A stretch of 64,000 bases of DNA from a virus. Taxonomy: Duplodnaviria; Caudoviricetes. The DNA lies in the IMG/VR virus record IMGVR_UViG_3300028569_001484, positions 28,166 through 92,165 of that record; one strand, 5' to 3'. The notes beneath the pieces were generated by a model. The model ran no database searches and was not told the DNA's origin. It worked only from the letters and a program-made list of their open reading frames with translations. Of this stretch, positions 1-64,000 are shown piece by piece. Within the stretch, counting starts at the first letter, position 1. The number at the start of each line of letters is the position of its first letter. The translations under genes were made by a program, and so were the position numbers.

Positions 1-160
1 TTCGGTTTTCTCTGAGACAACATCTAGCTGATGTGACATTTTTATGAAAAACATCGTTTAAACATTGTGGACATTTTCTAATCCAAATAGATTTTCCATC
101 ATTATTTTTAATTTCTCGTATTGAAGAATAATCAAATTTGGTCGTGCCTATGGGTCTCAT
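1..160 (-). CDS. N-terminus of a probable homing endonuclease (runs off window)
   Basis: ATG at 160; MRPIGTTKFDYSSIREIKNNDGKSIWIRKCPQC has the W-x-R/K-x-CPxC motif that also opens the endonucleases at 6526 and 11414. Confidence 0.55.
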   Translation of the reverse strand, partial: MRPIGTTKFDYSSIREIKNNDGKSIWIRKCPQCLNDVFHKNVTSARCCLRENR

Positions 161-205
161 ATTATTATATAATCGGGATTGATATGGAATGTATATTAAT
201 ATATA

Positions 206-721
206 TTAATTAATTTTATATTCTTCTAATATTAATCCTTTATTTTTTAAGAATTTATATTCGTCGGACGTATCATCAATTAATTTTTCGTGTATTAAAT
301 CTTTAAATGTATTACAATTCCAACCCCACATATTAATATCTTGATCGGTTACCCCTGTAAAGTAATTTAATCTTGGTAACCACAATGCTTCATTGTTTAC
401 GTTAGATTGTAACAATACATCTATATTTTCAAGAAGAACATCGGTTGGTAATTCATCCGCGTCGATTTGAAATATCCATTCACCTTTACATAAACCTATA
501 CCATAATTTTTATGAGCACCATAATCATTCTGTAATTTCTTTTGTTGAAAATTAATGGATGATTTATACTTCTCAATTATAGAAATTGTAGTTGGGTTAT
601 CAGAGTAATCATCTAATAAAACAACTTCGTGGTTATCTTTTTTAAAACTAATTAATTTAGACAACAATGTATCCAAACAATCAGTTTCATTATGTGTTGT
701 GACTAGATATGATAAAAACAT
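206..721 (-). CDS. GT2-family glycosyltransferase (possibly N-terminal part of a split gene)
   Basis: SYLVTTHNE, LDDYSD, WIFQIDADE (DxD) motifs. Confidence 0.8.
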   Translation of the reverse strand: MFLSYLVTTHNETDCLDTLLSKLISFKKDNHEVVLLDDYSDNPTTISIIEKYKSSINFQQKKLQNDYGAHKNYGIGLCKGEWIFQIDADELPTDVLLENIDVLLQSNVNNEALWLPRLNYFTGVTDQDINMWGWNCNTFKDLIHEKLIDDTSDEYKFLKNKGLILEEYKIN

Positions 722-722
722 A

Positions 723-2066
723 TTATAACATCTTTAGTTTTGGCAGAACAATCTTTTGTTCTTCTTTGTTTTCTGTTGGATTAAGTGATTTTAATTTGGG
801 TAGTACAAATGAATTCTCCGTAGCAAACTTTGGTACATACTTATCAAGTATACCCCATAACTTTTGATCCATTGCTTGTAAACTGAATTTTTCTTCGTTT
901 TCTTTACGAAGTGATTCAGCTGGTTTAGTAAACTTATCACTCTTACGAGCAAAATACAATTGTTTAAACTTATCTTCTGCTAAAGAATAAGAAACTTTAA
1001 ACCACTTACTTTCTTTTAGAATCCATTGGTTAACAGACTTAGGATCTACATCTACTAGTGTACCTGGCAATAAATTAGCATATTTCTCATTTAGATAATC
1101 CAATTGACCACTCCAATTTGGAGCTAGTAGTGGTTTTCCACTTAATGTAGATAGTAACATTGGATGACCAAATCCTTCACCGTGAGTAAATGATACGTGC
1201 GCTAAAATCTTTTCGTGATTCAACAATGCGTTCATTTCCACATCGCTTAGTTCACCGTGCAATAGATATACGTTTGGACAATTGTCCCCAAATGTACTTC
1301 TAATTTTTTTGATCTTGTCCAACATATCAAAACGATCAACTGTGCTATATCCACTGCCGCTTGTTTTTACAATTAAACAAGGTCTGTCATTTGGATTGTT
1401 ATTCTTGAACGCTGTACAGAATGTTTTGATTAGATTGCCAATGTCTTTGCGATCATTGTATAATCCACCGTGGGTCCACTGACCAACAAATAGAAATGCA
1501 TTTTTTTCTGGAATCTTACTGAGAGACTCATCAACTGTTTCTAATGATTGATCTGTTTTTTTATAAACATTAGTATCTACACCCCAGAAACAAACTTCGA
1601 TTGGTTTATTTATTTGAATTGGTTCTTTTTGACCATTTTCGTGTTGCTTAACCATCTTGGTATCCACAAATACCTTTTTAACGTGTTCTGACAGACCAAT
1701 TGTAAGATCCATTCTATTGATACCTTCGATCCAACTTCCAGGTGAAATTGTTGTTTCAATACCAGCTGTCATACCAATATTGTACTTTCCAACTTGTTGG
1801 AATTCTTCGGGGATGGTCAATTGAATAAATAATTCTGGTTGCTTATTCAAGTTTCCTTGTAGAATACAATTAGCTACCAACTTATCTTCTGGATCTGTTA
1901 GATCTTCCAAGAATCGTTTGCTTGGACACGCTCCCCATCTAGTGGGTGCGATTTTAACATCGTATTTGTTCTGACGAATTAAGCTCTTGGCTACTGTTGT
2001 AGCCCAATCGCCATATCCACTTCGATTAAATACTGGACCTGAAATTAAACATAATGGTTTGCTCAT
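723..2066 (-). CDS. GT4-like (GT-B) glycosyltransferase
   Basis: SGYG N-terminal motif, RKDIG, HGEGFGHPMLL, WSGQLDY. Confidence 0.8.
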   Translation of the reverse strand: MSKPLCLISGPVFNRSGYGDWATTVAKSLIRQNKYDVKIAPTRWGACPSKRFLEDLTDPEDKLVANCILQGNLNKQPELFIQLTIPEEFQQVGKYNIGMTAGIETTISPGSWIEGINRMDLTIGLSEHVKKVFVDTKMVKQHENGQKEPIQINKPIEVCFWGVDTNVYKKTDQSLETVDESLSKIPEKNAFLFVGQWTHGGLYNDRKDIGNLIKTFCTAFKNNNPNDRPCLIVKTSGSGYSTVDRFDMLDKIKKIRSTFGDNCPNVYLLHGELSDVEMNALLNHEKILAHVSFTHGEGFGHPMLLSTLSGKPLLAPNWSGQLDYLNEKYANLLPGTLVDVDPKSVNQWILKESKWFKVSYSLAEDKFKQLYFARKSDKFTKPAESLRKENEEKFSLQAMDQKLWGILDKYVPKFATENSFVLPKLKSLNPTENKEEQKIVLPKLKML

Positions 2067-2067
2067 A

Positions 2068-2760
2068 TTATTTTTGATTAAATTGATTGTTGTCTCTTTC
2101 TGCGATTAACTGACTATATTTTTTCGGTGTTTCCGATTTATTTAAATTTGCATATAATGCTTCAATTGTATTGGGACGACTTGACTCAGATACTACGTTA
2201 TCTTTTTTTTTAACATCGGTACTACCAAATCCTCCCTCACCTCTATCTGTAGAATCTAATTCGTCTACCAGAATAAATTCTACATTTTCAACTTTGGTTA
2301 CTTTGAGTTGACAAACCTTATCACCTTTGTTGTAGAGTTTACTGTAATTTACAGTTCCTTCTAATAGATTATCGGTTCTAATTTTATAGTCTTCTGGTTG
2401 CCATTGATATTTAAAACGAAGTAATACTTCTCCACGATAATCTGCATCGATCAATCCAATACAATTAGCCAATACTAAATTGTATTTACTAACGCTACTA
2501 CGAGGAAATGCTAGAATGTCATAGTCTAAATCGGTATGACCAAAATTACTAAACACTTTTTCTTTTTGTACAGCTAGTTTAAGATTGGTCTTATACTGAA
2601 TATAATCTACTCGTTTGTATGCACCGTTATCATATGTTTCCCCAATTATCTCTGGGCCACTTGTAACAATTACATCAAAACCAGTAGCTCTATCAGTACC
2701 TTTCTTTGGTAGATTACTTGTTTCTTTATAATCTTCGTTCTTTAATACTTGAATCTTCAT
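2068..2760 (-). CDS. dut: trimeric dUTPase
   Basis: ATGFD, PRSS, GLIDADYRGE, RGEGGFGSTD motifs. Confidence 0.92.
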   Translation of the reverse strand: MKIQVLKNEDYKETSNLPKKGTDRATGFDVIVTSGPEIIGETYDNGAYKRVDYIQYKTNLKLAVQKEKVFSNFGHTDLDYDILAFPRSSVSKYNLVLANCIGLIDADYRGEVLLRFKYQWQPEDYKIRTDNLLEGTVNYSKLYNKGDKVCQLKVTKVENVEFILVDELDSTDRGEGGFGSTDVKKKDNVVSESSRPNTIEALYANLNKSETPKKYSQLIAERDNNQFNQK

Positions 2761-3728
2761 AGAGCCGATACTTCTTGTTTGATCTTATCAATATTAATTT
2801 TATGCAAATCTATACCCATCTTTCCATTGGGTTGACTCTTAATATCATAACCATACTCAGTGAAAATATCAAACTTTTTAGTTGGTTTAAAATTTTCAAT
2901 AGTGAAATCCATTGCTTTGATGAATTGATCGCACATATTCTTTGCATTAATACCACCTTCATTCATTGCCCACAATCTACCTTCCAATCCACATTCTTCA
3001 CGCTTTTCGGAACCGGCTAGATACCAATACATAATTGCATCTGCAATGTCTGAATAATTTGTTAAATCATCCATAATATATGGGGTAGGTGGACTACCTT
3101 GCATATTTTGTACTTTGGGCCATACTGGTTTAGCCCATTTGCCGTGATTTGTATATTTTCCAGATGCATTTGTACCAAATTCCAAATTAAATTCAATTGC
3201 ATTACCATTATCATCTACGATGCCTAGTTGATCTTGTAGACCACCTGTTACAGTAGCTATGACAGGTGTACCACACATAATAGCTTCTGCAACACTCAAA
3301 CCAAATCCTTCATTAGAACTTACATTTGACAACACATCGGCTAAGTTATAAAAAGCACACATTTCGTCTGGTGACCAACGAGATTCGTTTAATACGACCT
3401 TGTATTCTGGACAAATCGACGCAATTGTTGCAACCAAATCTGTACCAGCTTCACATACTTTATCAGTATGCATTACCAATGCACATTTACTAGCTTCTTC
3501 TTTTGTCAAAGAATCACAAAATGTTCTAAATGCTAGAATAAGATTGGCGGGGTGTTTACGATGTGCATTTCGGCTATTAAATGCTACAATGAAATTATAA
3601 TCGCCGTCACCCAACAATTCTTTTTTAATTTTTTGAACAGCTGGATTATTCTTTTCCAATACTCTAAATTCATTGCTGTTAATACCGTGTGGCACCAAAT
3701 GCAATAGATGTTTTCCGTTTACTGGCAT
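2757..3728 (-). CDS. GT4 glycosyltransferase, C-terminal domain
   Basis: VPHGIN, SRNAHRK, SNEGFGLSVAEAIMCGTPVIATVTGGL. Confidence 0.85.
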   Translation of the reverse strand: MPVNGKHLLHLVPHGINSNEFRVLEKNNPAVQKIKKELLGDGDYNFIVAFNSRNAHRKHPANLILAFRTFCDSLTKEEASKCALVMHTDKVCEAGTDLVATIASICPEYKVVLNESRWSPDEMCAFYNLADVLSNVSSNEGFGLSVAEAIMCGTPVIATVTGGLQDQLGIVDDNGNAIEFNLEFGTNASGKYTNHGKWAKPVWPKVQNMQGSPPTPYIMDDLTNYSDIADAIMYWYLAGSEKREECGLEGRLWAMNEGGINAKNMCDQFIKAMDFTIENFKPTKKFDIFTEYGYDIKSQPNGKMGIDLHKINIDKIKQEVSAL

Positions 3729-3729
3729 A

Positions 3730-4284
3730 TTATAGGTTCTCCTTCTTTATAATGTTTCCGTTGTTGTCAAAGTCTCCAAAGATACTGGTACAATTTTCTG
3801 GTCCTAATATTTGTTCGATGATATTATGGGTTTGTTTGCTTATTGAAAATAAAGAGTCACAACTTTGATAAAACGGTTTATTCCACATAGGATACGGCAA
3901 ATCATCCCATATTGTTAAATAAGTTAAAGGAATTTTAGAACGAATCTGATTTTCAATATTGTACAACCATCCCCAGAAACGTGGATCTGTAAAGTGCATA
4001 ATTGCATCTGGTTTTTCTAGAGACATGATTTGAAATAGAATTTCTTCATCACCATAACCATCTACAGGATATAATCTGAGATAGTTATCATTTCGTCCAT
4101 TGAGTTTATCAACAGCTTCTTTCATATCAACGATTTTACCTTGTTCAGGGTGTTTAATGGCACCAGCTATTTGCACCCAATCGTAATGCTGTACGGTGCC
4201 TAAGACAAGTTCCCGTGACATTGTTGCGATACCACTATGCATTCTTAGATCGTCGCTCAATAATAATATTTTTTTCTTCTTCAT
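3730..4284 (-). CDS. GT4 glycosyltransferase, N-terminal domain (split from 2757..3728)
   Basis: KILLLSDD...SGIAT, KPDAIMHFTDPR, IWDDLP; 1-nt gap to the C-terminal half. Confidence 0.8.
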   Translation of the reverse strand: MKKKKILLLSDDLRMHSGIATMSRELVLGTVQHYDWVQIAGAIKHPEQGKIVDMKEAVDKLNGRNDNYLRLYPVDGYGDEEILFQIMSLEKPDAIMHFTDPRFWGWLYNIENQIRSKIPLTYLTIWDDLPYPMWNKPFYQSCDSLFSISKQTHNIIEQILGPENCTSIFGDFDNNGNIIKKENL

Positions 4285-4499
4285 TTAGATTCCTTTGTAG
4301 ATAGTTGAAATGGTTGATTATAACTTAATTTTTGACAAACGCTTTCGCTTATTTCTGTTTGAAAATTCGAATCGGTCAAATATCTTTCCAAACACTTATT
4401 TACAAAGTCTTGAAATGATATTCTACCACGAATATTAAGCTCTTTAAATTGATTATATAACTCTTGATTGAGTTTTACTGTAGTAACAACTTGGTCCAT
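4281..4499 (-). CDS. small ribbon-helix-helix-like protein
   Basis: TTVKL beta strand followed by two helices; 72 aa. Confidence 0.5.
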   Translation of the reverse strand: MDQVVTTVKLNQELYNQFKELNIRGRISFQDFVNKCLERYLTDSNFQTEISESVCQKLSYNQPFQLSTKESK

Positions 4500-4542
4500 A
4501 ACATATGTGTATATGTATATATGTACATATGTTCAAAATTAA

Positions 4543-5433
4543 TTATAATTTGGTAGCTTTACCATCACACAGTTTTTTGTAATGGGTACAATACTTACAG
4601 TGTTTCTTACCGTTGCCAGGAACTTTAATATATTGATTGGTTTCGTTGTAGTTTCCTTCTGGGGTAAATCCATAATCCAAAAACTCAACAAATGATTTAA
4701 TCGATTCTTTGATAATAGTTGGGCCAGTAGAGGGTTTAAATACTTGAATTCTGCTTTGTGGAAAGCTTACATTTTCATAAAGTTTACGTTTTACGATAAA
4801 AAACTCCACTTCGATATTATTGAGTGGTACGTTAAACATTTTACTGTATACAGATTTGTATAGATGTAACTGTGCAAGTTTGCTTACATCTTCTTTCATA
4901 TAACTGTTCCAACCACTACTAGATGTCTTGAAGTCAATAATACGATAATATTCTTTATCTTTTTCTTTTAAAACAATGTCAATAAATCCTACAAACTCCA
5001 CGTTATTTTTAATGGGTATTTCTAGTGGAATTTCGATACCAACCAATTCATAGTCTTTGGTAGAGAAGTATTTGAGTCTATTAGCAGATTTACAGAATGT
5101 ATCTATAATATCATTACCATCAAAAATGAAGTCGGTAAATTCTTCTTCTTTTACATCTTTTACCTTTTTGATTTGCTCATTAAACTTATCTAAGAATAAC
5201 TTCTTTACATCCAACGAGTCTGCAATACCTACCCCTTCCTTATATAAGGATGTAAGATATGTTTGAAATGCATGATGAATGGCAGTTCCAAACGTGGTAT
5301 TAATATTATCATCCTTAACCCGAAGATTCTTAACATAATCTAAATGCCATTTATTTGGACATTTTAGGTAGGTAGCGTACTGACTAAAGCTAACTCTCTT
5401 CTTTTTTATTTCTTTATTATTAATTTCTTCCAT
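4543..5433 (-). CDS. PD-(D/E)XK RecB/Cas4-like nuclease
   Basis: SFSQ..CP, FGTAIH, GFIDIV, IIDFKTS, QLHLY, C-terminal CKYC...C. Confidence 0.85.
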   Translation of the reverse strand: MEEINNKEIKKKRVSFSQYATYLKCPNKWHLDYVKNLRVKDDNINTTFGTAIHHAFQTYLTSLYKEGVGIADSLDVKKLFLDKFNEQIKKVKDVKEEEFTDFIFDGNDIIDTFCKSANRLKYFSTKDYELVGIEIPLEIPIKNNVEFVGFIDIVLKEKDKEYYRIIDFKTSSSGWNSYMKEDVSKLAQLHLYKSVYSKMFNVPLNNIEVEFFIVKRKLYENVSFPQSRIQVFKPSTGPTIIKESIKSFVEFLDYGFTPEGNYNETNQYIKVPGNGKKHCKYCTHYKKLCDGKATKL

Positions 5434-5485
5434 TAGATTATTTTATATCAAATTTATTTAGTAGTCAATCTATAAAAACTATATA

Positions 5486-6223
5486 TTGTATATGAAGAAA
5501 TTTATAACTATTCTGTTGACAGCACTTAATCTATACGCAAACGATCTTTATCTATATGATAAGAATAATGACGTAGAATTAACCGAGGTAATTAATAATA
5601 AATTAAACGTATTACCCACTATTATTGGTAAAACATACACTCTTACCAACAGTCTTAATATAAACACAACCAACTCTAGTGTATCATATATAGTACCATA
5701 TCGTATTGCATTGTTGCAGAAAGAAAATACTTCTACATACTTCAATCAAACAAGTACTGAATATGTAAATGACTTTAAATTGCCAGAAGTGGTTAAAGTA
5801 AAAGACGCAATGTTTAACTTTACTGTTAATGGAGAACTATATTGTGTTAGTGAAAGTACCAATCTAAATACATTACTTACTACGTTATGTAGTGTAACAT
5901 TTGGTCAATCCACATTCTTTATTAAATCCAATGAAAAGTTTACTCACGTATATGTAATGAGTGGTAATGTAACCGTATTGGATAATAAGTCTAAGAAGAA
6001 GAAAGAATTAAAATCAGGCGACTATTTGGTAGTTACCCCACAGATTGTTATGAGTGCTAGAGAAGCTAGTGTTACTAAGTTGGGTAATAGTTTTAGTGTT
6101 AAGGAAGTAGAGGATGAAGAAAAAGAAGTACACTCTAAAGAATCGACTACATTAAAATCTAAGTTGGATAATACTTTATTTGTAAACTACGGACAAAATA
6201 TTTTTGGTTTTAAATTAAAATGA
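5486..6223 (+). CDS. secreted-type protein with weak FecR-like beta domain
   Basis: Signal-peptide-like MKKFITILLTALNLYA; VYVMSGNVTV...LKSGD resembles FecR. Confidence 0.45.
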   Translation: MYMKKFITILLTALNLYANDLYLYDKNNDVELTEVINNKLNVLPTIIGKTYTLTNSLNINTTNSSVSYIVPYRIALLQKENTSTYFNQTSTEYVNDFKLPEVVKVKDAMFNFTVNGELYCVSESTNLNTLLTTLCSVTFGQSTFFIKSNEKFTHVYVMSGNVTVLDNKSKKKKELKSGDYLVVTPQIVMSAREASVTKLGNSFSVKEVEDEEKEVHSKESTTLKSKLDNTLFVNYGQNIFGFKLK

Positions 6224-6447
6224 AATTAGATCATCTAGAGTCTCTCACAGAAGACGAATTAGCAATGTTATGGTTCTGTATTAATAAAATTAATCCGCCT
6301 GTATTAAGTGGCGAAGAACTTGAACCGTGTTTATTTGTTTCAATTAAACATAAACGGTTGATGGATAGAATATTACAATGTGCGCAACACGTAAAAGAAG
6401 AACATCACGCAGTTTTCACTGGACTTGTTGCTAAATTGAAGGTATAG
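6220..6447 (+). CDS. hypothetical protein
   Basis: ATGA-coupled ORF, 75 aa. Confidence 0.6.
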   Translation: MKLDHLESLTEDELAMLWFCINKINPPVLSGEELEPCLFVSIKHKRLMDRILQCAQHVKEEHHAVFTGLVAKLKV

Positions 6448-6453
6448 TAGAAA

Positions 6454-6474
6454 TTTCCAACGTTTTTTCCAACG
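6454..6474 (+). repeat. direct repeat TTTCCAACG x2 (putative operator, cassette 1)
   Basis: 6454-6462 and 6466-6474, directly before TATTTAT (6481) and the leader ATG (6495). Confidence 0.6.
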
Positions 6475-6494
6475 ATTTACTATTTATTAATGTT

Positions 6495-6650
6495 ATGGGT
6501 AGAAAGAAATTAAATAGAACACCAGATGAAATACGAGAACAAAATAGAAAACGATACGAACGATTCTACAGAAAAAATTGTAACAGAATCAGAAAAGAAA
6601 AACTTGAACGATATCACAACAAAGTGGACAAGACATTGCCCGAAATGTAA
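6495..6650 (+). CDS. MGRKK basic leader micro-protein (cassette 1)
   Basis: MGRKKLNRTPDEIREQNRKRYERFYRKNCNRIRKEKLERYHNKVDKTLPEM; homologous to five other leaders in the window. Confidence 0.75.
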   Translation: MGRKKLNRTPDEIREQNRKRYERFYRKNCNRIRKEKLERYHNKVDKTLPEM

Positions 6651-7429
6651 TAAGGAAATAATCTATAAAGATAAATATAACTGTTCTTATGCATCGTTAA
6701 AAAATACAAATTGTATGTCATGCAATGCTACAGGCAAAAAACACAGCGTGGAAACTATTGAAAAAATTAAAAATAAAAATATAAATAAAAAAGTATCTTT
6801 TGAAACCAGAGAAAAATTGTCAAAAATAAATACTGGAAAAAAATTATCGAATAACACTAGATTAAAAATAAAATCATCTTTAATAGGCAATAAAAGAATG
6901 CTTGGAAAACACCATACTACTAATACCAAACAAAAAATTTCTACGTCATTAAAAGGAAAAATGTGTGGGATTAAGAATCCGAGATATGGCAAAGTTGGAA
7001 CAAATAAAGGAAAAAAGTTTTCTTTAGAAACCAGACGGAAAATATCACAATCTCGTATGGGTAAAAAAGCATCGGAAGAAACAAAGAGAAAAATTCAGAG
7101 AATTGTTCTTAAAAAGAAAGTTAAAATCCGGAAGCATATTTTTTCCAGCATATAATGAAACCGCATGTTTGTATTTTGATTGGTTGAATAAATGGATGGG
7201 TTGGAAAGGTCGGTTTGCAACGAACGGTGGCGAATTTCAAATAGGCAATTATTTCGTTGATTATTACGAACCGGAATTAAATATTGTTATTGAATATGAT
7301 GAAAAACATCATTTTAAAGGGGGGGAACTAAAAGAAAAAGATGTTTTAAGAATGGAATACATTAAAAAAACTTTACATTGCAGGTTTTTCAGATATACTG
7401 AGAGTAACAATGTAATCTTAGAGTACTAA
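6526..7429 (+). CDS. NUMOD3-repeat + Vsr/DUF559-like homing endonuclease, frameshifted near 7089-7093
   Basis: CPKC...CMSC, repeated S.ETR.KIS motifs; ORF 7103..7429 has YFVDYY..IVIEYDEKHH; removing one A joins the two ORFs. Confidence 0.75.
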
Positions 7430-7432
7430 ATC

Positions 7433-10090
7433 ATGTATCAAAATATTTATATTTCACAAAAAGAAAAATTAGCCTATATTTGGGATGATAAAAAAGGTTT
7501 GGTAAAAATACCACTCCATAAAGGAGTATACGCATATAGAAAATCGACTAATGGTATATATAAAAGTATATACGGTGATAAATTAGAGAAAATTTATAAA
7601 TTCAATCCAAAAGACCCCAGTTTATTTGAAAGCGATGTTAAACTAGAAACTAGGTTTTTAATAGATTTGTACGAGGACAGTGACGAACCTTCTGAAGGAC
7701 ATCGTGTTGTGTATCTTGACATTGAAGTTAGTACCGAAGGTGGCTTTCCAAACGTAGAAGAAGCTGATAAAGAAATTACAGCTATTGCTATTTATGATAG
7801 TTGTACATCTAAATATACAGCTTTCATTTTGGATAAAGAACATAAGCTACAGGACTTCGTTAAAGAAAATGTAGAAGTACGTAGTTTTACAGATGAAGAT
7901 AGTCTATTGATGCACTTTCTTACCAAATGGGAAGAAATTCAACCTACTATTAGTACTGGTTGGAACAGTGATAACTTCGACATGCCGTATCTATTCCGTC
8001 GTATGAAAAATATCGTTGGTCCAAACAATGCAAAACGTTTGAGTCCAATTCAAGTTGCTTATATCAATGACTGGAATAAGAAAGTTATTGTAGCTGGGGT
8101 AACTCATTTGGATTATATGACTCTTTACAAGAAGCTTAATATTAAACAAGAAGCTAGTTATGCTCTTGGTGCTATTGGTAAAAAGATCGTGGGTATGGAA
8201 AAGATTGCCTATAAAGGTAGTTTGGATGATTTGTACAAAGCTGATATCAACAAGTATATTGAATATAACTTGAACGACGTACAAATCATTGTAGCACTAG
8301 AAAAGAAGTTACAGTTTATTGAATTGGCAAGGGCTATTTGTCACAAGGGTCACGTTCCATATGAATGGTATGAAATGAGTTCTCGTTTCATTGAAGGTGC
8401 TATTCTTATGTATCTACGTCGTAAAGGACAAGTCGCTAAAAATAAATCATTGGATGGCCGTGATGAATATGAAACTCAAATGGAAGATAATGAACAAGGT
8501 TTTGAGGGTGCTTATGTTAAAGCTCCTACTCCCGGTCGTTATGATTGGGTCTTTGACTTGGACCTTACATCAATGTATCCGAATATCATCATCAGTCTTA
8601 ACTTATCGCCTGAAACTAAAGTAGCAGTAATTAATAAGATTGAATATGATGATTCTTATGTAGAAGATCGCACCAAAGAAATTCGTGAGGATTATGAGAA
8701 TCTAGGTGATAGTGCTCAGAAGAAGACTCCATTTGCTCAATATCTTGAACAACGGTTGTACGCATTTAATGCTAGATTGTTTGCTCAAGACAAGATTGGC
8801 AAGTATCACGTTGGATCTACAGTTTATACCAATGATGAATTTAAACAGTTAATTACACAAACTAATTTGAGTGTTGCTAGTAATGGAGTAATGTGTAAAC
8901 AAGACAAGACTGGGGTTATTCCGGAAATTCTAGTAAAGTGGTTCGATGAACGTAAGGATCTTCGTAAACTTGCTAAAAAGCATGCAGATTTAAAAGAATG
9001 GGAAAAATATGAATTTTATGATGGTCGTCAAAAAGTACAAAAAGTATTACTTAATTCAATCTACGGTGTATTGGGTCTACCGATCTTTAGATTTTATGAC
9101 AAGGATAATGCGAGCGCTGTTACCATAACTGGTCAAGATATTATCAAATCTACTGGTAAGGCTATTAATGAATGTTTCAAACGTTCACTGAATGAGAAAG
9201 AAGGAGATTGGGTTATCTATACAGATACAGATAGTTGTTTTGCTAGTGCATTACCTATCATCAAAAAGAATATGCCTGATATCGATCTAAACGATGAAAA
9301 GGCAATGACTGAGGCTATTTTGAAAGTAACTGGTGATGTACAATCATTTGTTAATAAGTTTTATGATGTAATGGCAAAACGTTACTTCAATATTGAGAAA
9401 CATCGATTTGACGCAAAACAAGAAGTTATTGCCAAGACCAGTTTCTGGTTGGCTAAGAAACGTTATGCTCAGTTTATTATCAACAAAGCCGGTATTGAGT
9501 GTGATGAAATGGAAGTAAAGGGTATTGACGTAGTTCGTACATCATTTCCAATTAGGTTTCGTAAGTTTATGCAAAAGTTCTTGGATGATATGTTACGTAA
9601 ACTCCCAAAAGAGCAAATTGATGCTAGTATTCTTGAATTTAAGGATAAGATGTCTACTTATCCAGTTATTGAGATTGCAAAGAATACTAGTGTAAAGTTT
9701 AAGAGTCAAAATGGAGATAATGATTATAATCCAAAGACCAGACATCCATTTCAGTTTATGGATGGTACTCCAGCACAAGCTAAAGCAGCTTTGGCTTATA
9801 ATGATTTGTTGAAGACTTGGAAGTTAGACAAAGATGTACCTGAGATTTTCCACGGTCAAAAGATCAAGTGGGTATATCTAAAACAAAATCAATATGGCGT
9901 TGAAGGTATTGCTATGAAAGCTGATGGTACTGATCCTGATCGTATTATGGAGTTCATTGAACAATATGTAGACAGAAATGCTATGTATGAGCAAGAACTT
10001 AAAGGCAAGTTGTTAGACTTTTATAATGTGTTGAATTGGAGTTATCCAAATGAGACAGATGTTAAATTGGAAGAGTTTTTTAGTTTTTAA
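7433..10090 (+). CDS. polB: family B DNA polymerase (T4 gp43-like)
   Basis: ExoI DIE, ExoII GWNSDNFD, ExoIII YNLND, DLTSMYP, KVLLNSIYG, YTDTDS, KKRYA. Confidence 0.97.
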   Translation: MYQNIYISQKEKLAYIWDDKKGLVKIPLHKGVYAYRKSTNGIYKSIYGDKLEKIYKFNPKDPSLFESDVKLETRFLIDLYEDSDEPSEGHRVVYLDIEVSTEGGFPNVEEADKEITAIAIYDSCTSKYTAFILDKEHKLQDFVKENVEVRSFTDEDSLLMHFLTKWEEIQPTISTGWNSDNFDMPYLFRRMKNIVGPNNAKRLSPIQVAYINDWNKKVIVAGVTHLDYMTLYKKLNIKQEASYALGAIGKKIVGMEKIAYKGSLDDLYKADINKYIEYNLNDVQIIVALEKKLQFIELARAICHKGHVPYEWYEMSSRFIEGAILMYLRRKGQVAKNKSLDGRDEYETQMEDNEQGFEGAYVKAPTPGRYDWVFDLDLTSMYPNIIISLNLSPETKVAVINKIEYDDSYVEDRTKEIREDYENLGDSAQKKTPFAQYLEQRLYAFNARLFAQDKIGKYHVGSTVYTNDEFKQLITQTNLSVASNGVMCKQDKTGVIPEILVKWFDERKDLRKLAKKHADLKEWEKYEFYDGRQKVQKVLLNSIYGVLGLPIFRFYDKDNASAVTITGQDIIKSTGKAINECFKRSLNEKEGDWVIYTDTDSCFASALPIIKKNMPDIDLNDEKAMTEAILKVTGDVQSFVNKFYDVMAKRYFNIEKHRFDAKQEVIAKTSFWLAKKRYAQFIINKAGIECDEMEVKGIDVVRTSFPIRFRKFMQKFLDDMLRKLPKEQIDASILEFKDKMSTYPVIEIAKNTSVKFKSQNGDNDYNPKTRHPFQFMDGTPAQAKAALAYNDLLKTWKLDKDVPEIFHGQKIKWVYLKQNQYGVEGIAMKADGTDPDRIMEFIEQYVDRNAMYEQELKGKLLDFYNVLNWSYPNETDVKLEEFFSF

Positions 10091-10096
10091 AAAGTT

Positions 10097-10504
10097 ATGA
10101 AAAAATATAGTGAGTTATTGACTATTCCTGAAGAGGGATCGTCGTTAGAGTTGAAAACTAGTTATGATACAGTTATTGCTCGTAAATATGAACGTGTGGT
10201 AATTGGTCAACGGGGTCCATATGTAGAATTTACACCCAATCAAATGATGTGTGATAAACTGTTTATTCCTAAAAATCAATTATATAGACTAAGTGACCCA
10301 AAGGTTTACTATATTGAGTTTAGAACCAATGATAGTAGCAATGTGAAAGTATATTATCAAATGAGAACAGTCGCATATGCAGATTATAAAATTGGTTATT
10401 TTTATGTATCACCAAGTGATTTATACAGTGGGGGTATAAAGTGTCTTTCTGAAAAGAATCACATCAATGAAAACGTGGGATTATTTTTTGAATTCAACAA
10501 TTGA
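10097..10504 (+). CDS. hypothetical phage protein
   Basis: 135 aa in the replication operon, YERVVIGQRGPYVEF. Confidence 0.7.
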   Translation: MKKYSELLTIPEEGSSLELKTSYDTVIARKYERVVIGQRGPYVEFTPNQMMCDKLFIPKNQLYRLSDPKVYYIEFRTNDSSNVKVYYQMRTVAYADYKIGYFYVSPSDLYSGGIKCLSEKNHINENVGLFFEFNN

Positions 10505-10529
10505 CAAACAAATCGACATCGGTTAACAT
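10501..10529 (+). promoter_or_regulatory. sigma70-type promoter
   Basis: TTGACA-N17-TAACAT just upstream of the clamp ATG. Confidence 0.6.
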
Positions 10530-10537
10530 TATAGAGT

Positions 10538-11275
10538 ATGAAGAAACAAGTATTAACTACATTTATCGACAAATATTCACTCAACGGTACCATTGAAAGT
10601 GTTAAATGGATCGTTGACAACAGCAACAAACAAATCAAAACAGCATCAATTAGTGATGATAAAAACGTTATCAGTTATGTTGTGATTAAAGATGACGCGG
10701 GGTTGACTGATTCTGAGATTGGTATCAATGATACTACCAAGCTAAAGAAGTTGTTGAATGTTCTAACAGAGGACGTTAACATCTCATATAACAAGCGTGA
10801 AGAGAAGATTGTTTCACTATCATTGAATAGTGAAGGTACTGATGTACAGTACGTTACTGCTGATTTGACTGTGATTCCAAAGGTTCCAGATCTCAAAAAG
10901 TTGCCTCCGTTCAATTTAGAGATTCCTCTTACGAAGGACTTTGTTACTACATTCGTTAAAGCTAAGAGTGCTTTGAGTGATGTTGATACAATGACTTTTA
11001 TCAAAGATAAAAAGGATAAGATCAAGTTAACTATTGGATATAGCAGTGTTAATAGCAATCGTATTAATATCGATATCAAGCCAACAGAAGGTAAAGATAC
11101 TCTTGGTAAGACTATTCACTTTAGTGCTAAGTATCTAAAAGAGATTTTGACTAGCAATAGTGATTGTGAAAATGCAGTATTGAAGATCAGTGATGCTGGT
11201 ATTGCTCACGTTGAGTTTAATAACGATCTATTCAATAGTTCTTATTATCTAATTGACATCAAGAGCGTAGATTAA
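10538..11275 (+). CDS. DNA polymerase sliding clamp (gp45/PCNA-like)
   Basis: 245 aa, two-domain beta/alpha pattern (IGIND..KLKKLL; F..KYLKEIL; LKISDAG; SYYL), between polymerase and clamp loader. Confidence 0.75.
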   Translation: MKKQVLTTFIDKYSLNGTIESVKWIVDNSNKQIKTASISDDKNVISYVVIKDDAGLTDSEIGINDTTKLKKLLNVLTEDVNISYNKREEKIVSLSLNSEGTDVQYVTADLTVIPKVPDLKKLPPFNLEIPLTKDFVTTFVKAKSALSDVDTMTFIKDKKDKIKLTIGYSSVNSNRINIDIKPTEGKDTLGKTIHFSAKYLKEILTSNSDCENAVLKISDAGIAHVEFNNDLFNSSYYLIDIKSVD

Positions 11276-11298
11276 TAAAGTAATATAAACGATATGTG

Positions 11299-11329
11299 TA
11301 CCGTTAATTTAATTATTAACGGTTTTTTT
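11299..11329 (+). terminator. intrinsic terminator
   Basis: ACCGTTAAT-loop-ATTAACGGT followed by a T-run. Confidence 0.7.
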
Positions 11330-11343
11330 AATATTAATTTAAA

Positions 11344-11365
11344 TGTTTGGATTTTTTTGTTTGGA
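11344..11365 (+). repeat. direct repeat TGTTTGGA x2 (putative operator, cassette 2)
   Basis: 11344-11351 and 11358-11365 before TATATATA and the leader ATG 11395. Confidence 0.6.
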
Positions 11366-11394
11366 GTTTTATATATATAAATAGAAAGATTTAT

Positions 11395-11556
11395 ATGGGG
11401 AGAAAGAAAAAATATGAAACGAAACAACAACTTATCAATGCAAAAAAAGAATGGCGTAAAAAACACTATTATAAAAAACAAAAATATTATCAAGAGCAAA
11501 GAATGCTTAGATATTGGGCGGATAAAAATTTGGACAAAAATTTGTCCTCAATGTAA
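11395..11556 (+). CDS. MGRKK basic leader micro-protein (cassette 2)
   Basis: MGRKKKYETKQQLINAKKEWRKKHYYKKQKYYQEQRMLRYW... Confidence 0.75.
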   Translation: MGRKKKYETKQQLINAKKEWRKKHYYKKQKYYQEQRMLRYWADKNLDKNLSSM

Positions 11557-12103
11557 AAATATAATTAATTTTATAAATTATAAATCATATAAATTTTCTA
11601 TTAAAAATAATAGTAGATGTAAAATTTGCACTAGTAACGATCTAAACAGGTGTAAAAAAATATCAAACGCTGTAACTAAGAGACAATTAGGTTCAAAATT
11701 AAGTGAAAAAACAAAAGAAAAATTATCTTTAAAATTTCTCGGTAAAAATAATCCTATGTATGGTAAAGATGGTGGGATGTTTGGTAAAAAACATTCAAAC
11801 ATTAGTAAAGAAAAACAATCATTGGCTAGAAAATCTTATTGGGATAAAAAGAGGATTTTGCCTAGAAATAAATTTCAAGAATATAGAGATTCCGTTGATT
11901 GTTTGACCAGAAAACAACCGATTCATTTGTTGGAAAATTCTAACAAACGAGGAAAAGCTGGAATAGAAGGCGCCTTTCATTTAGATCATATAATATCTGT
12001 TTGGTACGGTTATCATCACAATATACCGGCTGAAGAAATTGCTAATATTAAAAATTTGAGGTTTATTTCTTGGTTAGAAAATCAAAAAAAGTGGTGTAAT
12101 TAA
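11414..12103 (+). CDS. NUMOD3 + HNH-like homing endonuclease
   Basis: WTKICPQC...CKIC, GKNNPMYG, GKKHS, FHLDHIISV...NLRFISWLENQKK. Confidence 0.8.
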   Translation: MKRNNNLSMQKKNGVKNTIIKNKNIIKSKECLDIGRIKIWTKICPQCKNIINFINYKSYKFSIKNNSRCKICTSNDLNRCKKISNAVTKRQLGSKLSEKTKEKLSLKFLGKNNPMYGKDGGMFGKKHSNISKEKQSLARKSYWDKKRILPRNKFQEYRDSVDCLTRKQPIHLLENSNKRGKAGIEGAFHLDHIISVWYGYHHNIPAEEIANIKNLRFISWLENQKKWCN

Positions 12104-12148
12104 AAATATTTTCTTGACTGTGGATCTTAGTTGAGGTATCATAATCTA

Positions 12149-13108
12149 ATGAATGAATTTATAGATTTTCAAATTAAACCGTCTGAAAAAACACAATCTT
12201 TATGGGTGGAAAAATATCGTCCTGACGTATTGGACGGCTATGTTTGTGACGATCATTTGAAAAATATCTTGAAGGATTTTATTTTCAAAAAAGATGTTCC
12301 TCATTTGTTGCTTCATGGAAATGCTGGTACTGGCAAGACAACTCTTGCCAAGATTATAACCAAGAATATTCCATGTGATGTAATGTACGTAAATGCTTCG
12401 GACAATACTGGTGTAGATTTTGTTCGTGACAAGATTAGACCATTTGCTTCTTCAATGGGGTTTTATGATCTTAAGATTGTTATCTTGGACGAATCTGATT
12501 ATATGTCAACTGCTTCACAAGCATCACTACGTAATCTTATGGAAACTTATAGTAAGTCTACTCGATTTATTCTTACTTGTAATTATGTAGAAAAAATTAT
12601 TTCTCCGTTAATTAGTCGTTGTCAATCGTTTCAAATTGAACCGCCTGCCAAGAAAGATGTAGCTCTTTATTCCAAGAATATACTTGACAAGGAAACTATC
12701 AAGTATGAATTGTCCGAGTTAAAGACCGTTGTAGATAGTTTTTATCCGGATATTCGTAAAATTGTTAACTTCCTCCAACAGAGTTCTACAAATGGAACTT
12801 TGAAGTTGGGTAAAATACAGAGTGCTAGCTTTGATTTGAAGAACAAGTTAATTGACTTATTAAAGTCTGCTAAGACAAATGGCAAGTCATTTAATGAAAT
12901 TCGTCAATTGATTAATGATGCGGGTACACGTAATTTTGAAGAACTTTATACAGAACTATATTCTAGAATTGACGAATATGCAGTTGGTAAAGAAACATTA
13001 ATTATTATAGAAATCGCAGAATATGTATATCAGAGTAGTATGGTTGTAGACAAAGAAATTACATTTATGGCTTGTGTTGCTAAGATTATTAAATCAATAA
13101 ATAAATAA
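12149..13108 (+). CDS. clamp loader AAA+ subunit (gp44/RFC small-like)
   Basis: LWVEKYRP, GNAGTGKT, NASD, ILDESD, SRC motif. Confidence 0.95.
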   Translation: MNEFIDFQIKPSEKTQSLWVEKYRPDVLDGYVCDDHLKNILKDFIFKKDVPHLLLHGNAGTGKTTLAKIITKNIPCDVMYVNASDNTGVDFVRDKIRPFASSMGFYDLKIVILDESDYMSTASQASLRNLMETYSKSTRFILTCNYVEKIISPLISRCQSFQIEPPAKKDVALYSKNILDKETIKYELSELKTVVDSFYPDIRKIVNFLQQSSTNGTLKLGKIQSASFDLKNKLIDLLKSAKTNGKSFNEIRQLINDAGTRNFEELYTELYSRIDEYAVGKETLIIIEIAEYVYQSSMVVDKEITFMACVAKIIKSINK

Positions 13109-13109
13109 T

Positions 13110-14405
13110 ATGTCATCTTTAAATGAAAATGCGGATAGAGACCTTTATAATGTTATATATGATATCAAATCCGAATGGTTTGATATTGTGTATATATTAC
13201 ACAGTGATAAACGTTCTTCTTTGGAAATTACCACTAAAACAAAGTCGTTAACATTTCCTATGTTTACGGGCGGTCAACGTAGTATTTCTTTTAAAGTAGA
13301 TAAAGAAGATATAGTTGACAGTACATTTAAATTTAAGATCAAGAAAGTAAATAACATTGATGTGGATATTAAATCCATAATAAATCGAGAAAATTTTTAT
13401 GATTTTCTCGGACTCAAACAACATATGGATAATTCATCCATTGAATATTTTAAACAAACAAAAAAAACAATAGAATCTAATAGACTTACTATTCAATGGT
13501 TTGTAACTTGGAAATGCAATATGGCTTGCAACTATTGTTGGCAAGAATCAGCTAGTGATATTTACAGAACACTAGGTAACAAAACATTAAAAACGGCAAG
13601 GGATTGGGCAGATGCAATCAATAAATTAAATCCAGCTCATTTATATTTAACAGGTGGAGAGCCAACTTTATATAAAGAGTTGCCTGATTTAATTGGAATG
13701 TTAAATGATGATATCACGATTGATATGACTTCAAATTTTGGTAAAACATTCGATTTAGAAAAATGGAAAAATATAGACGCTAGCAAATGGAATATTATAT
13801 TTTTTAGTTTGCATCCTACGCAATGGGAAAATCCAAATGATTTCTTTGATAAACTAGAAAAGTTTTTTGAAATATTTGATGCTCGAAAAGTGGGCATTGA
13901 GATGGTATTACATCCTGACAATACTAAGTTGGTAGATCCTAATAAAATAATTGAGTTTTCTAAAAAACATAATCTCGCTGATCCGCATTTAGATGCATTC
14001 GTAGATTCAAATATTAAAAATATTAATTTCTCAAAAGATATAAGTTCGTTGACAGATGATTTGTATCCTAACTATTCTACAGATTATAAGTTTATAGAAA
14101 GGACTACCGACAAATCAAGACAACCTATTTTTTGTCCGGCTGGGTGGAAAAAAATTAATGTTGATTTTGAAGGAAATATCTTTACGTGTATGAGTGCTAT
14201 TGATCGATCAAAGTTATTTCATCAATCTGCAATGCCCCATTATACACCAATTGCAAATATTTTTGATAAAGACTTTGAATTGAAGAAGGAACCGGTAATT
14301 TGTTGGGAATCATTCAGATGTTCGGCTTGTGATTATCAAATGTTGCAACACGCTTGGAGACCTTTCAAGAATAACTTTGACTTTCAACTACCAATTGTCG
14401 AATGA
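13110..14405 (+). CDS. radical SAM protein with SPASM/twitch-like C-terminus
   Basis: CNMACNYC, TGGEP, CPAG...GNIFTC...C..CSAC. Confidence 0.88.
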   Translation: MSSLNENADRDLYNVIYDIKSEWFDIVYILHSDKRSSLEITTKTKSLTFPMFTGGQRSISFKVDKEDIVDSTFKFKIKKVNNIDVDIKSIINRENFYDFLGLKQHMDNSSIEYFKQTKKTIESNRLTIQWFVTWKCNMACNYCWQESASDIYRTLGNKTLKTARDWADAINKLNPAHLYLTGGEPTLYKELPDLIGMLNDDITIDMTSNFGKTFDLEKWKNIDASKWNIIFFSLHPTQWENPNDFFDKLEKFFEIFDARKVGIEMVLHPDNTKLVDPNKIIEFSKKHNLADPHLDAFVDSNIKNINFSKDISSLTDDLYPNYSTDYKFIERTTDKSRQPIFCPAGWKKINVDFEGNIFTCMSAIDRSKLFHQSAMPHYTPIANIFDKDFELKKEPVICWESFRCSACDYQMLQHAWRPFKNNFDFQLPIVE

Positions 14406-15232
14406 TTAATTATCACACATACTATTTAAATGAGAATAAAAAATCCATTGAAAAATGGGATTTTGATGGTAATAATCCAACTCATTTGATTGGAGATTAT
14501 AATCACAATTTAATAGCAAATGAATTATTAAAAAATTTATCTACAATCGCGTCTAACAAAGATGTAATTGATATTGGATGTCGAGATGGATTTTATTCAT
14601 TTTTGTTTGAGAAAATATCAAAAACAGTCACTAGTCTAGATATGGACAATAGAGAAACCAGACAATATGTACATAGTTTTTTAAATTCTAAGTCTAAATT
14701 TATTCATAGTAATATTTACGATATTATTAATTGGGACAATAATATAAAATATGATATTGTATTTATTGCCGATTTATTAGTTCACTTAGAAAATCCAATA
14801 GGAGCACTTAAGTTATTACATACTATTTGCAAAGAAAAAATAATTATTATTTCTGATTTTTTTGATGATACATCATATGATACAGATGTTGTTAGAAAAA
14901 GCATTCACTTCAACGAGGATTTAGTGGGAAATGGTACTATATCAGTGGGTCATATGTTTTTTCCATGGGTATTTTCGCTTAAATCTTTATTTTCATTGTT
15001 GAAAATTACAGGATTTAGCGATATTAAAATAATTAACACGTATGACATTCAGAGTATTAATATTAAAAGTATAAATAATCCATCCGATACTTTTATAAGA
15101 AAGTTTGTGATGATAGAAGCCTCTCCAAATGTAAATACGAATGAAAATGATCTTACATACAACTATAAAGACTCTAATGTTTATAAAATTAATCCACATT
15201 TTAGTTCTTTATATCCATCATTTAAAGTTTAA
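14402..15232 (+). CDS. class I SAM-dependent methyltransferase
   Basis: VIDIGCRDGFYS, YDIV, LLVHLENP. Confidence 0.85.
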   Translation: MINYHTYYLNENKKSIEKWDFDGNNPTHLIGDYNHNLIANELLKNLSTIASNKDVIDIGCRDGFYSFLFEKISKTVTSLDMDNRETRQYVHSFLNSKSKFIHSNIYDIINWDNNIKYDIVFIADLLVHLENPIGALKLLHTICKEKIIIISDFFDDTSYDTDVVRKSIHFNEDLVGNGTISVGHMFFPWVFSLKSLFSLLKITGFSDIKIINTYDIQSINIKSINNPSDTFIRKFVMIEASPNVNTNENDLTYNYKDSNVYKINPHFSSLYPSFKV

Positions 15233-15240
15233 ATCATTTT

Positions 15241-16251
15241 ATGTCAAATATGAATGGTGTAAATAAAAAAACAGCAGTTGTACTAGGTGCGGGTGGATTT
15301 ATAGGCGGACACTTGGTTAAACGATTAAAAGAGGAGGGGTACTGGGTTCGTGGTGTTGACATTAAAAATAATGAATATCACAACTATGCCGATGAATTTA
15401 TATTTGGGGATTTAACAAATCCATCCATTGTTGAATCTGTTATTTTACAAAATGTAGACGAAGTATACCAATTAGCCGCCGATATGGGTGGAGCATTGTA
15501 TATATTTACTGGGCAAAATGATGCTAACGTAATGAGGAATTCAGCATTAATTAATCTTAACGTTGTAAACGAATGTGTAAAAAAGAATGTTAAACGAGTT
15601 TTTTATTCATCTAGTGCATGTATATACCCTGAATATAATCAAATGGATCCAAACAATCCTAAATGTTCAGAAAGCGATGCTTATCCAGCTGGTCCAGACA
15701 GTGAATATGGATGGGAAAAGTTGTTTAGTGAAAGATTATATTTAGCTTATAATAGAAATTATAAGCTAGATGTTAGAATTGCTAGATTTCACAATATATT
15801 CGGTCCATATGGAACGTATAAGGGTGGTAAGGAAAAAGCGCCTGCTGCTATGTGTAGAAAGGCAATTGAGTCGGTCGATGGAGGGGAATTGGAAGTTTGG
15901 GGGGACGGATTGCAAACTCGTTCTTTTTTATATATAGATGATTGTATAGAATCTGTTTTGAGATTTATGAGACAAGATTCATTTTTAGGGCCTGTTAATA
16001 TAGGATCTGAAGAAATGGTTTCTATTAATCAATTAACACAAATGGCAATTGATTTGACTGGTAAAAATATATTTATTAAAAATATCTATGGTGATGAGTT
16101 TAATAAAAAATATGGATTTAAGTGTCCGACAGGCGTTAGAGGTCGTAATTCGGATAATAAATTATATTTTGAAAAAATGGGATGGTTGCCGTCTCAATCT
16201 CTTAAAGATGGAATTAAAAAAACATTTAATTGGATAACACAAGTTATTTAA
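15241..16251 (+). CDS. NAD-dependent epimerase, GDP-mannose 3,5-epimerase-like
   Basis: GAGGFIG, LAADMGG, SSACIYP, YGWEK, EKAPAAMCRK, GVRGRNSDN. Confidence 0.9.
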   Translation: MSNMNGVNKKTAVVLGAGGFIGGHLVKRLKEEGYWVRGVDIKNNEYHNYADEFIFGDLTNPSIVESVILQNVDEVYQLAADMGGALYIFTGQNDANVMRNSALINLNVVNECVKKNVKRVFYSSSACIYPEYNQMDPNNPKCSESDAYPAGPDSEYGWEKLFSERLYLAYNRNYKLDVRIARFHNIFGPYGTYKGGKEKAPAAMCRKAIESVDGGELEVWGDGLQTRSFLYIDDCIESVLRFMRQDSFLGPVNIGSEEMVSINQLTQMAIDLTGKNIFIKNIYGDEFNKKYGFKCPTGVRGRNSDNKLYFEKMGWLPSQSLKDGIKKTFNWITQVI

Positions 16252-16266
16252 TATAATTATATAAAA

Positions 16267-17037
16267 ATGAGCGATGTAAAAAAAATATTAATTGGTATAC
16301 CTGTTAAGAACTGCGGCGCATGGTTAGAAACCACTGTTCGACAGATAATTAATCTTAATTATCATAAAGAAAGCATATCAATTGTTTTTATAGAAAACGA
16401 TAGTGAAGATTATTCTCATAATGTGATAGAATATTGTGTAGATAAGTTATTAAAAAAGTATGCGTACAGATCTGTATCTTACGAAAGAAAAGAACTAGGA
16501 TTTCATTTACCGCACGAATCTAGACATGATTTCAGACATACAACCGGTCGTATGAACAGTTTAAAAGTTATACGTAATTACATTGTTGATACATATTTAA
16601 AAGACAATGATTATTTATGGTGGGTAGATGCAGATTATCAATACATTCCGCCAAACTTTTTAATTGATGCTGTCAATTTTGATAAAGACATAATTATGCC
16701 TAGAGTTGAAGTAGACGGCATTAATTATGATGGGATGACGCATGCTGATATAGATGGATTAGGAGTTCCAATTGATGAAGTCGCTAAAAAATTTGATTGT
16801 GATTTCTATCCAATGAACTTGGTTGAATGTGCGGCGTTGATATCTCGTAAAGTATTTGATTATGGACTACGATATGATAGTGGAATTTTAAAAGGAAATG
16901 ATGGCACTGAACATTTCTATCAAGAAGGTACTCATTTTTCTCATAGAGCTAAATTATCTGGATTTACATTATATGGTTCATTAAAACATATTATAATTCA
17001 TCAATCGATAAATGGAATGATACCATTTGAGGGATAA
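16267..17037 (+). CDS. GT-A glycosyltransferase (GT2/Anp1-like)
   Basis: IGIPVKN, IENDSED, IRN, WWVDAD. Confidence 0.75.
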   Translation: MSDVKKILIGIPVKNCGAWLETTVRQIINLNYHKESISIVFIENDSEDYSHNVIEYCVDKLLKKYAYRSVSYERKELGFHLPHESRHDFRHTTGRMNSLKVIRNYIVDTYLKDNDYLWWVDADYQYIPPNFLIDAVNFDKDIIMPRVEVDGINYDGMTHADIDGLGVPIDEVAKKFDCDFYPMNLVECAALISRKVFDYGLRYDSGILKGNDGTEHFYQEGTHFSHRAKLSGFTLYGSLKHIIIHQSINGMIPFEG

Positions 17038-17044
17038 CAATTTT

Positions 17045-17664
17045 ATGCATATAGATTTAAAAAAAATTGAGACAAGAGTATTGACAATACCTAGTAATGA
17101 AAATAAATTACTTCATTTAAAATCTGTATTAGGGGTGAATTAAATATAAATATATACTACGGTCTTACATTACCAAGACCACTTGGATGTGATCTGTCTT
17201 TAATTAAATTGTGGAATGTTATCAAACCGCCGATTTTGATATTAGAAGATGATTGTTGTCCCACTGAATTTTTTAAAACAGAACTTAATGTGCCGGATGA
17301 CGCCGATGTTGTACATATAGGTACATCTGGTTGGGGTGTAACAAATGGAAACTCAGAATGGCATAATTTCGAATTAACTAAATATAATGATGATTATTAT
17401 AAAATAAACGGAATGACTAGTGCTCATGGCATGTTATTTTTGACAGAAAGATATTTGAAAGCTTTACTAGGTATAGGGGAAAAATATCCTATATTATGTG
17501 ATTTAGGAGGTGTTGGAATTGATTATTTTACATGTCAAGAACAACATAAATATAATGTGTATGGAGTAGCCAAACCATTAGTATATCAAAATGATCCTTG
17601 TACAGAGGGAATGACTAAATATCCATTGGAAGACGTATATAAATCAAAATATGGTAACTTGTAA
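17045..17664 (+). CDS. GT25-like glycosyltransferase, frameshifted at G-run 17131-17134
   Basis: ATG 17045 frame stops early; one extra base joins it to LGCDLS...LILEDD ORF 17209..17664. Confidence 0.6.
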
Positions 17665-18427
17665 ACTTAAAGGCGGTTTAGGAAATCAATTATTTCAGAT
17701 CGCAACGGTATGTAATTTAGCGATGGAAAATAATGATTCTTATGTGTTTAATTTTGAAGATTGTTATACTCCGATGCAAGGATTCCAATCTTCAAAATAT
17801 AAAGAGACCATATATAACAATTTCCACGAAATAAATAATCTTGTTGGAAATAATTTTTATGTAGAACCAACATTTGAATATAAACAAATACCATATTCAA
17901 ACAATATTATTTTGGATGGTTATTTTCAAAGTGAAAAATATTTTTATAATAATAAAGATAACATTGTCAAGTTATTTGATCTAAATTATAAATCAGATGA
18001 AATTTGCAAATTTTTAGAACAGATACCCAAACCTGTAACATCCGTACATATTAGACGAGGAGACTATTTACCATTTACTCACATAGTAAATGCGTTGAAT
18101 GAGAAATATTATTTAGAAACAATTCAAATGATTAATGATAAAACCCAGTCATTTTTAATGTTTTCAGATGATATTACATGGGTTAAAGAAAAGTATAAAC
18201 TGAAAAATGTGTATTTCTCAGAATTTAATGATGAATTGTGTGATTTAATATTGATGAGCAAGTGTGATAATAATATAATAGCAAATAGTACATTTAGTTG
18301 GTGGGGTGCTTATCTAAATAAAAATAAAAATAAAAATAAAACCGTGCTGTCTCCTAAAATATGGTTTAATCCATCATCTGGTATTAATGATAAAGATATC
18401 ATTCCCAATTCGTGGATAAAAATATGA
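17651..18427 (+). CDS. GT11 alpha-1,2-fucosyltransferase-like
   Basis: GGLGNQLFQ, GYFQSEKY, HIRRGDY, FSDD, NSTFSWW. Confidence 0.92.
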   Translation: MVTCKLKGGLGNQLFQIATVCNLAMENNDSYVFNFEDCYTPMQGFQSSKYKETIYNNFHEINNLVGNNFYVEPTFEYKQIPYSNNIILDGYFQSEKYFYNNKDNIVKLFDLNYKSDEICKFLEQIPKPVTSVHIRRGDYLPFTHIVNALNEKYYLETIQMINDKTQSFLMFSDDITWVKEKYKLKNVYFSEFNDELCDLILMSKCDNNIIANSTFSWWGAYLNKNKNKNKTVLSPKIWFNPSSGINDKDIIPNSWIKI

Positions 18428-18431
18428 TTGT

Positions 18432-19112
18432 TTAATTATTAGTTATGATAAAAGATTTTCCAAATGTAGCATACGTTTGATATTCAATATATCCCCATTT
18501 ATTTTGGTTATCAAAATAATCATAGAATGCTTTTTGTTCCCCTTTGTTTTTGTTTCCTTTAAAATTAAACCAATCGTCAAATAGTAATAAAGTACCTTCT
18601 TGTAATAAAGGAGTTATGCCTTGTAAAACAGTTTTGGTTGATGAATACAAATCACAGTCTATATGAATTAAAGCAGCTTTTTTATATATTGAAGGTATTG
18701 TTGCGATTGTAGTTGAATGGAATTCTCCGATTTCAATATTTGGTCTGGGTAAATTATATGTTTCAAATAATTTATAAACTACAGTTTCACTTACTTTTTC
18801 ACCAATTTTACACACTGGATGAAATGAATGATTAATATTAAATATTTTTTTTGTCCATCTAGGATGATCATCATTATCAGATAAACCTTCAAATGAATCA
18901 AATCCAATTATTTGTCTATTAAAATTTACTTTGTGTATACTTTCCTTGCTTTTTTGATGAAAGTATGATAACAAGGCTAAACTTCGGCCTGTATATACAC
19001 CGAACTCTAATATATCTCCTTCAATCAATTCATAATCTATAAATCGAATTGCTGTTTTGAAAAAGGAAGATCTTACGTCGAAATCTATTAAAACATTAAT
19101 GTCGCTTTCCAT
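18432..19112 (-). CDS. TylF/MycF-type O-methyltransferase
   Basis: GDILEFGVYTG, GFDSFEGL, IHIDCDLY, LFDDW. Confidence 0.88.
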   Translation of the reverse strand: MESDINVLIDFDVRSSFFKTAIRFIDYELIEGDILEFGVYTGRSLALLSYFHQKSKESIHKVNFNRQIIGFDSFEGLSDNDDHPRWTKKIFNINHSFHPVCKIGEKVSETVVYKLFETYNLPRPNIEIGEFHSTTIATIPSIYKKAALIHIDCDLYSSTKTVLQGITPLLQEGTLLLFDDWFNFKGNKNKGEQKAFYDYFDNQNKWGYIEYQTYATFGKSFIITNN

Positions 19113-19122
19113 ATATATAACT

Positions 19123-19703
19123 ATGAATGATTGGTTTAAAGACGATGGCGATAACACTTTGAGAATAAATTATAATTTAAATGAAACAAGTCTTGTTGTA
19201 GATCTAGGTGGATACGAAGGAACATTTTCACAAAAAATATATGATAAGTATAATTGTAATATTATATGTTTTGAACCATGTAGTCATTTTTTTGAAAAAA
19301 TAAAAATGAGATTCCATGGAATCGATAAAATAAAAATTTATAATTTAGGGGTTGGAAATTTAACAGAAACTAAAGTTTTGTATTGTTGTGAAGATGCTAC
19401 AAGTTTTTATTGCAAAGTTGGAAACCATTCCGAATCTTCTAATATAATATCGTTTGATAGTTTTGTATCAGATATACATTGTATAGATTTATTGAAAATA
19501 AATATAGAAGGTAGTGAATACGAACTATTAGAACATATACTTGAAAAAATCTGCAAAATAAAATACGTAATATACAAGTTCAGTTTCATAACTGGGTAGA
19601 AAATTGCGAAGATCGTAGAAAAAACATACAAGATGTACTTAGAAAAACACACCAGTTAACATATAATTATGATTTTGTTTGGGAAAATTGGGAACGGTTA
19701 TAA
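19123..19703 (+). CDS. FkbM-family methyltransferase, frameshifted at A-run near 19544
   Basis: VDLGGYEG, CFEP, LKINIEGSEY; the alternate frame continues NIQVQFH...VWENWERL. Confidence 0.75.
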
Positions 19704-19743
19704 ATATGGGGTTTAAAACCATAATTTATATATTTATAAGTAT

Positions 19744-20277
19744 ATGACAAAGTTAAAAGAACTGGGCGACCTCGGAGATAGAATGATGCAAGGTTTACCT
19801 TTTGCTCAAGGAGGAGCTGTTTCTGGTGCTTCTGATGTGTCAACTTTTGCAAGTCCCGACGTATCTCAAGACCCAAATCATTTCGGTACACTAACAGATA
19901 AAAGTAATATTACAGCCGGTGCTAAAGATTCAATGGAAAAAATATCACCATTTGGTCCATATACTGGTCAAAATCCAAGAGATTATGTGGGCGATGTTGA
20001 AAAAATCAAATACAAAGTAACTCCAGATGAAGTTATTATGGGTATTGATTATGAAATGAAAAAATTAGTATTGAAAGACAAACAAGTGGCTAAACAAAAT
20101 GTTGTAAATAATCTAAAGAAAGATCCTCAATACTACAGTAAACTTCATATGTTGGATATAACAGATGAACCAGAAAAGATAGATGAAACAGATTATCGTA
20201 CTCCACAAGAAAAAGCTATAGCTGAAATAATGAGAAATTTACACGAAGCAAAAAAACAACGTAGAAACTGGAACTAA
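19744..20277 (+). CDS. hypothetical (probable virion-internal) protein
   Basis: GIDYEM...NL..DPQYYSKL motif shared with the N-terminus of 20472 ORF; TATTTATA upstream. Confidence 0.65.
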   Translation: MTKLKELGDLGDRMMQGLPFAQGGAVSGASDVSTFASPDVSQDPNHFGTLTDKSNITAGAKDSMEKISPFGPYTGQNPRDYVGDVEKIKYKVTPDEVIMGIDYEMKKLVLKDKQVAKQNVVNNLKKDPQYYSKLHMLDITDEPEKIDETDYRTPQEKAIAEIMRNLHEAKKQRRNWN

Positions 20278-20278
20278 T

Positions 20279-20479
20279 ATGGCTAACTTTGCTAAAGATA
20301 AACCCACATACCGTAAGGCCGATCCACTTCACAAAGGTTGGCACTATATTGGCGACGGCAGATTTCACGATCCAAGTGTTGGTAGCGATCCAATGAGAGG
20401 TCGTAGATGGATGATTGATCCAGGAGCTGGTAGTGGTAAAAGCTTTTCAAAATTTCAACAAGGACTAAAGAATGATTAA
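20279..20479 (+). CDS. hypothetical protein
   Basis: Operon position, 66 aa. Confidence 0.6.
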   Translation: MANFAKDKPTYRKADPLHKGWHYIGDGRFHDPSVGSDPMRGRRWMIDPGAGSGKSFSKFQQGLKND

Positions 20480-21728
20480 TAATTTAGATAAATTGCCAGG
20501 TGGTATAGGTGACAATACTCCTACAAACGAAGTAGATCCTATACAACTCTCTATCGGAATTCAGATAGAAATGGAACATACAAACGATATTAAAATTGCG
20601 CAATCTATTGCTATGGATCATTTAACTGAAGATCCTAAATATTATAGCAAATTAGTTGCTACGGGATTAGCAAAAGAATTTAAACCCTCCACCGGCTCTG
20701 GATTAGGCGATACAAATCAAAGTATTAATGATAAATCTAGAATTGGTGTTGACGGACTAAAGAAAGGAAATATGCACGGAAAAATTGGAAATACTCCAGA
20801 TGGACAAGTTGATGGTAGACGCAGTGATCCAGTTGTAAATAAGACTATTGATGTGGAACTTGAAGAACAAGTCTTTAGTAGTTTAGAAGAAGCTATGTTA
20901 GACGAAAAGAAAAGAAGAAAGAAAGGCAAAGGTAAAAGAAAACCAAAGCCAACCAATCCTGCTTTATGGGCTAGAGCCAAATCCGCAGCAAGATCTAAAT
21001 TTGACATTTATCCCAGCGCTTATGCTAATGGTTGGGCCGCTAAATGGTATAAGAGTAAAGGCGGCGGATGGCGAATGAGTGAGAATTATCCAGCCCAAGC
21101 TATGGAAAGTCCATTTCCATCAGATTCAACAATGACTGGATCTGGTACAAATGGCAGTGGATATGATTTTGTCGGATATGCAGAAAGCAAACAAACTATG
21201 AATAAACAACAACTAAAAGAAGCTATTAAACGAATGATTCGTGAAATAGAACAAGACGACGTAAGTGTAGATGCTGAAAAAGAAGCAGTAACTATTACTC
21301 TTGATCGTGAACTTGCTCAAAAACTACACGATTTATTAATGACACAATTAACTCCTGCGGGAGAAGATGCAGAACAAACTCCAGCTGGACCAGAAGATGC
21401 AAATGCCGTAGTACCCGCTGAAGATGATGTGGAAGCTAAAGCTGATAATATGAGCAGCGATCAATTGCCAATTAAGGCTGGTGGCGAAAGTGGTGAATCT
21501 GTTGATGATGTTACATCTGACGAATCCGATTCAATGGATGAAGCTAAAAAACAATGGATACAAAAAGCGATTAGCAAACCAGGCGCTTTGAAGAAAGCTT
21601 TACGCGTTCCAGCTGGAGAAAAGATTCCAGCTAAAAAATTAGCTGCAGCTGCAAAAAAAGGTGGAAAAATGGGTCAAAGAGCAAGATTGGCTAAAACACT
21701 TCGTAAGTTAAAAGAAAGTCTAGAATAA
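20472..21728 (+). CDS. mosaic protein with alternating basic and acidic modules (probable head-internal)
   Basis: EMEHT..AMDHL.EDP.YY module; YPSAYANGW..KWYK.KGGGW module; KQWIQKAI.KPGAL module; LEE/MDE/LKE junctions. Confidence 0.65.
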   Translation: MINNLDKLPGGIGDNTPTNEVDPIQLSIGIQIEMEHTNDIKIAQSIAMDHLTEDPKYYSKLVATGLAKEFKPSTGSGLGDTNQSINDKSRIGVDGLKKGNMHGKIGNTPDGQVDGRRSDPVVNKTIDVELEEQVFSSLEEAMLDEKKRRKKGKGKRKPKPTNPALWARAKSAARSKFDIYPSAYANGWAAKWYKSKGGGWRMSENYPAQAMESPFPSDSTMTGSGTNGSGYDFVGYAESKQTMNKQQLKEAIKRMIREIEQDDVSVDAEKEAVTITLDRELAQKLHDLLMTQLTPAGEDAEQTPAGPEDANAVVPAEDDVEAKADNMSSDQLPIKAGGESGESVDDVTSDESDSMDEAKKQWIQKAISKPGALKKALRVPAGEKIPAKKLAAAAKKGGKMGQRARLAKTLRKLKESLE

Positions 21729-21745
21729 TATTCAAATTAAGATCT

Positions 21746-23287
21746 ATGAACGAAACAGACAATTCAGCGCTAGCAAATTATAAAGCATTTCAAAAGTATA
21801 AAGATTATGCTTTAAAAATGATTTCAAAACTTGAAAAAATAAAAGCAATTGGAAAAGGTAAAACAACTGCTGGCGACATTGTTACGCAAAGTTCTGTTGG
21901 GTCTGTTATTGTTGGTTTGGGTGATAGATTTCCAGAATTGACAACCAAATTAAAAGGTTTGTTGAAGCATTCGTTCAATCATAGTGATTTAGTTAAGTTA
22001 CATCAAACAGGTAAAATAGATCTTAATAATTGGGAAGATCGATCTTTAAATGAAATTATGTCTGAAATAAATCGTATTAAACATCAAGTTAATAATTTAA
22101 AGTCGGAAAACGCAGAAATGGCTCAAAGTGATGTTACTAAAATTATTGATTATAGTGAAAAACTACAATCGATGTTTAACACTGACGATAACTTAGAAGA
22201 TTGGGTAAAAGCCAAGTTGAATCACGCTTGCGATTATGTAGCTACAGTGAGAGATTATTTAAAATTCTACCGTGATGAAAAGGAAGCTGGTACTTCTGAC
22301 GATCAGATAGACGAAAAATGGACTAATAAGTATAAAAAGAGTATCGATTGTAGTAACGCAAAAGGTTTTAGTCAGAAAGCACACTGTAAAGCTAGAAGAC
22401 TGAGACAGATGGGTAAAAAGACAAAAAGTAAGCCAGTAAGAGAAATATATGAAGCGGTTGTACGTCATATGTTAAAAGAATTCAATAGCAGTATGGCTAT
22501 GGGTGCTTTGAAACAACTTAACAGTGATGCTAAAGAATTAGAAACAATGTTACAACCAAACTCTGAGTTGGAGGATTGGGTAAAAGCTAAGTTAAACTTA
22601 GCCGGTGAATATTTGGATGATGTTTATCATCATCTAGACCATTTTGGTCCACAAGGCAGAAAGTTTGATGAAGTGAAAATTGCACATAATCTTGAAGAGG
22701 GTTGGAAAGACTGGGTTGCTGCAGGAGCAATTGGATTGGGCGCAATGTCTGGAAATGTTGATGCGGCTAAAATAAAACCTGCAGATCAAGTCGCTATAAC
22801 ACAAAGTGTGCAAAAATCCGTTGGATCTTTTATAGACTATATTAAGAAAGTAGAAAATCAAGGTAAAGTCGGATACAATGCTGAAAAGAAACTTTGGTTT
22901 CCACACAAAAGTTTCGAGGGTGGAAGTGATACCATTGGATACGGTCATAAAATACAAAAAGGAGAAGACTTTAGTAAAGGTATAACAGATTCTCAAGCTG
23001 AATCTCTGTTAAAGACCGATTTGGCAAAAGCAAAACAACAAGTTTATAAAGAACTTGGCAGTGTTAAATTAACTCCTCAACAAGAAGAAATGTTTGTTGA
23101 CTTTGTATTCAATATGGGTACATTGAAGAAATTTCCTAAGTTTACTGAATTTGCATTAAAAAATGACTTGGAAGGTATGAAGAGTCAATATAAGAGATAT
23201 GCTGGGGGTAAAGAATTAAAAGGTAGAAACTCAGAGTTCTTAAAGAGATTTTTAGCTGAGTACTTTGGTTTTACAACTTATTTCTAA
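21746..23287 (+). CDS. multi-module protein with C-terminal GH24-like lysozyme
   Basis: Duplicated LEDWVKAKL modules; KVE...GGSDTIGYGH...DFVFNMG lysozyme motifs. Confidence 0.75.
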   Translation: MNETDNSALANYKAFQKYKDYALKMISKLEKIKAIGKGKTTAGDIVTQSSVGSVIVGLGDRFPELTTKLKGLLKHSFNHSDLVKLHQTGKIDLNNWEDRSLNEIMSEINRIKHQVNNLKSENAEMAQSDVTKIIDYSEKLQSMFNTDDNLEDWVKAKLNHACDYVATVRDYLKFYRDEKEAGTSDDQIDEKWTNKYKKSIDCSNAKGFSQKAHCKARRLRQMGKKTKSKPVREIYEAVVRHMLKEFNSSMAMGALKQLNSDAKELETMLQPNSELEDWVKAKLNLAGEYLDDVYHHLDHFGPQGRKFDEVKIAHNLEEGWKDWVAAGAIGLGAMSGNVDAAKIKPADQVAITQSVQKSVGSFIDYIKKVENQGKVGYNAEKKLWFPHKSFEGGSDTIGYGHKIQKGEDFSKGITDSQAESLLKTDLAKAKQQVYKELGSVKLTPQQEEMFVDFVFNMGTLKKFPKFTEFALKNDLEGMKSQYKRYAGGKELKGRNSEFLKRFLAEYFGFTTYF

Positions 23288-23290
23288 GTT

Positions 23291-23626
23291 ATGAATGAAT
23301 GGCCAACGCTGCCTATGGGCAACTTACAAGCTATGATGGTAATGCGTCAACAGAGTGCGCCTGTATCATCTATTAGCAGCTTTGATCCATATCAAGCTAT
23401 GTTGAGACGTAAACAATCAAATGTGTCAGATGATAATGGTTATATTAATGCCGAAGTAGAACAGTATGATTCTAAAGATATAGAAGCATTGGAAGAGTTT
23501 TGTCAACAATATGGTATAATGGGATTTAACTTTGGTAAAATGAATCCTAAGTCAGCATTACGAATGTTGAAGAATAAAATGGGAATCGTAGAAAAAGTAA
23601 ATAATAAAAAAATGTTACTTGACTAG
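23291..23626 (+). CDS. hypothetical protein
   Basis: Operon ORF, 111 aa. Confidence 0.65.
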   Translation: MNEWPTLPMGNLQAMMVMRQQSAPVSSISSFDPYQAMLRRKQSNVSDDNGYINAEVEQYDSKDIEALEEFCQQYGIMGFNFGKMNPKSALRMLKNKMGIVEKVNNKKMLLD

Positions 23627-23647
23627 TTTAAGATAGTTATTTTTGTT

Positions 23648-25036
23648 ATGGTAAAGTTAATTAATGCTAAAAACTCCCCTCTTAATCTTAAAGTTTTGGT
23701 TGATTCTGATATTGATAATGTACCAGCATTATTTTTGTGGGAGGATTATATTACAAAAATACCACAACACAGTGAAGTTATAAAACTACACGCTAATTCT
23801 GGATATTATTCGGGATTAAATAAAGGTATAGATTTTTTCAAAAATGACATCATATTCAAAATAATAAGACTTGATACATACGAAGTAATATTCAAACATA
23901 TTTTTAGAAATTTAAATTTTATCAATGGAAAAAATGTTCTTTATATTTCCCAAAATAATTACAGTGGATATAGCTATTCTGCTAGAAATTATATATTTCA
24001 ATTATTACAAAACGATTTTAAAGTTCATTGGATAAATAATTTATTTGGAACTTCTACATATAAACCTTGTAATAACGAGGAGTTACAGGTTTTTAATTGT
24101 GAAGCCAAATACGATCCCACTGTGATTTATGATTCAGTAATTATACATCACGTTCCAGATGGTTGGAATAATGCCAGAAAATATTTCAAAAACGCAAAGA
24201 AAATTTACGGATTAACAACGTGGGAAACTACACACTTGCATTCTGAATGGACAGATTTTATTAACCTAAGCATCGTTAATGAAGTAATTGTGCCATCACA
24301 TTTTAATAAGAAAACATTTATAGACAGTGGAGTATATAAAAATATTAATGTTTGGTATCACGATGTGTTTAGCTTTGTTAATAATAAAGATTTAAATGTG
24401 TCTTATGTTTTAAATAAGTTTTATTTATATCAAGATAATAAGTACATACAATCAAATGATCTTGTTAAAACGATATTAGATAATAATACGGTTTATTATA
24501 ATATCAGTCAATATAACGAACGCAAAAATTTAGATCAAGTTATATCAACATTTTGTAAAAAGTTTACAAGCGACGACAATGTATGCTTGTTTATCAAAAC
24601 ATATTTTAAAGAATTCACAGTATCACAAACAGAAATGTTGAAGTATAAATTCGCAGAACTTCTCAATACGTATGAGAATATCCCCCCAATTATATTTTGT
24701 TTTGAAAATTTAAATGACGATGAAATAAACTTAATTCACGAATTTGGAGATGTTTATTTTACTTTAAATAGAGGTGAAGGTTTTGGTTTATGTACATATA
24801 CCGCTAAAAAGATTGGTAACAAAATTATATGCGGTAAATTTGGTGCAGAAAAAGAATTTTTGTCTATTACCGATTCATTAATAAATTACACATTAGAATC
24901 TCCATTTAATATGGAGGTGTATCATAATTGGTATAATGATGATAGACAAAAATGGGCAACGTATAATGACAAAGACGTTTTGGGTGTTTTACGATACTAT
25001 CCAAAAACCATCAAACAAAAATATAACTACAAATGA
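23648..25036 (+). CDS. GT4-like glycosyltransferase
   Basis: SGYSYSAR, TTWET, ERKNL, RGEGFGL. Confidence 0.82.
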   Translation: MVKLINAKNSPLNLKVLVDSDIDNVPALFLWEDYITKIPQHSEVIKLHANSGYYSGLNKGIDFFKNDIIFKIIRLDTYEVIFKHIFRNLNFINGKNVLYISQNNYSGYSYSARNYIFQLLQNDFKVHWINNLFGTSTYKPCNNEELQVFNCEAKYDPTVIYDSVIIHHVPDGWNNARKYFKNAKKIYGLTTWETTHLHSEWTDFINLSIVNEVIVPSHFNKKTFIDSGVYKNINVWYHDVFSFVNNKDLNVSYVLNKFYLYQDNKYIQSNDLVKTILDNNTVYYNISQYNERKNLDQVISTFCKKFTSDDNVCLFIKTYFKEFTVSQTEMLKYKFAELLNTYENIPPIIFCFENLNDDEINLIHEFGDVYFTLNRGEGFGLCTYTAKKIGNKIICGKFGAEKEFLSITDSLINYTLESPFNMEVYHNWYNDDRQKWATYNDKDVLGVLRYYPKTIKQKYNYK

Positions 25037-25063
25037 AAAAACCCCCTTTCGGGGGTTTTGTTT
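25036..25063. terminator. bidirectional intrinsic terminator
   Basis: AAAAACCCCC-TTTC-GGGGGTTTT between convergent genes. Confidence 0.8.
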
Positions 25064-25323
25064 TAAAGACTGAACTTTTGTTTTCTCAATTCGGATGGTA
25101 ACAGATCATCCAATGGCTCTAAACAATTTACGCAGTATGGAATATTAATTGGCACCAATGCATCTTTATCGGTACCTGCTAATATTTTACTTACCTTTCT
25201 AAACATAACTCCATTTTGAAAAACCGCACCTTGACATTCGGTGCATTGCACGGACTGTGTATCTTTCAATCCAAAGTTAACATTTGGAGCTTGTCCCATT
25301 CCATCAATTTTATTGTTAAACAT
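25063..25323 (-). CDS. small Zn-ribbon protein
   Basis: CTEC...CVNC. Confidence 0.7.
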   Translation of the reverse strand: MFNNKIDGMGQAPNVNFGLKDTQSVQCTECQGAVFQNGVMFRKVSKILAGTDKDALVPINIPYCVNCLEPLDDLLPSELRKQKFSL

Positions 25324-25326
25324 AAA

Positions 25327-26832
25327 TTAATTTATTCCTTTTCTTTTTTTGTAATCTTTTAAAGCTTCTTCAATTGCAGATTCAGCTAAAACGCTGCAGT
25401 GAATTTTTTGTGGCATATTTGCTTTCCAATTTTCAGCACCTCCAAGTGCATCTAATACTTCATCGTTTGAAAAATTTTTTAATTCTTCAACAGTTCTTCC
25501 TTTAATTAAACTCATAGCCATATCAGCCGCAGAAATCGCTGTACCACATCCAAATATTTTCGCCTTAGCATCTAACACTTTGTGTGTATCCGGATCTATT
25601 TTCAATGTTATACGAAGAACGTCGCCACAGTTTTTAACAACGATTCCTTCTTCTATATTTTTTGTTATACGAGATAACACTACATAATTGTTGTTTTCTT
25701 CAACTTGTAAGGTATAAGTTTCAATTTCTCCAATATACTCTCGTTTTATTATATTGTGATTATAACCTTTACATTCTTCAAAAAAGCCAGTCCATGTTGG
25801 GAATCTTGTTGATAAATTTTGCGGAATTTTATTTTGTTTAGCGTTATTTCGCCAAATATCAGTTGTTAACTTTCCATGTTTTTTATATAAAGTATTTCCA
25901 ATTTTAAATAGATCTTCATCTGAATACCCCAACCATTTAGGGTTTTTTTCTTTTGGTTTGGACGCAAAGTTTTGTTTCCATTCATCTGACATTTTGTGAT
26001 AACAGTTATTCTTACCACTTTGTCTTTGAGATATTAATTTTCTTTGTTCTTCAGTGGTTAGTTTTTTGAATCTTTTATCAATATCATAATATCCAATTAT
26101 ATACATTAAATGATCTGTATATATTCCAAAATAATTTGCCAACTCACTTTTATCATCAAATTTATCTATATTTTCTAATAAAACATCTTTTTTAATGCAT
26201 ACATCAAATGTCTTTGGTTTATCCCAATTTGGATTAGTTAATTTAGTATGTTCTGACTTTAATAATCCACGAAAATTACTTATACGATTATTTCTTTTAT
26301 TTTCATCTATATGATGTATATCATAACCATCTGTATTATGATTTGGATTATGAAATTTATAAATTTCAATATGTTCTTTTCTATGTTTAGATTTTCTAAT
26401 TTCCCAATATCCATTTTTAATTATTTTTCGTTTAAACGGATAAATTGAGTCATCTATTGTTAATACTTTATTTTCAACATATTGTTTTTTTGGCCGAGTT
26501 AAAAACTTATGATCATCAGTACATATTACTTCACCCCCATCATTTAAAGTCAATTTATATACTTTTTTAACACCAGAAACAACTCCAATAGCATTTTTTA
26601 TTTCAAATAAGTTTGTTTTTATATTAAAACTCCAAACAGGCGTTATTTTATTTACTAAATTTTTGATAGGAGTATGCAAGTTACCATCTGCTGTAGATAT
26701 TAAAGTGTCTCCTGAAAAACAAGCTGCGGCTCCTACCTCAGCAATTGCGTCTGGATTTTCAATATCTCCAACATTTTGGGGATTAATAAATCTATCCATT
26801 ATCTTTTCATTATACAATTGGTTATCACTCAT
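25327..26832 (-). CDS. iscU: IscU/NifU Fe-S scaffold interrupted by an intein
   Basis: Spliced product reads NPQNVG...VGAAA|CGD...FGCG...KIHCSVLA with all three Cys. Confidence 0.92.
   Translation of the reverse strand: MSDNQLYNEKIMDRFINPQNVGDIENPDAIAEVGAAACFSGDTLISTADGNLHTPIKNLVNKITPVWSFNIKTNLFEIKNAIGVVSGVKKVYKLTLNDGGEVICTDDHKFLTRPKKQYVENKVLTIDDSIYPFKRKIIKNGYWEIRKSKHRKEHIEIYKFHNPNHNTDGYDIHHIDENKRNNRISNFRGLLKSEHTKLTNPNWDKPKTFDVCIKKDVLLENIDKFDDKSELANYFGIYTDHLMYIIGYYDIDKRFKKLTTEEQRKLISQRQSGKNNCYHKMSDEWKQNFASKPKEKNPKWLGYSDEDLFKIGNTLYKKHGKLTTDIWRNNAKQNKIPQNLSTRFPTWTGFFEECKGYNHNIIKREYIGEIETYTLQVEENNNYVVLSRITKNIEEGIVVKNCGDVLRITLKIDPDTHKVLDAKAKIFGCGTAISAADMAMSLIKGRTVEELKNFSNDEVLDALGGAENWKANMPQKIHCSVLAESAIEEALKDYKKRKGIN
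25630..26721 (-). mobile_element. intein (364 aa) with HNH endonuclease
   Basis: Starts CFSGDT, block B CTDDHKF, IHHIDENKRNN HNH, ends YTLQVEENNNY...VVKN/C. Confidence 0.9.
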
Positions 26833-26841
26833 ATACTATAA

Positions 26842-27957
26842 TTATAGTCCGATTTGTTTAAGGTCGTTTTTTACCATCTTATCCACCAGTTGTTCAAATG
26901 AAGTTTTAGGTTCCCACTTTAATTCATTTCTAGCTTTGGTACTATCACCCAATAATAAGTCTACTTCGGCTGGTCTGTAAAACTTAGGATTGATTTTTAC
27001 CAAAACAGAACACCTTGGTTCATATTTAATAGCATCTTTTGTCGTAATACTAAACTCAGCGGATTCAGCTTGTCCGTGCCATTCACCTTCAATATCAGCC
27101 GCTTTAAATGAATACCATACAAATTCTGCAATCGTATGTGTTTCATTGCTAGATAGTACATATTCATTTGGAGATTCTTGGTTTAACATTTTCCAGATGC
27201 CATCAACAAAGTCTTCTGCGTCACTCCAATCTCTTCTAGCTTTAACGTTGCCTAATTCAATTGTGTCAAATGATTTACCTTCAAGAATTGATTTTTTGAT
27301 TCTAGCCACCCCCTTGGTGATTTTACGTGTAACAAACTCTTCACCTCTTCTAGTACCTTCGTGATTGAATAACAACCCTTGTACAGCATACAAGTTATAA
27401 CTTTCTCTATATACTTTAACTAATTGTCTAGCTGCAGATTTACTAGCACCATATGGACTACGAGGTTTAGCGGGATGATTTTCGTCTTGTGGGGAGTAAA
27501 CCACATTTCCATATTCTTCAGACGAACCCGCATTATAAAATCTACAAGTTGATTTGTGTTGACGAATAGCTTCTAAAATATGAATTATCCCAGTAGTATT
27601 ACATTCCCAAGTTTGAGCTGGAAAGTCCCAGCTAGAACCAACGAACGTCTGCGCTGCCAAATTAATAAAGTACTCTGGTTTTAGTTTTTCTACTATTTTG
27701 GATATACTATGTGCATCACTCAAATCAAAGTTAACTAATTTAAATCTGGGGTTGTTTTCTAAGTGTCTAATGTTTTCGTGATTTTTGATACTTAGTCTTC
27801 TAGCACCCCCCACGATGAAATAGTCTGTGTTTTTCAACAGATAATCTACCATAAAGCTGCCATCTTGACCAGTCACACCTGTAACAAATGCAACTTTTTT
27901 GTTTTCCATAAACGGAACAACATCATTAATATTATATATTTCCATAAGATATTTCAT
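26842..27957 (-). CDS. gmd: GDP-mannose 4,6-dehydratase
   Basis: TGVTGQDGS, NLAAQTFV, SPYGASK, FNHE, FVTRKIT, RPAEVDLLLGD. Confidence 0.95.
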   Translation of the reverse strand: MKYLMEIYNINDVVPFMENKKVAFVTGVTGQDGSFMVDYLLKNTDYFIVGGARRLSIKNHENIRHLENNPRFKLVNFDLSDAHSISKIVEKLKPEYFINLAAQTFVGSSWDFPAQTWECNTTGIIHILEAIRQHKSTCRFYNAGSSEEYGNVVYSPQDENHPAKPRSPYGASKSAARQLVKVYRESYNLYAVQGLLFNHEGTRRGEEFVTRKITKGVARIKKSILEGKSFDTIELGNVKARRDWSDAEDFVDGIWKMLNQESPNEYVLSSNETHTIAEFVWYSFKAADIEGEWHGQAESAEFSITTKDAIKYEPRCSVLVKINPKFYRPAEVDLLLGDSTKARNELKWEPKTSFEQLVDKMVKNDLKQIGL

Positions 27958-28427
27958 TCAAAACCTGATTCTTCGTCTTCGTCCTCTTCATCTAAATAGT
28001 CTTCATCTTTGCTGTTATTAATATTATATTTTTCTTTAAAATCCGCAACGTCGTCATTTGTGATACCACAAAGAAAAAATACAGCTTGTATATACAATAT
28101 TATTTCTTCCTTTGTAAATTTATTCTTTTTGAAATATTCACTAATCTCATTTGATGCCGATGCTATTTTCTTTTGAACTGCTGGAGAAATTTTGATTTTA
28201 GGTGGCGCACCTTCTAATATTATTCCTGGTATATCATCAATTATTGAATCATCTATGTGATTATTTATAATATGTTTATACACTTCATCTTCAATTTTAT
28301 TTTCGGGTACACCATTTTTCAACAACTTCTTTTTTATATTCTTTACTTTTGTGGGACTTACTTTTTTACATATATTGAATGATGATAGTATGCCATTTTG
28401 AGATAATAGATGATTTATATTATTCAT
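27954..28427 (-). CDS. hypothetical protein with acidic tail
   Basis: Operon ORF. Confidence 0.65.
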   Translation of the reverse strand: MNNINHLLSQNGILSSFNICKKVSPTKVKNIKKKLLKNGVPENKIEDEVYKHIINNHIDDSIIDDIPGIILEGAPPKIKISPAVQKKIASASNEISEYFKKNKFTKEEIILYIQAVFFLCGITNDDVADFKEKYNINNSKDEDYLDEEDEDEESGFE

Positions 28428-28447
28428 TGTAATATTATGTATGGTTG

Positions 28448-29191
28448 TTAAAATCTCTGACGCAAAATCTTTTTACTATCTTGTAGTATATCAGGATCAA
28501 ATATTTTTGGTCCTTTGCTGATATAACCTTTGCCGCTCGTAAATGTACAATTATAACAAAGCAGTCTCATATTTTCTATTTTATGATTCTTGTTGTTACC
28601 GTCTTCAAAATTTAACAATAATGGCAACTTACCATCAAGTATACGTCTTTCTCTAAATTCACACTGCTCACATTCTGCTTTTTTGATGCCTGATCTAATT
28701 AACTTATCTTTTAGTCTATGCACTGGAAACTCAGGATGTTTACCATCCAATATATCATTAATAGGATATTTTCCTCTATATGGATTAATTGGCCCACGTG
28801 GACGAGAAGTTTTTACAATAGGCCATCCTTTAGTTTTGTGTACGCCGTATTTTTTAGCATACATTTTAAACGTAGGATAACTTACTCCCAAAAACTTTGC
28901 TGCTTTTCTAGCTGAGACAGTTCGTTCGATTGCTTCTAATATTTCAGATTCGGTAATTGGTTTTCTTTTTTTACCATCTGTTGGACGCTTTGGATAAAGC
29001 TGATCTGCATATTGGTTTTCTAAGTGGGGAATAGTAATGCCTTTTCCCTGCAATATTCTTATTTGTTCAATTTCAAGTTTTACATCTTCTCCAATTTCAC
29101 TCAATGACAATAATTTCTCAACTTTAATTTTAAGGTCTTCAAGTTCTTTTAACTTTCGAGTTATTTCTTCGTTATCAAATATATTGTTCAT
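28448..29191 (-). CDS. HTH + degenerate HNH domain protein
   Basis: SARKAAKFLGVSYPTF HTH; CEQC...LLLNFEDGNNKNH..ENMRLLCYNC (catalytic His replaced). Confidence 0.7.
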   Translation of the reverse strand: MNNIFDNEEITRKLKELEDLKIKVEKLLSLSEIGEDVKLEIEQIRILQGKGITIPHLENQYADQLYPKRPTDGKKRKPITESEILEAIERTVSARKAAKFLGVSYPTFKMYAKKYGVHKTKGWPIVKTSRPRGPINPYRGKYPINDILDGKHPEFPVHRLKDKLIRSGIKKAECEQCEFRERRILDGKLPLLLNFEDGNNKNHKIENMRLLCYNCTFTSGKGYISKGPKIFDPDILQDSKKILRQRF

Positions 29192-29526
29192 TAGTATTTA
29201 GATGATGATATTGGTTCTTTAGCTAAATCTATTTCAGTGCTATCGTAAAATACTCTACGTAAAGTTTCTGCTCTAAATGGAAATGATGCGTTCAAAAGTA
29301 CTTTGTATGTATTTACTATTTTTTCTTTGCTATTTTTCCTTTTTAATGATTTAACAACCATTATAGGATTAACTAAAAAGTCATCGTCTTCTTTTAAAGT
29401 TTTAATTTTATCTTCAATGCATCGTGTACAAGCTTCTATATGAGGATCATCAAATATAGTCTCGTCAATTGATATCGTCATAGACCAGTTTGCGGATTTA
29501 ACCAAGTAGTTATTTTTATTTAACAT
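29191..29526 (-). CDS. hypothetical protein
   Basis: Operon ORF; start overlaps the leftover helicase-like terminus. Confidence 0.65.
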   Translation of the reverse strand: MLNKNNYLVKSANWSMTISIDETIFDDPHIEACTRCIEDKIKTLKEDDDFLVNPIMVVKSLKRKNSKEKIVNTYKVLLNASFPFRAETLRRVFYDSTEIDLAKEPISSSKY

Positions 29527-30454
29527 AGTTCATATCTCCATCGTTAAGTAAATCCAAGTTAATTTTAATTAGTTGATTACTATTTTCATTATATCTATAG
29601 AATTTACATTTTAAATGATTAATAATTTCAACCATTCTTTTATAATCTTTTTGTTTCAAATTACCATTAATATCATAATGATGTGGTTCATCATACTCTA
29701 TAACTATGTTTTTTTCTACATCATAAGCATCTAAAAAATAACACAATATTCGTTTTTCACCGCCATTTAATGCGTGTTGTAAATTCCAATTATTTTTCTC
29801 ATTCAATTTATCAAAATAACTACATGCATATGAATTAAAGTTAGGACATATTTTGCCAAATTTTTCAATTCTTTTTAATATACTTTCTTTGGCTTTAATA
29901 GACAATTTTCTTCTAGTTTCGTCAGATGTTGTCCTTTTATTTTTTAATTGAGATTCAGATATTTTTTTTCTCACATCTAATCTTTTTGCAGGATTTAATC
30001 CTCCAATTTTACCTAAAGACATTTTTAGTTTAGTTTCAGTAGTTAACTTTTTACCTTTATGTGAATTACTTATTTTTTCTTTTGTTTTATTATTTAATGT
30101 TCTACCAATCATCCATTTTCCGGTACCGTTTTTTTTATGAATAATACTCAATTTAATTTTTTGTTCATCTGTCATTGGAGACAAAATTCTTCCTTTTAAT
30201 ACACAATTTTTACAAAGAACACTTTTTTTAGTAGCTCGTTTTAACAATTTTAGAGATTTATATGATTGCGTATTATTACACTTAGGACACGACTTTTGAT
30301 GTATGTTTTTGTTTCCAATATCTGTCCATTCGTTTTTTATTACATTTTTCTTTGTTTCGTTGATAGTATCGTTTGGAACGGATATTAGATTGTTCTCTAA
30401 CTTCGTCTTCTGTTCTATTAAGTTTTTTTCTTCCCATAAATTGTCTTGGTTCAT
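29516..30454 (-). CDS. NUMOD3 + Vsr/DUF559-like homing endonuclease (cassette 3)
   Basis: CPKC...CKNC, NUMOD3-like repeats, YFLDAYD..IVIEYDEPHH; ends NLDLLNDGD like the upstream helicase. Confidence 0.8.
   Translation of the reverse strand: MNQDNLWEEKNLIEQKTKLENNLISVPNDTINETKKNVIKNEWTDIGNKNIHQKSCPKCNNTQSYKSLKLLKRATKKSVLCKNCVLKGRILSPMTDEQKIKLSIIHKKNGTGKWMIGRTLNNKTKEKISNSHKGKKLTTETKLKMSLGKIGGLNPAKRLDVRKKISESQLKNKRTTSDETRRKLSIKAKESILKRIEKFGKICPNFNSYACSYFDKLNEKNNWNLQHALNGGEKRILCYFLDAYDVEKNIVIEYDEPHHYDINGNLKQKDYKRMVEIINHLKCKFYRYNENSNQLIKINLDLLNDGDMNYVK
30282..30437 (-). CDS. MGRKK basic leader micro-protein (cassette 3)
   Basis: MGRKKLNRTEDEVREQSNIRSKRYYQRNKEKCNKKRMDRYWKQKHTSKVVS. Confidence 0.78.
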   Translation of the reverse strand: MGRKKLNRTEDEVREQSNIRSKRYYQRNKEKCNKKRMDRYWKQKHTSKVVS

Positions 30455-30480
30455 ATACTCATATATATATATATATATAT

Positions 30481-30504
30481 ATAGTGAAAACATAAATAGT
30501 GAAA
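30481..30504 (-). repeat. direct repeat TTTCACTAT x2 (putative operator, cassette 3)
   Basis: ATAGTGAAA at 30481 and 30496 on + strand, 15-bp period. Confidence 0.6.
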
Positions 30505-30508
30505 GAAT

Positions 30509-33148
30509 TTATTTATTAATAATTGACCGATTTAAATCTCCATCATTCAACAAATCTAAATTTGTAAGTTTTTGGTTTACAGTGTTACACACTCTTTCTT
30601 CAATGGTACCCGAAACAAAAACGATTTTTTGTATAGATTTGCTCTTGGCGCCATCTCGCCAAACTCTTCCCATTGACTGTCTCATATTAACAGCTGAATA
30701 TGACGGACTTATTAAAGATATTCTAGGATGTTTTCCGGTTATATCGTGGAGCGAAATTCCGGCACCTCCTGCTGCAATATTAATTAATATAACTCTTTGT
30801 TTATCAGATTGAAAATCGTCAATGTTTTTTTGCCGTTCTTTGTCTTTCACAATACCGTTTACTATACATTTAGTATTTAATCTTTCTGCTAAAGCGTTAA
30901 TACTTTCTGTAAAGTTTAAAAATACAGCGACACTCATATTGTTTTCTAAACTTTCTTCTATCATTTCTATGAATAATGGTATTTTTACCATTTCTATAGA
31001 CTGACGCATTCTCAATATTGCTGTTAGTTCAGTGCTCTTTTTATCTTTCTTGAGAAGTTTTTCAATCTTCAACAACTCAAGTTGCATTTCTTCATAAGCT
31101 GAATTGATTTTATCTTGGTCTTCTTTATCCATTTCATAACATTCAGCGATAATTTGACTTTCTGGGAAGTTAGGAATGGAATCACGATTGAGACGAACGC
31201 CTCTGTTAACAAATATGTCATTGCTTAGTTTCTTTAAAGCATCTACATTACCACGAAACTCTAATCCAAATCTACCTTTTACAACACCGTGTGCATATGC
31301 CCATTCATAATACTGTTTGTTGTTCTTGAACAGTTGAATACATTGTCCTACTGTGCGTAGTTCAAGTGGATTGGTAGCCATAGTAGCACTACAAAACAAC
31401 ATCTTGTAACCTTGTTTGAGTGCTGCCATACACATTTCACTATTTTTGGTCTTGGCATTCTTTAACTTTTGTGCTTCGTCCCAAACGATTAAAGTATTTT
31501 TGGGAACTTTCCAGACGAATTCTTTACGGTGGGTATCTCTACGTTTTACATATGATGCAAACATATTGTCTGTTTTGCCAGTACGTAAAGATTCATAGTT
31601 AGTAATACCTACACATTTACCCCACATCTTAAAGTGATTTTTAATAACCCGTTTCCAACTTTCTTTAACCGCTTTAGGACATACAATCATAATGTCCATA
31701 TTCAATTCTCTAGCTACAGCTGTAGCAGTATATGTTTTGCCTGTATTATGAGTAACTGTAAAATCACCAAGAAGAAATCTACCGTCGCCATCAAGTGAAA
31801 ATCCATAAAAATCGTCATTTGACATAGATTCGACCGTGAATCCGACAACCAATACATCTTTCTTTTGATTTCTTATGTTTGATTTTTTTCTTTGGATACG
31901 TGTTGGAATTGATTCACAATTTCCGCTTATTGAAACGTTATAATAATCTCCCACAACGCCATTGTTTGTACATTTCTTTTTGACACATTTAATATATGCG
32001 GCAAAACCTAAAGATCGTGATATAAACGCAACGTCGTTTGCAAGTTGATATGATTTACTAGTAAAATCAAAACCTCCGTTTCTATAATAACCATCAGAAT
32101 CCAATAAACCAGCAAGTATTTCTAATCTTTGATTTTTGTTACAAATTTTATATTCTGTAGGAATAAATCTATCTTCACATTTGATTGGTAATAATCCTAC
32201 ATCTCGTAAATATTTAAATAATGTAGGTGCATTTGTTATTCGTTTTGTTATTGTTTCATTGGTGTTTCCCAATAACCAATTATTTTTATGAGATTCATCA
32301 ATAATTGATTGCCAACAGATATCATCTATTGATGTGAACGTAATGATAGATTTCTGTGATAAACCACCGTCGCCTAACAATAACCCCATAAAATATGGAG
32401 AAAATGGATGATTCTTGGTCGCCCAATTATCAACTGCTACACGAAATAATTTCATATGTCGCTTCACTGACAATGGTAATTTTAGATAATCTGATACTTT
32501 GATGTCATAGATCTCATTGGAGTTATACCCACCAATTGATTTTTTAGTAGAATGTAATTTGGTTATTTTGACTGTCAAAATGTGATTAATATTGACAGTG
32601 AAGGAATCTCCTTTTGTGGGAATAATTTTCACCATCTGTTCATTTCCAGAACACAATGATGTTACTTTTTGAGGTCCATTCCACCCCATTATCACATCAT
32701 TTACCACAATATTTTCTACCAATTTTATGGTACCGTCAAACATCAATATAGTCTGTCCTTTTGCATGACATCCAACGTCACTTCCATCTACAGCCGCCCC
32801 CCACTTTTTAATAGAAGATACTATCTTACTTACCGCTCCAACTTGCCAAGGACGCAATCCATCTGGAGTTTTGACTTCGTATAATGGAAGCGTTTCATCT
32901 ACCTTTTGTTTGGGTTTTTTTGGATCTTTGAATAATGTTGGATTATCATTGGTCTGTGTAAGAACCCAGTCTTGTTCTCTTTTAACGACTCCGTACCCTT
33001 TGCTTTTCAACATCAATTTGTTTACCTTCCAATAAGCAAAGAACTGATTGAGGTAAGATGGGGTAATTACCCATTCACGTTGAAACGTTACGTCTCCGTT
33101 TTTTTCTACTTGAACTGGATCTGACCACTTGATATCCAAGTTAATCAT
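30509..33148 (-). CDS. SF2 (SNF2/HARP-like) helicase with intein
   Basis: Spliced Walker A SDVG|TGKT, WDEAQ, SAT, GGAGISL, QSMGRVWR. Confidence 0.9.
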   Translation of the reverse strand: MINLDIKWSDPVQVEKNGDVTFQREWVITPSYLNQFFAYWKVNKLMLKSKGYGVVKREQDWVLTQTNDNPTLFKDPKKPKQKVDETLPLYEVKTPDGLRPWQVGAVSKIVSSIKKWGAAVDGSDVGCHAKGQTILMFDGTIKLVENIVVNDVIMGWNGPQKVTSLCSGNEQMVKIIPTKGDSFTVNINHILTVKITKLHSTKKSIGGYNSNEIYDIKVSDYLKLPLSVKRHMKLFRVAVDNWATKNHPFSPYFMGLLLGDGGLSQKSIITFTSIDDICWQSIIDESHKNNWLLGNTNETITKRITNAPTLFKYLRDVGLLPIKCEDRFIPTEYKICNKNQRLEILAGLLDSDGYYRNGGFDFTSKSYQLANDVAFISRSLGFAAYIKCVKKKCTNNGVVGDYYNVSISGNCESIPTRIQRKKSNIRNQKKDVLVVGFTVESMSNDDFYGFSLDGDGRFLLGDFTVTHNTGKTYTATAVARELNMDIMIVCPKAVKESWKRVIKNHFKMWGKCVGITNYESLRTGKTDNMFASYVKRRDTHRKEFVWKVPKNTLIVWDEAQKLKNAKTKNSEMCMAALKQGYKMLFCSATMATNPLELRTVGQCIQLFKNNKQYYEWAYAHGVVKGRFGLEFRGNVDALKKLSNDIFVNRGVRLNRDSIPNFPESQIIAECYEMDKEDQDKINSAYEEMQLELLKIEKLLKKDKKSTELTAILRMRQSIEMVKIPLFIEMIEESLENNMSVAVFLNFTESINALAERLNTKCIVNGIVKDKERQKNIDDFQSDKQRVILINIAAGGAGISLHDITGKHPRISLISPSYSAVNMRQSMGRVWRDGAKSKSIQKIVFVSGTIEERVCNTVNQKLTNLDLLNDGDLNRSIINK
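31745..32770 (-). mobile_element. intein (342 aa) with LAGLIDADG endonuclease in the helicase P-loop
   Basis: CHAKG start, MGLLLGDG and LAGLLDSDG, ends FTVTHN/T. Confidence 0.93.
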
Positions 33149-33151
33149 AAA

Positions 33152-33451
33152 TCAATCACCCATTTCACTACGGTACTTGTTATTTCTAGCCAATTCGTGA
33201 ATGTTGGTACGCACCAGTCTACCATCTTTCTTTAATGCGCCAACTTCAAAAGAATCACTCATCAAATTGGTAAAATTTATACCCTGTGGGTCATCATAAC
33301 CATGTCCAAGTTCAGACATATCAAACATAAAGTCTTTACGACGTTTACCATTTTTCTTGATGCATAAATTTTCTAGGTAATTAACCACCTCATTTAGATC
33401 GTTAAATGTTACGACCTTATTTATTGTTGTGTCTTTGATATAGTAACTCAT
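33152..33451 (-). CDS. hypothetical protein
   Basis: Operon ORF. Confidence 0.65.
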   Translation of the reverse strand: MSYYIKDTTINKVVTFNDLNEVVNYLENLCIKKNGKRRKDFMFDMSELGHGYDDPQGINFTNLMSDSFEVGALKKDGRLVRTNIHELARNNKYRSEMGD

Positions 33452-33511
33452 ATATTTCTTATAGTTTACTATATAACTATCTAACTTTCAATACTATTTA
33501 ATATTATAATC

Positions 33512-34099
33512 TTAGTTAGAAGATATAGGTACAGGTGAGTAAATATTACGTTCTGTTTGACTGCGTATAGTTTCAAAATAATTAATCAAATTGTTGATTG
33601 TATGATCCGCAATGTCTTCAAACCAATCATTAGGTTTAAATTCTGTTGTACTTATTCCACCGTGTACTGGTTTTAAATTACCATTTTGAAATTCACCACG
33701 TAAAAAATTAATTAGATCTTTTTTAAGATTTTGTTTTTGTGAAATTACAAATATTTCACTTAATTCTTCTTTGTAACTTACTCTTACAGGAGATTGTCCT
33801 TTGCCACCACTACCTTTTTCTCCTCTACCAGCTGATCTTTGTGCAGACTTCTTTCTCTTTACCCAATTAGCAATTGCTTTTTTACCGCCACTAGATCTTA
33901 GTCTAGCCGCATATTTTTTGCCTAAACAGGCACTGTAACTACTTCCTTGTTTAGCATCACCACATTTACCCGCTTTTTTGCCTGTACTATCATATCGATC
34001 CCAACCACCCCCACTGCTACTGCCCACTGGTCCTTTACCAAACCACGCACGTAATCCACCTTTATAGGCTTCTAATAAGAATTTGTCGTATTGATTCAC
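33512..34099 (-). CDS. basic Gly/Lys-rich phage protein (GLRAWF module)
   Basis: GGLRAWF...GGWD...CG...CL; probable GTG start after ATATTTAT. Confidence 0.6.
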   Translation of the reverse strand: MNQYDKFLLEAYKGGLRAWFGKGPVGSSSGGGWDRYDSTGKKAGKCGDAKQGSSYSACLGKKYAARLRSSGGKKAIANWVKRKKSAQRSAGRGEKGSGGKGQSPVRVSYKEELSEIFVISQKQNLKKDLINFLRGEFQNGNLKPVHGGISTTEFKPNDWFEDIADHTINNLINYFETIRSQTERNIYSPVPISSN

Positions 34100-34110
34100 A
34101 ACAATAAATA

Positions 34111-34287
34111 TCAATTAGATTCGTTATTTTTATTAAAAATGTTGCCTAAGTTTGTGAAGAATTTTTCTATTTTAGATTTATTGACCTTTTTCTTTTTGGT
34201 TTCGGATAGGTAAAATTTGATTTCCGCTTCATCCAAAACCACTTCGTTTCCATTGATATTGACGGTGATGCTTTTGTTCTTTTTCAT
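34111..34287 (-). CDS. small hypothetical protein
   Basis: MKKNKSITVNINGNEVVLDEAEIKFY..., 58 aa, read manually. Confidence 0.5.
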   Translation of the reverse strand: MKKNKSITVNINGNEVVLDEAEIKFYLSETKKKKVNKSKIEKFFTNLGNIFNKNNESN

Positions 34288-34358
34288 ACAGGCGCAAAAA
34301 AAATATATAATCGGTTAAGATTATATATTTGTGTATTTTAAAATTAGTTAATATTTGT

Positions 34359-35003
34359 TTAAACACCCATCAAAAAGTGTTCCCAATCTTTGTGTTTTGC
34401 TTCTTTAATCAAAGCTGACACTGGAATTGGTTGTGGAATACTAGGTTGTTTGATCAACTTCAAACCAGCTTCTGTATTCAACCTATTACCTTTTTTAGAA
34501 TTGATATCCCGTGAACACAGTACCAGATTGGTCCAACTGTCTTCTCCACCTTTACTGCGAGGTAGAATATGGTCTACAGTAGCTGAGTGACGATCAATCT
34601 TCTTGCCTGTGTACTGACAGATACCATTATCACGATTATAAATCGCATCCTTGCTAGGTTTTCCTTTAAATGACTTCACAGGCATTTTGCTGAAATTAAC
34701 AGCAATGATAACGGTTGGTACACGTACAGACATATGAGCTGAATTGATTACCAAATCCCAGGGACGAATAGGTAGTTTCAACCATTCGGTCCAACTTACG
34801 GGATTCATATTCTTGGGAGCATAAAGATTTGGCTCTCCGTTCTCAAGCAGTTCGTAGTCAATGTCCAACGCCAAACTAGAAGGCTTACCATCAACTTCAG
34901 CACCACAAAGATCAATAATTGCATCTTTTACGGTTTTGAAACCAATTGGTTGCCAGTTCGAATTTAGGTTCAAACAGATCAATTTATTAGCTATTGTATT
35001 CAT
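34359..35003 (-). CDS. HNH endonuclease (McrA-like)
   Basis: LNLNSNWQP, RDNGICQYTG, TVDHILPRSKGG..W.NLVLC...N..KG. Confidence 0.88.
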   Translation of the reverse strand: MNTIANKLICLNLNSNWQPIGFKTVKDAIIDLCGAEVDGKPSSLALDIDYELLENGEPNLYAPKNMNPVSWTEWLKLPIRPWDLVINSAHMSVRVPTVIIAVNFSKMPVKSFKGKPSKDAIYNRDNGICQYTGKKIDRHSATVDHILPRSKGGEDSWTNLVLCSRDINSKKGNRLNTEAGLKLIKQPSIPQPIPVSALIKEAKHKDWEHFLMGV

Positions 35004-35016
35004 AACTATACTATAA

Positions 35017-35334
35017 CTATACACCTCTTTTTATAAAAGTCAACACATTTTCTTCGGGTTCTAAACTTTCGTCAAGTCTATCAATTGCCATTTGTAAACT
35101 GCTAATTTCAAACCATTCATTTTTTTTACTTCTGGCAAAATGCTTCATTTGTTCGTGTATATCTTTTTCCGCACTATAACAGTCTGGGTGTTCTATATAA
35201 TACTCTATTTTGTAATTTCTTAATGGACTGCTTGTTTGATATGTACGCAGTCTGGATTTAATGTCTTCAGTTACTCCTATTTTTATCCAACCTGGGAATG
35301 ATTTGTTTGTTATTATATATATGTATCCTCGCAT
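35017..35334 (-). CDS. T5orf172/GIY-YIG-like protein
   Basis: GYIYII, WIKIG.T, RL..YQTSSP, AE..IH, EWF. Confidence 0.8.
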   Translation of the reverse strand: MRGYIYIITNKSFPGWIKIGVTEDIKSRLRTYQTSSPLRNYKIEYYIEHPDCYSAEKDIHEQMKHFARSKKNEWFEISSLQMAIDRLDESLEPEENVLTFIKRGV

Positions 35335-35351
35335 ATAAATATATATGTATA

Positions 35352-35383
35352 TTGTAATATTTTTGTAATATTTTTGTAATATT
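35352..35383 (+). repeat. direct repeat TTGTAATATT x3 (putative operator, cassette 4)
   Basis: 11-bp period, ends in TATTTAT before the leader ATG 35391. Confidence 0.65.
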
Positions 35384-35390
35384 TATTTTT

Positions 35391-35552
35391 ATGGGGAGAA
35401 AAAAAATATATGAAAATGAAACCAATGTCGAAAAACTTAAACGGTATAGACGGTATCGAATGCAATCTTATTGGAGAAACATCGACAAAGAAAGATTTAA
35501 AGCACGTGAGAGATATAAAAACATCAGTCGGAATTTACAAGATAATAAATAA
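35391..35552 (+). CDS. MGRKK basic leader micro-protein (cassette 4)
   Basis: MGRKKIYENETNVEKLKRYRRYRMQSYWRNIDKERFKARERYKNISRNLQDNK. Confidence 0.72.
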   Translation: MGRKKIYENETNVEKLKRYRRYRMQSYWRNIDKERFKARERYKNISRNLQDNK

Positions 35553-36186
35553 GATTAATGGAAAATATTATGTGGGTAGTTCAAAAAACATTGATGGCAA
35601 TTTTGGAAGATGGTATAAACATAAATATTATTTGAATAAAAACAAACATCCTAATAGTCATTTACAAAATGCGTGGAATGCGTACGGTGAAAATAATTTT
35701 GAATGGACTATAGTAGATTTTTGTGAAGAATCTGATTTACTGAAAATAGAACAAAAATATTTAGACGATGTTAAATTAAATAGAAATTTATGTTATAACA
35801 AAACATTTTTGGCCAGCAGAGTAGAGTGGACCGATGAAATGAAACAAAAAATTTCAAAACTTCATAAAGGCAAACAATTAAGTGAAAATCATAAACAAAT
35901 ATTAAAAAATAAAAGATTGAAAATGATAGGTAAAAATGCGCCTAACTATGGAAATAGACATTCAGATGAAACAAAGAATATATATAGTAAACAAAGAAAA
36001 GGATTTAAAAACCCATCTTATGATGAAACAGTATATATTTTAGAAAATCAAGTTACAAAAAATATTATAAAAGATACTATGTATAATTTGAGACAAAAAT
36101 ATAATCTAAACAGAAAATGTTTATCACAATTAATAAATGGACATATAAAATCATATCGCGGGTTTATATGTTTAAATTTAAAATAA
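35410..36186 (+). CDS. GIY-YIG homing endonuclease with NUMOD3
   Basis: GIYKIINKINGKYYVGSS, R, HLQNAW, EQ.YLD, YN; APNYGNRHSDETK. Confidence 0.9.
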   Translation: MKMKPMSKNLNGIDGIECNLIGETSTKKDLKHVRDIKTSVGIYKIINKINGKYYVGSSKNIDGNFGRWYKHKYYLNKNKHPNSHLQNAWNAYGENNFEWTIVDFCEESDLLKIEQKYLDDVKLNRNLCYNKTFLASRVEWTDEMKQKISKLHKGKQLSENHKQILKNKRLKMIGKNAPNYGNRHSDETKNIYSKQRKGFKNPSYDETVYILENQVTKNIIKDTMYNLRQKYNLNRKCLSQLINGHIKSYRGFICLNLK

Positions 36187-36209
36187 TATATACGTATCCT
36201 TCTTTATTT

Positions 36210-36809
36210 CTAGACGATTTCATCAGCTAATCCGTACTTGATTGCGTCTTCTGCGTTTAAATAAATATCACGTTTTAACAATGTATTTAATTCGTCTTCA
36301 GTGAACTTTGTGTGTTTTAGATATATGTCTTTGACAATTTTCATTATCAAGTCCATATTTTGCTTTTCATCGTTAAAGTCTTCGTATGTACCTTCAAACC
36401 AACTTCTTACTTGATGAATCAATAAGATAGTGTTTTTACGTATATAACGTTTGTGACAACTTACACTGATTAGTGTGCTAGCACTTGCTACCAATCCTTC
36501 TGCGTATGAATGTACAGGTACTTTGGATGCTTGAATTCTATCTACTATACTCAATGCACCGAATACTTCTCCACCATCACTATTGATGTGTAATTTGATG
36601 TGGGGAGTTTCTTGTAGATCAAATGTAATTTGTGCTATTAGTAGTTGTCTAGCTAGATCACTTAGAGTTTTATTTACTATTAGTGCCGATTCTGTATTTA
36701 CATCGTTGTAAAAGTATAACTCGTTGTTGTCAATGACAGAGACGAATTTTTGTTTATCTTGAGATACATCGGATATATCATCATTATTGAGCATTAGTTT
36801 TTTGGTCAT
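36210..36809 (-). CDS. clpP: ClpP-like protease
   Basis: INSDGG, ASAS nucleophile, LIHQ, RDIYL.AEDAIKYGLAD. Confidence 0.85.
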   Translation of the reverse strand: MTKKLMLNNDDISDVSQDKQKFVSVIDNNELYFYNDVNTESALIVNKTLSDLARQLLIAQITFDLQETPHIKLHINSDGGEVFGALSIVDRIQASKVPVHSYAEGLVASASTLISVSCHKRYIRKNTILLIHQVRSWFEGTYEDFNDEKQNMDLIMKIVKDIYLKHTKFTEDELNTLLKRDIYLNAEDAIKYGLADEIV

Positions 36810-37257
36810 ATGTTTTTAGTATTGTTCGTAACTCTTCGTCATCAACGAAGTTAAAATCATTTTTGTTTCTGGCTAAATCTTTGTGTAGTACTTGTACAAA
36901 TCCATTGTGGTTATAACCAACATCCATAGTGGTGCCTGTTTGTTCACAAATATAACCTGATATAAATGTTGTATATTCAATTATTGATTCGGTGTGTTGA
37001 TTTCCACCCTCATAATAAAATCTTAATGTGCCAAACTTTTGTTTTATTTGTTTAGCAACAATTTGTTTTACTGGCAGATAATGTTGTGGGTTTGATTTTG
37101 CCATTTCATTTTGTTGAGTGATATACATTTCGAGATATCGACTCAACCACAACAAAAGTCTAAACCAACCATTATCACAATCGAATGACAAATTATCCGG
37201 ATACATTTCTGGGAACTTTTTCTTTAAATAACGTTGTAACTCAATTTTCATTTTCAA
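36784..37257 (-). CDS. conserved phage hypothetical protein
   Basis: CDNGW...QIKQKFGTLRFY...ICEQTG. Confidence 0.7.
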   Translation of the reverse strand: MKMKIELQRYLKKKFPEMYPDNLSFDCDNGWFRLLLWLSRYLEMYITQQNEMAKSNPQHYLPVKQIVAKQIKQKFGTLRFYYEGGNQHTESIIEYTTFISGYICEQTGTTMDVGYNHNGFVQVLHKDLARNKNDFNFVDDEELRTILKTYDQKTNAQ

Positions 37258-37358
37258 TACATAGTTTGTTAATTATACTTTTTAGCTGTCAAAATTTTTA
37301 TATTTGTGTGCTGACTATATTTTAATATCCTTTGAATACACTGATATATTTATTAATA

Positions 37359-37556
37359 ATGTTCAGTAGTACTAAAAAGAGCGGATATGTAAATGGTATA
37401 AAATTTGAAATAAAAGATGCCAGCACTATCCGTATCTGGAAACCTTCTGAGATTGCTTTTTATGATTTTAAAAATCGTTGTGATCTGACAGTTAAGTATT
37501 TAATTGACGAAGGATTCTTTAATAAGACTAAATGTAAAGTTGAAGTAGTTACTTAG
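37359..37556 (+). CDS. hypothetical protein
   Basis: ATG after TATTTATT motif; VKYLIDEGF. Confidence 0.6.
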   Translation: MFSSTKKSGYVNGIKFEIKDASTIRIWKPSEIAFYDFKNRCDLTVKYLIDEGFFNKTKCKVEVVT

Positions 37557-37559
37557 GTT

Positions 37560-38579
37560 ATGTCTAAAAATGTTATATTATTTTTAACCAGTCCCAATTC
37601 AGTTAATAGATCAAAAATGTGTTTGAAGAATTTCAAACAACTTTTAAATTTGGGTTATGATATAATAACACTATCTACAACTGATTTTTTACCTTCTTAT
37701 ATTGTGGAAAAGTCAAAACATCTGATTTATGACTATACTAGTCACAAATGTGATAAGAAGTTTTATTATAATTACTATAAAGCATCAGGTGGTGGTTATT
37801 TTATGTATGATATAAATTCACATCATAAAGTAATGTTTTACCACGATACACATTTTCCATCTTTACTTCGTAATTATCGTTCATTGATAAGTTATGCTAA
37901 TTGTCTTGGGTATGATAATTATTTTTATATTGAAGACGATCATTATATTCATAACCACGATTTACAAAATGTAAGAAAATATTTTGAAAAATTAAGTGAA
38001 TACGATCTAATTACTTTTTGTTTTCAAAGATTATTAACAAGCAACGAACAAGTATATTCAACATATTTTAATTTTGGCAAAGTTAACACAATGTTCGATA
38101 TTGTAAAAAATGCCGCTTATACTGAATACGAATATAAGAATAGTGACGTAGATACTTATGGTCAATTTTTTGAAACAGTTTTTACCAAGTTAGTTAAAAA
38201 ATACAAATCGTCGGAATGTAATATATTAGAAGAAACTAGACACTTATCTGAAATTTTTAAGTATTCAGATTTAAATCAAGTATATTCTTATAGAAGTTTA
38301 ATTGACGATGCTAGGTGTAATTTTATTTATGATATAATCAATAATAAACCCGTTTTTTATTATTCAAGTGTTTTATTGTCAGAACCTGTACGTCTGAAGA
38401 TTTATGTAGGAAATATCTGTCACGAAGACACGATAGTTTATCCTGGATGCTGGTACTATTCGTATGTAGATTCAAATTTAATTGAAAATACAAAGATTGT
38501 AATAAATGACACATTGGTCAAAACTTTTGACGCATCACAAAATGCTATTTACAACGGAGAACTCTTTTTTAACTTTTAA
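37560..38579 (+). CDS. hypothetical protein (possible GT-A fold)
   Basis: 339 aa, YFYIEDD motif. Confidence 0.55.
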   Translation: MSKNVILFLTSPNSVNRSKMCLKNFKQLLNLGYDIITLSTTDFLPSYIVEKSKHLIYDYTSHKCDKKFYYNYYKASGGGYFMYDINSHHKVMFYHDTHFPSLLRNYRSLISYANCLGYDNYFYIEDDHYIHNHDLQNVRKYFEKLSEYDLITFCFQRLLTSNEQVYSTYFNFGKVNTMFDIVKNAAYTEYEYKNSDVDTYGQFFETVFTKLVKKYKSSECNILEETRHLSEIFKYSDLNQVYSYRSLIDDARCNFIYDIINNKPVFYYSSVLLSEPVRLKIYVGNICHEDTIVYPGCWYYSYVDSNLIENTKIVINDTLVKTFDASQNAIYNGELFFNF

Positions 38580-38870
38580 TATATCTTTATAAACTATTTG
38601 ATCACAATTGTAAGTTTTGTTTACGTTAAACAACATTATTTCTTTATAATTGAATATTTCAAGATAAGTTAATATTACAGTCAAGTTATTTAAGCACGAT
38701 GTCATATCTTTGAAATAAAATATGTTTTCAATTTTACTATATATTGATTTGTTTGGGTTACTTATATCGGTTATAACAAATTGTTTGACATCATAAGTTA
38801 GTTTTTTTTGAATATCTTCTATGTAATTTTCTTCGTTGTCATTAAAGACGAAATATATAACTGCTTTCAT
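38535..38870 (-). CDS. hypothetical protein
   Basis: 111 aa ORF after TATTTATA on the minus strand. Confidence 0.5.
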   Translation of the reverse strand: MKAVIYFVFNDNEENYIEDIQKKLTYDVKQFVITDISNPNKSIYSKIENIFYFKDMTSCLNNLTVILTYLEIFNYKEIMLFNVNKTYNCDQIVYKDILKVKKEFSVVNSIL

Positions 38871-38937
38871 TAATTATAAATAATCGATTTATTTTTGTTT
38901 TGGTTATTTTATTATGAATATGATATTTATATCTATT

Positions 38938-39297
38938 ATGATAGTAACCAATCTTTTGACATTACACAACCAGTTAAAAATACATCACTGGCAAACTAAA
39001 AGTTATGCCGAACACCAAGTTCTTGGTCGTGCATATGACGAATTCTCAGGTTTGATCGATGAGTTTGTTGAAGTATTTATGGGTAAATACGGAAGAATTG
39101 AAAGTAGTAACGGATTTAAAATAGAATTAGAAAACTACAAAGATATATCTCCGACAGATTTTGCGGATAAATACGTTGACTATTTGGTAAACGAATTGCC
39201 AAAGTCTCTAGAAAAGTCTGATACTGATTTATTTAATATCAGAGATGAAATGTTAGCTCAGTTAAACAAACTAAAATATTTGTTAACACTATCATAA
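38938..39297 (+). CDS. ferritin/Dps-like four-helix protein
   Basis: HHWQT.SYAEH..L...YD....LIDEFVE; RDEM...NKLKYLLTL. Confidence 0.75.
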   Translation: MIVTNLLTLHNQLKIHHWQTKSYAEHQVLGRAYDEFSGLIDEFVEVFMGKYGRIESSNGFKIELENYKDISPTDFADKYVDYLVNELPKSLEKSDTDLFNIRDEMLAQLNKLKYLLTLS

Positions 39298-39298
39298 T

Positions 39299-39751
39299 AT
39301 GCCATACGAATATCACGCTAAGGTTACAAATGTTGTAGATGGTGACACAATTGTTGTTGACATTGACTTGGGGTTCAATGTAGTACTAGCTAATCAAAGT
39401 GTAAGATTATTGGGGGTTGATACCCCAGAAAGTCGTACCAGTGATAAAATTGAAAAGGTATTTGGATTAGCAAGCAAAGAATATGCTAAAGAATTTGTTG
39501 AGAATTGTAAAAAACAAATAATTTTACGCACTCACAAAAGCGATGATAGTGAAAAGTTTGGCAGACTGTTGGGTGAAATTATCAATCCTGAATCTAAAGA
39601 AGTGTTGAATAACACTCTCATTGAAGAGGGTTTTGCTGTAAAATATCTTGGGGAAAACAAAGACAACGTAAAGAATCTTCATTTACAAAACCGCAAGCGT
39701 TTGATCGACTCGGGTAAAATAAAGATGTCTTATAAAGAAGCAGGACTCTAA
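39299..39751 (+). CDS. thermonuclease (SNase-like)
   Basis: VVDGDT, VRLLGVDTPE, KFGRLL. Confidence 0.9.
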   Translation: MPYEYHAKVTNVVDGDTIVVDIDLGFNVVLANQSVRLLGVDTPESRTSDKIEKVFGLASKEYAKEFVENCKKQIILRTHKSDDSEKFGRLLGEIINPESKEVLNNTLIEEGFAVKYLGENKDNVKNLHLQNRKRLIDSGKIKMSYKEAGL

Positions 39752-39752
39752 T

Positions 39753-40121
39753 ATGGATAAATTGAGTAAATACACAATTCTTAAATTCATCAAATTTGTC
39801 AGCGATGAATTGACTTTAAATCGACCATTCAAAGTCAAGTTGGTAAAACAACGAGATGATGATTTGCGAACATATGCTTATTACAATCAAACAAATGGCG
39901 ATGTTAAGGTTTATTGCAAAGATAGAGGTTTAGCCGATGTTTTACGTAGTATAGCGCACGAACTAATTCACCACCAACAAAATGAGACTGGTAAGTTGGA
40001 TGAACCTACCCAAGACATAGGTGGCGAAATTGAAGATGAAGCAAACAGTGTAGCTGGTCAATTGGTAAAAAAGTTTGGATATCAAAATCCAAAATTGGCT
40101 ATCTACAATAAGAATCTATGA
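39753..40121 (+). CDS. HExxH zinc metallopeptidase-like protein
   Basis: SIAHELIH...IEDEAN. Confidence 0.7.
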   Translation: MDKLSKYTILKFIKFVSDELTLNRPFKVKLVKQRDDDLRTYAYYNQTNGDVKVYCKDRGLADVLRSIAHELIHHQQNETGKLDEPTQDIGGEIEDEANSVAGQLVKKFGYQNPKLAIYNKNL

Positions 40122-40502
40122 CTCCATAACAGAGTCAAAGAAACTAATATTGGCTCTGTCTGTTTTGTATACCTTTATATCGTCATCTTCCAAGTTGAAG
40201 TATTTACGAGATCTTTTGTACATTTTTGTTGCTATACCTTTACGTCTATAAAGACGTTTGATATAAACCATAAACTCAAAGTATCCATTAACTCCCATTT
40301 TTTTCTTTAGTCGTATAATGGACCACCCTACAATCTTACCATTGTCCTTGGCTAAAAATACTCTATTTGGTATTTTTTTATCTGGGGTACAACATTCAAC
40401 ATACACCGAATAAATCGATCCAGAAGATACCAGTTTTCCACAACTCTTTTCTTCAAAGAGAGTTAAGTCCTTGGCTTCTTTAGAATAAATTCTAACGGGC
40501 AC
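40116..40502 (-). CDS. GNAT acetyltransferase
   Basis: KIVGW, YRRKGIAT motif A. Confidence 0.75.
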   Translation of the reverse strand: MPVRIYSKEAKDLTLFEEKSCGKLVSSGSIYSVYVECCTPDKKIPNRVFLAKDNGKIVGWSIIRLKKKMGVNGYFEFMVYIKRLYRRKGIATKMYKRSRKYFNLEDDDIKVYKTDRANISFFDSVMES

Positions 40503-40505
40503 ATA

Positions 40506-41471
40506 TTATAAATATGATTTGACCGTTTCCAAAATAGCAATATCAAATTTAGTTGTGTTAAATTGAGGAAACTCCATCTTGAAGTCACGATTGTCAATGC
40601 TGTATCTACTATCGTGTCCTTTACGGTCTTCAACATATTTAAACCATTCCCAATCTACTTCTATTCCAGTTATAGTACTATATACCTCTTTAATCACGTG
40701 TATAAGCTCATAGTTAGATAGTTCGTTGTCAGACCCTATCAAATACTGTTTTCCTATTTTACCATCTAATAGAACGCATATAAGCGCATTAACGTGGTCT
40801 TTGACATAGATCCAGTCTCTTACATTCGACCCATTGCCATATAAAGGTATGGTTTCTTTGTTGAGAAGCTTCTGAATACATACTGGAATCATCTTTTCGG
40901 TATATTGTCTAGACCCAAAGTTGTTGCTGCAATTGGTAATAATTGCTGGGAAATTATAAGTTTTGTTATAACTTCTAACCAGTAGATCGCTGGCAGCTTT
41001 AGTAGCTGAATATGGATTATTTGCTCTATAAGGACTGTCTGTAGTAAAAGATCCTTCTTTGTGATTCAATGATCCATACACTTCATCGGTGGATACGTGA
41101 ATAAACTTCTTTATGTTTGTACCCTTAAGCATTTCTAACAGATTAAAAGTACCAATAATGTTTGTTTCAATGAATCTTTTTGGTCCCTTGATAGAGTTAT
41201 CCACGTGCGATTCTGCTGCAAAATGAATCACATAATCTAAATTTAATGAATCAATATATTTCTTTTGATCTGGAAAATAAGGCGCAGCAATGTCCAGTGA
41301 TAATCTGTGATATCTAGGATTTTTTTGAAAGGGAAGTTTTTTGTTTGCAGCATAAGTACCACAATCAATGTTATAAACCATAACAACATCATCTCTTTTT
41401 AGAATTTCTTCTATAAAGTGACTTCCAATAAATCCACATCCTCCTGTTACTAATATATTCATATGGTCCAA
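40506..41471 (-). CDS. rmlB: dTDP-glucose 4,6-dehydratase
   Basis: TGGCGFIG, FAAESHVD, STDEVYG, YSATK, DRKGHD. Confidence 0.95.
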   Translation of the reverse strand: MDHMNILVTGGCGFIGSHFIEEILKRDDVVMVYNIDCGTYAANKKLPFQKNPRYHRLSLDIAAPYFPDQKKYIDSLNLDYVIHFAAESHVDNSIKGPKRFIETNIIGTFNLLEMLKGTNIKKFIHVSTDEVYGSLNHKEGSFTTDSPYRANNPYSATKAASDLLVRSYNKTYNFPAIITNCSNNFGSRQYTEKMIPVCIQKLLNKETIPLYGNGSNVRDWIYVKDHVNALICVLLDGKIGKQYLIGSDNELSNYELIHVIKEVYSTITGIEVDWEWFKYVEDRKGHDSRYSIDNRDFKMEFPQFNTTKFDIAILETVKSYL

Positions 41472-42325
41472 TTATTAATGCAATGGTCAAAGGCTTCGTC
41501 TGCGGTACTCATTTTGATTCCAGTTGACAACAACTTTTCGTTGCTCATCACGCAATTTGATCGGGGTGTTTTGACTACATTTTTATAAAATTCATCTTCT
41601 TCCACAAATGTAAAGGTTTTGTCTTTTGCAATTGTATTCTTAAACTTTTCTACTACACCCTTGGTCGTGATATAACCACCATTGGTCACATTATATGTAC
41701 CATATGGAACTTCTTTGGTAATGGTTTGAATACAAGCACTTACAAATTCTTGTTTGTTGCTTACACTATTTTCAGCATCTAACAGTCTTTCATACTTTAA
41801 TATTTTGCTTATATAATTTCTAGAATTATCAAACTCTTCAAATGGAATTCGTAATCTCCAAATATAGTGCTTTTCCCACTTCTTTACTACTTGTTCACCT
41901 ATTACTTTGGTACCACTGTAGAAACTACAGTTATTTTGCGCAAAACTAAAGTTTGGTACATCTTCTTCAGTAAAAGGATTGCCATCGGCTCTTTTACCTT
42001 CATATATACAACCACTCGAAACATGCGCTAAGGGTATATCATTTAACATACACCAATCAGTTAATATTTGCGGCCATACAATATTGCCGTGAATAGTAGC
42101 TTCTTTGTTTAATTCGCATGCATCCACATTAGGTTTGCCAGTATATCCCGCTGCATTTATTACAGCGCCTATGAGTGGGTATCCAGCTTCATCATACCAC
42201 TTTTCCAAATCTGCAAAAGTGGTTTTATGCGCATTTGGCCAAAGAAAAACAGGTAGCTTTAATTCAGCTAATTGCTTTTTGAATTCACTTCCAATATAAC
42301 CGCTTGATCCGAATAATATAATCAT
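41459..42325 (-). CDS. NDP-4-keto-rhamnose reductase, NRS/ER (epimerase-reductase)-like
   Basis: GSSGYIG, NAAGYTGKPNVDACE, SSGCIY, F.EED.PNF, SFYSGTK, LRIP. Confidence 0.82.
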   Translation of the reverse strand: MIILFGSSGYIGSEFKKQLAELKLPVFLWPNAHKTTFADLEKWYDEAGYPLIGAVINAAGYTGKPNVDACELNKEATIHGNIVWPQILTDWCMLNDIPLAHVSSGCIYEGKRADGNPFTEEDVPNFSFAQNNCSFYSGTKVIGEQVVKKWEKHYIWRLRIPFEEFDNSRNYISKILKYERLLDAENSVSNKQEFVSACIQTITKEVPYGTYNVTNGGYITTKGVVEKFKNTIAKDKTFTFVEEDEFYKNVVKTPRSNCVMSNEKLLSTGIKMSTADEAFDHCINNWTI

Positions 42326-43167
42326 AATAATTTATTTAAATATTTTTTATACTCACTGTTTGGTAATTTTTCTATAAGCGCTTTAAGCTGCTCTTTGCTT
42401 ATATATTTGCGCTTGTAGCACTCTTCTTCTATACATCCTATTTTAATTCCCTGTCTTGATTGAATAGCTTGTATATAAGCACTACTTTCAAATAATGTTT
42501 CAGCACTTCCAGCATCTAACCACGCTGTGCCTTTAGCAAATTTTACAGCGGTAAGCTGTGCTTTGTCAAGATATATTAAGTTCAAATCAGTTATTTCAAT
42601 TTCACCTCTGCTGGAAGGCTTAAGTGATTTAGCATACTGAACTACTCTTTTATCATAAAAATATAAGCCTGGTACCGCATAATTGCTCTTGGGTTCAACT
42701 GGTTTTTCTTCTATGCTTATTACGTTGTTTTCACTGTCAAATTCAATAACTCCATAAGCTCTAGGATCATTAACTTCATAACCAAAAATAATTGCACCTT
42801 CAAGTAAAGGCTTGACTCTGGGCATTCCGTGGAATATATTGTCTCCTAGTATAAGAGCAACATTATCGTCACCAATAAAGTCTTCGGCTATAATAAAACT
42901 TTCAGCTATGCCTCTTGGCTTATATTGCACTTTATAAGTAATCTTAACTCCTAATTGAGTGCCATCTCCAAATAGTTTTTCATAAGAAGGCAAATATTCA
43001 GGAGAAGAAATAATGCAAAAATCTTTAATACCACACGACAATAATGTGCAAAATGGATAATAAATCATTGGCTTGTCATAAACAGGCAATAATTGTTTAT
43101 TTATTGTACTGGTTAATGGATATAATCTACTGCCAGTCCCCCCCGCTAGAATAATTCCTTTCATCAA
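42322..43167 (-). CDS. rmlA: glucose-1-phosphate thymidylyltransferase
   Basis: GIILAGGTGSRLYP, KQLLPVYDKPMIYY, LGDNIF, EEKP, RGEIEITD. Confidence 0.96.
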   Translation of the reverse strand: MMKGIILAGGTGSRLYPLTSTINKQLLPVYDKPMIYYPFCTLLSCGIKDFCIISSPEYLPSYEKLFGDGTQLGVKITYKVQYKPRGIAESFIIAEDFIGDDNVALILGDNIFHGMPRVKPLLEGAIIFGYEVNDPRAYGVIEFDSENNVISIEEKPVEPKSNYAVPGLYFYDKRVVQYAKSLKPSSRGEIEITDLNLIYLDKAQLTAVKFAKGTAWLDAGSAETLFESSAYIQAIQSRQGIKIGCIEEECYKRKYISKEQLKALIEKLPNSEYKKYLNKLL

Positions 43168-43206
43168 ATATATCTATTTTTTATATTTTGAAATAATTTT
43201 TTTATA

Positions 43207-43235
43207 TTGACAAAATCCACGATTCAGTGTAGACT
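43207..43235 (+). promoter_or_regulatory. sigma70-type promoter
   Basis: TTGACA-N17-TAGACT with extended TG. Confidence 0.7.
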
Positions 43236-43243
43236 CTTATTAT

Positions 43244-43477
43244 ATGGAAACGGAACTAACAATTAAAGATAAAGCGATCCCCCCCATCATTATTCAACAC
43301 GATGACCTTAAGTTTGATGGTAAAACAATCACCATTCCAGGCTATTATATTGATACAATCTTAGATTATATTAAATATTGGAAACTTGATGGTGAAAAAC
43401 AAGTAGATGTTGAAGATTACGTTGCATTTCGTAACTTCCTATATGACATCCAAGAGTATAAAAACCAAGGAAACTAA
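43244..43477 (+). CDS. hypothetical protein
   Basis: First ORF after the promoter. Confidence 0.65.
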   Translation: METELTIKDKAIPPIIIQHDDLKFDGKTITIPGYYIDTILDYIKYWKLDGEKQVDVEDYVAFRNFLYDIQEYKNQGN

Positions 43478-43480
43478 TTT

Positions 43481-44065
43481 ATGGGAATGTATGATGATAT
43501 AATATGTAAGTATCCACTTCCGTTGCCGGAAGATACCAAGGGATATGTTTCTAATGGATTTCAAACCAAAGATTTAGATTGCGGATTGGATTGTTATGAA
43601 ATCCGTGAAGATGGCACACTATGGTTACGTGAATGTGAACGAGAACATACAGAAGGTAATCCAAACGGTAAAACATTCTTTGAAAAGTTTGGAATGGTAA
43701 AAGAAACCAAAGTTTGGTGGACTCATGTAAAAACAACCAGCACCATACGTATGTATGAATATTACAATTACGGTGATGGTCCATATGACTATTGGGTTGA
43801 ATTTGAAGTTGTATTCATTGACGGAGTTATTGACAAGATTAAACTAATTAAGTTTGAAGCTACTGATAACTCTAAAAGAAAAGAAGACTCTAAACGTCAT
43901 ATTGAAGAACTTAAAAAGAACAAAGAGTTTGAATCCACTTTGTTATGCAAATTAATTATCAAACCATATAATAAAATTATTAGATTTATCTGTAGGTTGA
44001 TATATAATTTTGGTTCCTTTTTGATTGCTAAAGTTTACAAATTGGAACGTATACTAACTGTATGA
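43481..44065 (+). CDS. conserved phage hypothetical protein
   Basis: MGMYD...FQTKDL..Y.I.EDG.L. Confidence 0.7.
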   Translation: MGMYDDIICKYPLPLPEDTKGYVSNGFQTKDLDCGLDCYEIREDGTLWLRECEREHTEGNPNGKTFFEKFGMVKETKVWWTHVKTTSTIRMYEYYNYGDGPYDYWVEFEVVFIDGVIDKIKLIKFEATDNSKRKEDSKRHIEELKKNKEFESTLLCKLIIKPYNKIIRFICRLIYNFGSFLIAKVYKLERILTV

Positions 44066-44307
44066 AAGATCAAGATTCAATATTTCTAATTTGTGATTGT
44101 TTTGAACACGGACTTTTAGTAGAAAAGTTCAAAGATGAACAAGAAGTATCATTGAGCTTGTTTGAACGAGGACTCAATGGCAGAACATTATGTTGGTCGG
44201 AAAGATTAAGATGGTGTTGGCAAATATTACGATATGGTAAACCTTGGTCTGATTTTGTAATTCTAAATACAGAAAATCAAAAACAATTAAAGGATTTCTT
44301 AGGATGA
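44062..44307 (+). CDS. hypothetical protein
   Basis: ATGA-coupled, CDC.EH. Confidence 0.65.
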   Translation: MKDQDSIFLICDCFEHGLLVEKFKDEQEVSLSLFERGLNGRTLCWSERLRWCWQILRYGKPWSDFVILNTENQKQLKDFLG

Positions 44308-44579
44308 AATTTAAGAATTTTGAAGGTATTGAATATACGGTAAATTATAACAAACCGGCGTTATGGCACAATCAGCCGAGACCTGGTTTGTGTGATAATC
44401 CTAATATTAAAAATCCACAAATTCATGTAGATCCAACATTACTAAGTCGTAGACAACTCAATGTATTGATTGAAGAAGTATTCCACGCACATTTGTATGA
44501 TTTACCAGAAAAGAAAGCTCGTAAATTTGCAGCTAATTTAGGCAAATTGATTTACAATAGATTTTTAAAAAATGAGTAA
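44304..44579 (+). CDS. metallopeptidase-like hypothetical protein
   Basis: GLCD...LIEEVFHA (variant of HExxH). Confidence 0.55.
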   Translation: MKFKNFEGIEYTVNYNKPALWHNQPRPGLCDNPNIKNPQIHVDPTLLSRRQLNVLIEEVFHAHLYDLPEKKARKFAANLGKLIYNRFLKNE

Positions 44580-44730
44580 AATTATAAATTTGACTCTTGG
44601 ATTAATATTTGGTAGTATATTTGCAATATCATTGATATTGGTATTGATGATTTTTTTTGCAATATTGATACCATTTTTCTTTTATTTCACACTAAAAGAA
44701 GTTCTTAAATATTTAACAAACACTAAATAA
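44572..44730 (+). CDS. small membrane protein
   Basis: MSKIINLTLGLIFGSIFAISLILVLMIFFAILIPFFFYF, read manually. Confidence 0.55.
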   Translation: MSKIINLTLGLIFGSIFAISLILVLMIFFAILIPFFFYFTLKEVLKYLTNTK

Positions 44731-44734
44731 ACAT

Positions 44735-45253
44735 ATGAAAACAGAAATAGATACAGTAAGTAAAAATATCATTCTCACTTACGCACGTAAAATTCGGAAT
44801 GTTCAAAAAGAACAAATCGATCCATATATCGGACTAATTGAGAATGAACTAATTACACTTTTTCCGGAGTTGAAAGATCGTGATGATAATGCTTTAAATT
44901 GGGCATATGATATTCTTAATGCAGAGTCTAACACTGAAGTAGTGGAAACACTAAACAGAGTAGAAAAGATAATTACTGAGGAAAGAAAAGAAAAGTGGAA
45001 CTGCAATTATTGCGGTAAAAACACTTATAATGATGATGTTGAATATCTTTTTGGTACAAATCACATTGGATGTGCATTAGAAGAAGATATCAAAAATAGA
45101 GAACATTCAGATCCAGATTATATTCTTGATGCAAGACTCAGAAAAATTACTGAAATTGAATCAAAATTAAATTATTACGAATCCGAACTTGATAAGCTGC
45201 ATTTTGAACTCAAACGAATGCGATCCGATTACCCACACGAACCAACTAACTAA
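44735..45253 (+). CDS. hypothetical protein
   Basis: CNYCG...HIGC, coiled C-terminus. Confidence 0.65.
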   Translation: MKTEIDTVSKNIILTYARKIRNVQKEQIDPYIGLIENELITLFPELKDRDDNALNWAYDILNAESNTEVVETLNRVEKIITEERKEKWNCNYCGKNTYNDDVEYLFGTNHIGCALEEDIKNREHSDPDYILDARLRKITEIESKLNYYESELDKLHFELKRMRSDYPHEPTN

Positions 45254-45259
45254 AACATC

Positions 45260-45286
45260 AAGCGTACCACTCGGTACGCTTTTTTT
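45260..45286 (+). terminator. intrinsic terminator
   Basis: AAGCGTACC-loop-GGTACGCTT followed by T-run. Confidence 0.8.
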
Positions 45287-45287
45287 A

Positions 45288-45316
45288 TTGACCACAACCA
45301 CATCATCGTGTATACT
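45288..45316 (+). promoter_or_regulatory. sigma70-type promoter
   Basis: TTGACC-N17-TATACT. Confidence 0.65.
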
Positions 45317-45324
45317 TTTTATAT

Positions 45325-45585
45325 ATGATCAAATGTGGTTGTGGAAACGAAATTCATCCTGAACGTTATGAACTTGGTTACAAGATTTGTTTGTCTTGTG
45401 GCGATCAATCTGCTGCAAGGCAAAAACCTTATGGCACAATGATTTATACTCATAAAACAGGCGGATCAATACAAATTACAAATAAAACATTATATAATGT
45501 ATACAAAAAAGTTACACATCGATCTGGAAAAAAGAGTAATGTCGGAAATAAAAATTCAAAGTATAGCACTATAATATTTATATAA
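45325..45585 (+). CDS. DksA/TraR-like C4 zinc-finger protein
   Basis: CGCGNEIHPER.ELG..ICLSC. Confidence 0.6.
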   Translation: MIKCGCGNEIHPERYELGYKICLSCGDQSAARQKPYGTMIYTHKTGGSIQITNKTLYNVYKKVTHRSGKKSNVGNKNSKYSTIIFI

Positions 45586-45586
45586 C

Positions 45587-45835
45587 ATGACTGCATCATT
45601 CTATAAGACAGTATATCAACGCAAATTCAACGAAATGCCACGGTGGAAAAAGTTAGCTATCGTAGAAGACAGTGAAAAAAACAATTGGAGTGGGTTGTTG
45701 ACTGATTTTATCAAATCTGTAATTGAAGAAGCTGAAAAGGACTTTGCAAATTCCAAATCAACCGTTGTATCTCCATCTGGTCAATACGAAACAGTTCCCC
45801 AAACGACTTCAGATTCTTTTAAGAAAAAGAATTGA
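45587..45835 (+). CDS. hypothetical protein
   Basis: Operon ORF. Confidence 0.6.
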   Translation: MTASFYKTVYQRKFNEMPRWKKLAIVEDSEKNNWSGLLTDFIKSVIEEAEKDFANSKSTVVSPSGQYETVPQTTSDSFKKKN

Positions 45836-45868
45836 CTTTTTCTAAAATTATGGTAAATTGATTTCAAG

Positions 45869-46411
45869 ATGAATGTTTTGGATCATTTGAAGAGTTCGTC
45901 AGTTGACGATATCAAGTCTTATTGTAAGTCCACTTCCATTAACGCAGGTGTCGCAATGATGCATGTTAATGGTGACTTTAATTTGGCTACCCTGGTGCGC
46001 AATGCCAATTTCTTTGGTTTTAAGGAAGCATTTTATGTAGGTGGTAGCAAGCAATGGGATCGTCGTGGTACTGTTGGTACTCACCACTATACTGACTTAA
46101 AGTATATTAAGACTGAAGAAGACTTTGTTGCTTATGTAAATGATAACGGTTATACACTAATCTCTGTAGAAAACAACATTCCCAAGTATAGTGATAAGAC
46201 AGTATCTATTTTTAACCACTGGGTATTTACTGGTGTAGATAAGCCAATGTTTGTATTTGGCGAAGAAAAGGATGGATTGAGTGATTATATTCTTGATAAC
46301 AGTGACTATATTGTTACTGTTCCAGCATATGGCAGTGTACGATCACTTAATGTGGGTACTACTAGTGGAATTGTAATGGGATTTTATCGCAACTATATTG
46401 ACAATAATTAA
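45869..46411 (+). CDS. SpoU/TrmH-family RNA 2'-O-methyltransferase
   Basis: NLATLVRNA, FVFGEEKDGL, VP..GSVRSLNV. Confidence 0.88.
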   Translation: MNVLDHLKSSSVDDIKSYCKSTSINAGVAMMHVNGDFNLATLVRNANFFGFKEAFYVGGSKQWDRRGTVGTHHYTDLKYIKTEEDFVAYVNDNGYTLISVENNIPKYSDKTVSIFNHWVFTGVDKPMFVFGEEKDGLSDYILDNSDYIVTVPAYGSVRSLNVGTTSGIVMGFYRNYIDNN

Positions 46412-46419
46412 ATAATAAT

Positions 46420-46629
46420 ATGAGTACAAAATACGTTACAGACAGTAAGAGCGCACGAATTGGATATGTAAAGGATAGTGGCAGCGTAATTTACGCACAC
46501 GGTCCCAATGGTGAGAACGTTGGTTATTACCAAAAAAGCACTGACACTACGTTTGACCGCAATGGCAAGCGTTATGGCTTTGGCGATTTGACCAATGCTC
46601 TGGTTTTTGAGGCGGCTCGAAAGATTTAA
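46420..46629 (+). CDS. small beta-repeat hypothetical protein
   Basis: D..G.R.G repeats. Confidence 0.55.
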   Translation: MSTKYVTDSKSARIGYVKDSGSVIYAHGPNGENVGYYQKSTDTTFDRNGKRYGFGDLTNALVFEAARKI

Positions 46630-46639
46630 AAAAAGAACG

Positions 46640-46667
46640 TTGACATTTTCTAAAACCGTGGTAAGAT
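46640..46667 (+). promoter_or_regulatory. sigma70-type promoter
   Basis: TTGACA-N16-TAAGAT with TGG extension. Confidence 0.7.
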
Positions 46668-46706
46668 AAATTTGTAGTCGGTTAACATTAACAAAAAACA
46701 AAAAAT

Positions 46707-46982
46707 ATGAACAAGAACAAGACAGGCCGTAAGGCAACCGCAGTAAACGAAATCACTGATCGCAATTTCACTATTGTTGATCTGATCAACATCAACGCCA
46801 ACGTTAAGGCTCCAACAATTCGGATGCACGTTAAGCGTAGTGTAACCGCTGGACGATACAAGATCAGTGGTTCGCAGAAGACCGGTAAGCGTGGTAAGCC
46901 AAGTATCGTATATACATACGACGCAACTCCCACTGTTGCCACAACTCCCACTGTTGAATCTACTCAGACTTCTGCAAATTAA
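46707..46982 (+). CDS. small basic winged-helix-like protein
   Basis: FTIVDL...TIRMHV...GKRGKP.IVY. Confidence 0.55.
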   Translation: MNKNKTGRKATAVNEITDRNFTIVDLININANVKAPTIRMHVKRSVTAGRYKISGSQKTGKRGKPSIVYTYDATPTVATTPTVESTQTSAN

Positions 46983-47059
46983 ACGGTATTAAGAATTGGG
47001 ATTAATAAAAAAAGATTGTTAATCCCTTTTCTTAAACTATTTATTTTTAAAAGTAGTAT

Positions 47060-47215
47060 ATGGGAAAGTCATTCAAAGATCGTCGTTCACGCAACGAAGG
47101 AAATTGGCGCAACAAATCAAATAAAAAGGTTAACAAAAAGTGGCAAAACACTGAGGTTAAACCATCACGGCTCAATTCAAAATATGAAGACGAAGACAAC
47201 GCAAACAGTTATTAA
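47060..47215 (+). CDS. small basic protein
   Basis: MGKSFKDRRSR..., after ACTATTTAT motif, read manually. Confidence 0.55.
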   Translation: MGKSFKDRRSRNEGNWRNKSNKKVNKKWQNTEVKPSRLNSKYEDEDNANSY

Positions 47216-47327
47216 CAATCTCAAATCAAAAATCGCAAGTAAAAATTTACAACTAACAGATCTATACGCAGAATATTACTATAAGGCTGCTATCAAGCAG
47301 ACAGTAGGTCAACAACCCCTAGGCTAA
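47184..47327 (+). CDS. small protein whose 3' end is interrupted by the TnpB element
   Basis: MKTKTTQ...AAIKQTV; removing 47308..48636 restores QTVDERHYTQAVGT*. Confidence 0.5.
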   Translation: MKTKTTQTVINNLKSKIASKNLQLTDLYAEYYYKAAIKQTVGQQPLG

Positions 47328-48636
47328 AGCCATAGGGGCTTGTAATGCTATTGCTTTCACAACAGGCTTACATACGATTGGCTGGTTGACAACAGCCTGC
47401 CCATCAAGTATGTTACCATACGAAACGGGAAGTTTGGAACGATTACCTATGTTCCGTGATGCGTTTAGGTCCGCATCATATACAATTCCACTCACAGCAT
47501 AAAACCTACAACCTCTACGAACCCCCTCTTTGATGCCGCTAAAGCTATCAATTTGGGAAGTATAAGCAGGGCTAACAAGAATTATGGATTTACCCATATT
47601 TTCTGCCTTATAAGTTAATATGCGTCTTAATTCAAATAATGGAACTTGACTTATTGCTCTTTTGTTTTGAAATTTGTGTTTTTTTGCTTTGATGCCTTTT
47701 AAGTTTTCAAGCACAATAGTGTCTGCATTTGTTTGAAGAATTATATTGGCGACACAATGGGTTTGGTTTCTATTTTTATTAGCTTCTTTATGACGAAGTT
47801 TACGAAGATGTCTTCTTGCACTTTTTGAACCATTTGATTTGAGACTATCTTTTAGATGACGAAGTTTTCGTTTATCTCCATTGAATTTTCTATCAATAAC
47901 TATTCTACCATCACTACAAGCAGCTACTCTACGCATTCCTAAATCAACTCCCAGTGCTAATTTTGATTTTTGTTTATCAATCTTATTATCAAACGATAGA
48001 GCAATGTAGATTTTGTCATTATTAATATAAATCAGAGGATCTACATATTTGTATTTGTTTAGTAATTCTACAAGTTTGGGGTATAGTTTGAACTTAAAGT
48101 TCTTTTTACCAGATGATGTAGTAATCTTTATAGATTCTTTTGTTGGAAAACTATATAGTCTTTTATCTAAACGAATTGATAGATTCTTTTTTTCAATTGG
48201 TTTCTTTATCTTGTGTTTATTTGATTTGGCACTTCTATAAGACGCTAGACATTCTTGTTCTGCTTTTATAACGACTTGTGAATTTACATCTGGAAATTGT
48301 TTTCTTACATTATAATAAACTTTTGAGTGAAGAATTACTATTGAATTCTTTTTCTCATTGAATTGTTCTTTTGAAGCAATGTTGAAAACAACACGATGAC
48401 TTTCAAGAAGAGATTTGAGAGATTCTAAATCATCTTGGTTATCTGTTAATAATTCTGTGTTATAAGTTATCACTTCTATAATATATATATACTGGATTTT
48501 CAAAAAGTTGAAAAATTTATAAAAAAATGATTTTGGAGAAAACATTTGACAAACCTAAGAGATTGATGTAAAGTAGTTGAATGGTCGGAATTCCTCCCCT
48601 TGGCTAAAGCCGAAGGGGTTTCCTTCCTCCAAAAAT
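47308..48636 (-). mobile_element. non-autonomous IS200/IS605-family element (tnpB only)
   Basis: Left-end hairpin CCCCTTCGGCTTTAGCCAAGGGG after TTCAT; right-end hairpin CCCCTATGGCTTTAGCCTAGGGG ending GTTGAC; no tnpA. Confidence 0.85.
47319..48473 (-). CDS. tnpB: TnpB RNA-guided nuclease, zinc finger degenerate
   Basis: RuvC-I LGVDLG, RuvC-II IVLENL, PAYTSQ, RuvC-III DADLNASRNI; GTG start. Confidence 0.88.
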   Translation of the reverse strand: MITYNTELLTDNQDDLESLKSLLESHRVVFNIASKEQFNEKKNSIVILHSKVYYNVRKQFPDVNSQVVIKAEQECLASYRSAKSNKHKIKKPIEKKNLSIRLDKRLYSFPTKESIKITTSSGKKNFKFKLYPKLVELLNKYKYVDPLIYINNDKIYIALSFDNKIDKQKSKLALGVDLGMRRVAACSDGRIVIDRKFNGDKRKLRHLKDSLKSNGSKSARRHLRKLRHKEANKNRNQTHCVANIILQTNADTIVLENLKGIKAKKHKFQNKRAISQVPLFELRRILTYKAENMGKSIILVSPAYTSQIDSFSGIKEGVRRGCRFYAVSGIVYDADLNASRNIGNRSKLPVSYGNILDGQAVVNQPIVCKPVVKAIALQAPMALA

Positions 48637-48924
48637 ATGAAAGACACTACACTCAAGCAGTTGGTACGTGACCGCAAGGGTCAACCCCGTGGTATGGTTG
48701 TTGCCACAGTAATTGATGGTACTATCCGATTTGGTTGGAGTCATACCAATACAAAGGCAGGTGATCGTTTTGATAAGTGCAAGGCACTCACTATTGCTCT
48801 AGGTCGAGCTGAAAATGGTTGGGGTCCAAAAACAAATGTACCTATATCTACAGCCAAGATTCTAAATAAGATGGTTGATCGATCCGTTCGCTATTACAAG
48901 AATGTTCCCATCTACGTTATTTAA
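48637..48924 (+). CDS. conserved phage hypothetical protein
   Basis: GWS......D.FDK..AL.IALGRA. Confidence 0.7.
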   Translation: MKDTTLKQLVRDRKGQPRGMVVATVIDGTIRFGWSHTNTKAGDRFDKCKALTIALGRAENGWGPKTNVPISTAKILNKMVDRSVRYYKNVPIYVI

Positions 48925-48941
48925 TTCGACTATTTATAAAA

Positions 48942-49274
48942 ATGGACAAGTACATTACCGATAATTTCACCGGGTCAATTGACGATCTACTAAATCATTG
49001 TTCCAATCTAGATACAGCAAAAGTAGAAGAACAAGTCAAAGCTGAAGAAAAAGAAGCCTGTATTCAAGTAATTATGAAAGAACTTGAATGTGATGAAGCT
49101 GAAGCTGAAGTCATTTATAATGAAATTGCTTTGGCAGAAGTTAAAGAAACAGTTGACAAGATGGTAGCAGAGGGTCTATTATATGTATCTGGTCACAACG
49201 AAGATGGCGAACCACTGTTTCAGCTAACTGAACTTGGTAAATCAGTTCGTAAAGAACTAGGCGACGGTAAGTAA
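48942..49274 (+). CDS. hypothetical protein (winged-helix-like C-terminus)
   Basis: MVAEGLL...FQLTELG. Confidence 0.6.
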   Translation: MDKYITDNFTGSIDDLLNHCSNLDTAKVEEQVKAEEKEACIQVIMKELECDEAEAEVIYNEIALAEVKETVDKMVAEGLLYVSGHNEDGEPLFQLTELGKSVRKELGDGK

Positions 49275-49286
49275 TTATACCATAAT

Positions 49287-49367
49287 GCTCCGGTACTGGC
49301 GGGGTCTTCTAAGCCCTAAGTGCATAATTGGATGAAAATGGGGGTTCAAGTCCCTCCCGGAGCGCCA
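49287..49367 (+). tRNA. atypical tRNA-Arg(TCT) with no normal D-arm and a D-loop-like hairpin 3' of the anticodon arm
   Basis: GCTCCGG/CCGGAGC acceptor, G discriminator, CCA, loop CTTCTAA, T-arm GGGGG-TTCAAGT-CCCTC. Confidence 0.7.
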
Positions 49368-49428
49368 TTTTTGATCATATTCATAAATTTGTATATATTT
49401 ATATGTTCAAACTTCTCTTAAAAAGAAG

Positions 49429-49456
49429 TTGATCTTTGAAAACTTAGTGGTAAGAT
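49429..49456 (+). promoter_or_regulatory. sigma70-type promoter
   Basis: TTGATC-N16-TAAGAT (TGG-extended). Confidence 0.6.
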
Positions 49457-49466
49457 AAAGAAGTAG

Positions 49467-49583
49467 TAAGTATTTCGTTCTTTCAGCGTGGTGGGAGAAG
49501 CACTCCTCTAGAACATCTTTGTATGGTGGAACTGCCTTGGCCTTTAACCAAAGGGGGTCACCGACGAAAGAATGAAATACTTA
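49467..49583 (+). ncRNA. unassigned multi-branched small RNA
   Basis: Long closing helix TAAGTATTTCGTTCTTTC/GAAAGAATGAAATACTTA enclosing three hairpins; own promoter. Confidence 0.55.
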
Positions 49584-49584
49584 G

Positions 49585-49643
49585 TTGACAAAAAAAGAAA
49601 ATGTGGTAAGATGAATAAGTAGTAAGTAATAGTTCTTTAAAAT
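49585..49643 (+). promoter_or_regulatory. rRNA-like promoter plus boxA
   Basis: TTGACA-N16-TAAGAT then AGTTCTTTAAAA. Confidence 0.7.
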
Positions 49644-49697
49644 AAAAATAGTAGACTGAAAGATTACTAATCATTTGCTCTATATGTTTGATATATA

Positions 49698-50168
49698 TTG
49701 TATATGAAACATAGTAAACAAAAAGGAAATTTAGGATTCTCATCAACTCTCAAAGAGTTACATAAACTCGGATACAATGTATTTACTGAAGCAGGAGATA
49801 ACTCTAAAGTAGATATGATAGTTGAAGTGAAAAATCATTTGGTAAAAATACAAATTAAGTATATTACTGATACAAATGGACAAGTAACTTTAAACTTACA
49901 AAAAAGTGGTCCAAATGGATATAGGTACAAATATTCAGAATCTGATATAGATTTATTTAGTGTATATTTACCTACTTTAGATAAAGTAATTTTTATACCT
50001 GCTAAATTAGCTTGTAAAAATACAAGAACTTTTAGTATTAGATTTAATGAAAGTAAAAATAATCAAGATAAACACATTAATTATATAAGTGAATTTGAAG
50101 ATTTAGATAAAATTTTAAATAATTTGGTTAGTTCTTTAACAAATTTTAATGGGATCGTAGCTCAATAG
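49698..50168 (+). CDS. PD-(D/E)XK homing endonuclease (group I intron-associated type)
   Basis: KG.LG, GYNVF...D..KVDMIVE, IQIKY, Y...DIDLFSVY; stop lies inside tRNA-Lys. Confidence 0.8.
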   Translation: MYMKHSKQKGNLGFSSTLKELHKLGYNVFTEAGDNSKVDMIVEVKNHLVKIQIKYITDTNGQVTLNLQKSGPNGYRYKYSESDIDLFSVYLPTLDKVIFIPAKLACKNTRTFSIRFNESKNNQDKHINYISEFEDLDKILNNLVSSLTNFNGIVAQ

Positions 50169-50226
50169 GTAGAGCAGTTCGCTTTTAACGAATTGGTTGA
50201 CGGTTCAAGTCCGTCCGGTCCCACCA
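50151..50226 (+). tRNA. tRNA-Lys(TTT)
   Basis: Cloverleaf, loop CTTTTAA, GGTTCAAGTCC, CCA. Confidence 0.93.
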
Positions 50227-50233
50227 TTTTAAT

Positions 50234-50308
50234 GTCCCATTAGATTATCAGCTAAATCACTGGACTTTCACTCCGGAAAAAACGGGGCAGCACCGTTATG
50301 GGATACCA
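50234..50308 (+). tRNA. tRNA-Glu(TTC), non-canonical T-loop
   Basis: Loop CTTTCAC, T-loop GCAGCA, CCA. Confidence 0.8.
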
Positions 50309-50596
50309 TTTTGTACGTACAGACATATGTGAGTGTAGGACACTTTAAATAAGGCAAAACACATTAAGTGCATGTACTTAATATAAAGTAGCAGCATATG
50401 AAATTTTATGTTTGGTTGTTTCACGAGGAAAAACAACTTGGTGGAGGGTACATAACCAAAATGCCCCTAGAGTTGGAAGTTCTCTTAAAAAACTTCTTGG
50501 TTGCGGGGTTAGAAAGTGGTATACTTTGTTTGTTGGGCGGACAAAGTATTCAATAATTACACCCAACACAATTTTTACGGTTCTTTATAAACAATT

Positions 50597-50670
50597 TGCG
50601 GGTGATTGTAAAAATAGCATATTTCGCTCATAACGAAAAGGAAGTCGTGTAATTCGGCTACCCGATACCA
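50597..50670 (+). tRNA. divergent tRNA(CAT), initiator-like 5' end
   Basis: TTTCG-CTCATAA-CGAAA, mismatched top of acceptor stem, CCA. Confidence 0.65.
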
Positions 50671-50750
50671 TTTAGAATTGTTCATTGAAATATTAAAAAT
50701 TAAGCTAATTATTTTAGGTACAAATCTCATAGTTACTACTATTTATTAGT

Positions 50751-51563
50751 ATGACATATGTAAAATTAAAATGTGGAAATTGTAGCATAGATTTTGACTT
50801 TCAGAGAAAGTATTATAACTTTCAAAAGAAAAAAAATAAAACAAAATGGTTTTGTTCAAAATCTTGTTATAATGATAGTATAAAACCAACACTTATTGAG
50901 AAAAAATGTTTGTTTTGCAACAACATATTTTTGGGAAATTTGAGAAAGAAAAGCACTAATTTTTGCAATAAAACTTGTGGGAAAAAATATTCTCATTTAT
51001 TTATTGATAGAAAAAAAATCTCAGACACGCTAAAGTTATATTTCAAAAATAATCCAAGAGTTAAAAAGATTAAAGAATTTAAAAATAAATGTGTTGTATG
51101 TAACACTACTTTTATATCAAAAAGACATGTTAAAAAAACTTGTACATCTGTATGTTTTACAAAAAGATTGGTAGATGGAGGAAAAAAATCAGCATCTGTT
51201 CAGTCTAATAATAGACGATCAAAAAATGAAATTTATTTTTCAGAACTTTGTAAAAATGAATACAATAATGTATTAATAAATGAACCTATGTTTAATGGGT
51301 GGGATGCAGATGTAATACTACCAACACAAAAAATTGCTATATTATGGAATGGTAAATGGCATTATGAAAAAATAACAAAAAAACATTCTGTTGAACAAGT
51401 TCAAAATAGAGACAAAATAAAACTTGACGAAATTAACCATCTAGGATATGATAGTTATATCATAAAAGATTTGGGTAAATTTAATAAAAAATTTGTAGAA
51501 AATGAATTTTATAAATTTAATGAATGGCTACGTGGCAGAATGACTAATGCACCACTTTCATAA
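50751..51563 (+). CDS. Zn-finger repeat + Vsr/PD-(D/E)XK-like homing endonuclease
   Basis: Three CxxC...FCxxxC repeats; SKNE, WDAD, ILWNGKWH, RDKIK; stop inside tRNA-Met. Confidence 0.78.
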   Translation: MTYVKLKCGNCSIDFDFQRKYYNFQKKKNKTKWFCSKSCYNDSIKPTLIEKKCLFCNNIFLGNLRKKSTNFCNKTCGKKYSHLFIDRKKISDTLKLYFKNNPRVKKIKEFKNKCVVCNTTFISKRHVKKTCTSVCFTKRLVDGGKKSASVQSNNRRSKNEIYFSELCKNEYNNVLINEPMFNGWDADVILPTQKIAILWNGKWHYEKITKKHSVEQVQNRDKIKLDEINHLGYDSYIIKDLGKFNKKFVENEFYKFNEWLRGRMTNAPLS

Positions 51564-51603
51564 GGTGGAAAATTTGTAGGTTTGATTCCTACCGTAGCTA
51601 CCA
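51526..51603 (+). tRNA. tRNA-Met(CAT), elongator-like
   Basis: GGCTACG acceptor, CCACT-TTCATAA-GGTGG, CCA. Confidence 0.85.
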
Positions 51604-51622
51604 TTTTAGTTCTTTAATAATT

Positions 51623-51698
51623 TGCGGGTGAGTGAAACGGAAAATCATTCCACGCTCATAACGTGTTGAGATAGTGGGTTCGACTCCCACACCCGCTA
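51623..51698 (+). tRNA. tRNA(CAT), initiator-like, no encoded CCA
   Basis: TGCGGGT/ACCCGCT with 1:72 mismatch, CTCATAA loop, GGTTCGACTCC. Confidence 0.75.
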
Positions 51699-51796
51699 GA
51701 TAGTCAAAGTTGAATCACTTGCACGCAGTGACTATTGCATACAGAATAATATCTGTAACTAAGAATTCAACAATTAAGTTCTTTAAAAACTTTAGT

Positions 51797-51873
51797 GGTC
51801 CTGTAGCTCAATAGAGCAGAGCAATCAGTTTATAACTGATAGGTTGTGGGTTCGAAGCCCATTGGGACCACCA
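51797..51873 (+). tRNA. tRNA-Ile(TAT)
   Basis: ATCAG-TTTATAA-CTGAT, CCA. Confidence 0.88.
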
Positions 51874-51999
51874 AATTTAGGAACTATATCGTGCGTAGAG
51901 AAACATTAATAATGGCTCTACTATTCGTGAAAGTCTAACGGTAACTCTTCCATATCGTAAATGATGGTGCAAATCCATTGGAAGAACAATTTTTAGATT

Positions 52000-52083
52000 G
52001 GGCACGTGGCGGAATGGGAGACGCATTCGCCTCAAGAGCGAACGGAGCAATCCGTGGGGGTTCAAATCCCTCCGTGCCTACCA
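52000..52083 (+). tRNA. tRNA-Leu(CAA)
   Basis: TTCGC-CTCAAGA-GCGAA, long variable arm, CCA. Confidence 0.9.
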
Positions 52084-52155
52084 TTTATTGTTCATTGAAA
52101 TTTAGTAGACGCAAAGTAATTTGTATTTATGTCTTCCAAAATACTATTTATTAGT

Positions 52156-52818
52156 ATGAAAAAGATAGATATACAGGAATTAAAAATTGCAACAAAAACA
52201 TCTACATCATACGCTGAAGTTTTAAAAAAGTTAAAATTAAAACAAAGCGGATCAATGCAGTCTCGTCTTAAAAAAGAGATTAAAAATCTAGAGTTAGATA
52301 TTAGTCACTTTACAGGACAAGCCTGGTGTAGAGGTAAAAATTCTTATCAAGACAAAAGAATAAGAAACAAATATTCTGATGAAATTATTTTTATTGAAAA
52401 TAGTAATGTTTCAAATATTGTAGTGAAAAATAGATTGAAGTCAAATGCAAATTATGTGCATAGATGTGAATTATGCACAATTAAAGAATGGTATGACCCG
52501 TTTGAAAATAAAATTAAACCAGTGAATTTAGAACTTGACCATATAAATGGTGATGAAAGAGATAACAGAAAAGAAAATTTAAGGTTAATTTGTTCCAATT
52601 GTCATAGTTTTACTCCTACTTATAAAGGAAGAAACATAAACAAACCATTAAGAAATGGAGAAAAGAAAGTAACAGATGATGTTCTTTTAGAACATTTGAA
52701 AACAAAAAATATAAGACAAAGTTTAATTTCAGTGGGAATGTCTGCTTCTGGTGAAAATTATGAAAGATGTAAAATTTTGAAAAAGCAGTTGACATCAGAA
52801 GATAATGTGGTAAGATAA
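52156..52818 (+). CDS. HNH homing endonuclease
   Basis: S.AEVL..L.L, DISHFTG, CELC, LELDHINGD..DNR.ENLRLICSNCHS.T.TY. Confidence 0.88.
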   Translation: MKKIDIQELKIATKTSTSYAEVLKKLKLKQSGSMQSRLKKEIKNLELDISHFTGQAWCRGKNSYQDKRIRNKYSDEIIFIENSNVSNIVVKNRLKSNANYVHRCELCTIKEWYDPFENKIKPVNLELDHINGDERDNRKENLRLICSNCHSFTPTYKGRNINKPLRNGEKKVTDDVLLEHLKTKNIRQSLISVGMSASGENYERCKILKKQLTSEDNVVR

Positions 52819-52848
52819 AAGAGTAGTAAGTGATGGTTCTTTAAAAAC
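52789..52848 (+). promoter_or_regulatory. rRNA-like promoter plus boxA
   Basis: TTGACA-N16-TAAGAT then GGTTCTTTAAAAAC. Confidence 0.7.
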
Positions 52849-52857
52849 AATTTAAAT

Positions 52858-52945
52858 GGGCAAGTGGCGAAATTGGCGAAACGCAAGGGATTTAAAATCC
52901 CTCACTTAAGAAACGCTGTGGGTTCGAATCCCACCTTGCCTACCA
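52858..52945 (+). tRNA. tRNA-Leu(TAA)
   Basis: AGGGA-TTTAAAA-TCCCT, long variable arm, CCA. Confidence 0.9.
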
Positions 52946-52972
52946 TTTTTTGATAGTTCTTTAACAATTTAA

Positions 52973-53258
52973 GATAGTGGCGGAACAACCTTTGTATAGG
53001 GGTAACGCACAATAGTGGTGAAGAATCATTATTGGTTGGAGTAGCAATATGTAGTGTAAGTCTATGACGGATTGTGGGTCGTACAACCTATAATTCAAGC
53101 GTAACGACATCGTAGCTAAAATAAATGATATATCGTAGGTCGTTGTGGGTAACCAATCCCATCAATCGTTAACATAGAGAGTAATTAACTTTATGGATTG
53201 TGGATGAATAATGGTGCATATTGTGAAACTTGGAGGTAATCATTAGTCCTTCCTATTT
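52973..53258 (+). ncRNA. about 290-nt structured non-coding RNA (possibly GOLLD/ROOL-like)
   Basis: No ORF, higher GC than flanks, many hairpins (CAATAGTGGT/ATCATTATTG, GTGGG-TAACCAAT-CCCAT, GGAGG...CCTTC), follows boxA inside the tRNA operon. Confidence 0.55.
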
Positions 53259-53269
53259 GAATTTAAAAT

Positions 53270-53342
53270 GCGGGTCAAGTGTAAAGAGAGCACGTTGGTC
53301 TACCAGATCAAAAGGCGAAATGCAAAGTTCGGACCCGCTCCA
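53270..53342 (+). tRNA. tRNA-Gly(ACC), atypical T-arm
   Basis: GCGGGTC/GACCCGC, U discriminator, TTGGT-CTACCAG-ATCAA, CCA. Confidence 0.7.
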
Positions 53343-53350
53343 GTTTTAAT

Positions 53351-53426
53351 GCGATATTAGTGTCTATGAGGAGCACGGTGGGCCTTCCAGTCCACAAGGC
53401 CGGTGCAAGTCCGAGATATCGCTCCA
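53351..53426 (+). tRNA. tRNA-Gly(TCC), irregular anticodon loop and T-stem
   Basis: GCGATAT/ATATCGC, U discriminator, GTGGG-CCTTCCAG-TCCAC, CCA. Confidence 0.7.
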
Positions 53427-53435
53427 GTTTTTGAT

Positions 53436-53512
53436 AGTCCGGTAGCTCAATAGAGCAGAGCAATCAGTTTATAACTGATAGGTTGTGGGTTCGAAGCCCA
53501 TCCGGACTACCA
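53436..53512 (+). tRNA. tRNA-Ile(TAT), second copy
   Basis: 60-nt core identical to the 51797 copy, different acceptor stem. Confidence 0.9.
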
Positions 53513-53521
53513 TTTTATAAC

Positions 53522-53635
53522 GGATCAATAGCTCAATTTGGTTAGAGCTGGGAACTCTTTCGCTGCTTATAAACTAAAAGGTATAAGTAGGAAATAATTC
53601 CTCGGTTATCGGTTCAAGTCCGGTTTGATCCACCA
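53522..53635 (+). tRNA. tRNA with 36-nt insertion in the anticodon loop (mature CTT/Lys or CAT)
   Basis: Normal acceptor, D and T arms and CCA; GGGAA/TTCCT stem closes a 43-nt loop containing a hairpin. Confidence 0.75.
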
Positions 53636-53637
53636 TT

Positions 53638-54039
53638 TTAATAAATCTTTAGTCCTAGAGATTTTCTCCCTTTACCTTTATTTTTTGCTCTGCAAGTATC
53701 AAGTTGTGAGTCACAATTAGGACATATCAAACGAAAATTGGAATAAGAATTGTTATTAGCATATCCGTCAATGTGATCTACCCATAACCTTATAGGTTTA
53801 TTATTCCAATTATTTCCGTCTATACCACACAGTGAACATTTATTTCCATAATCTTCACATAACATTGAATATATTAATGGTCTCGTAGGCACTTTTGGAT
53901 AAGAACCATTTCTAATTTGATTTTTAATTGTAGTGGTTTGATAATGTTGTTGACATTTATTACTACAATAAATTCCTTTTGACACAGATGAATGATATGT
54001 AAATATTTTATTGCATGTTTTACAATTTGAATTAATCAT
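53638..54039 (-). CDS. HNH homing endonuclease (cassette 5)
   Basis: CKTC..YCSNKC, CSLCG, LWVDHIDG..NN...NFRLICPNCDSQ. Confidence 0.88.
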   Translation of the reverse strand: MINSNCKTCNKIFTYHSSVSKGIYCSNKCQQHYQTTTIKNQIRNGSYPKVPTRPLIYSMLCEDYGNKCSLCGIDGNNWNNKPIRLWVDHIDGYANNNSYSNFRLICPNCDSQLDTCRAKNKGKGRKSLGLKIY

Positions 54040-54179
54040 TTTTCCCCTTTCTTTTTATAATATCTTTCTAATGATTGTTCTTTTTTAACTTGTTGATTTT
54101 TGAAATAATAACGCATTTGTCTTTCACGACGAGCGTTTAACTTCTCGTCTTCAGTTTTATACTTTTGATTTCTTCCCAT
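54036..54179 (-). CDS. MGR-type basic leader micro-protein (cassette 5)
   Basis: MGRNQKYKTEDEKLNARRERQMRYYFKNQQVKKEQSLERYYKKKGEK; TGA overlaps the HNH ATG (ATGA). Confidence 0.78.
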   Translation of the reverse strand: MGRNQKYKTEDEKLNARRERQMRYYFKNQQVKKEQSLERYYKKKGEK

Positions 54180-54205
54180 GTATAATACATATATGAATGG
54201 TTACT

Positions 54206-54229
54206 AAAAGTAGAAAAAAAGTAGAAAAA
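54206..54229 (-). repeat. direct repeat TTTTTCTACTTTT x2 (putative operator, cassette 5)
   Basis: AAAAGTAGAAAAA with 11-bp period on + strand. Confidence 0.55.
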
Positions 54230-54247
54230 TAAATAAAAATATTTAAT

Positions 54248-54278
54248 AAAAACCCCAGCATTAATTTGTTGGGGTTTT
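54248..54278. terminator. bidirectional hairpin terminator closing the tRNA region
   Basis: AAAACCCCAGCA-loop-TGTTGGGGTTTT. Confidence 0.7.
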
Positions 54279-54343
54279 GTGGTTATTATATTTTGATATT
54301 TTGCTTGACTGTTGGAAATAGTTGTTATATATTAATAAGTGAT

Positions 54344-54586
54344 ATGGCACATTTTGTAAAACTCTCAGTATTGGATCCTGGTCACGATGATCTTGAAAAC
54401 ACAACAAATAGAAAATATAATCCACAGTTAATTAACTTGGATATGGTTATCAACGTTGAACAATCGAAGGTTCACAGTTTGATTTTTACTAAAAATAATA
54501 CACAGCATCCTATACGAGTAAGAGAATCTCTTGATGAGATTTTGTCTGTATCGAAGGGATGTGTTAAAAACGTTTTAAACGGTTAA
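54344..54586 (+). CDS. FlbD-like small protein
   Basis: FVKL...LINLDMV.NVEQ...IRVRESLDEI. Confidence 0.5.
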   Translation: MAHFVKLSVLDPGHDDLENTTNRKYNPQLINLDMVINVEQSKVHSLIFTKNNTQHPIRVRESLDEILSVSKGCVKNVLNG

Positions 54587-54589
54587 TAT

Positions 54590-55294
54590 ATGATTAATAT
54601 AAAGAATATCAATGTTTCTGCATATAAAGAAGAGTTTGTTAAAAACAGGCGGATTGTAATAGATAACTTTTTGACCGAGGAATATGCTGAAAAGTTGTAT
54701 AAGTACTATACAACCGAAATGAGCAAAGAATATTGGTCTGCTACATATATGCCGTCACTTAGATATGAAGGTGATTGGGAGTGGTGGCAAAATATTCCGG
54801 GTAATAGATATGTTATGGAACAAGCTTATCAACACGCTTGTAACGCTAGAGATAACAATCTATTCAGTTATTTTTTCTATAAAACGATGCCAACTGTTAT
54901 GGAAAAGGCTAAATCAGTTGTTTATGAAGAAACAATGGCTTTCTTTAACGGTAAAGAAATGATTGAGTTTATTAACAGTGTAACTGATTTGGAAATTACG
55001 ATGGGAGACAAAACCTTTGTGAGTCGTTATGCTGAAAACTGCTTTTTGAGCAATCATACAGATGATGTTAACGGTAAATTGGCATTTGTGTGTCATTTGA
55101 CCAAAGATTGGAATCCTGATTTTGGTGGGTTATATTTTGATTTGAGAGACAAAAACAATATCAGAGCGATCAACCCATCTTTTAATAAATTGGTAATTTT
55201 TGAAGTGGCGGCTGGAGTAGCACCACATTGTGTAACACAGGTTGTTAATAACTCAAACAAAGAAAGAATCAGCGTATCTGGTTGGTATAATTAA
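54590..55294 (+). CDS. 2OG-Fe(II) oxygenase
   Basis: IDNFL, HTD, W..DFGG, P.FNKLVIF, H, RIS. Confidence 0.88.
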   Translation: MINIKNINVSAYKEEFVKNRRIVIDNFLTEEYAEKLYKYYTTEMSKEYWSATYMPSLRYEGDWEWWQNIPGNRYVMEQAYQHACNARDNNLFSYFFYKTMPTVMEKAKSVVYEETMAFFNGKEMIEFINSVTDLEITMGDKTFVSRYAENCFLSNHTDDVNGKLAFVCHLTKDWNPDFGGLYFDLRDKNNIRAINPSFNKLVIFEVAAGVAPHCVTQVVNNSNKERISVSGWYN

Positions 55295-55308
55295 TAAAAT
55301 AAATTGTT

Positions 55309-56001
55309 ATGTATATTCCTGTAGAACACGAACACATTCCACTTGTAGTAATTGATAATTTTCTTCCAAGAGATCATGTTACTAAATTGTATGAAGATTT
55401 TATCAAGTTAAAGCCACATTTTGGTGTACCACATTGGAGTGGTGGTTACAATGATGGTGCTGCTTATAATCCAGATGAACCATTGAGTCCATTGTGTACT
55501 GGACAAGATGTTTGGCTTCCATTTAGCAATGATCAGGCTGAAAAGAACAAAGATTTGGGTTATTATGTATCAAATCTAAGCAAATATATTTTTCATCAGG
55601 GAGTATTAGATTTTTTAACCCACTCTAAAAATGAAGAACTCACTGCTTATGCTAAGTACAGATACTTGTATAAGTACCATATCATTAATTATGGTGATGG
55701 TGGATATTATAACTGGCACCGAGATTTGACAGTTAGTGGAATGACTTGGGATGGTGTAGAAGTAAATAAACAAAATGCATTTACATTTGCACTTACTTTG
55801 GTTAAAGATCCAAGTGTGATGAAGGGTGGAGAACAATACTTTATGTATAAAAACCATACATACAGATTGCCACTTACAAGCAATCAGTTAGCAATCTTTC
55901 CATCCACAGTGTTTCACGCTTGTAGTGAAATTACTGCTCCAAAGGATTTGGCTTGGGAAAACAAGAGATTCAACATACAGGCGTGGTTATGTCACGGTTG
56001 A
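55309..56001 (+). CDS. 2OG-Fe(II) oxygenase
   Basis: YNWHRD, GGE, IFPSTVFH, R. Confidence 0.88.
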   Translation: MYIPVEHEHIPLVVIDNFLPRDHVTKLYEDFIKLKPHFGVPHWSGGYNDGAAYNPDEPLSPLCTGQDVWLPFSNDQAEKNKDLGYYVSNLSKYIFHQGVLDFLTHSKNEELTAYAKYRYLYKYHIINYGDGGYYNWHRDLTVSGMTWDGVEVNKQNAFTFALTLVKDPSVMKGGEQYFMYKNHTYRLPLTSNQLAIFPSTVFHACSEITAPKDLAWENKRFNIQAWLCHG

Positions 56002-56004
56002 TAT

Positions 56005-56304
56005 ATGGAGTTTATTCACACATATTTGGGTTACAATAATAACCGAGATGAATACAACTGTGAAATTTTAAATGAAAGTAAAAATCCAGTTGGTTACTGT
56101 AAATATTATAAAAGTAATAGTTATGATGACATTGTGTGTATAGAATTTGTAAATATAGGTTATGAGCATCGTCGTAGAGGATATGCTACGGCGGTGGTTA
56201 GAGAATTGCAACGTATGTATACATTAAAATGGGATTATAGGTTTAGTGAGACTGGCAGAAAATGGTATGACGGATTGAGAAAAAAACAAGTGATAACTGA
56301 TTGA
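56005..56304 (+). CDS. GNAT-like protein
   Basis: HRRRGYAT. Confidence 0.6.
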   Translation: MEFIHTYLGYNNNRDEYNCEILNESKNPVGYCKYYKSNSYDDIVCIEFVNIGYEHRRRGYATAVVRELQRMYTLKWDYRFSETGRKWYDGLRKKQVITD

Positions 56305-56346
56305 TTATTATATTTATTTCTATAATAACAATTTAAATTCACTATT

Positions 56347-56835
56347 ATGACCAAAGAAGATCTAAAACAACTAATTCAAGAAGTATACGAAGAAGAAATG
56401 GCAGAAACCAAGAAAAAAGGTGCTGCTAAGGAAGAACCAAAGAAAGAAGCTCCTAAAGCTCCTAAAGCACCTGTGAAGAAAGCTGCTGAAGCTCCAAAAG
56501 CAGAAGATCCAAGCAAGATTACCAAGTCATTTGTCAAGACAATTGACAAACACGGCGATAAGAACAAATTTGCTGGTGACAAGGGTGATGCTGAATTATT
56601 TGGTAAAATCAAGAAAATTCTCACTCCATATGTTGGCAGAAGATTAGAAGAAGCTGATATTGAGAAGATGATGGAAGAGATGGAATGTGAGGAATGTTAT
56701 GAAGAAGGTGCAAAACCTGATTTCTTAGATTTAGATAAAGATGGTAATAAGAAAGAACCAATGAAGAAAGCAGCGATGGATGCTAAGACCAGTAAAAAGT
56801 TAAAAGAAATTATAGAAAAAGCAAAAAACATTTAA
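56347..56835 (+). CDS. acidic/basic probable head-internal protein
   Basis: LKQLIQE start, KPDFLDLDKDGNKKEPMKKA module. Confidence 0.6.
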   Translation: MTKEDLKQLIQEVYEEEMAETKKKGAAKEEPKKEAPKAPKAPVKKAAEAPKAEDPSKITKSFVKTIDKHGDKNKFAGDKGDAELFGKIKKILTPYVGRRLEEADIEKMMEEMECEECYEEGAKPDFLDLDKDGNKKEPMKKAAMDAKTSKKLKEIIEKAKNI

Positions 56836-56842
56836 ATTATTT

Positions 56843-56869
56843 AACCCGTCGTAAATGACGGGTTTTTTT
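56843..56869 (+). terminator. intrinsic terminator
   Basis: AACCCGTC-GTAAAT-GACGGGTT followed by T-run. Confidence 0.8.
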
Positions 56870-56884
56870 GTGCTCATAAATAAT

Positions 56885-56983
56885 ATGAAAACGCCATGTA
56901 AAAGAATATGTGTGCTTGTTGATAATAGACTATGTGAAGGATGTGGTCGTACTTGGAAAGAGTTACGAGAGTGGTCATTTTAT
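56885..56983 (+). pseudogene. DUF1289-like Cys-rich protein truncated by the TnpB element
   Basis: MKTPCKRICVLVDNRLCEGCGRTWKELREWSFY then element left end. Confidence 0.7.
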
Positions 56984-58344
56984 ATCTTCGTCGTTAGAAA
57001 ACCCCAATCGCTTTAGGGTCGTGGAATGAATGACGATAACTCCTAACTTAATATATTGACATCGATGAGTCAACCAAAAAATAATTGCAAATATTTTTAA
57101 TTTTTGTATTTGTCGTGTATATTTATTTGTAGAGTGAGTAATAGAGCCTACAAATTTAGATTGTATCCAAACAAATGTCAAGAAGATTTGTTACAAAAGC
57201 ACTTTGGTCATTGTAGATTCATTTATAATCACTTTCTAGCAGTAAAAATTAAACACTACAAGGAAACCAAGAAAACTATAACTTGGGTTGATCTTTCAAA
57301 TCAATTACCAACTCTAAAAACCGAATTTGATTGGTTGAGTGAAGTAGGCAGTCAATCACTACAACAATCCATACGCAACTTAGATAACGCTTATACCGCA
57401 TTTTTTCGTTCGGGAGCCGGATTTCCCAAATTCAAAAGCAAACATAAATCAAGAAATTCGTTCGTTGTTCCTCAAACCAATAACAACATAAAATTGGATT
57501 ATACATCCAACAAATTGACAATTCCAAAATTTCTCAACTTAAAATCAAAAGATAATAGAATCAAATGTATTTTTCATCGTCAAATACCAAACGACGAAAT
57601 CATAAAACAAGCTACAATATCACAAGACAAAGATGGTAAATACTATGTTTCAATATTGGTTGAAATCAATAAATTATTTATAACAAAATCCGATAGAGAC
57701 AGAAACAATGCAATTGGCATTGATTTTGGAGTTAAAACATTTTTGACATTGAGCAACGGACAAAAGATTGAAAATCCAAAATATTTAAAACAAAGTCAAG
57801 ATAAATTAGCAAATCATCAACAAGAATTGGAATTGTTAAACAAAGATACAACAAAATATAAGTCAAAACGAGAACAAATTACAAAGTTGTATGCTAAGAT
57901 CGTTAGACAAAGAAAAGATTTCTTAGACAAATTATCACATCAATTAACCAACGATAGCCAAATTGGATCAATTGCATTGGAGGATTTGTCAATAAAAGAT
58001 ATGCAACAAAACAATTATTCGCCAACAAATCGTATAATTAACGATTATGCTTGGAGTATGTTTATAAATATGTTGCAATATAAGAGTGATTGGTATGGTA
58101 AAAATCTCATAAAGATTGGGCGATTTGATCCATCATCAAAAACTTGTTCAAATTGTGGCGATATTAATCGCGAATTGAAATTAGAGGATAGACAGTGGAA
58201 ATGTATCAAGTGCAATATTGAACACGATAGAGACATCAATGCTGCGAACAATATACTTGACTTTGCATTTCCGAATATGTGTTTTAAAAAGGGCAGGAAC
58301 TGCCCTATTGAAGCCCCTATGGCTTTAGCCTAGGGGTAGTTCAC
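56984..58344 (+). mobile_element. non-autonomous IS200/IS605-family element (tnpB only)
   Basis: Follows TTTAT; decayed left end AAAACCCCAATCGCTTTAG; right-end hairpin CCCCTATGGCTTTAGCCTAGGGG ending GTTCAC. Confidence 0.85.
57134..58333 (+). CDS. tnpB: TnpB RNA-guided nuclease (IS605 OrfB with HTH and Zn finger)
   Basis: AYKFRLYP, FGHCRFIYN, GIDFG, IALEDL, SSKTCSNCG...CIKC..HDRDINAA. Confidence 0.93.
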   Translation: MSNRAYKFRLYPNKCQEDLLQKHFGHCRFIYNHFLAVKIKHYKETKKTITWVDLSNQLPTLKTEFDWLSEVGSQSLQQSIRNLDNAYTAFFRSGAGFPKFKSKHKSRNSFVVPQTNNNIKLDYTSNKLTIPKFLNLKSKDNRIKCIFHRQIPNDEIIKQATISQDKDGKYYVSILVEINKLFITKSDRDRNNAIGIDFGVKTFLTLSNGQKIENPKYLKQSQDKLANHQQELELLNKDTTKYKSKREQITKLYAKIVRQRKDFLDKLSHQLTNDSQIGSIALEDLSIKDMQQNNYSPTNRIINDYAWSMFINMLQYKSDWYGKNLIKIGRFDPSSKTCSNCGDINRELKLEDRQWKCIKCNIEHDRDINAANNILDFAFPNMCFKKGRNCPIEAPMALA

Positions 58345-58556
58345 TGTTGAAGTTATATGTTAACGGTGTTTATGATAATCAAGTGAGTTATACAGGAAAT
58401 ATTCAAGACACATATCCTATTCGATTAGGAAACGGTGCATTTGGTGATGGACCTTTTCCAGGCAATATATACATTGCAAGTGTATACAATAGAGCATTAA
58501 GTGCAACTGAAGTATTACAAAATTATAATGCTACTAAGAGTAGATTTGGTTTATAA
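58345..58556 (+). pseudogene. 3' fragment of a LamG/ConA-like gene
   Basis: LKLYVNG...YNRALSATEVLQNYNATKSRFGL, paralog of the next gene's C-terminus; 5' part missing. Confidence 0.75.
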
Positions 58557-58567
58557 TTATAGTACAT

Positions 58568-59248
58568 ATGTCAACTAAATATTCCCCACAAATAGTTACA
58601 TCAGGATTAGTATTAGCTTTAGACGCTGCTAATAGAAACAGTTATCCAAGAACAGGCACATCGTGGTATGATTTAAGCGGTAATGCAAATACCGGTACAC
58701 TAACTAATGGGCCCACTTTTAGTAATACTAAAAACGGTGTTATTGTATTTGACGGAGTAGATGATTATGTATCTATCCCCAACAATAGTAATTTTAATAA
58801 CGGAAACAATATTACGGTCGAAGCTTGGGTACTATGTACAGATTGGTCAACATACATACATCCTATGATAGTTGCTAAAGGAATAAATGTTGAGTGGATA
58901 TTATGGAAATCAAATGATACGGGTGTTGTTGGTAAGTTAGGATGGCGGGGACTTGGGACCGCTTATACGACTACAAGTTTACCAAACAATACGTGGGTTC
59001 AGTGTGTTGGTAGTATTGGAAGTGCTGGACAAAAAGTTTATTTAAACGGAGTATTGGAGTCAACTGTAGGTAATACAACATTTACCAGCGGAAATATTAA
59101 TGTTACAATAGCTACAGGACTAGTTACTGGATCTCCATCTAATCTATTGGGTGCTAATGTTGCAATTACTAGAATTTACAATAGACAACTAACCGATAAT
59201 CAAGTATTACAGAATTACAACGCAACAAAAATAAGATTTGGATTATAA
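58568..59248 (+). CDS. LamG/concanavalin A-like virion protein
   Basis: GLVLALDAAN..SY.GT.WYDLSG, FDGVDDY, YLNG, IYNR.L...VLQNYNATK.RFGL. Confidence 0.85.
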   Translation: MSTKYSPQIVTSGLVLALDAANRNSYPRTGTSWYDLSGNANTGTLTNGPTFSNTKNGVIVFDGVDDYVSIPNNSNFNNGNNITVEAWVLCTDWSTYIHPMIVAKGINVEWILWKSNDTGVVGKLGWRGLGTAYTTTSLPNNTWVQCVGSIGSAGQKVYLNGVLESTVGNTTFTSGNINVTIATGLVTGSPSNLLGANVAITRIYNRQLTDNQVLQNYNATKIRFGL

Positions 59249-59251
59249 CAT

Positions 59252-59644
59252 ATGGCAGATCCGGCAACATTTGGTGGTCAATGTGGAACATGGGGTACAG
59301 TATGTAATCTTTGGAGTGAATGTATTACCGAGGTTGTGGATATCATTGAAGGCGGTGCACGGGATCCGGCGTTTTGGTTGGATCATCCATTTGATTTATA
59401 TAATAAAGATTTAGAATTAGAGAAGTATCAACAAGAACAGCCACAAAAACAAAAGCGGTTAATTGAAATATATGTAAAGTGTGCTAATAAAAAATACAAT
59501 AGAACTATTGTTGTGCCTGAAAATAAAGTAAAAGTGAATGTACGAGATGTGGAGTTTATACTCAAGACTCTAAATGAAGTTGGGGTAGATATTAAAAATA
59601 TAAGAAAATATACAGATAACGATTTGAACAACTTGCTCACATAA
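59252..59644 (+). CDS. hypothetical protein
   Basis: Operon ORF. Confidence 0.6.
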   Translation: MADPATFGGQCGTWGTVCNLWSECITEVVDIIEGGARDPAFWLDHPFDLYNKDLELEKYQQEQPQKQKRLIEIYVKCANKKYNRTIVVPENKVKVNVRDVEFILKTLNEVGVDIKNIRKYTDNDLNNLLT

Positions 59645-59706
59645 CTAAAAATTAGTTATTAATTAACCAACCTATTATATATTTATAAGTATAAAATTTT
59701 ATTAAA

Positions 59707-60258
59707 ATGAGCGCTTATACCATATATCTTGACAAAGAAGAAACATTTGAATGTGAGGTGTCAATCAAAAATGCCTCAATCAAAGACAGTTCAGCACGTT
59801 TAATCATTGAAAGTGATGATATTAATTTAGTATTCTTTGGTACTGTATCAAAAGATACAATTACTGTACCTATTAAAAGTTTAAAGAAATATTTTACCGA
59901 AAGTGATAAAGCCACTATCAAATTGGAAGTAATCGTTGAAAACAATTTGGTTACCCCATGGGAAAGTGAATTGTTGTTTGATAGCTATAATAAAGTAGAA
60001 ATCAAAGAAATCAAGAATGTCAAGACTAAGCCATTAATCGAAATTAAACTTAAAGAAGATAAAAAACAACACTTGGAAGCTAAAACCAAGGAAATAGAAC
60101 AAAAAGTTGTTACAGAATCTAAGAAGTCTGTTAAATCATTAAAACAAAAACTTTTAGAATCTGTTAATGATCAAATAAAGAAAATTCAAGTTGATGGAAA
60201 ATTAAATAAGGAAGAAAAGAAAGAACTTATTAAAAAGCTGCTATCAAACGATTTATAA
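59707..60258 (+). CDS. hypothetical (probable structural) protein
   Basis: TATTTATA upstream; Ig-like beta pattern, TPWES. Confidence 0.6.
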   Translation: MSAYTIYLDKEETFECEVSIKNASIKDSSARLIIESDDINLVFFGTVSKDTITVPIKSLKKYFTESDKATIKLEVIVENNLVTPWESELLFDSYNKVEIKEIKNVKTKPLIEIKLKEDKKQHLEAKTKEIEQKVVTESKKSVKSLKQKLLESVNDQIKKIQVDGKLNKEEKKELIKKLLSNDL

Positions 60259-60273
60259 TTAATATAATATGAT

Positions 60274-61212
60274 ATGCCAGTTTTTCCATCACAGAATCTT
60301 AATACTCAAAAAATATGTGAGAGTTATCCACGGTTATTACAAATATACAGTGGTAGCCTAGTTTTAGATGGTACTGGAAGTTTAAAGCAGTTTCTTAATG
60401 TTACCAGTAGTTATTCTCTTACAAGTAGTTATGCTAGTAATTTTGGTAATAGCATAACTCAAAGCTTTAGTGCAAGTAATATATGGACATTTAATCACAA
60501 TCTAGGTGATAAATATGTTCTTATACAAACAGTTGATACAAACGATAATCAACTAATACCAGAAGTAATTAACCTATTTGACGATAATACCGCAATAATA
60601 GGTTTTAGTGTTCCAACTGCTGGTACAGCAATCGCTACAAGAGGTGGTATAAGAAAATTAATAATAAGCAGTAGTTATGGTTATTATAATCTAAATACTG
60701 GTAGTACCTATCCTATAACAAGCAGTTGGGCTTTATATGCATTAAATGGTGGAACTAATATATACACTGGTAGTACATATCCTATAACAGGTAGTTGGTC
60801 TATAAATGCTGTTAGTGCAAGTTATGCTCCGTGTAATTGTCCATTATTACAAACAGGCAGTTATTATCCTATAACTGCTAGTTGGGCAATAAATACACAA
60901 ACGAGTAGTTATATACAAGTTACCGGTGTAAGTTATCCGGTAAGAAGAGTATATAACAATTATACTATTGTAAGAACCACGGATTATACAATATTATGTG
61001 ATGCTACTAGTGGATCGTTTAATGTCAAATTACCGAATCCCGTGGGTAACACTAATATTTATAATATAAAAAAAATAGATACTAGTGGACATCGAATAAA
61101 TGTAACTGTAACTAACGCTTCTTATATAGACTATGAACTTACACAAAGCATTGCACACAAAGGAACAAACATGATGGTACAAAGTGATGGTTCACAATAC
61201 TGGGTCTTGTAA
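60274..61212 (+). CDS. tail fibre-like virion protein
   Basis: W.FNHNLG domain, TGSTYPIT(S/G/A)SWA repeats, C-terminal ILCDAT.G...LP...IKK.D...SDG..YW domain. Confidence 0.65.
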   Translation: MPVFPSQNLNTQKICESYPRLLQIYSGSLVLDGTGSLKQFLNVTSSYSLTSSYASNFGNSITQSFSASNIWTFNHNLGDKYVLIQTVDTNDNQLIPEVINLFDDNTAIIGFSVPTAGTAIATRGGIRKLIISSSYGYYNLNTGSTYPITSSWALYALNGGTNIYTGSTYPITGSWSINAVSASYAPCNCPLLQTGSYYPITASWAINTQTSSYIQVTGVSYPVRRVYNNYTIVRTTDYTILCDATSGSFNVKLPNPVGNTNIYNIKKIDTSGHRINVTVTNASYIDYELTQSIAHKGTNMMVQSDGSQYWVL

Positions 61213-62229
61213 AAACCTTATTACCCATCCTTTATGACTTTTAATTTTCTTGTTAATAAGTCGAGACATTTGAAAACTACACAATTTATAATTTGTTATT
61301 AAATCATAACGATTACAATGTATAGTTAGATTTAATTTATCGTTACAAAATATATATAGATTTTTATCATAATTACCATTATTAACTCCAGATCTTTTTT
61401 CAACTTGATTAATTCTATATTCTTTATTTTCCCACAATTTTTTGACAGAACTGCTTATTTGATTTTTCAAACTTGGATTAGAAAAATATCTTTTTTTGGC
61501 AGATTCACTTAATTTTTTTCGTTGATCATCTGTACGAGGCTTTCTAATAATATTATCTTTATTTGCAAATCGTTTTTTTTGACTAATACTTTGTTTTATT
61601 TTTAAATCGTTATTTTGCCAAGCTAATTTATGACTTAACTTTTGTTTTTTAATGTAATCGTCACTTTTCCATTTTTCTTTAAATGAATCACTACATCTTT
61701 TTCTATAATCGTTATTTTGCCATAGTTTTTTGTGAGAGTCTTTCATTTTTAATTTACTTTCTTCGTTATGAGTTTTATTTAACATGGGACTCAATGTAAA
61801 ATAACAAATGTTATAATTTTTATCCTGATGTTGTTTACACACATTCAAGTAAATCTGTTCGATTGTTAACAAGAAAATTATAGGCAAGTTTCTAACTATC
61901 AGAAACTCAAAATTTTGTTCTCCATATTGATTCCACTCCAGTTGTAAATTTTTATTTACGTGTGTATTTTTGTTAAGTTGGTATTTATGTTGTTTATTCC
62001 ATCTATACCAAAAGTTTTTTGTACTTCCTACATAATATTTACCATTAATTTTATTTATTATTTTGTATATTCCGCTTGTTTTTGGAATTATAATATCTTT
62101 CCATTCGTTTTTTATTACATTTTTCTTTGTTTCGTTGGTAGTATCGTTTGGATCGGATATTAGATTGTTCTTTAAGTTCGTCGATTGTTCTATTGAGTTT
62201 TTTTCTTCCCATAAATTTATTTCTTTCAT
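61192..62229 (-). CDS. GIY-YIG homing endonuclease (cassette 6)
   Basis: SGIYKIINKINGKYYVGST, EQIYL, YN, helical K..W....Y repeats. Confidence 0.88.
   Translation of the reverse strand: MKEINLWEEKNSIEQSTNLKNNLISDPNDTTNETKKNVIKNEWKDIIIPKTSGIYKIINKINGKYYVGSTKNFWYRWNKQHKYQLNKNTHVNKNLQLEWNQYGEQNFEFLIVRNLPIIFLLTIEQIYLNVCKQHQDKNYNICYFTLSPMLNKTHNEESKLKMKDSHKKLWQNNDYRKRCSDSFKEKWKSDDYIKKQKLSHKLAWQNNDLKIKQSISQKKRFANKDNIIRKPRTDDQRKKLSESAKKRYFSNPSLKNQISSSVKKLWENKEYRINQVEKRSGVNNGNYDKNLYIFCNDKLNLTIHCNRYDLITNYKLCSFQMSRLINKKIKSHKGWVIRFLQDPVL
62051..62212 (-). CDS. MGRKK basic leader micro-protein (cassette 6)
   Basis: MGRKKLNRTIDELKEQSNIRSKRYYQRNKEKCNKKRMERYYNSKNKRNIQNNK. Confidence 0.78.
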   Translation of the reverse strand: MGRKKLNRTIDELKEQSNIRSKRYYQRNKEKCNKKRMERYYNSKNKRNIQNNK

Positions 62230-62246
62230 ACATATATAAATATAAA

Positions 62247-62267
62247 GTGAAAACATAAAACGTGAAA
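62247..62267 (-). repeat. direct repeat TTTCAC x2 (putative operator, cassette 6)
   Basis: GTGAAA at 62247 and 62262, 15-bp period, near-identical to cassette 3. Confidence 0.6.
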
Positions 62268-62331
62268 GAAACAATAATTTATAAGTATTAAACACACATG
62301 ATGTATATAAAATTCTATTTATAATAGAATT

Positions 62332-63564
62332 ATGTCATACTTCGAAAAAACACAAATATATGCAGCTGATAGTCCAAGTATAGATGCTTTCGGTAAATGG
62401 CGTGTAAGTAATCCAACCACATTGTTTGATAGTAAACAAATTGTTGATAGTGGTAGTTTTTATTTTGATATCAAAACAGTAGGTAGTGCTACAGTAACTT
62501 GGAATAGTGGTAGTGCACAAAGCACATTTAGAGTTACACAGACTAGTGGTAGTAGAGCAATCAAACAAACCAAAAGAATATTTGTCTATCAACCAGGAAA
62601 GTCCCAGCAACTTATTTGTACAGGTAAATTTGGTATAGGAGTAGATGGCATAAAAAAGAACATAGGTAGTTTTGATGATAATGATGGATTCTTTTTTCAA
62701 AGTAGTGGAAGTAGTTTTGGTATTGTACTTAGAAAAACTATTAATGGTATTAAAACTGATACTTTTATCAGTCAAAGCAGTTGGAACTTGGATAAAATGA
62801 ATGGTGTTGGACCAAGTGGAAATATACTAGATATCAATAAAGCACAAATTTATACAATGGATTATGAATGGTTGGGTGTGGGTAGAGTAAGATATGGCGT
62901 GGTACAAAAAGGTATATTAATTTATGTACATGAAATAAATAACTATAATAGTTTAGAAACAGTTTATCTACGTAATCCTAATTTGCCTATAAGATATGAA
63001 ATGAGTACTCATAAAAATACCACAACTGGTAGTTTAATGACACAAATATGTAGTACCGTTATAAGTGAAGGGGGTTTTCAAAACACAGGCAGACGAATGG
63101 TTGTTACAAATCCAACAGGTGCTACTATAGGATCTAGTGAATATGATGCTGTATTATTTATAAGATATAACAGTATAAATACCGAGTGTGCACAAATAAT
63201 ACCAGAAGAATTGAACTTTTTAGTTGAACCTGGTAATAATAGTCCATTTAGTGGCAGATGGGATTTATTGGTTAATCCAACTGTAACAGATCCAGTAGTA
63301 TGGAATAATGTCACTGGATCTGTAGTAACTCAAATGGCAAGAAGTAGTGTTGGAAATGCCATAACAAATCCAGGCACTGTAATTGCTACAGGTTATTTTT
63401 CTGGTACAGGTGGAGCAGGTATTGATAGTCAGATAACGATTGATCCTTATTATGGGTTAGGAAAAACCATAAATAAAGTTAGTGACGTTTTAGCGCTGGG
63501 TATAAAGGCTTATAATAATACATACACAATCTATCCGACAATAGTAGTAAGAGAATTAACTTGA
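62332..63564 (+). CDS. probable virion structural protein
   Basis: DAFG..RVS.P.TLF, YQPGKS, Q..WN.D, EWLGVGRVR, P.LPIRYE; sits among tail genes. Confidence 0.65.
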   Translation: MSYFEKTQIYAADSPSIDAFGKWRVSNPTTLFDSKQIVDSGSFYFDIKTVGSATVTWNSGSAQSTFRVTQTSGSRAIKQTKRIFVYQPGKSQQLICTGKFGIGVDGIKKNIGSFDDNDGFFFQSSGSSFGIVLRKTINGIKTDTFISQSSWNLDKMNGVGPSGNILDINKAQIYTMDYEWLGVGRVRYGVVQKGILIYVHEINNYNSLETVYLRNPNLPIRYEMSTHKNTTTGSLMTQICSTVISEGGFQNTGRRMVVTNPTGATIGSSEYDAVLFIRYNSINTECAQIIPEELNFLVEPGNNSPFSGRWDLLVNPTVTDPVVWNNVTGSVVTQMARSSVGNAITNPGTVIATGYFSGTGGAGIDSQITIDPYYGLGKTINKVSDVLALGIKAYNNTYTIYPTIVVRELT

Positions 63565-63617
63565 AATTACTGAAAAATAGATTATAAATACTTATTATTA
63601 TACTATTTATATAACGA

Positions 63618-64000
63618 ATGAAAATAGATTCGCCGCAAATTTTAACTCCGGGTATAACAGGTTCAATATTCATTACGAACCTAACCACTAATCCAACTGG
63701 TTTTTTCTTATCAATCGACAACACAACTGGACAAGTTCACAAAGCTATTGGCGGAGCAAACGGATCAAGCGGCACAAGTGGTAGTAGTGGTACAGCCGGT
63801 AGTAGCGGCACAAGTGGTATCAGTGGCACAGCCGGTAGTAGCGGTACAAGTGGAAGTAGCGGTACCGCTGGTAGTAGTGGTACATCAGGATCAAGTGGTA
63901 CAAGCGGAAGTAGCGGTACATCAGGATCAAGTGGTACCGCTGGTAGTAGTGGCACAACAGGTAGTAGTGGTACAAGCGGAAGTAGCGGTACATCAGGATC
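63618..64000 (+). CDS. collagen-like (G-T/S-S)n fibre protein, truncated by window end
   Basis: ATG 63618 after TATTTATA; MKIDSPQ... then SGTSGSSGTAG repeats with Gly every third residue. Confidence 0.8.
   Translation, partial: MKIDSPQILTPGITGSIFITNLTTNPTGFFLSIDNTTGQVHKAIGGANGSSGTSGSSGTAGSSGTSGISGTAGSSGTSGSSGTAGSSGTSGSSGTSGSSGTSGSSGTAGSSGTTGSSGTSGSSGTSG

What the first reader, a model, noticed from the sequence alone, without database searches (positions are those of the whole stretch)
6454..62267. Six-copy cassette: repeat + promoter + conserved MGRKK micro-protein + swappable endonuclease overprinted in the +1 frame
Seen: six endonuclease genes are each preceded by a homologous 47-53 aa basic ORF with consensus MGR(K/N)K...(R/W)..RYY..N...R(M/L)xRY. 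Leader starts are 6495+, 11395+, 30437-, 35391+, 54179- and 62212-. Four are missed by the ORF track. The partner nucleases belong to unrelated folds: Vsr/DUF559-like (2), HNH (2), GIY-YIG (2). In five cassettes the nuclease is in the +1 frame of the leader, has an ATG within 17-31 nt of the leader ATG, and keeps the +1 frame open across about 35-45 AT-rich codons; the recognisable nuclease domain begins just after the conserved (A/C)GA-TAT (RY). In cassette 5 the nuclease has its own ATGA-coupled start and the +1 frame is closed early, which acts as an internal control that the leader is a real stand-alone protein. Known: phage homing endonucleases are throttled by late promoters and RBS-hiding hairpins, and I-TevI autorepresses; I do not know of a dedicated overprinted partner peptide. 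Inference: the leader is a DNA-binding autorepressor or nuclease inhibitor, and competing starts (or a +1 shift or AUH start near AGA-UAU) keep nuclease output low.
Basis: partly seen in the sequence, partly recalled or inferred. Interest (0 to 1): 0.88.

Follow-up and report, generated by a model that had tools for sequence, protein, structure and literature searches.

The report
Micro-regulator overprinted on homing endonuclease genes
A lake-phage genome carries six mobile nuclease cassettes, and each one also encodes, in a second reading frame of the same DNA, a conserved 50-residue protein that probably binds a cassette-specific repeat in its own promoter and so controls the nuclease.

Summary
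All six leaders sit at the stated coordinates. In five of them the nuclease ORF lies in the +1 frame (f1) and overlaps the whole leader.

The same layout recurs in 66 further distinct viral-metagenome loci. In 66 of 72 loci an f1 ORF of at least 150 aa crosses the leader stop.

- **Leader is a real gene.** The leader frame is under purifying selection (pN/pS 0.32, against 0.91 and 1.06 in the other frames).
- **f1 is kept open.** f1 is not conserved as protein. It has 0.005 stops per codon, against 0.075 in the +1 frame of the nuclease bodies. In 65 of 72 loci it has an ATG within -60 to +48 nt of the leader ATG.
- **Overprinting, not frameshift.** These are two overprinted genes, not a +1 frameshift fusion or an assembly indel.

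New here: each cassette has two copies of a 5-8 nt word, mostly 15 nt apart, ending about 16 nt before the first ATG. The word differs between cassettes, and it co-varies with leader residues 17 and 21, which lie on one face of helix 1.

Best reading (confidence 0.55): the leader is a two-helix DNA-binding autoregulator of its own promoter. It works like the C proteins of restriction-modification systems but is not a member of that family. Translation, DNA binding and the sign of regulation are all untested.

The parts
6456..6474 (+). Cassette 1 operator-like word pair: TCCAACG twice, period 12
   Evidence: this is the only pair of the word with 10-17 nt spacing in the window; p=0.005 against shuffles.
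6495..6650 (+). Cassette 1 leader ORF, 51 aa
6526..7155 (+). Cassette 1 nuclease ORF, first part, in f1. It has a Zn-ribbon-like CxxC (my reading of the sequence) and NUMOD3 repeats. Its ATG is at +31.
7103..7429 (+). Cassette 1 nuclease, second part (weakly DUF559/Vsr-like). It is in another frame, so the gene is split by a frameshift.
   Evidence: both parts align in order to the single cassette-3 ORF. DUF559 E 0.0021.
11345..11365 (+). Cassette 2 word pair: GTTTGGA twice, period 14
11395..11556 (+). Cassette 2 leader ORF, 53 aa
11414..12103 (+). Cassette 2 nuclease ORF in f1, ATG at +19. It has NUMOD3. The HNH-like C-terminus is my own reading of the sequence only.
30484..30504 (-). Cassette 3 word pair: TTTCAC twice, period 15
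30282..30437 (-). Cassette 3 leader ORF, 51 aa
29516..30454 (-). Cassette 3 nuclease ORF in f1, from the ATG at -17. The frame is open from 30493.
35353..35382 (+). Cassette 4 words: TGTAATAT three times, period 11
   Evidence: an independent contig has one 11-nt unit fewer.
35391..35552 (+). Cassette 4 leader ORF, 53 aa
35410..36186 (+). Cassette 4 GIY-YIG nuclease ORF in f1, ATG at +19
54210..54227 (-). Cassette 5 word pair: TTTCTAC twice, period 11
54036..54179 (-). Cassette 5 leader ORF, 47 aa, not overprinted
53638..54039 (-). Cassette 5 HNH nuclease, with its own ATG in an ATGA overlap with the leader stop
62247..62267 (-). Cassette 6 word pair: TTTCAC twice, period 15. This is the same word as in cassette 3.
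62051..62212 (-). Cassette 6 leader ORF, 53 aa
61192..62229 (-). Cassette 6 GIY-YIG nuclease ORF in f1, from the ATG at -17

Best explanation
Each cassette is a self-contained, self-regulated homing-endonuclease expression unit. It has four parts.

1. A promoter-like element of the form TAYTTAT lies 4-7 nt before the first ATG. The same element sits before several ordinary genes of this phage.
2. Two copies of a cassette-specific 5-8 nt word precede it.
3. A conserved 45-58 aa basic protein (the leader) is encoded there. It is predicted to have an N-terminal arm and two helices.
4. A homing endonuclease is encoded whose ORF starts within about 50 nt of the leader ATG, in the +1 frame, and runs through the whole leader gene. 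The nuclease therefore carries a 40-55 aa N-terminal extension of unconstrained sequence.

Shown by sequence statistics: both frames are maintained. The leader is maintained as a protein. The +1 frame is maintained only as an open frame with a start codon.

Inferred:
- The leader binds the two words in its own promoter, using one face of helix 1 (residues about 13/14, 17, 21, 24).
- It thereby sets transcription of the bicistronic, possibly leaderless, message.
- The two nearby start codons share out ribosomes between regulator and nuclease.

The circuit would hold nuclease output steady as phage genome copies rise. Several cassettes in one genome would stay independent of each other because their words differ. 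Whether the leader represses, activates or does both is not known. I favour repression at high dose.
For: **Leader is a protein.**
- Invariant residues carry synonymous variation. For example G2, T9, Y25 and Y40 have entropy only at codon position 3.
- pN/pS is 0.32 in f0, against 0.91 in f1 and 1.06 in f2. This comes from 170 pairs of 70-97% identity among 71 gap-free sequences.
- 379 clusters match at E<=1e-3. Nearly all of the best 150 are stand-alone proteins of 44-100 aa.

**f1 is kept open.**
- There are 11 f1 stops in 2305 leader codons (0.0048 per codon). The +1 frame of the nuclease bodies in the same loci has 0.0745 per codon, and the leader's +2 frame has 0.106 per codon.
- Observed stops are 11, against 45 expected with the leaders' own codon usage and 112 expected with window-gene usage.
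- Leu TTA+TTG make up 25% in leaders against 67% in window genes. Val GTA+GTG make up 0% against 49%.
- Arg after Met is CGN in 16 of 16 cases, while half of all leader Arg codons are AGR.

**f1 has a start codon.**
- An upstream ATG open into the leader exists in f1 in 55 of 72 loci, against 4 of 72 in f0 and 8 of 72 in f2.
- 65 of 72 loci have an f1 ATG at -60 to +48 that is open to the junction.
- Loci without an upstream ATG have an internal one in 22 of 29 cases, against 8 of 43 for loci with an upstream ATG (Fisher p=1.9e-6).

**Leader can stand alone.** In L007, L066, L071, L062 and cassette 5, f1 is closed upstream and the nuclease has its own ATG at the junction.

**The words.**
- The best direct repeat beats 95% of shuffles in 40 of 72 loci.
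- The second copy ends a median of 16 nt before the first ATG, whether that ATG belongs to the leader (28 loci) or to the nuclease (32 loci).
- In the window, each word pair with 10-17 nt spacing occurs only at its own cassette, with one exception: a further TTTCAC pair at 18785/18797 inside a coding region.

**Word and leader co-vary.**
- Mutual information between word class and alignment column peaks at columns 17 (z 15.9) and 21 (z 16.1), then at 16 and 26.
- Equally variable interleaved columns 10, 15 and 19 give z 3.1, -0.7 and 1.5.
- Among pairs with helix-2 identity <=0.4, identity at the word-linked columns is 0.57 for the same word and 0.29 for different words. At control columns it is 0.53 and 0.55.
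- Six newly fetched loci whose leaders resembled a trained type carried the matching word, 6 of 6.

**The word follows the leader, not the nuclease.** Cassettes 3 and 6 share the word and about 90% identical DNA from the first word to the RY codons only. Their nucleases show no similarity beyond the overprinted 46 residues.

**Fold.** The AF2 model has pLDDT 89.9, with an arm at 1-9 and helices at 10-27 and 29-49.

**Assemblies and mobility.**
- Independent assemblies from other studies cover both leader-nuclease junctions that were examined, with no indel.
- One contig lacks cassette 4 altogether.

**Promoter element.** TAYTTAT also lies 4-9 nt before the ATG of six ordinary ORFs of at least 90 aa (19744, 48942, 50751, 62332, 63618 and 38870-).

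**Known analogue.** C.PvuII has two operators 15 bp apart, a leaderless C-activated mRNA, and overlapping C and R ORFs (PMC2175313, passages read; PMC2997769, abstract read).
Against: - No RNA, ribosome or protein data exist for any locus. Translation of either frame is inferred.
- DNA binding is inferred only from covariation between a word and a gene less than 100 nt away, so co-inheritance contributes to the signal. The loci are related to each other, and label shuffles ignore that.
- Word classes were curated by hand. 61 of 72 loci entered the mutual-information test. Ten had no clear class and cassette 3 dropped out through a mapping slip.
- The word-linked columns were chosen on the same data.
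- The six 'held-out' loci are relatives of training loci.
- Automated repeat detection was significant in only 40 of 72 loci.
- The words resemble variants of one template (roughly YNACG), so they could be -35-like promoter elements and not operators.
- The transcription start is unknown. If it lies upstream of the words, an RNA target becomes possible.
- No structural or sequence relative with known function was found.
- A few in-frame leader-nuclease fusions exist in the databases.
- The expected stop counts using window-gene usage apply one phage's codon usage to many phages. The within-locus control does not have this weakness.
Confidence: 0.55

Rival explanations
1. The leader is the N-terminal domain of the nuclease. 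Ribosomes start at the leader ATG and shift +1 near the RY codons, or RNA polymerase slips at the A-run of codons 3-5. The result is one fusion protein.
For: - A few database proteins carry the leader in frame with a nuclease. P0041 has three leader-like stretches followed by what I read as an HNH-like C-terminus, though Pfam found no family in it. P0067 is joined to HNH and P0051 to NUMOD3/AP2.
- L028 and L030 read through in frame.
- AAA-A/G codon contexts occur after RY in the window copies.
Against: - A shift at the junction would not need f1 to be open upstream. Yet f1 stops are 15-fold depleted through the leader, and an f1 ATG is present in 65 of 72 loci with compensation.
- In L034 and L080 the GIY strand overlaps the RY codons. 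No shared slip motif was seen by eye in the junction print-out, which was cut in the middle so part of the loci was not seen.
- Many loci have an f1 stop at +16, right after the A-run, so slippage there cannot be general.
- L028 is a decayed remnant with an internal deletion. P0137 switches frame inside the leader.
- Only 1 of 72 f1 proteins contains a leader-like stretch, with E 6e-5.
Confidence: 0.07
2. The leader is a protein partner of the nuclease, acting as an inhibitor, antitoxin-like brake or chaperone, and not as a DNA-binding regulator.
For: The leader is always co-encoded with a nuclease, so the two must be made together.
Against: - One leader type serves unrelated nucleases. Cassettes 3 and 6 are an example.
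- Across loci the partners are GIY-YIG in 32 of 70, Vsr or DUF559 in 5 of 70 and HNH_3 in 1 of 70, plus two that I read as Hef-like from their sequence (L062, L076).
- This model does not explain why the upstream word changes together with leader residues 17 and 21.
- Leaders persist next to decayed nucleases such as L028, L037, L078 and cassette 1.
Confidence: 0.08
3. The leader binds RNA. The words lie in the 5' untranslated region of a longer transcript, and the leader is a translational repressor of the bicistronic message.
For: - The transcription start is unknown.
- The protein is very basic.
- Word-residue covariation fits RNA recognition as well as DNA recognition.
Against: - A terminator-like hairpin ends 21 nt before the first word of cassette 2. 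A similar hairpin is visible by eye before cassette 5. That leaves little room for a promoter upstream of the words.
- The TAYTTAT element between the words and the ATG also precedes ordinary genes at the same short distance, as a promoter core would.
Confidence: 0.1
4. The words are only variant -35-like promoter boxes, duplicated by slippage. The leader has some other function, and the covariation is plain linkage.
For: - Words share a loose template.
- The repeat copy number varies, with 3 against 2 units at cassette 4.
- The leader and the words are tightly linked physically.
Against: - Linkage predicts similar association for all variable columns. Instead the association is concentrated at columns 16, 17, 21 and 26, with interleaved columns near background.
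- Both copies of the word change together across loci.
Confidence: 0.15

Closest known systems
C (controller) proteins of type II restriction-modification systems, e.g. C.PvuII (PMC2175313, passages read; PMC2997769, abstract read)
   Same: - A small regulator gene lies directly upstream of, co-transcribed with and overlapping an endonuclease gene.
- Two operator copies lie just before the regulator's start, with 15 bp centre-to-centre spacing.
- The strong regulated transcript is leaderless.
- The regulation is autogenous.
   Different: - C proteins are helix-turn-helix dimers on palindromic boxes. Here there is a 50-aa two-helix protein with no Pfam match and direct, non-palindromic words.
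- The overlap here is the whole regulator gene (about 150 nt), not about 20 nt.
- The partner here is a homing endonuclease in a phage. No methyltransferase was looked for.
I-TevI transcriptional autorepression (review PMC2988022, passages read)
   Same: A phage homing endonuclease gene is held down by a protein bound to an operator that overlaps its own promoter.
   Different: In T4 the nuclease itself is the repressor, and the operator resembles its homing site. Here the word follows the separate micro-protein and not the nuclease.
T4 seg/mob genes overlapping upstream ORFs (PMC2988022, passages read)
   Same: Free-standing endonuclease ORFs overlap the preceding ORF, which is read as a way to limit translation.
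   Different: Those overlaps are 1-24 bp with ordinary neighbouring genes. Here a dedicated, conserved micro-gene is overlapped in full.
Overprinted phage genes (general concept; reviews PMC8227390 and PMC6195259 seen in search listing only)
   Same: Two proteins are read from two frames of one DNA stretch. One frame is conserved, and the other is constrained mainly to stay open.
   Different: Here the conserved frame is the short one. The long frame uses the overlap only as an unconstrained N-terminal extension. The module is shared among unrelated nuclease families.

Membership tests
C (controller) proteins of R-M systems | Helix-turn-helix (Xre-like) DNA-binding fold | tested here: not met
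   The AF2 model is an arm plus two long helices. No Pfam family matched five leaders at E<=0.1 or P0002 at E<=1. No PDB or BFVD fold match was found.
C (controller) proteins of R-M systems | Two operators about 15 bp apart immediately upstream of the regulator gene | tested here: met
   The period is 15 in most loci and 11-14 in the rest. The second copy ends a median of 16 nt before the first ATG.
C (controller) proteins of R-M systems | Palindromic C-boxes | tested here: not met
   The words are direct repeats. Only the GTCG-type words are near-palindromic.
C (controller) proteins of R-M systems | Endonuclease gene overlapping and depending on the regulator's promoter | tested here: inconclusive
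   The overlap is present and far larger than in R-M systems. Dependence on the promoter was not testable.
C (controller) proteins of R-M systems | Partner methyltransferase | not tested
   Flanking genes that I scanned are replication and other phage genes. No systematic search was made.
Free-standing homing endonuclease genes | Recognised nuclease and DNA-binding modules | tested here: met
   Of 70 downstream ORFs, 32 match GIY-YIG, 32 match NUMOD3, 3 match Vsr, 2 match DUF559 and 1 matches HNH_3. PHROG homing-endonuclease families match cassettes 4, 5 and 6. About half of the 70 had no Pfam hit at 1e-3.
Free-standing homing endonuclease genes | Presence or absence between related genomes | tested here: met
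   One contig of run X8 replaces 35278-36185 by 37 nt. This is a single contig laid at 85% likeness, so the support is weak. Leader copies number 2 to 12 in five viral contigs.
Free-standing homing endonuclease genes | Site-specific cleavage and homing | not testable with these tools
   Needs enzyme assays or phage crosses.
Programmed +1 ribosomal frameshift genes | Conserved shift site at the frame junction, with the new frame needed only downstream of it | tested here: not met
   No shared slip motif was seen by eye in the junction print-out, which was cut in the middle so part of the loci was not seen. f1 is kept open and has an ATG from the start of the leader.
I-TevI-type autorepression by the nuclease itself | The operator is recognised by the nuclease's own DNA-binding domain | tested here: not met
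   Cassettes 3 and 6 share the word pair but have unrelated nuclease bodies.
Overprinted gene pairs | Both frames maintained by selection | tested here: met
   f0 has pN/pS 0.32. f1 shows stop depletion and start-codon compensation.
Overprinted gene pairs | Both products made | not testable with these tools
   No RNA holder was listed. No proteomics data are available.

The most novel reading that the evidence does not exclude
The leaders are a new family of roughly 50-residue, two-helix DNA-binding proteins with a simple, readable recognition code. Residues on one helix face, chiefly 17 and 21, specify a 5-7 bp word. Phages use them as mutually orthogonal autoregulators, so that up to a dozen homing-endonuclease cassettes can live in one genome without cross-talk. 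Regulator and nuclease are read from two frames of one, possibly leaderless, message whose first ATG may belong to either gene.
Probability: 0.4. Interest if true: 0.9.

Novelty: new variant of a known kind. Interest (0 to 1): 0.8.

Why it matters
- **Regulation of selfish nucleases.** How free-standing homing endonucleases are kept harmless to their own phage is largely unsolved. The T4 review says the translational controls of most seg and mob genes are not known (PMC2988022, passages read). A dedicated, portable micro-regulator shared by at least three nuclease folds would be a general answer for a large group of aquatic phages.
- **Annotation.** The family has no Pfam or PHROG entry, and gene callers suppress it because it lies inside a longer ORF. 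It is therefore systematically missing from annotation.
- **Tools.** If the residue-to-word relation holds, it would give a set of very small natural DNA-binding modules with different specificities. These would be useful as orthogonal repressors.
- **Overprinting.** This is a clean natural case in which the short frame is the conserved one.

Tried and rejected
- **Frameshift fusion.** Rejected as the general mechanism, for the reasons given under the first rival.
- **Assembly indel.** Rejected. 66 distinct metagenome loci show the same frame relation. Contigs from other studies cover the cassette-3 and cassette-4 junctions without indels.
- **L028/L030 in-frame form.** This is a decayed nuclease remnant.
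- **Fold searches.** Searches of the leader model against PDB and BFVD gave 0 matches. A profile search of PDB sequences gave one chance hit at E 0.7.
- **ESM Atlas.** Only unnamed viral clusters came back. An AT-hook-bearing cluster at 0.89 is no more than a lead.
- **Cultured phages (INPHARED).** There was no near DNA match and no tblastn match to one leader. The low-complexity filter may have masked the query.
- **Sigma-70 consensus scan.** 35 sites were found against 31 expected, so it is uninformative.
- **Leader plus cassette-3 nuclease complex prediction.** The verdict was 'no answer'. It is not used as evidence either way.
- **RNA.** No RNA holder was listed for the stretch searched.
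- **Literature.** Five searches found no paper describing this arrangement. 'Homing endonuclease' together with 'overprinting' returned 0 papers. Subscription journals and supplementary files were not searched.
- **Automated word extraction.** It failed or mis-set the window in some loci, among them cassettes 3 and 6. Those words were read.

Full report
**What is there.** The window is AT-rich (about 31% G+C) and carries a T4-like replication module. Family-B DNA polymerase lies at 7433-10090, with its best cultured relative at 41% identity. A clamp-loader-like AAA protein lies at 12131. There is no near match among cultured phages, and no whole genome is held for the window. The same DNA occurs in lake-water and other aquatic metagenomes from 13 studies.

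In five cassettes the nuclease ORF is in the +1 frame (f1) and overlaps the whole leader. Its f1 ATG lies at +31, +19, -17, +19 and -17. Cassette 5 has an ATGA-coupled nuclease in the other frame.

**It is a widespread family.** A degenerate pattern scan of IMG/VR found 97 relatives, of which 80 loci were kept. After removing identical copies, 66 loci plus the six window copies give 72.
- Leaders are 45-58 aa in 71 of 72 loci. In 66 of 72 an f1 ORF of at least 150 aa crosses the leader stop.
- The six exceptions are four decayed or short copies (L028, L037, L066, L078), one locus cut by the contig end (L071), and cassette 5.
- A profile search of 1.84 billion representatives found 379 clusters at E<=1e-3. 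Nearly all of the best 150 are stand-alone proteins of 44-100 aa.
- 120 hits in the second database are all unnamed or 'hypothetical', apart from three automatic names that look spurious, and none has a Pfam domain.
- Neither Pfam nor PHROGs knows the leader.
- Five viral contigs hold 2, 2, 3, 6 and 12 copies.
- Of 70 downstream ORFs, 32 match GIY-YIG, 32 NUMOD3, 3 Vsr, 2 DUF559 and 1 HNH_3. About half have no Pfam hit at 1e-3.

**Which frames are real.** The leader frame is protein-coding. Invariant residues vary only at third codon positions, and pN/pS is 0.32, against 0.91 in f1 and 1.06 in f2. f1 is not conserved as protein, but it is kept open.
- There are 11 stops in 2305 leader codons (0.0048 per codon). 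The +1 frame of the nuclease bodies of the same loci has 0.0745 per codon, and the leader's +2 frame has 0.106 per codon.
- Codon choice shows how this is achieved. Leu TTA+TTG fall from 67% to 25%, and Val GTA+GTG from 49% to 0%. Arg after Met is CGN in 16 of 16 cases, although half of all leader Arg codons are AGR.
- f1 also has a start. An upstream ATG open into the leader occurs in f1 in 55 of 72 loci, against 4 and 8 of 72 in the other frames.
- 65 of 72 loci have an f1 ATG at -60 to +48 that is open to the junction. Loci lacking an upstream ATG have an internal one in 22 of 29 cases, against 8 of 43 (p=1.9e-6).

So the nuclease is most simply read from its own ATG near the leader's. It then carries a 40-55 aa N-terminal extension that family profiles do not cover.

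**Why not a frameshift fusion or an artefact.**
- A shift at the RY junction would not require f1 to be open or to have a start upstream.
- In L034 and L080 the GIY strand overlaps the RY codons. I saw no common slip motif in the junction print-out, which was cut in the middle, so part of the loci was not inspected.
- Many loci have an f1 stop right after the A-run of codons 3-5.
- In L007, L066, L071, L062 and cassette 5, f1 is closed and the nuclease has its own ATG at the junction. The leader therefore functions as a separate gene.
- The in-frame L028 form is a deletion remnant.
- A few in-frame fusions do exist in the databases: P0041, P0051, P0067 and P0137. The leader fold can therefore serve as an N-terminal module, but these are a small minority of the 150 best hits.
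- Independent contigs from other studies cover the cassette-3 and cassette-4 junctions without indels.

**The upstream repeat.** Every cassette has two copies of a short word, three in cassette 4. The period is usually 15 nt and otherwise 11-14 nt. A TAYTTAT element follows, and then the first ATG after 4-7 nt.
- The second copy ends a median of 16 nt before the first ATG, whether that ATG is the leader's (28 loci) or the nuclease's (32 loci), among 60 loci with a clear word.
- The best repeat beats 95% of shuffles in 40 of 72 loci, despite an imperfect search window.
- In the window, each word pair with that spacing is found only at its own cassette. The one exception is an extra TTTCAC pair inside a coding region at 18785.
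- TAYTTAT also lies 4-9 nt before the ATG of six ordinary ORFs of at least 90 aa. It therefore looks like a general promoter core or start-region element of this phage, while the words are the cassette-specific part.
- A terminator-like hairpin ends 21 nt before the first word of cassette 2.

**Word and leader change together.** I assigned 62 loci by hand to nine word classes, and 61 of them entered the test.
- Mutual information with the leader alignment peaks at columns 17 (z 15.9) and 21 (z 16.1), then at 16 and 26.
- Interleaved columns of equal variability (10, 15, 19) stay near background, and helix 2 is intermediate.
- The stronger columns lie about one helical turn apart on helix 1 of a confident model (pLDDT 89.9; arm 1-9, helices 10-27 and 29-49).
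- Typical pairings are S21 with TCAC, A21 with TGAC, K17 and D21 with GTCG, N17 and Q21 with TAACG, Y21 with CAACG, L16 and L21 with TAATG, and R21 M22 S24 with GTAA.
- With helix-2 identity held low, pairs sharing a word share 0.57 of the linked columns, against 0.29 for pairs with different words. Control columns give 0.53 and 0.55. The linked columns were chosen on the same data, so this is illustration, not an independent test.
- Fourteen further loci were fetched from three contigs. Six of them had leaders resembling a trained type, and all six carried the matching word. Others showed new words or variant N-termini.
- The word follows the leader and not the nuclease. Cassettes 3 and 6 share DNA at about 90% identity only from the first word to the RY codons. 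Their nucleases are unrelated past the overprinted 46 residues.

**Mechanism proposed.**
- Shown: a conserved micro-gene, an overprinted nuclease ORF with its own start, a cassette-specific repeat at a fixed distance from the first ATG, and covariation of that repeat with one helix face.
- Inferred: the leader binds the words and regulates its own bicistronic transcript, the short distance to the first ATG means a leaderless or nearly leaderless message, and the two close start codons apportion ribosomes.
- The closest working analogue is the C-protein circuit of restriction-modification systems. That circuit has two operators 15 bp apart, a leaderless C-activated transcript, and C and R ORFs that overlap, with R depending on the C promoter (PMC2175313, passages read; PMC2997769, abstract read).
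- The leader is not a member of that family. It has no helix-turn-helix, the repeats are direct and not palindromic, and the whole gene is overlapped.
- T4's I-TevI represses its own promoter, but it does so with the nuclease itself (PMC2988022, passages read). Here the operator tracks a separate protein.

**Limits.** Nothing here shows translation, binding or the sign of regulation. Linkage between the words and a gene less than 100 nt away inflates covariation. The non-monotonic, helix-periodic pattern argues against pure linkage but does not exclude it. Word classes were curated by hand. Supplementary files of papers were not seen.

**Verdict.** The most likely reading is an overprinted, self-regulated homing-endonuclease cassette with a new micro-regulator family. 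I place it as a new variant of a known kind of circuit. Interest is 0.8.

Noticed in passing
window 30509-33148 (-), insert about 31742-32774: The 879-aa SNF2-type helicase carries an intein-like insert. Hom_end_hint matches residues 127-222 and LAGLIDADG_3 matches residues 340-394. One contig of run X8 skips 1033 nt here, with 7 other letters in its place.
   Followed up: partly
window 7040-7200: The cassette-1 nuclease is split into two ORFs in different frames. Both align in order to the single cassette-3 ORF. This could be a decaying gene, an assembly error or recoding. The relative L001 has its C-terminal domain in one frame.
   Followed up: partly
window 35278-36185: A contig of run X8 lacks all of cassette 4 and has 37 other letters instead. 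The left edge lies inside the 5' end of the neighbouring T5orf172-domain ORF at 35017-35334.
   Followed up: partly
window 35352-35385: The 11-nt operator unit of cassette 4 is present three times here. An independent contig has 11 nt fewer.
   Followed up: no
window 19744, 48942, 50751, 62332, 63618 (+) and 38870 (-): A TAYTTAT element lies 4-9 nt before the ATG of ordinary genes. This suggests a phage-wide promoter or start-region type with very short or no leaders.
   Followed up: partly
L089, L090, L092 (contigs G002 and G001): These leader relatives have other N-termini, starting MKKKEY or MPKRN in place of MGRKK. A GIY-YIG ORF is again overprinted in another frame.
   Followed up: no
G002 (353,772-bp viral contig): There are twelve leader matches in one genome rated complete by CheckV. 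Two have a stop inside the match.
   Followed up: partly
window 30455-30485 (-): A long TA dinucleotide run lies between the second word and the nuclease ATG of cassette 3. The otherwise homologous cassette 6 lacks it.
   Followed up: no
window 18785-18803 (+): An extra TTTCAC pair, period 12, lies inside a coding region. It is probably chance.
   Followed up: partly
L062 and L076: The downstream ORFs begin with a motif that I recall as typical of Hef-like homing endonucleases. No tool confirmed this. If it is right, it would be a fourth nuclease family behind the same leader.
   Followed up: no

Follow-up and report, generated by a model that had tools for sequence, protein, structure and literature searches.

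An ordinary tRNA has its D stem stacked on the anticodon stem and the G18 and G19 of its D loop docked against the T loop, and its A20 occupies a pocket read by arginyl-tRNA synthetase (ArgRS). Type II tRNAs (Leu, Ser and bacterial Tyr) keep this D arm and carry a variable arm that folds on itself, and in the red alga Cyanidioschyzon merolae tRNA genes are circularly permuted, a permutation at the level of the gene after which processing restores a standard tRNA.

Mitochondrial tRNAs are described as losing the D-loop/T-loop motifs (PMC7609411, PMC9427863), and it is among them that the closest known principle to the one reported here is found, namely that of human mt-tRNA-Ser(GCU), in which a D-replacement loop pairs with the V loop. 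This loop stacks on the anticodon stem and its pairing consists of one Watson-Crick pair and loose pairs, in a molecule with a remodelled T loop and no tertiary core (PMC9427863). A synthetic tRNA lacking the D arm, called 'mini HisT', is reported to be accepted by the HisRS, EF-Tu and ribosome of E. coli, and to be degraded through PNPase, such that a pnp mutation was needed for escape (PMC11551756). Bacterial arginine identity is given as A20, C35, U/G36 and A/G73, with A20 as the main determinant for the ArgRS of E. coli (PMC9976931). It has been proposed that the tRNAs of phages act against tRNA-cleaving defences (PMC10264068), and in a 2020 review of non-canonical tRNAs the words phage and virus are absent (PMC7609411). 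Our own full-text literature search, with subscription journals and supplementary files outside its reach and an earlier description therefore possible, returned no description of a tRNA such as the one presented here.

In this work we analysed an element at 49287-49367 (plus strand) of a 64,000-nucleotide stretch of phage DNA, the whole of which is referred to as the window. An original prediction had read the element as a tRNA-Arg(UCU) with an altered strand connectivity of the D domain. That idea stands, with the GGA motif kept, but the exact structural details do not. We put the probability at about 0.8 that this phage gene is a functional one for tRNA-Arg(UCU) and that its non-canonical architecture is common to a large phage tRNA-Arg family, a reading that is based on comparison of sequences. 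The family is widespread and is missed by standard tRNA finders.

Structure of the element and its detection

The sequence matches its earlier description throughout, and the perfect 7-bp acceptor stem, G73, CCA, T arm, UCU loop, UACUGGC connector and 22-nt segment are all present. The parts are listed below with positions counted from the first base of the element; U33, the purine at 37, the anticodon base C35, G73 and G18, G19 and A20 follow conventional tRNA numbering.

49287-49293, plus strand: 5' strand of the acceptor stem (positions 1-7), 7/7 pairs with 49357-49363, all Watson-Crick
49294-49296, plus strand: linker U8 A9 C10 between the acceptor stem and the strand of the D-stem-like helix
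49297-49300, plus strand: UGGC (positions 11-14), predicted descending strand of the D-stem-like helix, pairing with 49320-49324
49301-49317, plus strand: anticodon arm, with a 5-bp stem (49301-49305/49313-49317) that includes two G.U pairs
49308-49310, plus strand: anticodon UCU, in the 7-nt anticodon loop CUUCUAA with U33 and a purine at 37
49318-49319, plus strand: AA bulge (positions 32-33) at the junction of the anticodon stem and the D-stem-like helix
49320-49324, plus strand: GUGCA (positions 34-38), predicted ascending strand of the D-stem-like helix, with G36 bulged
49325-49333, plus strand: D-loop-like element UAAUUGGAU (positions 39-47), with GG and then A as the proposed equivalents of G18, G19 and A20
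49334-49339, plus strand: linker GAAAAU leading to the T stem
49340-49356, plus strand: T arm, with a 5-bp stem that includes one G.U pair and the loop UUCAAGU
49357-49367, plus strand: 3' strand of the acceptor stem, discriminator G (49364) and encoded CCA (49365-49367)

The cloverleaf features present are a 7-bp acceptor stem with discriminator and CCA, a T arm with a UUCRANN loop and an anticodon arm; the first two and the anticodon loop have the standard form. What is missing is the D hairpin, none being present between positions 9 and 26 of the tRNA numbering. The gap between the acceptor and anticodon stems is only 7 nt (UACUGGC), and that between the anticodon and T stems is 22 nt. A short linker takes the place of the D arm, as in D-armless tRNAs of the mitochondrial type.

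ARAGORN, run over the whole window, called seven other tRNAs and missed the element, the outcome of a check that the original prediction had proposed. A whole-window scan with Rfam RF00005 at the gathering threshold did not report it either, and when 601 nt were scanned with sensitive settings it reached 31.4 bits (cut-off 29), in an alignment that assigned 4 nt to the 15 D-arm positions of the model and inserted 19 nt in the variable region. Two relatives scored 29.9 and 27.5 bits against the same model, and ARAGORN detects one of the 116 family members collected below.

Folding of the element by itself gave a z-score of only -1.0, no better than shuffles, and a minimum free energy of -29.3 kcal/mol for a structure that is not a cloverleaf. 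The core cloverleaf has an energy of -25.3 kcal/mol, which becomes -24.3 with the helix listed above and -26.7 with the helix originally predicted, in which UACU (positions 8-11) pairs with AGUG (33-36); addition of the CAU/AUG hairpin of that prediction gives -27.2 kcal/mol. Nearest-neighbour energies do not favour the proposed helix in the sequence of the window, and thermodynamic folding cannot choose between the helix registers. When contigs from four metatranscriptome runs were compared with 48900-50320 of the window, the segments 48950-49172, 49449-49627 and 50023-50235 were covered and no contig lay over 49287-49367; this gap is uninformative either way because the contigs are assembled and the libraries were not made for tRNA.

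The family and the covariation of its stems

Relatives were collected from 322 loci, which were fetched by pattern scans of IMG/VR, metagenome contigs and species genomes together with BLAST against cultured phages. The collecting script needs a 7-nt connector starting with UA, the three inner pairs of the anticodon stem, a T arm and at least six of the seven acceptor pairs; it also demanded UUC and A at T-loop positions. It yielded 116 unique sequences and one false hit. Two alignments were used, A1 with 52 sequences and A2 with 70 distinct relatives, and a covariance model was built from 70 of the 116 sequences, the element of the window among them. Searching the window and the 322 loci (about 2.59 Mb) with this model gave 193 top hits, 131 of them unique and kept either with E at or below 1e-6 or as one of the best 53 hits in one of the searches; 128 belong to the family and the other three are low-scoring canonical tRNAs. 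The scores were bimodal, with the family at 46.8-96 bits plus one member at 38 bits, which has an 8-nt connector, and canonical tRNAs at 39 bits or less. The element itself, being a training sequence, scored 88.7 bits, and with this score and 128 unique relatives it is far beyond chance.

All seven acceptor pairs and all five T-stem pairs change on both sides among the 70 relatives, with 98.4% and 98.9% of cells paired, respectively, and in the anticodon stem the three inner pairs covary (17-29, 18-28 and 19-27). The stem covariation score of 0.672 compares with 0.195 in shuffles, none of 500 reaching it, and with at most 0.146 when the partners were slid. Homologues with compensatory changes, whose lack the original prediction had named as the sign of a decayed pseudo-tRNA, are clearly at hand. 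A more distant copy on a 173-kb contig (L006) has double compensatory changes in both the acceptor and the anticodon stem. The stems are not free of irregularities: the outer two pairs of the anticodon stem are both non-standard in 31 of 69 U11-type members, the closest relatives (L001 and L044) have A.G at the loop-closing pair, and L006 has a U.U mismatch in the T stem. CCA is encoded in 67/116. The connector and the insert are nearly invariant across the relatives while the stems diverge, an invariance that is partly built in, since most of the sequences were gathered with patterns that fix part of those segments.

The D-stem-like helix and the D-loop-like element

Comparison of the relatives shows a conserved pairing three bases over from the one originally predicted. 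Positions 11-14 are predicted from it to pair with A38, C37, U35 and G34 (U11-A38, G12-C37, G13.U35 and C14-G34, with G36 bulged), giving a 4-bp helix that would continue the anticodon stem. In the 70-sequence alignment pair 11-38 forms in 70/70 (U-A 67, C-G 3), 12-37 in 70/70 (G-C 70), 13-35 in 68/70 (G.U 63, G-C 5, other 2) and 14-34 in 67/70 (C-G 67, other 3). Counts on all 116 sequences were taken from a fixed anchor, the base preceding the UAR...GG motif. Counted in this way, the 11-38 pair is made by U-A in 69 sequences and by C-G in the other 47, with zero mismatches, and pair 12-37 is G-C in 111, C-G in 2, U-A in 2 and A-U in 1. The two further pairs, at 13 and 14, both form in 93 sequences, one of them forms in 22 and none in 1; where both form there is a one-base bulge in 71, a two-base bulge in 17 and no bulge in 5.

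The match between 11 and 38 was not imposed by the search, because the pattern for the C-G class fixed C11 and left everything from the anticodon loop to the T loop free, and because a U11 set came from a pattern covering the 5' side only. All 39 sequences with a UAUCGGC connector have C37 and G38, and all nine U11 sequences from the 5'-only pattern have A38. The same change can be followed between individual members: locus L258 has a body like that of the window with C11 and with GCACG at the ascending strand, so that all four pairs are kept, G38 included, and the phages Francob and Mildred21 show the same C11/G38 difference on nearly identical acceptor stems and T arms. In one member (L259:8263) all four pairs are replaced. 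The division into U11/A38 and C11/G38 may reflect few evolutionary switches.

Around the helix U8 and A9 are invariant in 52/52 sequences of A1, which were mostly retrieved with a pattern that leaves those positions unspecified, and position 10 is C, A or U among the relatives. Columns 32-33, the AA bulge of the window, are variable, and the majority of relatives have position 15 paired with one of 31, 32 and 33. A fixed pair 15-33 (CG 25, AU 5, GU 2 and UA 1 in 52 sequences) was considered and fitted only partially, its partner shifting among 31-33. RNAalifold placed a hairpin inside the insert (34-47, 35-46, 37-44 and 38-43) that is composed of invariant columns only. In view of the covariation of 37 and 38 with 12 and 11, this hairpin was rejected.

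The D-loop-like stretch reads UAA-N-U-GGA in its general form. Following the helix there is UAR, then 1-2 nt, then GG in 116/116 sequences, with A next to the GG in 115/116, and the canonical sister tRNA-Arg genes have GGAUA in their D loops; the resemblance to a D loop that had been pointed out in the original prediction is thus borne out. The distance from GG to the T stem is 5-10 nt in 114/116, and its last two bases are AU in 109/116. The GG is retained even in members in which the GG of the connector has gone (L259:8263 and L283:2190). All of the T loops listed are standard, UUCGANN or UUCAANN, in sequences for which the collecting script demanded UUC and A. Equivalence of A46 with A20 and a contact of the GG with the T loop are proposed by resemblance.

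Arginine identity and codon use

The body plan is confined to arginine. All 128 unique members have Arg anticodons (UCU 107, CCU 8, UCG 4, ACG 4, GCG 3 and CCG 2), each of the six set in a 7-nt loop that has U33 and, at 37, a purine, and a scan that left the anticodon free found only Arg anticodons in true members. Extra copies that were met only through lying in the fetched loci are all Arg isoacceptors, and in three loci (L283, L259 and L291) three rewired isoacceptors for Arg follow one another. Over the DNA searched, the window and the 322 loci, ARAGORN identified 544 unique canonical tRNAs, 49 of them Arg and 495 non-Arg, and no non-Arg tRNA of the rewired form was found there.

The anticodon base C35 is present in all members, and the discriminator is G or A in 108/116, with G in the window, and U or C in 8/116. 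The element itself has no D loop, and the candidate for A20 is the A that follows the GG. Restriction of this architecture to the one isotype with a synthetase that reads the D loop, together with the conservation of exactly a GGA, would fit charging by ArgRS.

Arginine is encoded in the window mainly by AGA (308 of 561 Arg codons in 64 ORFs). The original prediction had placed the abundance of AGA in the accessory genes, and the high use is confirmed but is seen across all genes. The other tRNAs of the cluster likewise match A/U-rich codons, and for these two reasons a decoding tRNA-Arg(UCU) that substitutes for a canonical one would be the best reading of the element.

Genomic setting and distribution

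Numerous small ORFs and homing-endonuclease-like genes, together with a TnpB-like gene and a tRNA cluster, lie in the window, whose G+C is about 31%. Public runs that contain this stretch are mostly lake and freshwater metagenomes. When the region was compared with cultured phages by megablast and blastn, none came up as closely related; the related contigs of IMG/VR are up to 171-173 kb long. An ORF of 110 aa ends 13 nt upstream of the element and has relatives in 16 IMG/VR loci. In nine of these the element follows the ORF directly, with 1-3 substitutions, and in the other seven (L013 and L018-L023) the same slot holds a canonical tRNA-Arg(UCU), which was confirmed by ARAGORN in L013, L018, L019 and L022, while L020, L021 and L023 match L019 across the tRNA. 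The covariance model found no family match in these seven loci. The cluster order Arg-Lys-Glu-Met-Ile-Leu is kept between the two forms of the slot. Neither ARAGORN nor Rfam found another tRNA-Arg in the 64-kb window, and in the 173-kb contig behind L006 all hits to tRNA models lie within the cluster, with no other tRNA-Arg among them.

Members are also present in cultured phages, under records in which they are unannotated, called tRNA-Ser or tRNA-OTHER, or overlaid by a hypothetical protein. The Alishewanella phages Slicko01 and Slickus01 carry one annotated as tRNA-Ser, and Streptomyces phage Mildred21 one annotated as tRNA-OTHER; those of Streptomyces phages Gilson, Comrade, Bmoc, Angela, Francob and others and of Pseudomonas phage vB_PsaM_M1 are unannotated, and that of Rhodococcus phage NiceHouse, with the anticodon ACG, lies under a 'hypothetical protein' CDS. 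Given that public records miss or mislabel members in this way and that ARAGORN finds so few of them, phage tRNA-Arg complements are under-counted. Streptomyces phages Annadreamy and Sham have a canonical tRNA-Arg(UCU) with an acceptor stem and T arm nearly as in the rewired gene carried by Gilson, Comrade and Mildred21; judged by these sequences, the Streptomyces phages repeat the two-form pattern of the window's own relatives.

In prokaryotes a strict pattern gave no match in one genome per species from 185,579 species, and a looser pattern on the same genomes gave six, all on MAG contigs that may be phage, prophage or cellular, both scans covering the U11-type. Three of the six lie inside dense tRNA arrays, and in one array of 35 tRNAs the rewired gene fills the place of Arg(UCU).

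Discussion

The arrangement that we propose is one in which the helix 11-14/34-38 would stand where the D stem of an ordinary tRNA stacks on the anticodon stem. The ascending strand would run into UAAUUGGAU, in effect a D loop that does not return to its stem, the GG of which may make the elbow by docking on a T loop that is itself unchanged, leaving the A after it as the putative A20 identity base for ArgRS; a short A-rich linker ending in AU would then enter the T stem. The outcome would be an L shape with the strands of the D domain joined in a different order. Charged with arginine, such an RNA would read AGA, the main Arg codon of the phage, and presumably takes the place of the canonical tRNA-Arg(UCU) found in the same slot of sister phages. 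The distance from anticodon to elbow is uncertain, as nine stacked pairs and bulges stand against ten layers in a standard tRNA.

The alternative that survives best is a functional tRNA-Arg without an L-shaped core, whose helix would only lengthen the anticodon arm and whose UAA..GGA would be a protein-recognition tag off the T loop. Human mt-tRNA-Ser(GCU) provides the precedent, having a D-replacement loop paired with the V loop and no tertiary core (PMC9427863), and a contact between the GG and the T loop lies beyond any test by covariation because both sides are invariant. We nevertheless hold it to be unlikely, because the GG persists where the connector has lost its own and because the T loops listed are all standard UUCRA, unlike the remodelled one described for the mitochondrial tRNA (PMC9427863), an argument that is weaker than it appears since the collecting script kept only T loops with UUC and A.

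Improbable, too, is a folded tRNA-shaped RNA that does not decode and acts instead as a decoy or sponge for a tRNA-Arg nuclease, or as a regulator or competitor of ArgRS. Such a role would agree with the view that phage tRNAs counter tRNA-cleaving defences (PMC10264068), with the often non-standard outer pairs of the anticodon stem and with a body unlike the normal substrates of the ribosome. It accounts poorly for six Arg anticodons that are all set in proper 7-nt loops with U33 and purine 37, for CCA encoded in more than half of the 116 sequences, for the replacement of a canonical tRNA-Arg(UCU) in its slot and the position of sole tRNA-Arg in some contigs, or for three rewired isoacceptors in a row, as would be expected of a decoding set; moreover, a synthetic D-arm-less tRNA is reported to function in E. 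coli translation (PMC11551756).

The exact fold of the original prediction, with UACU(8-11)/AGUG(33-36) and a CAU/AUG hairpin presenting the loop AAUUGG, has very little left to recommend it, even though it can form in the sequence of the window at a slightly better energy (-27.2 vs -24.3 kcal/mol) and almost every relative could make its pairs U8.G36 and A9-U35. Positions 10 and 34 do not pair in 36/70 sequences, and 11 and 33 do not in 20/70; even close relatives have A at position 10, and no pair changes on both sides. A C at position 35 in six sequences breaks A9-U35 but improves the pair of G13 with position 35, and the bases with which 37 and 38 do covary are 12 and 11. As to the hairpin, its 3' G exists in only 18/70 sequences, in which the C-G pair is formed in 11 and broken in 7.

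That the element is a decaying and functionless tRNA-Arg(UCU) with a lost D arm and junk in the variable region, as might be suggested by its escape from ARAGORN, its Rfam score only at threshold, its fold z-score and the mismatches in some relatives, can be all but dismissed, given 128 unique relatives in very different phages in which every stem compensates and the extra helix covaries, a connector and insert that stay nearly invariant amid diverging stems, and its standing as the only tRNA-Arg of a 173-kb contig.

Returning to a decoding tRNA-Arg with a rewired D domain, evasion of tRNA-targeting defences as the reason for such a body is an attractive hypothesis. In its wider form, that many phage lineages have adopted an Arg-specific tRNA body that ArgRS, EF-Tu and the ribosome accept and that a host tRNA-cleaving defence or a phage-encoded tRNA-Arg nuclease does not recognise, we regard it as speculative and rather doubtful; if true, translation of AGA and CGN codons would become phage-controlled during infection. 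By analogy with the degradation of a synthetic D-arm-less tRNA through PNPase, the substitute D domain may matter for stability. The family would be a natural case that works with the bacterial translation machinery, and would offer a second, evolved solution for the core of a tRNA, one that is limited to a single amino acid and is found across phages whose hosts are Actinobacteria, Gammaproteobacteria or uncultured and from fresh water. This opens the questions of how ArgRS reads A20, of how much of a D domain is needed by the ribosome and EF-Tu, and of why phages carry tRNAs.

Comparison with known systems

The nearest comparison within the phages is the canonical tRNA-Arg(UCU) (RF00005; L013, L019, L022 and Annadreamy), which shares with the element the 7-bp acceptor stem, the T arm, the loop CUUCUAA, an A/G discriminator and the GGAU motif, as well as the genomic slot and the order of the tRNA cluster. 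It differs from the element in that the D-stem-like helix of the latter would be built from the flanks of the anticodon arm, with the D-loop-like sequence 3' of that arm. Type II tRNAs resemble the element in the roughly 20 extra nucleotides between the anticodon and T arms, but the element has no D arm, a self-hairpin is not conserved and the extra segment is predicted to pair with the 5' connector. The permuted genes of C. merolae similarly have a non-standard order of tRNA parts; in the phage family it is the mature RNA itself that would be rewired.

'Mini HisT' is artificial and has neither a replacement helix nor a D-loop mimic, whereas the phage family is natural and appears to have kept a substitute D domain. 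With the D-armless mt-tRNA-Ser(GCU/AGY) the family has in common a short D-replacement linker that pairs with the variable region and would stack on the anticodon stem. Unlike that tRNA it shows covariation in a helix of up to 4 bp, keeps its T loop standard and conserves a GGA loop, and it belongs to a bacterial translation setting and to the Arg isotype only. The loss of GG and the degenerate T loop of the mitochondrial type are absent from all 116 sequences, the T loops being those with the UUC and A that the script required, and GG is present in every one.

Genes and a structured RNA candidate around the tRNA cluster

The tRNA genes of the window, whose order in its relatives is Arg-Lys-Glu-Met-Ile-Leu, are accompanied by a transposase-like gene and interspersed with three endonuclease ORFs (one PD-(D/E)XK and two HNH):

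47319-48545, minus strand, TnpB-like ORF of 408 aa (Cas12f1-like TNB domain, OrfB_IS605; PHROG transposase)
49698-50168, plus strand, PD-(D/E)XK endonuclease ORF
52129-52818, plus strand, HNH endonuclease ORF
53638-54039, minus strand, HNH endonuclease ORF

The TnpB-like ORF lies approximately 740 nt upstream of the cluster and on the opposite strand, and the PD-(D/E)XK ORF runs 18 nt into the 5' end of tRNA-Lys. The distance between tRNA-Lys and the Arg slot, which is the genomic place held either by the rewired tRNA-Arg(UCU) or by its canonical counterpart, differs by about 800 nt between relatives. Downstream of this slot lies a further element:

49440-49625, plus strand, structured RNA candidate

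The predicted fold places several hairpins inside a closing stem of 18 bp (MFE -43.9 kcal/mol, z = -3.26), and the candidate is flanked by two promoter-like repeats (TTGAAA/TTGACA...TAAGAT). It found no match in Rfam; it is kept in relatives, again 3' of the Arg slot, and one metatranscriptome contig covers positions 49449-49627.

Rewired tRNA-Arg genes in other records

A rewired tRNA-Arg(UCU) was also located at 5746-5824 of an 8-kb locus (L252) from a 277-kb contig of a Chloroflexi MAG, with tRNA-Arg(cct) and tRNA-Trp on either side of the gap that it occupies. ARAGORN called 35 tRNA genes in this locus, 33 of which are packed into about 3.1 kb (3809-6929); the contig may be cellular, a prophage or a mis-binned jumbo phage.

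In public phage records, the rewired tRNA-Arg(UCU) of Alishewanella phage Slicko01 (L127, 17417-17495) is recorded as tRNA-Ser, the rewired tRNA-Arg(ACG) of Rhodococcus phage NiceHouse (L132) lies under a "hypothetical protein" CDS, and a canonical tRNA with anticodon tct in Streptomyces phage Sham (L135, ON645339, 72227-72300) is entered as tRNA-Ser(tct). These three labels look like annotation slips.

Further tRNA genes and a tRNA-model match in the window

Three tRNA or tRNA-like genes and one match to the tRNA model belong here:

50234-50305, plus strand, tRNA-Glu(UUC)-like gene (Rfam tRNA model, 40.3 bits)
51797-51873 and 53436-53512, plus strand, two nearly identical tRNA genes, anticodon UAU (taken as Ile)
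53522-53632, plus strand, tRNA-model match of 111 nt (48.8 bits)

The ATA codon is common in the window ORFs (502 of 1365 Ile codons). The 111-nt match has acceptor, D and T arms of standard form and an intron-like insert of about 40 nt in its anticodon loop; it received no ARAGORN call in the window scan, and in relatives the calls are 93-94 nt long and bear the label tRNA-Ile(tat). ARAGORN likewise made no call on the window for the tRNA-Glu(UUC)-like gene, the place of which is occupied in relatives by an ARAGORN-detectable tRNA-Glu. The D loop of the window's own gene is without GG, and GGCAGCA stands in place of UUCRA in the T loop, so that the elbow contact, in which the D-loop GG meets the T loop, is altered on both sides at once.
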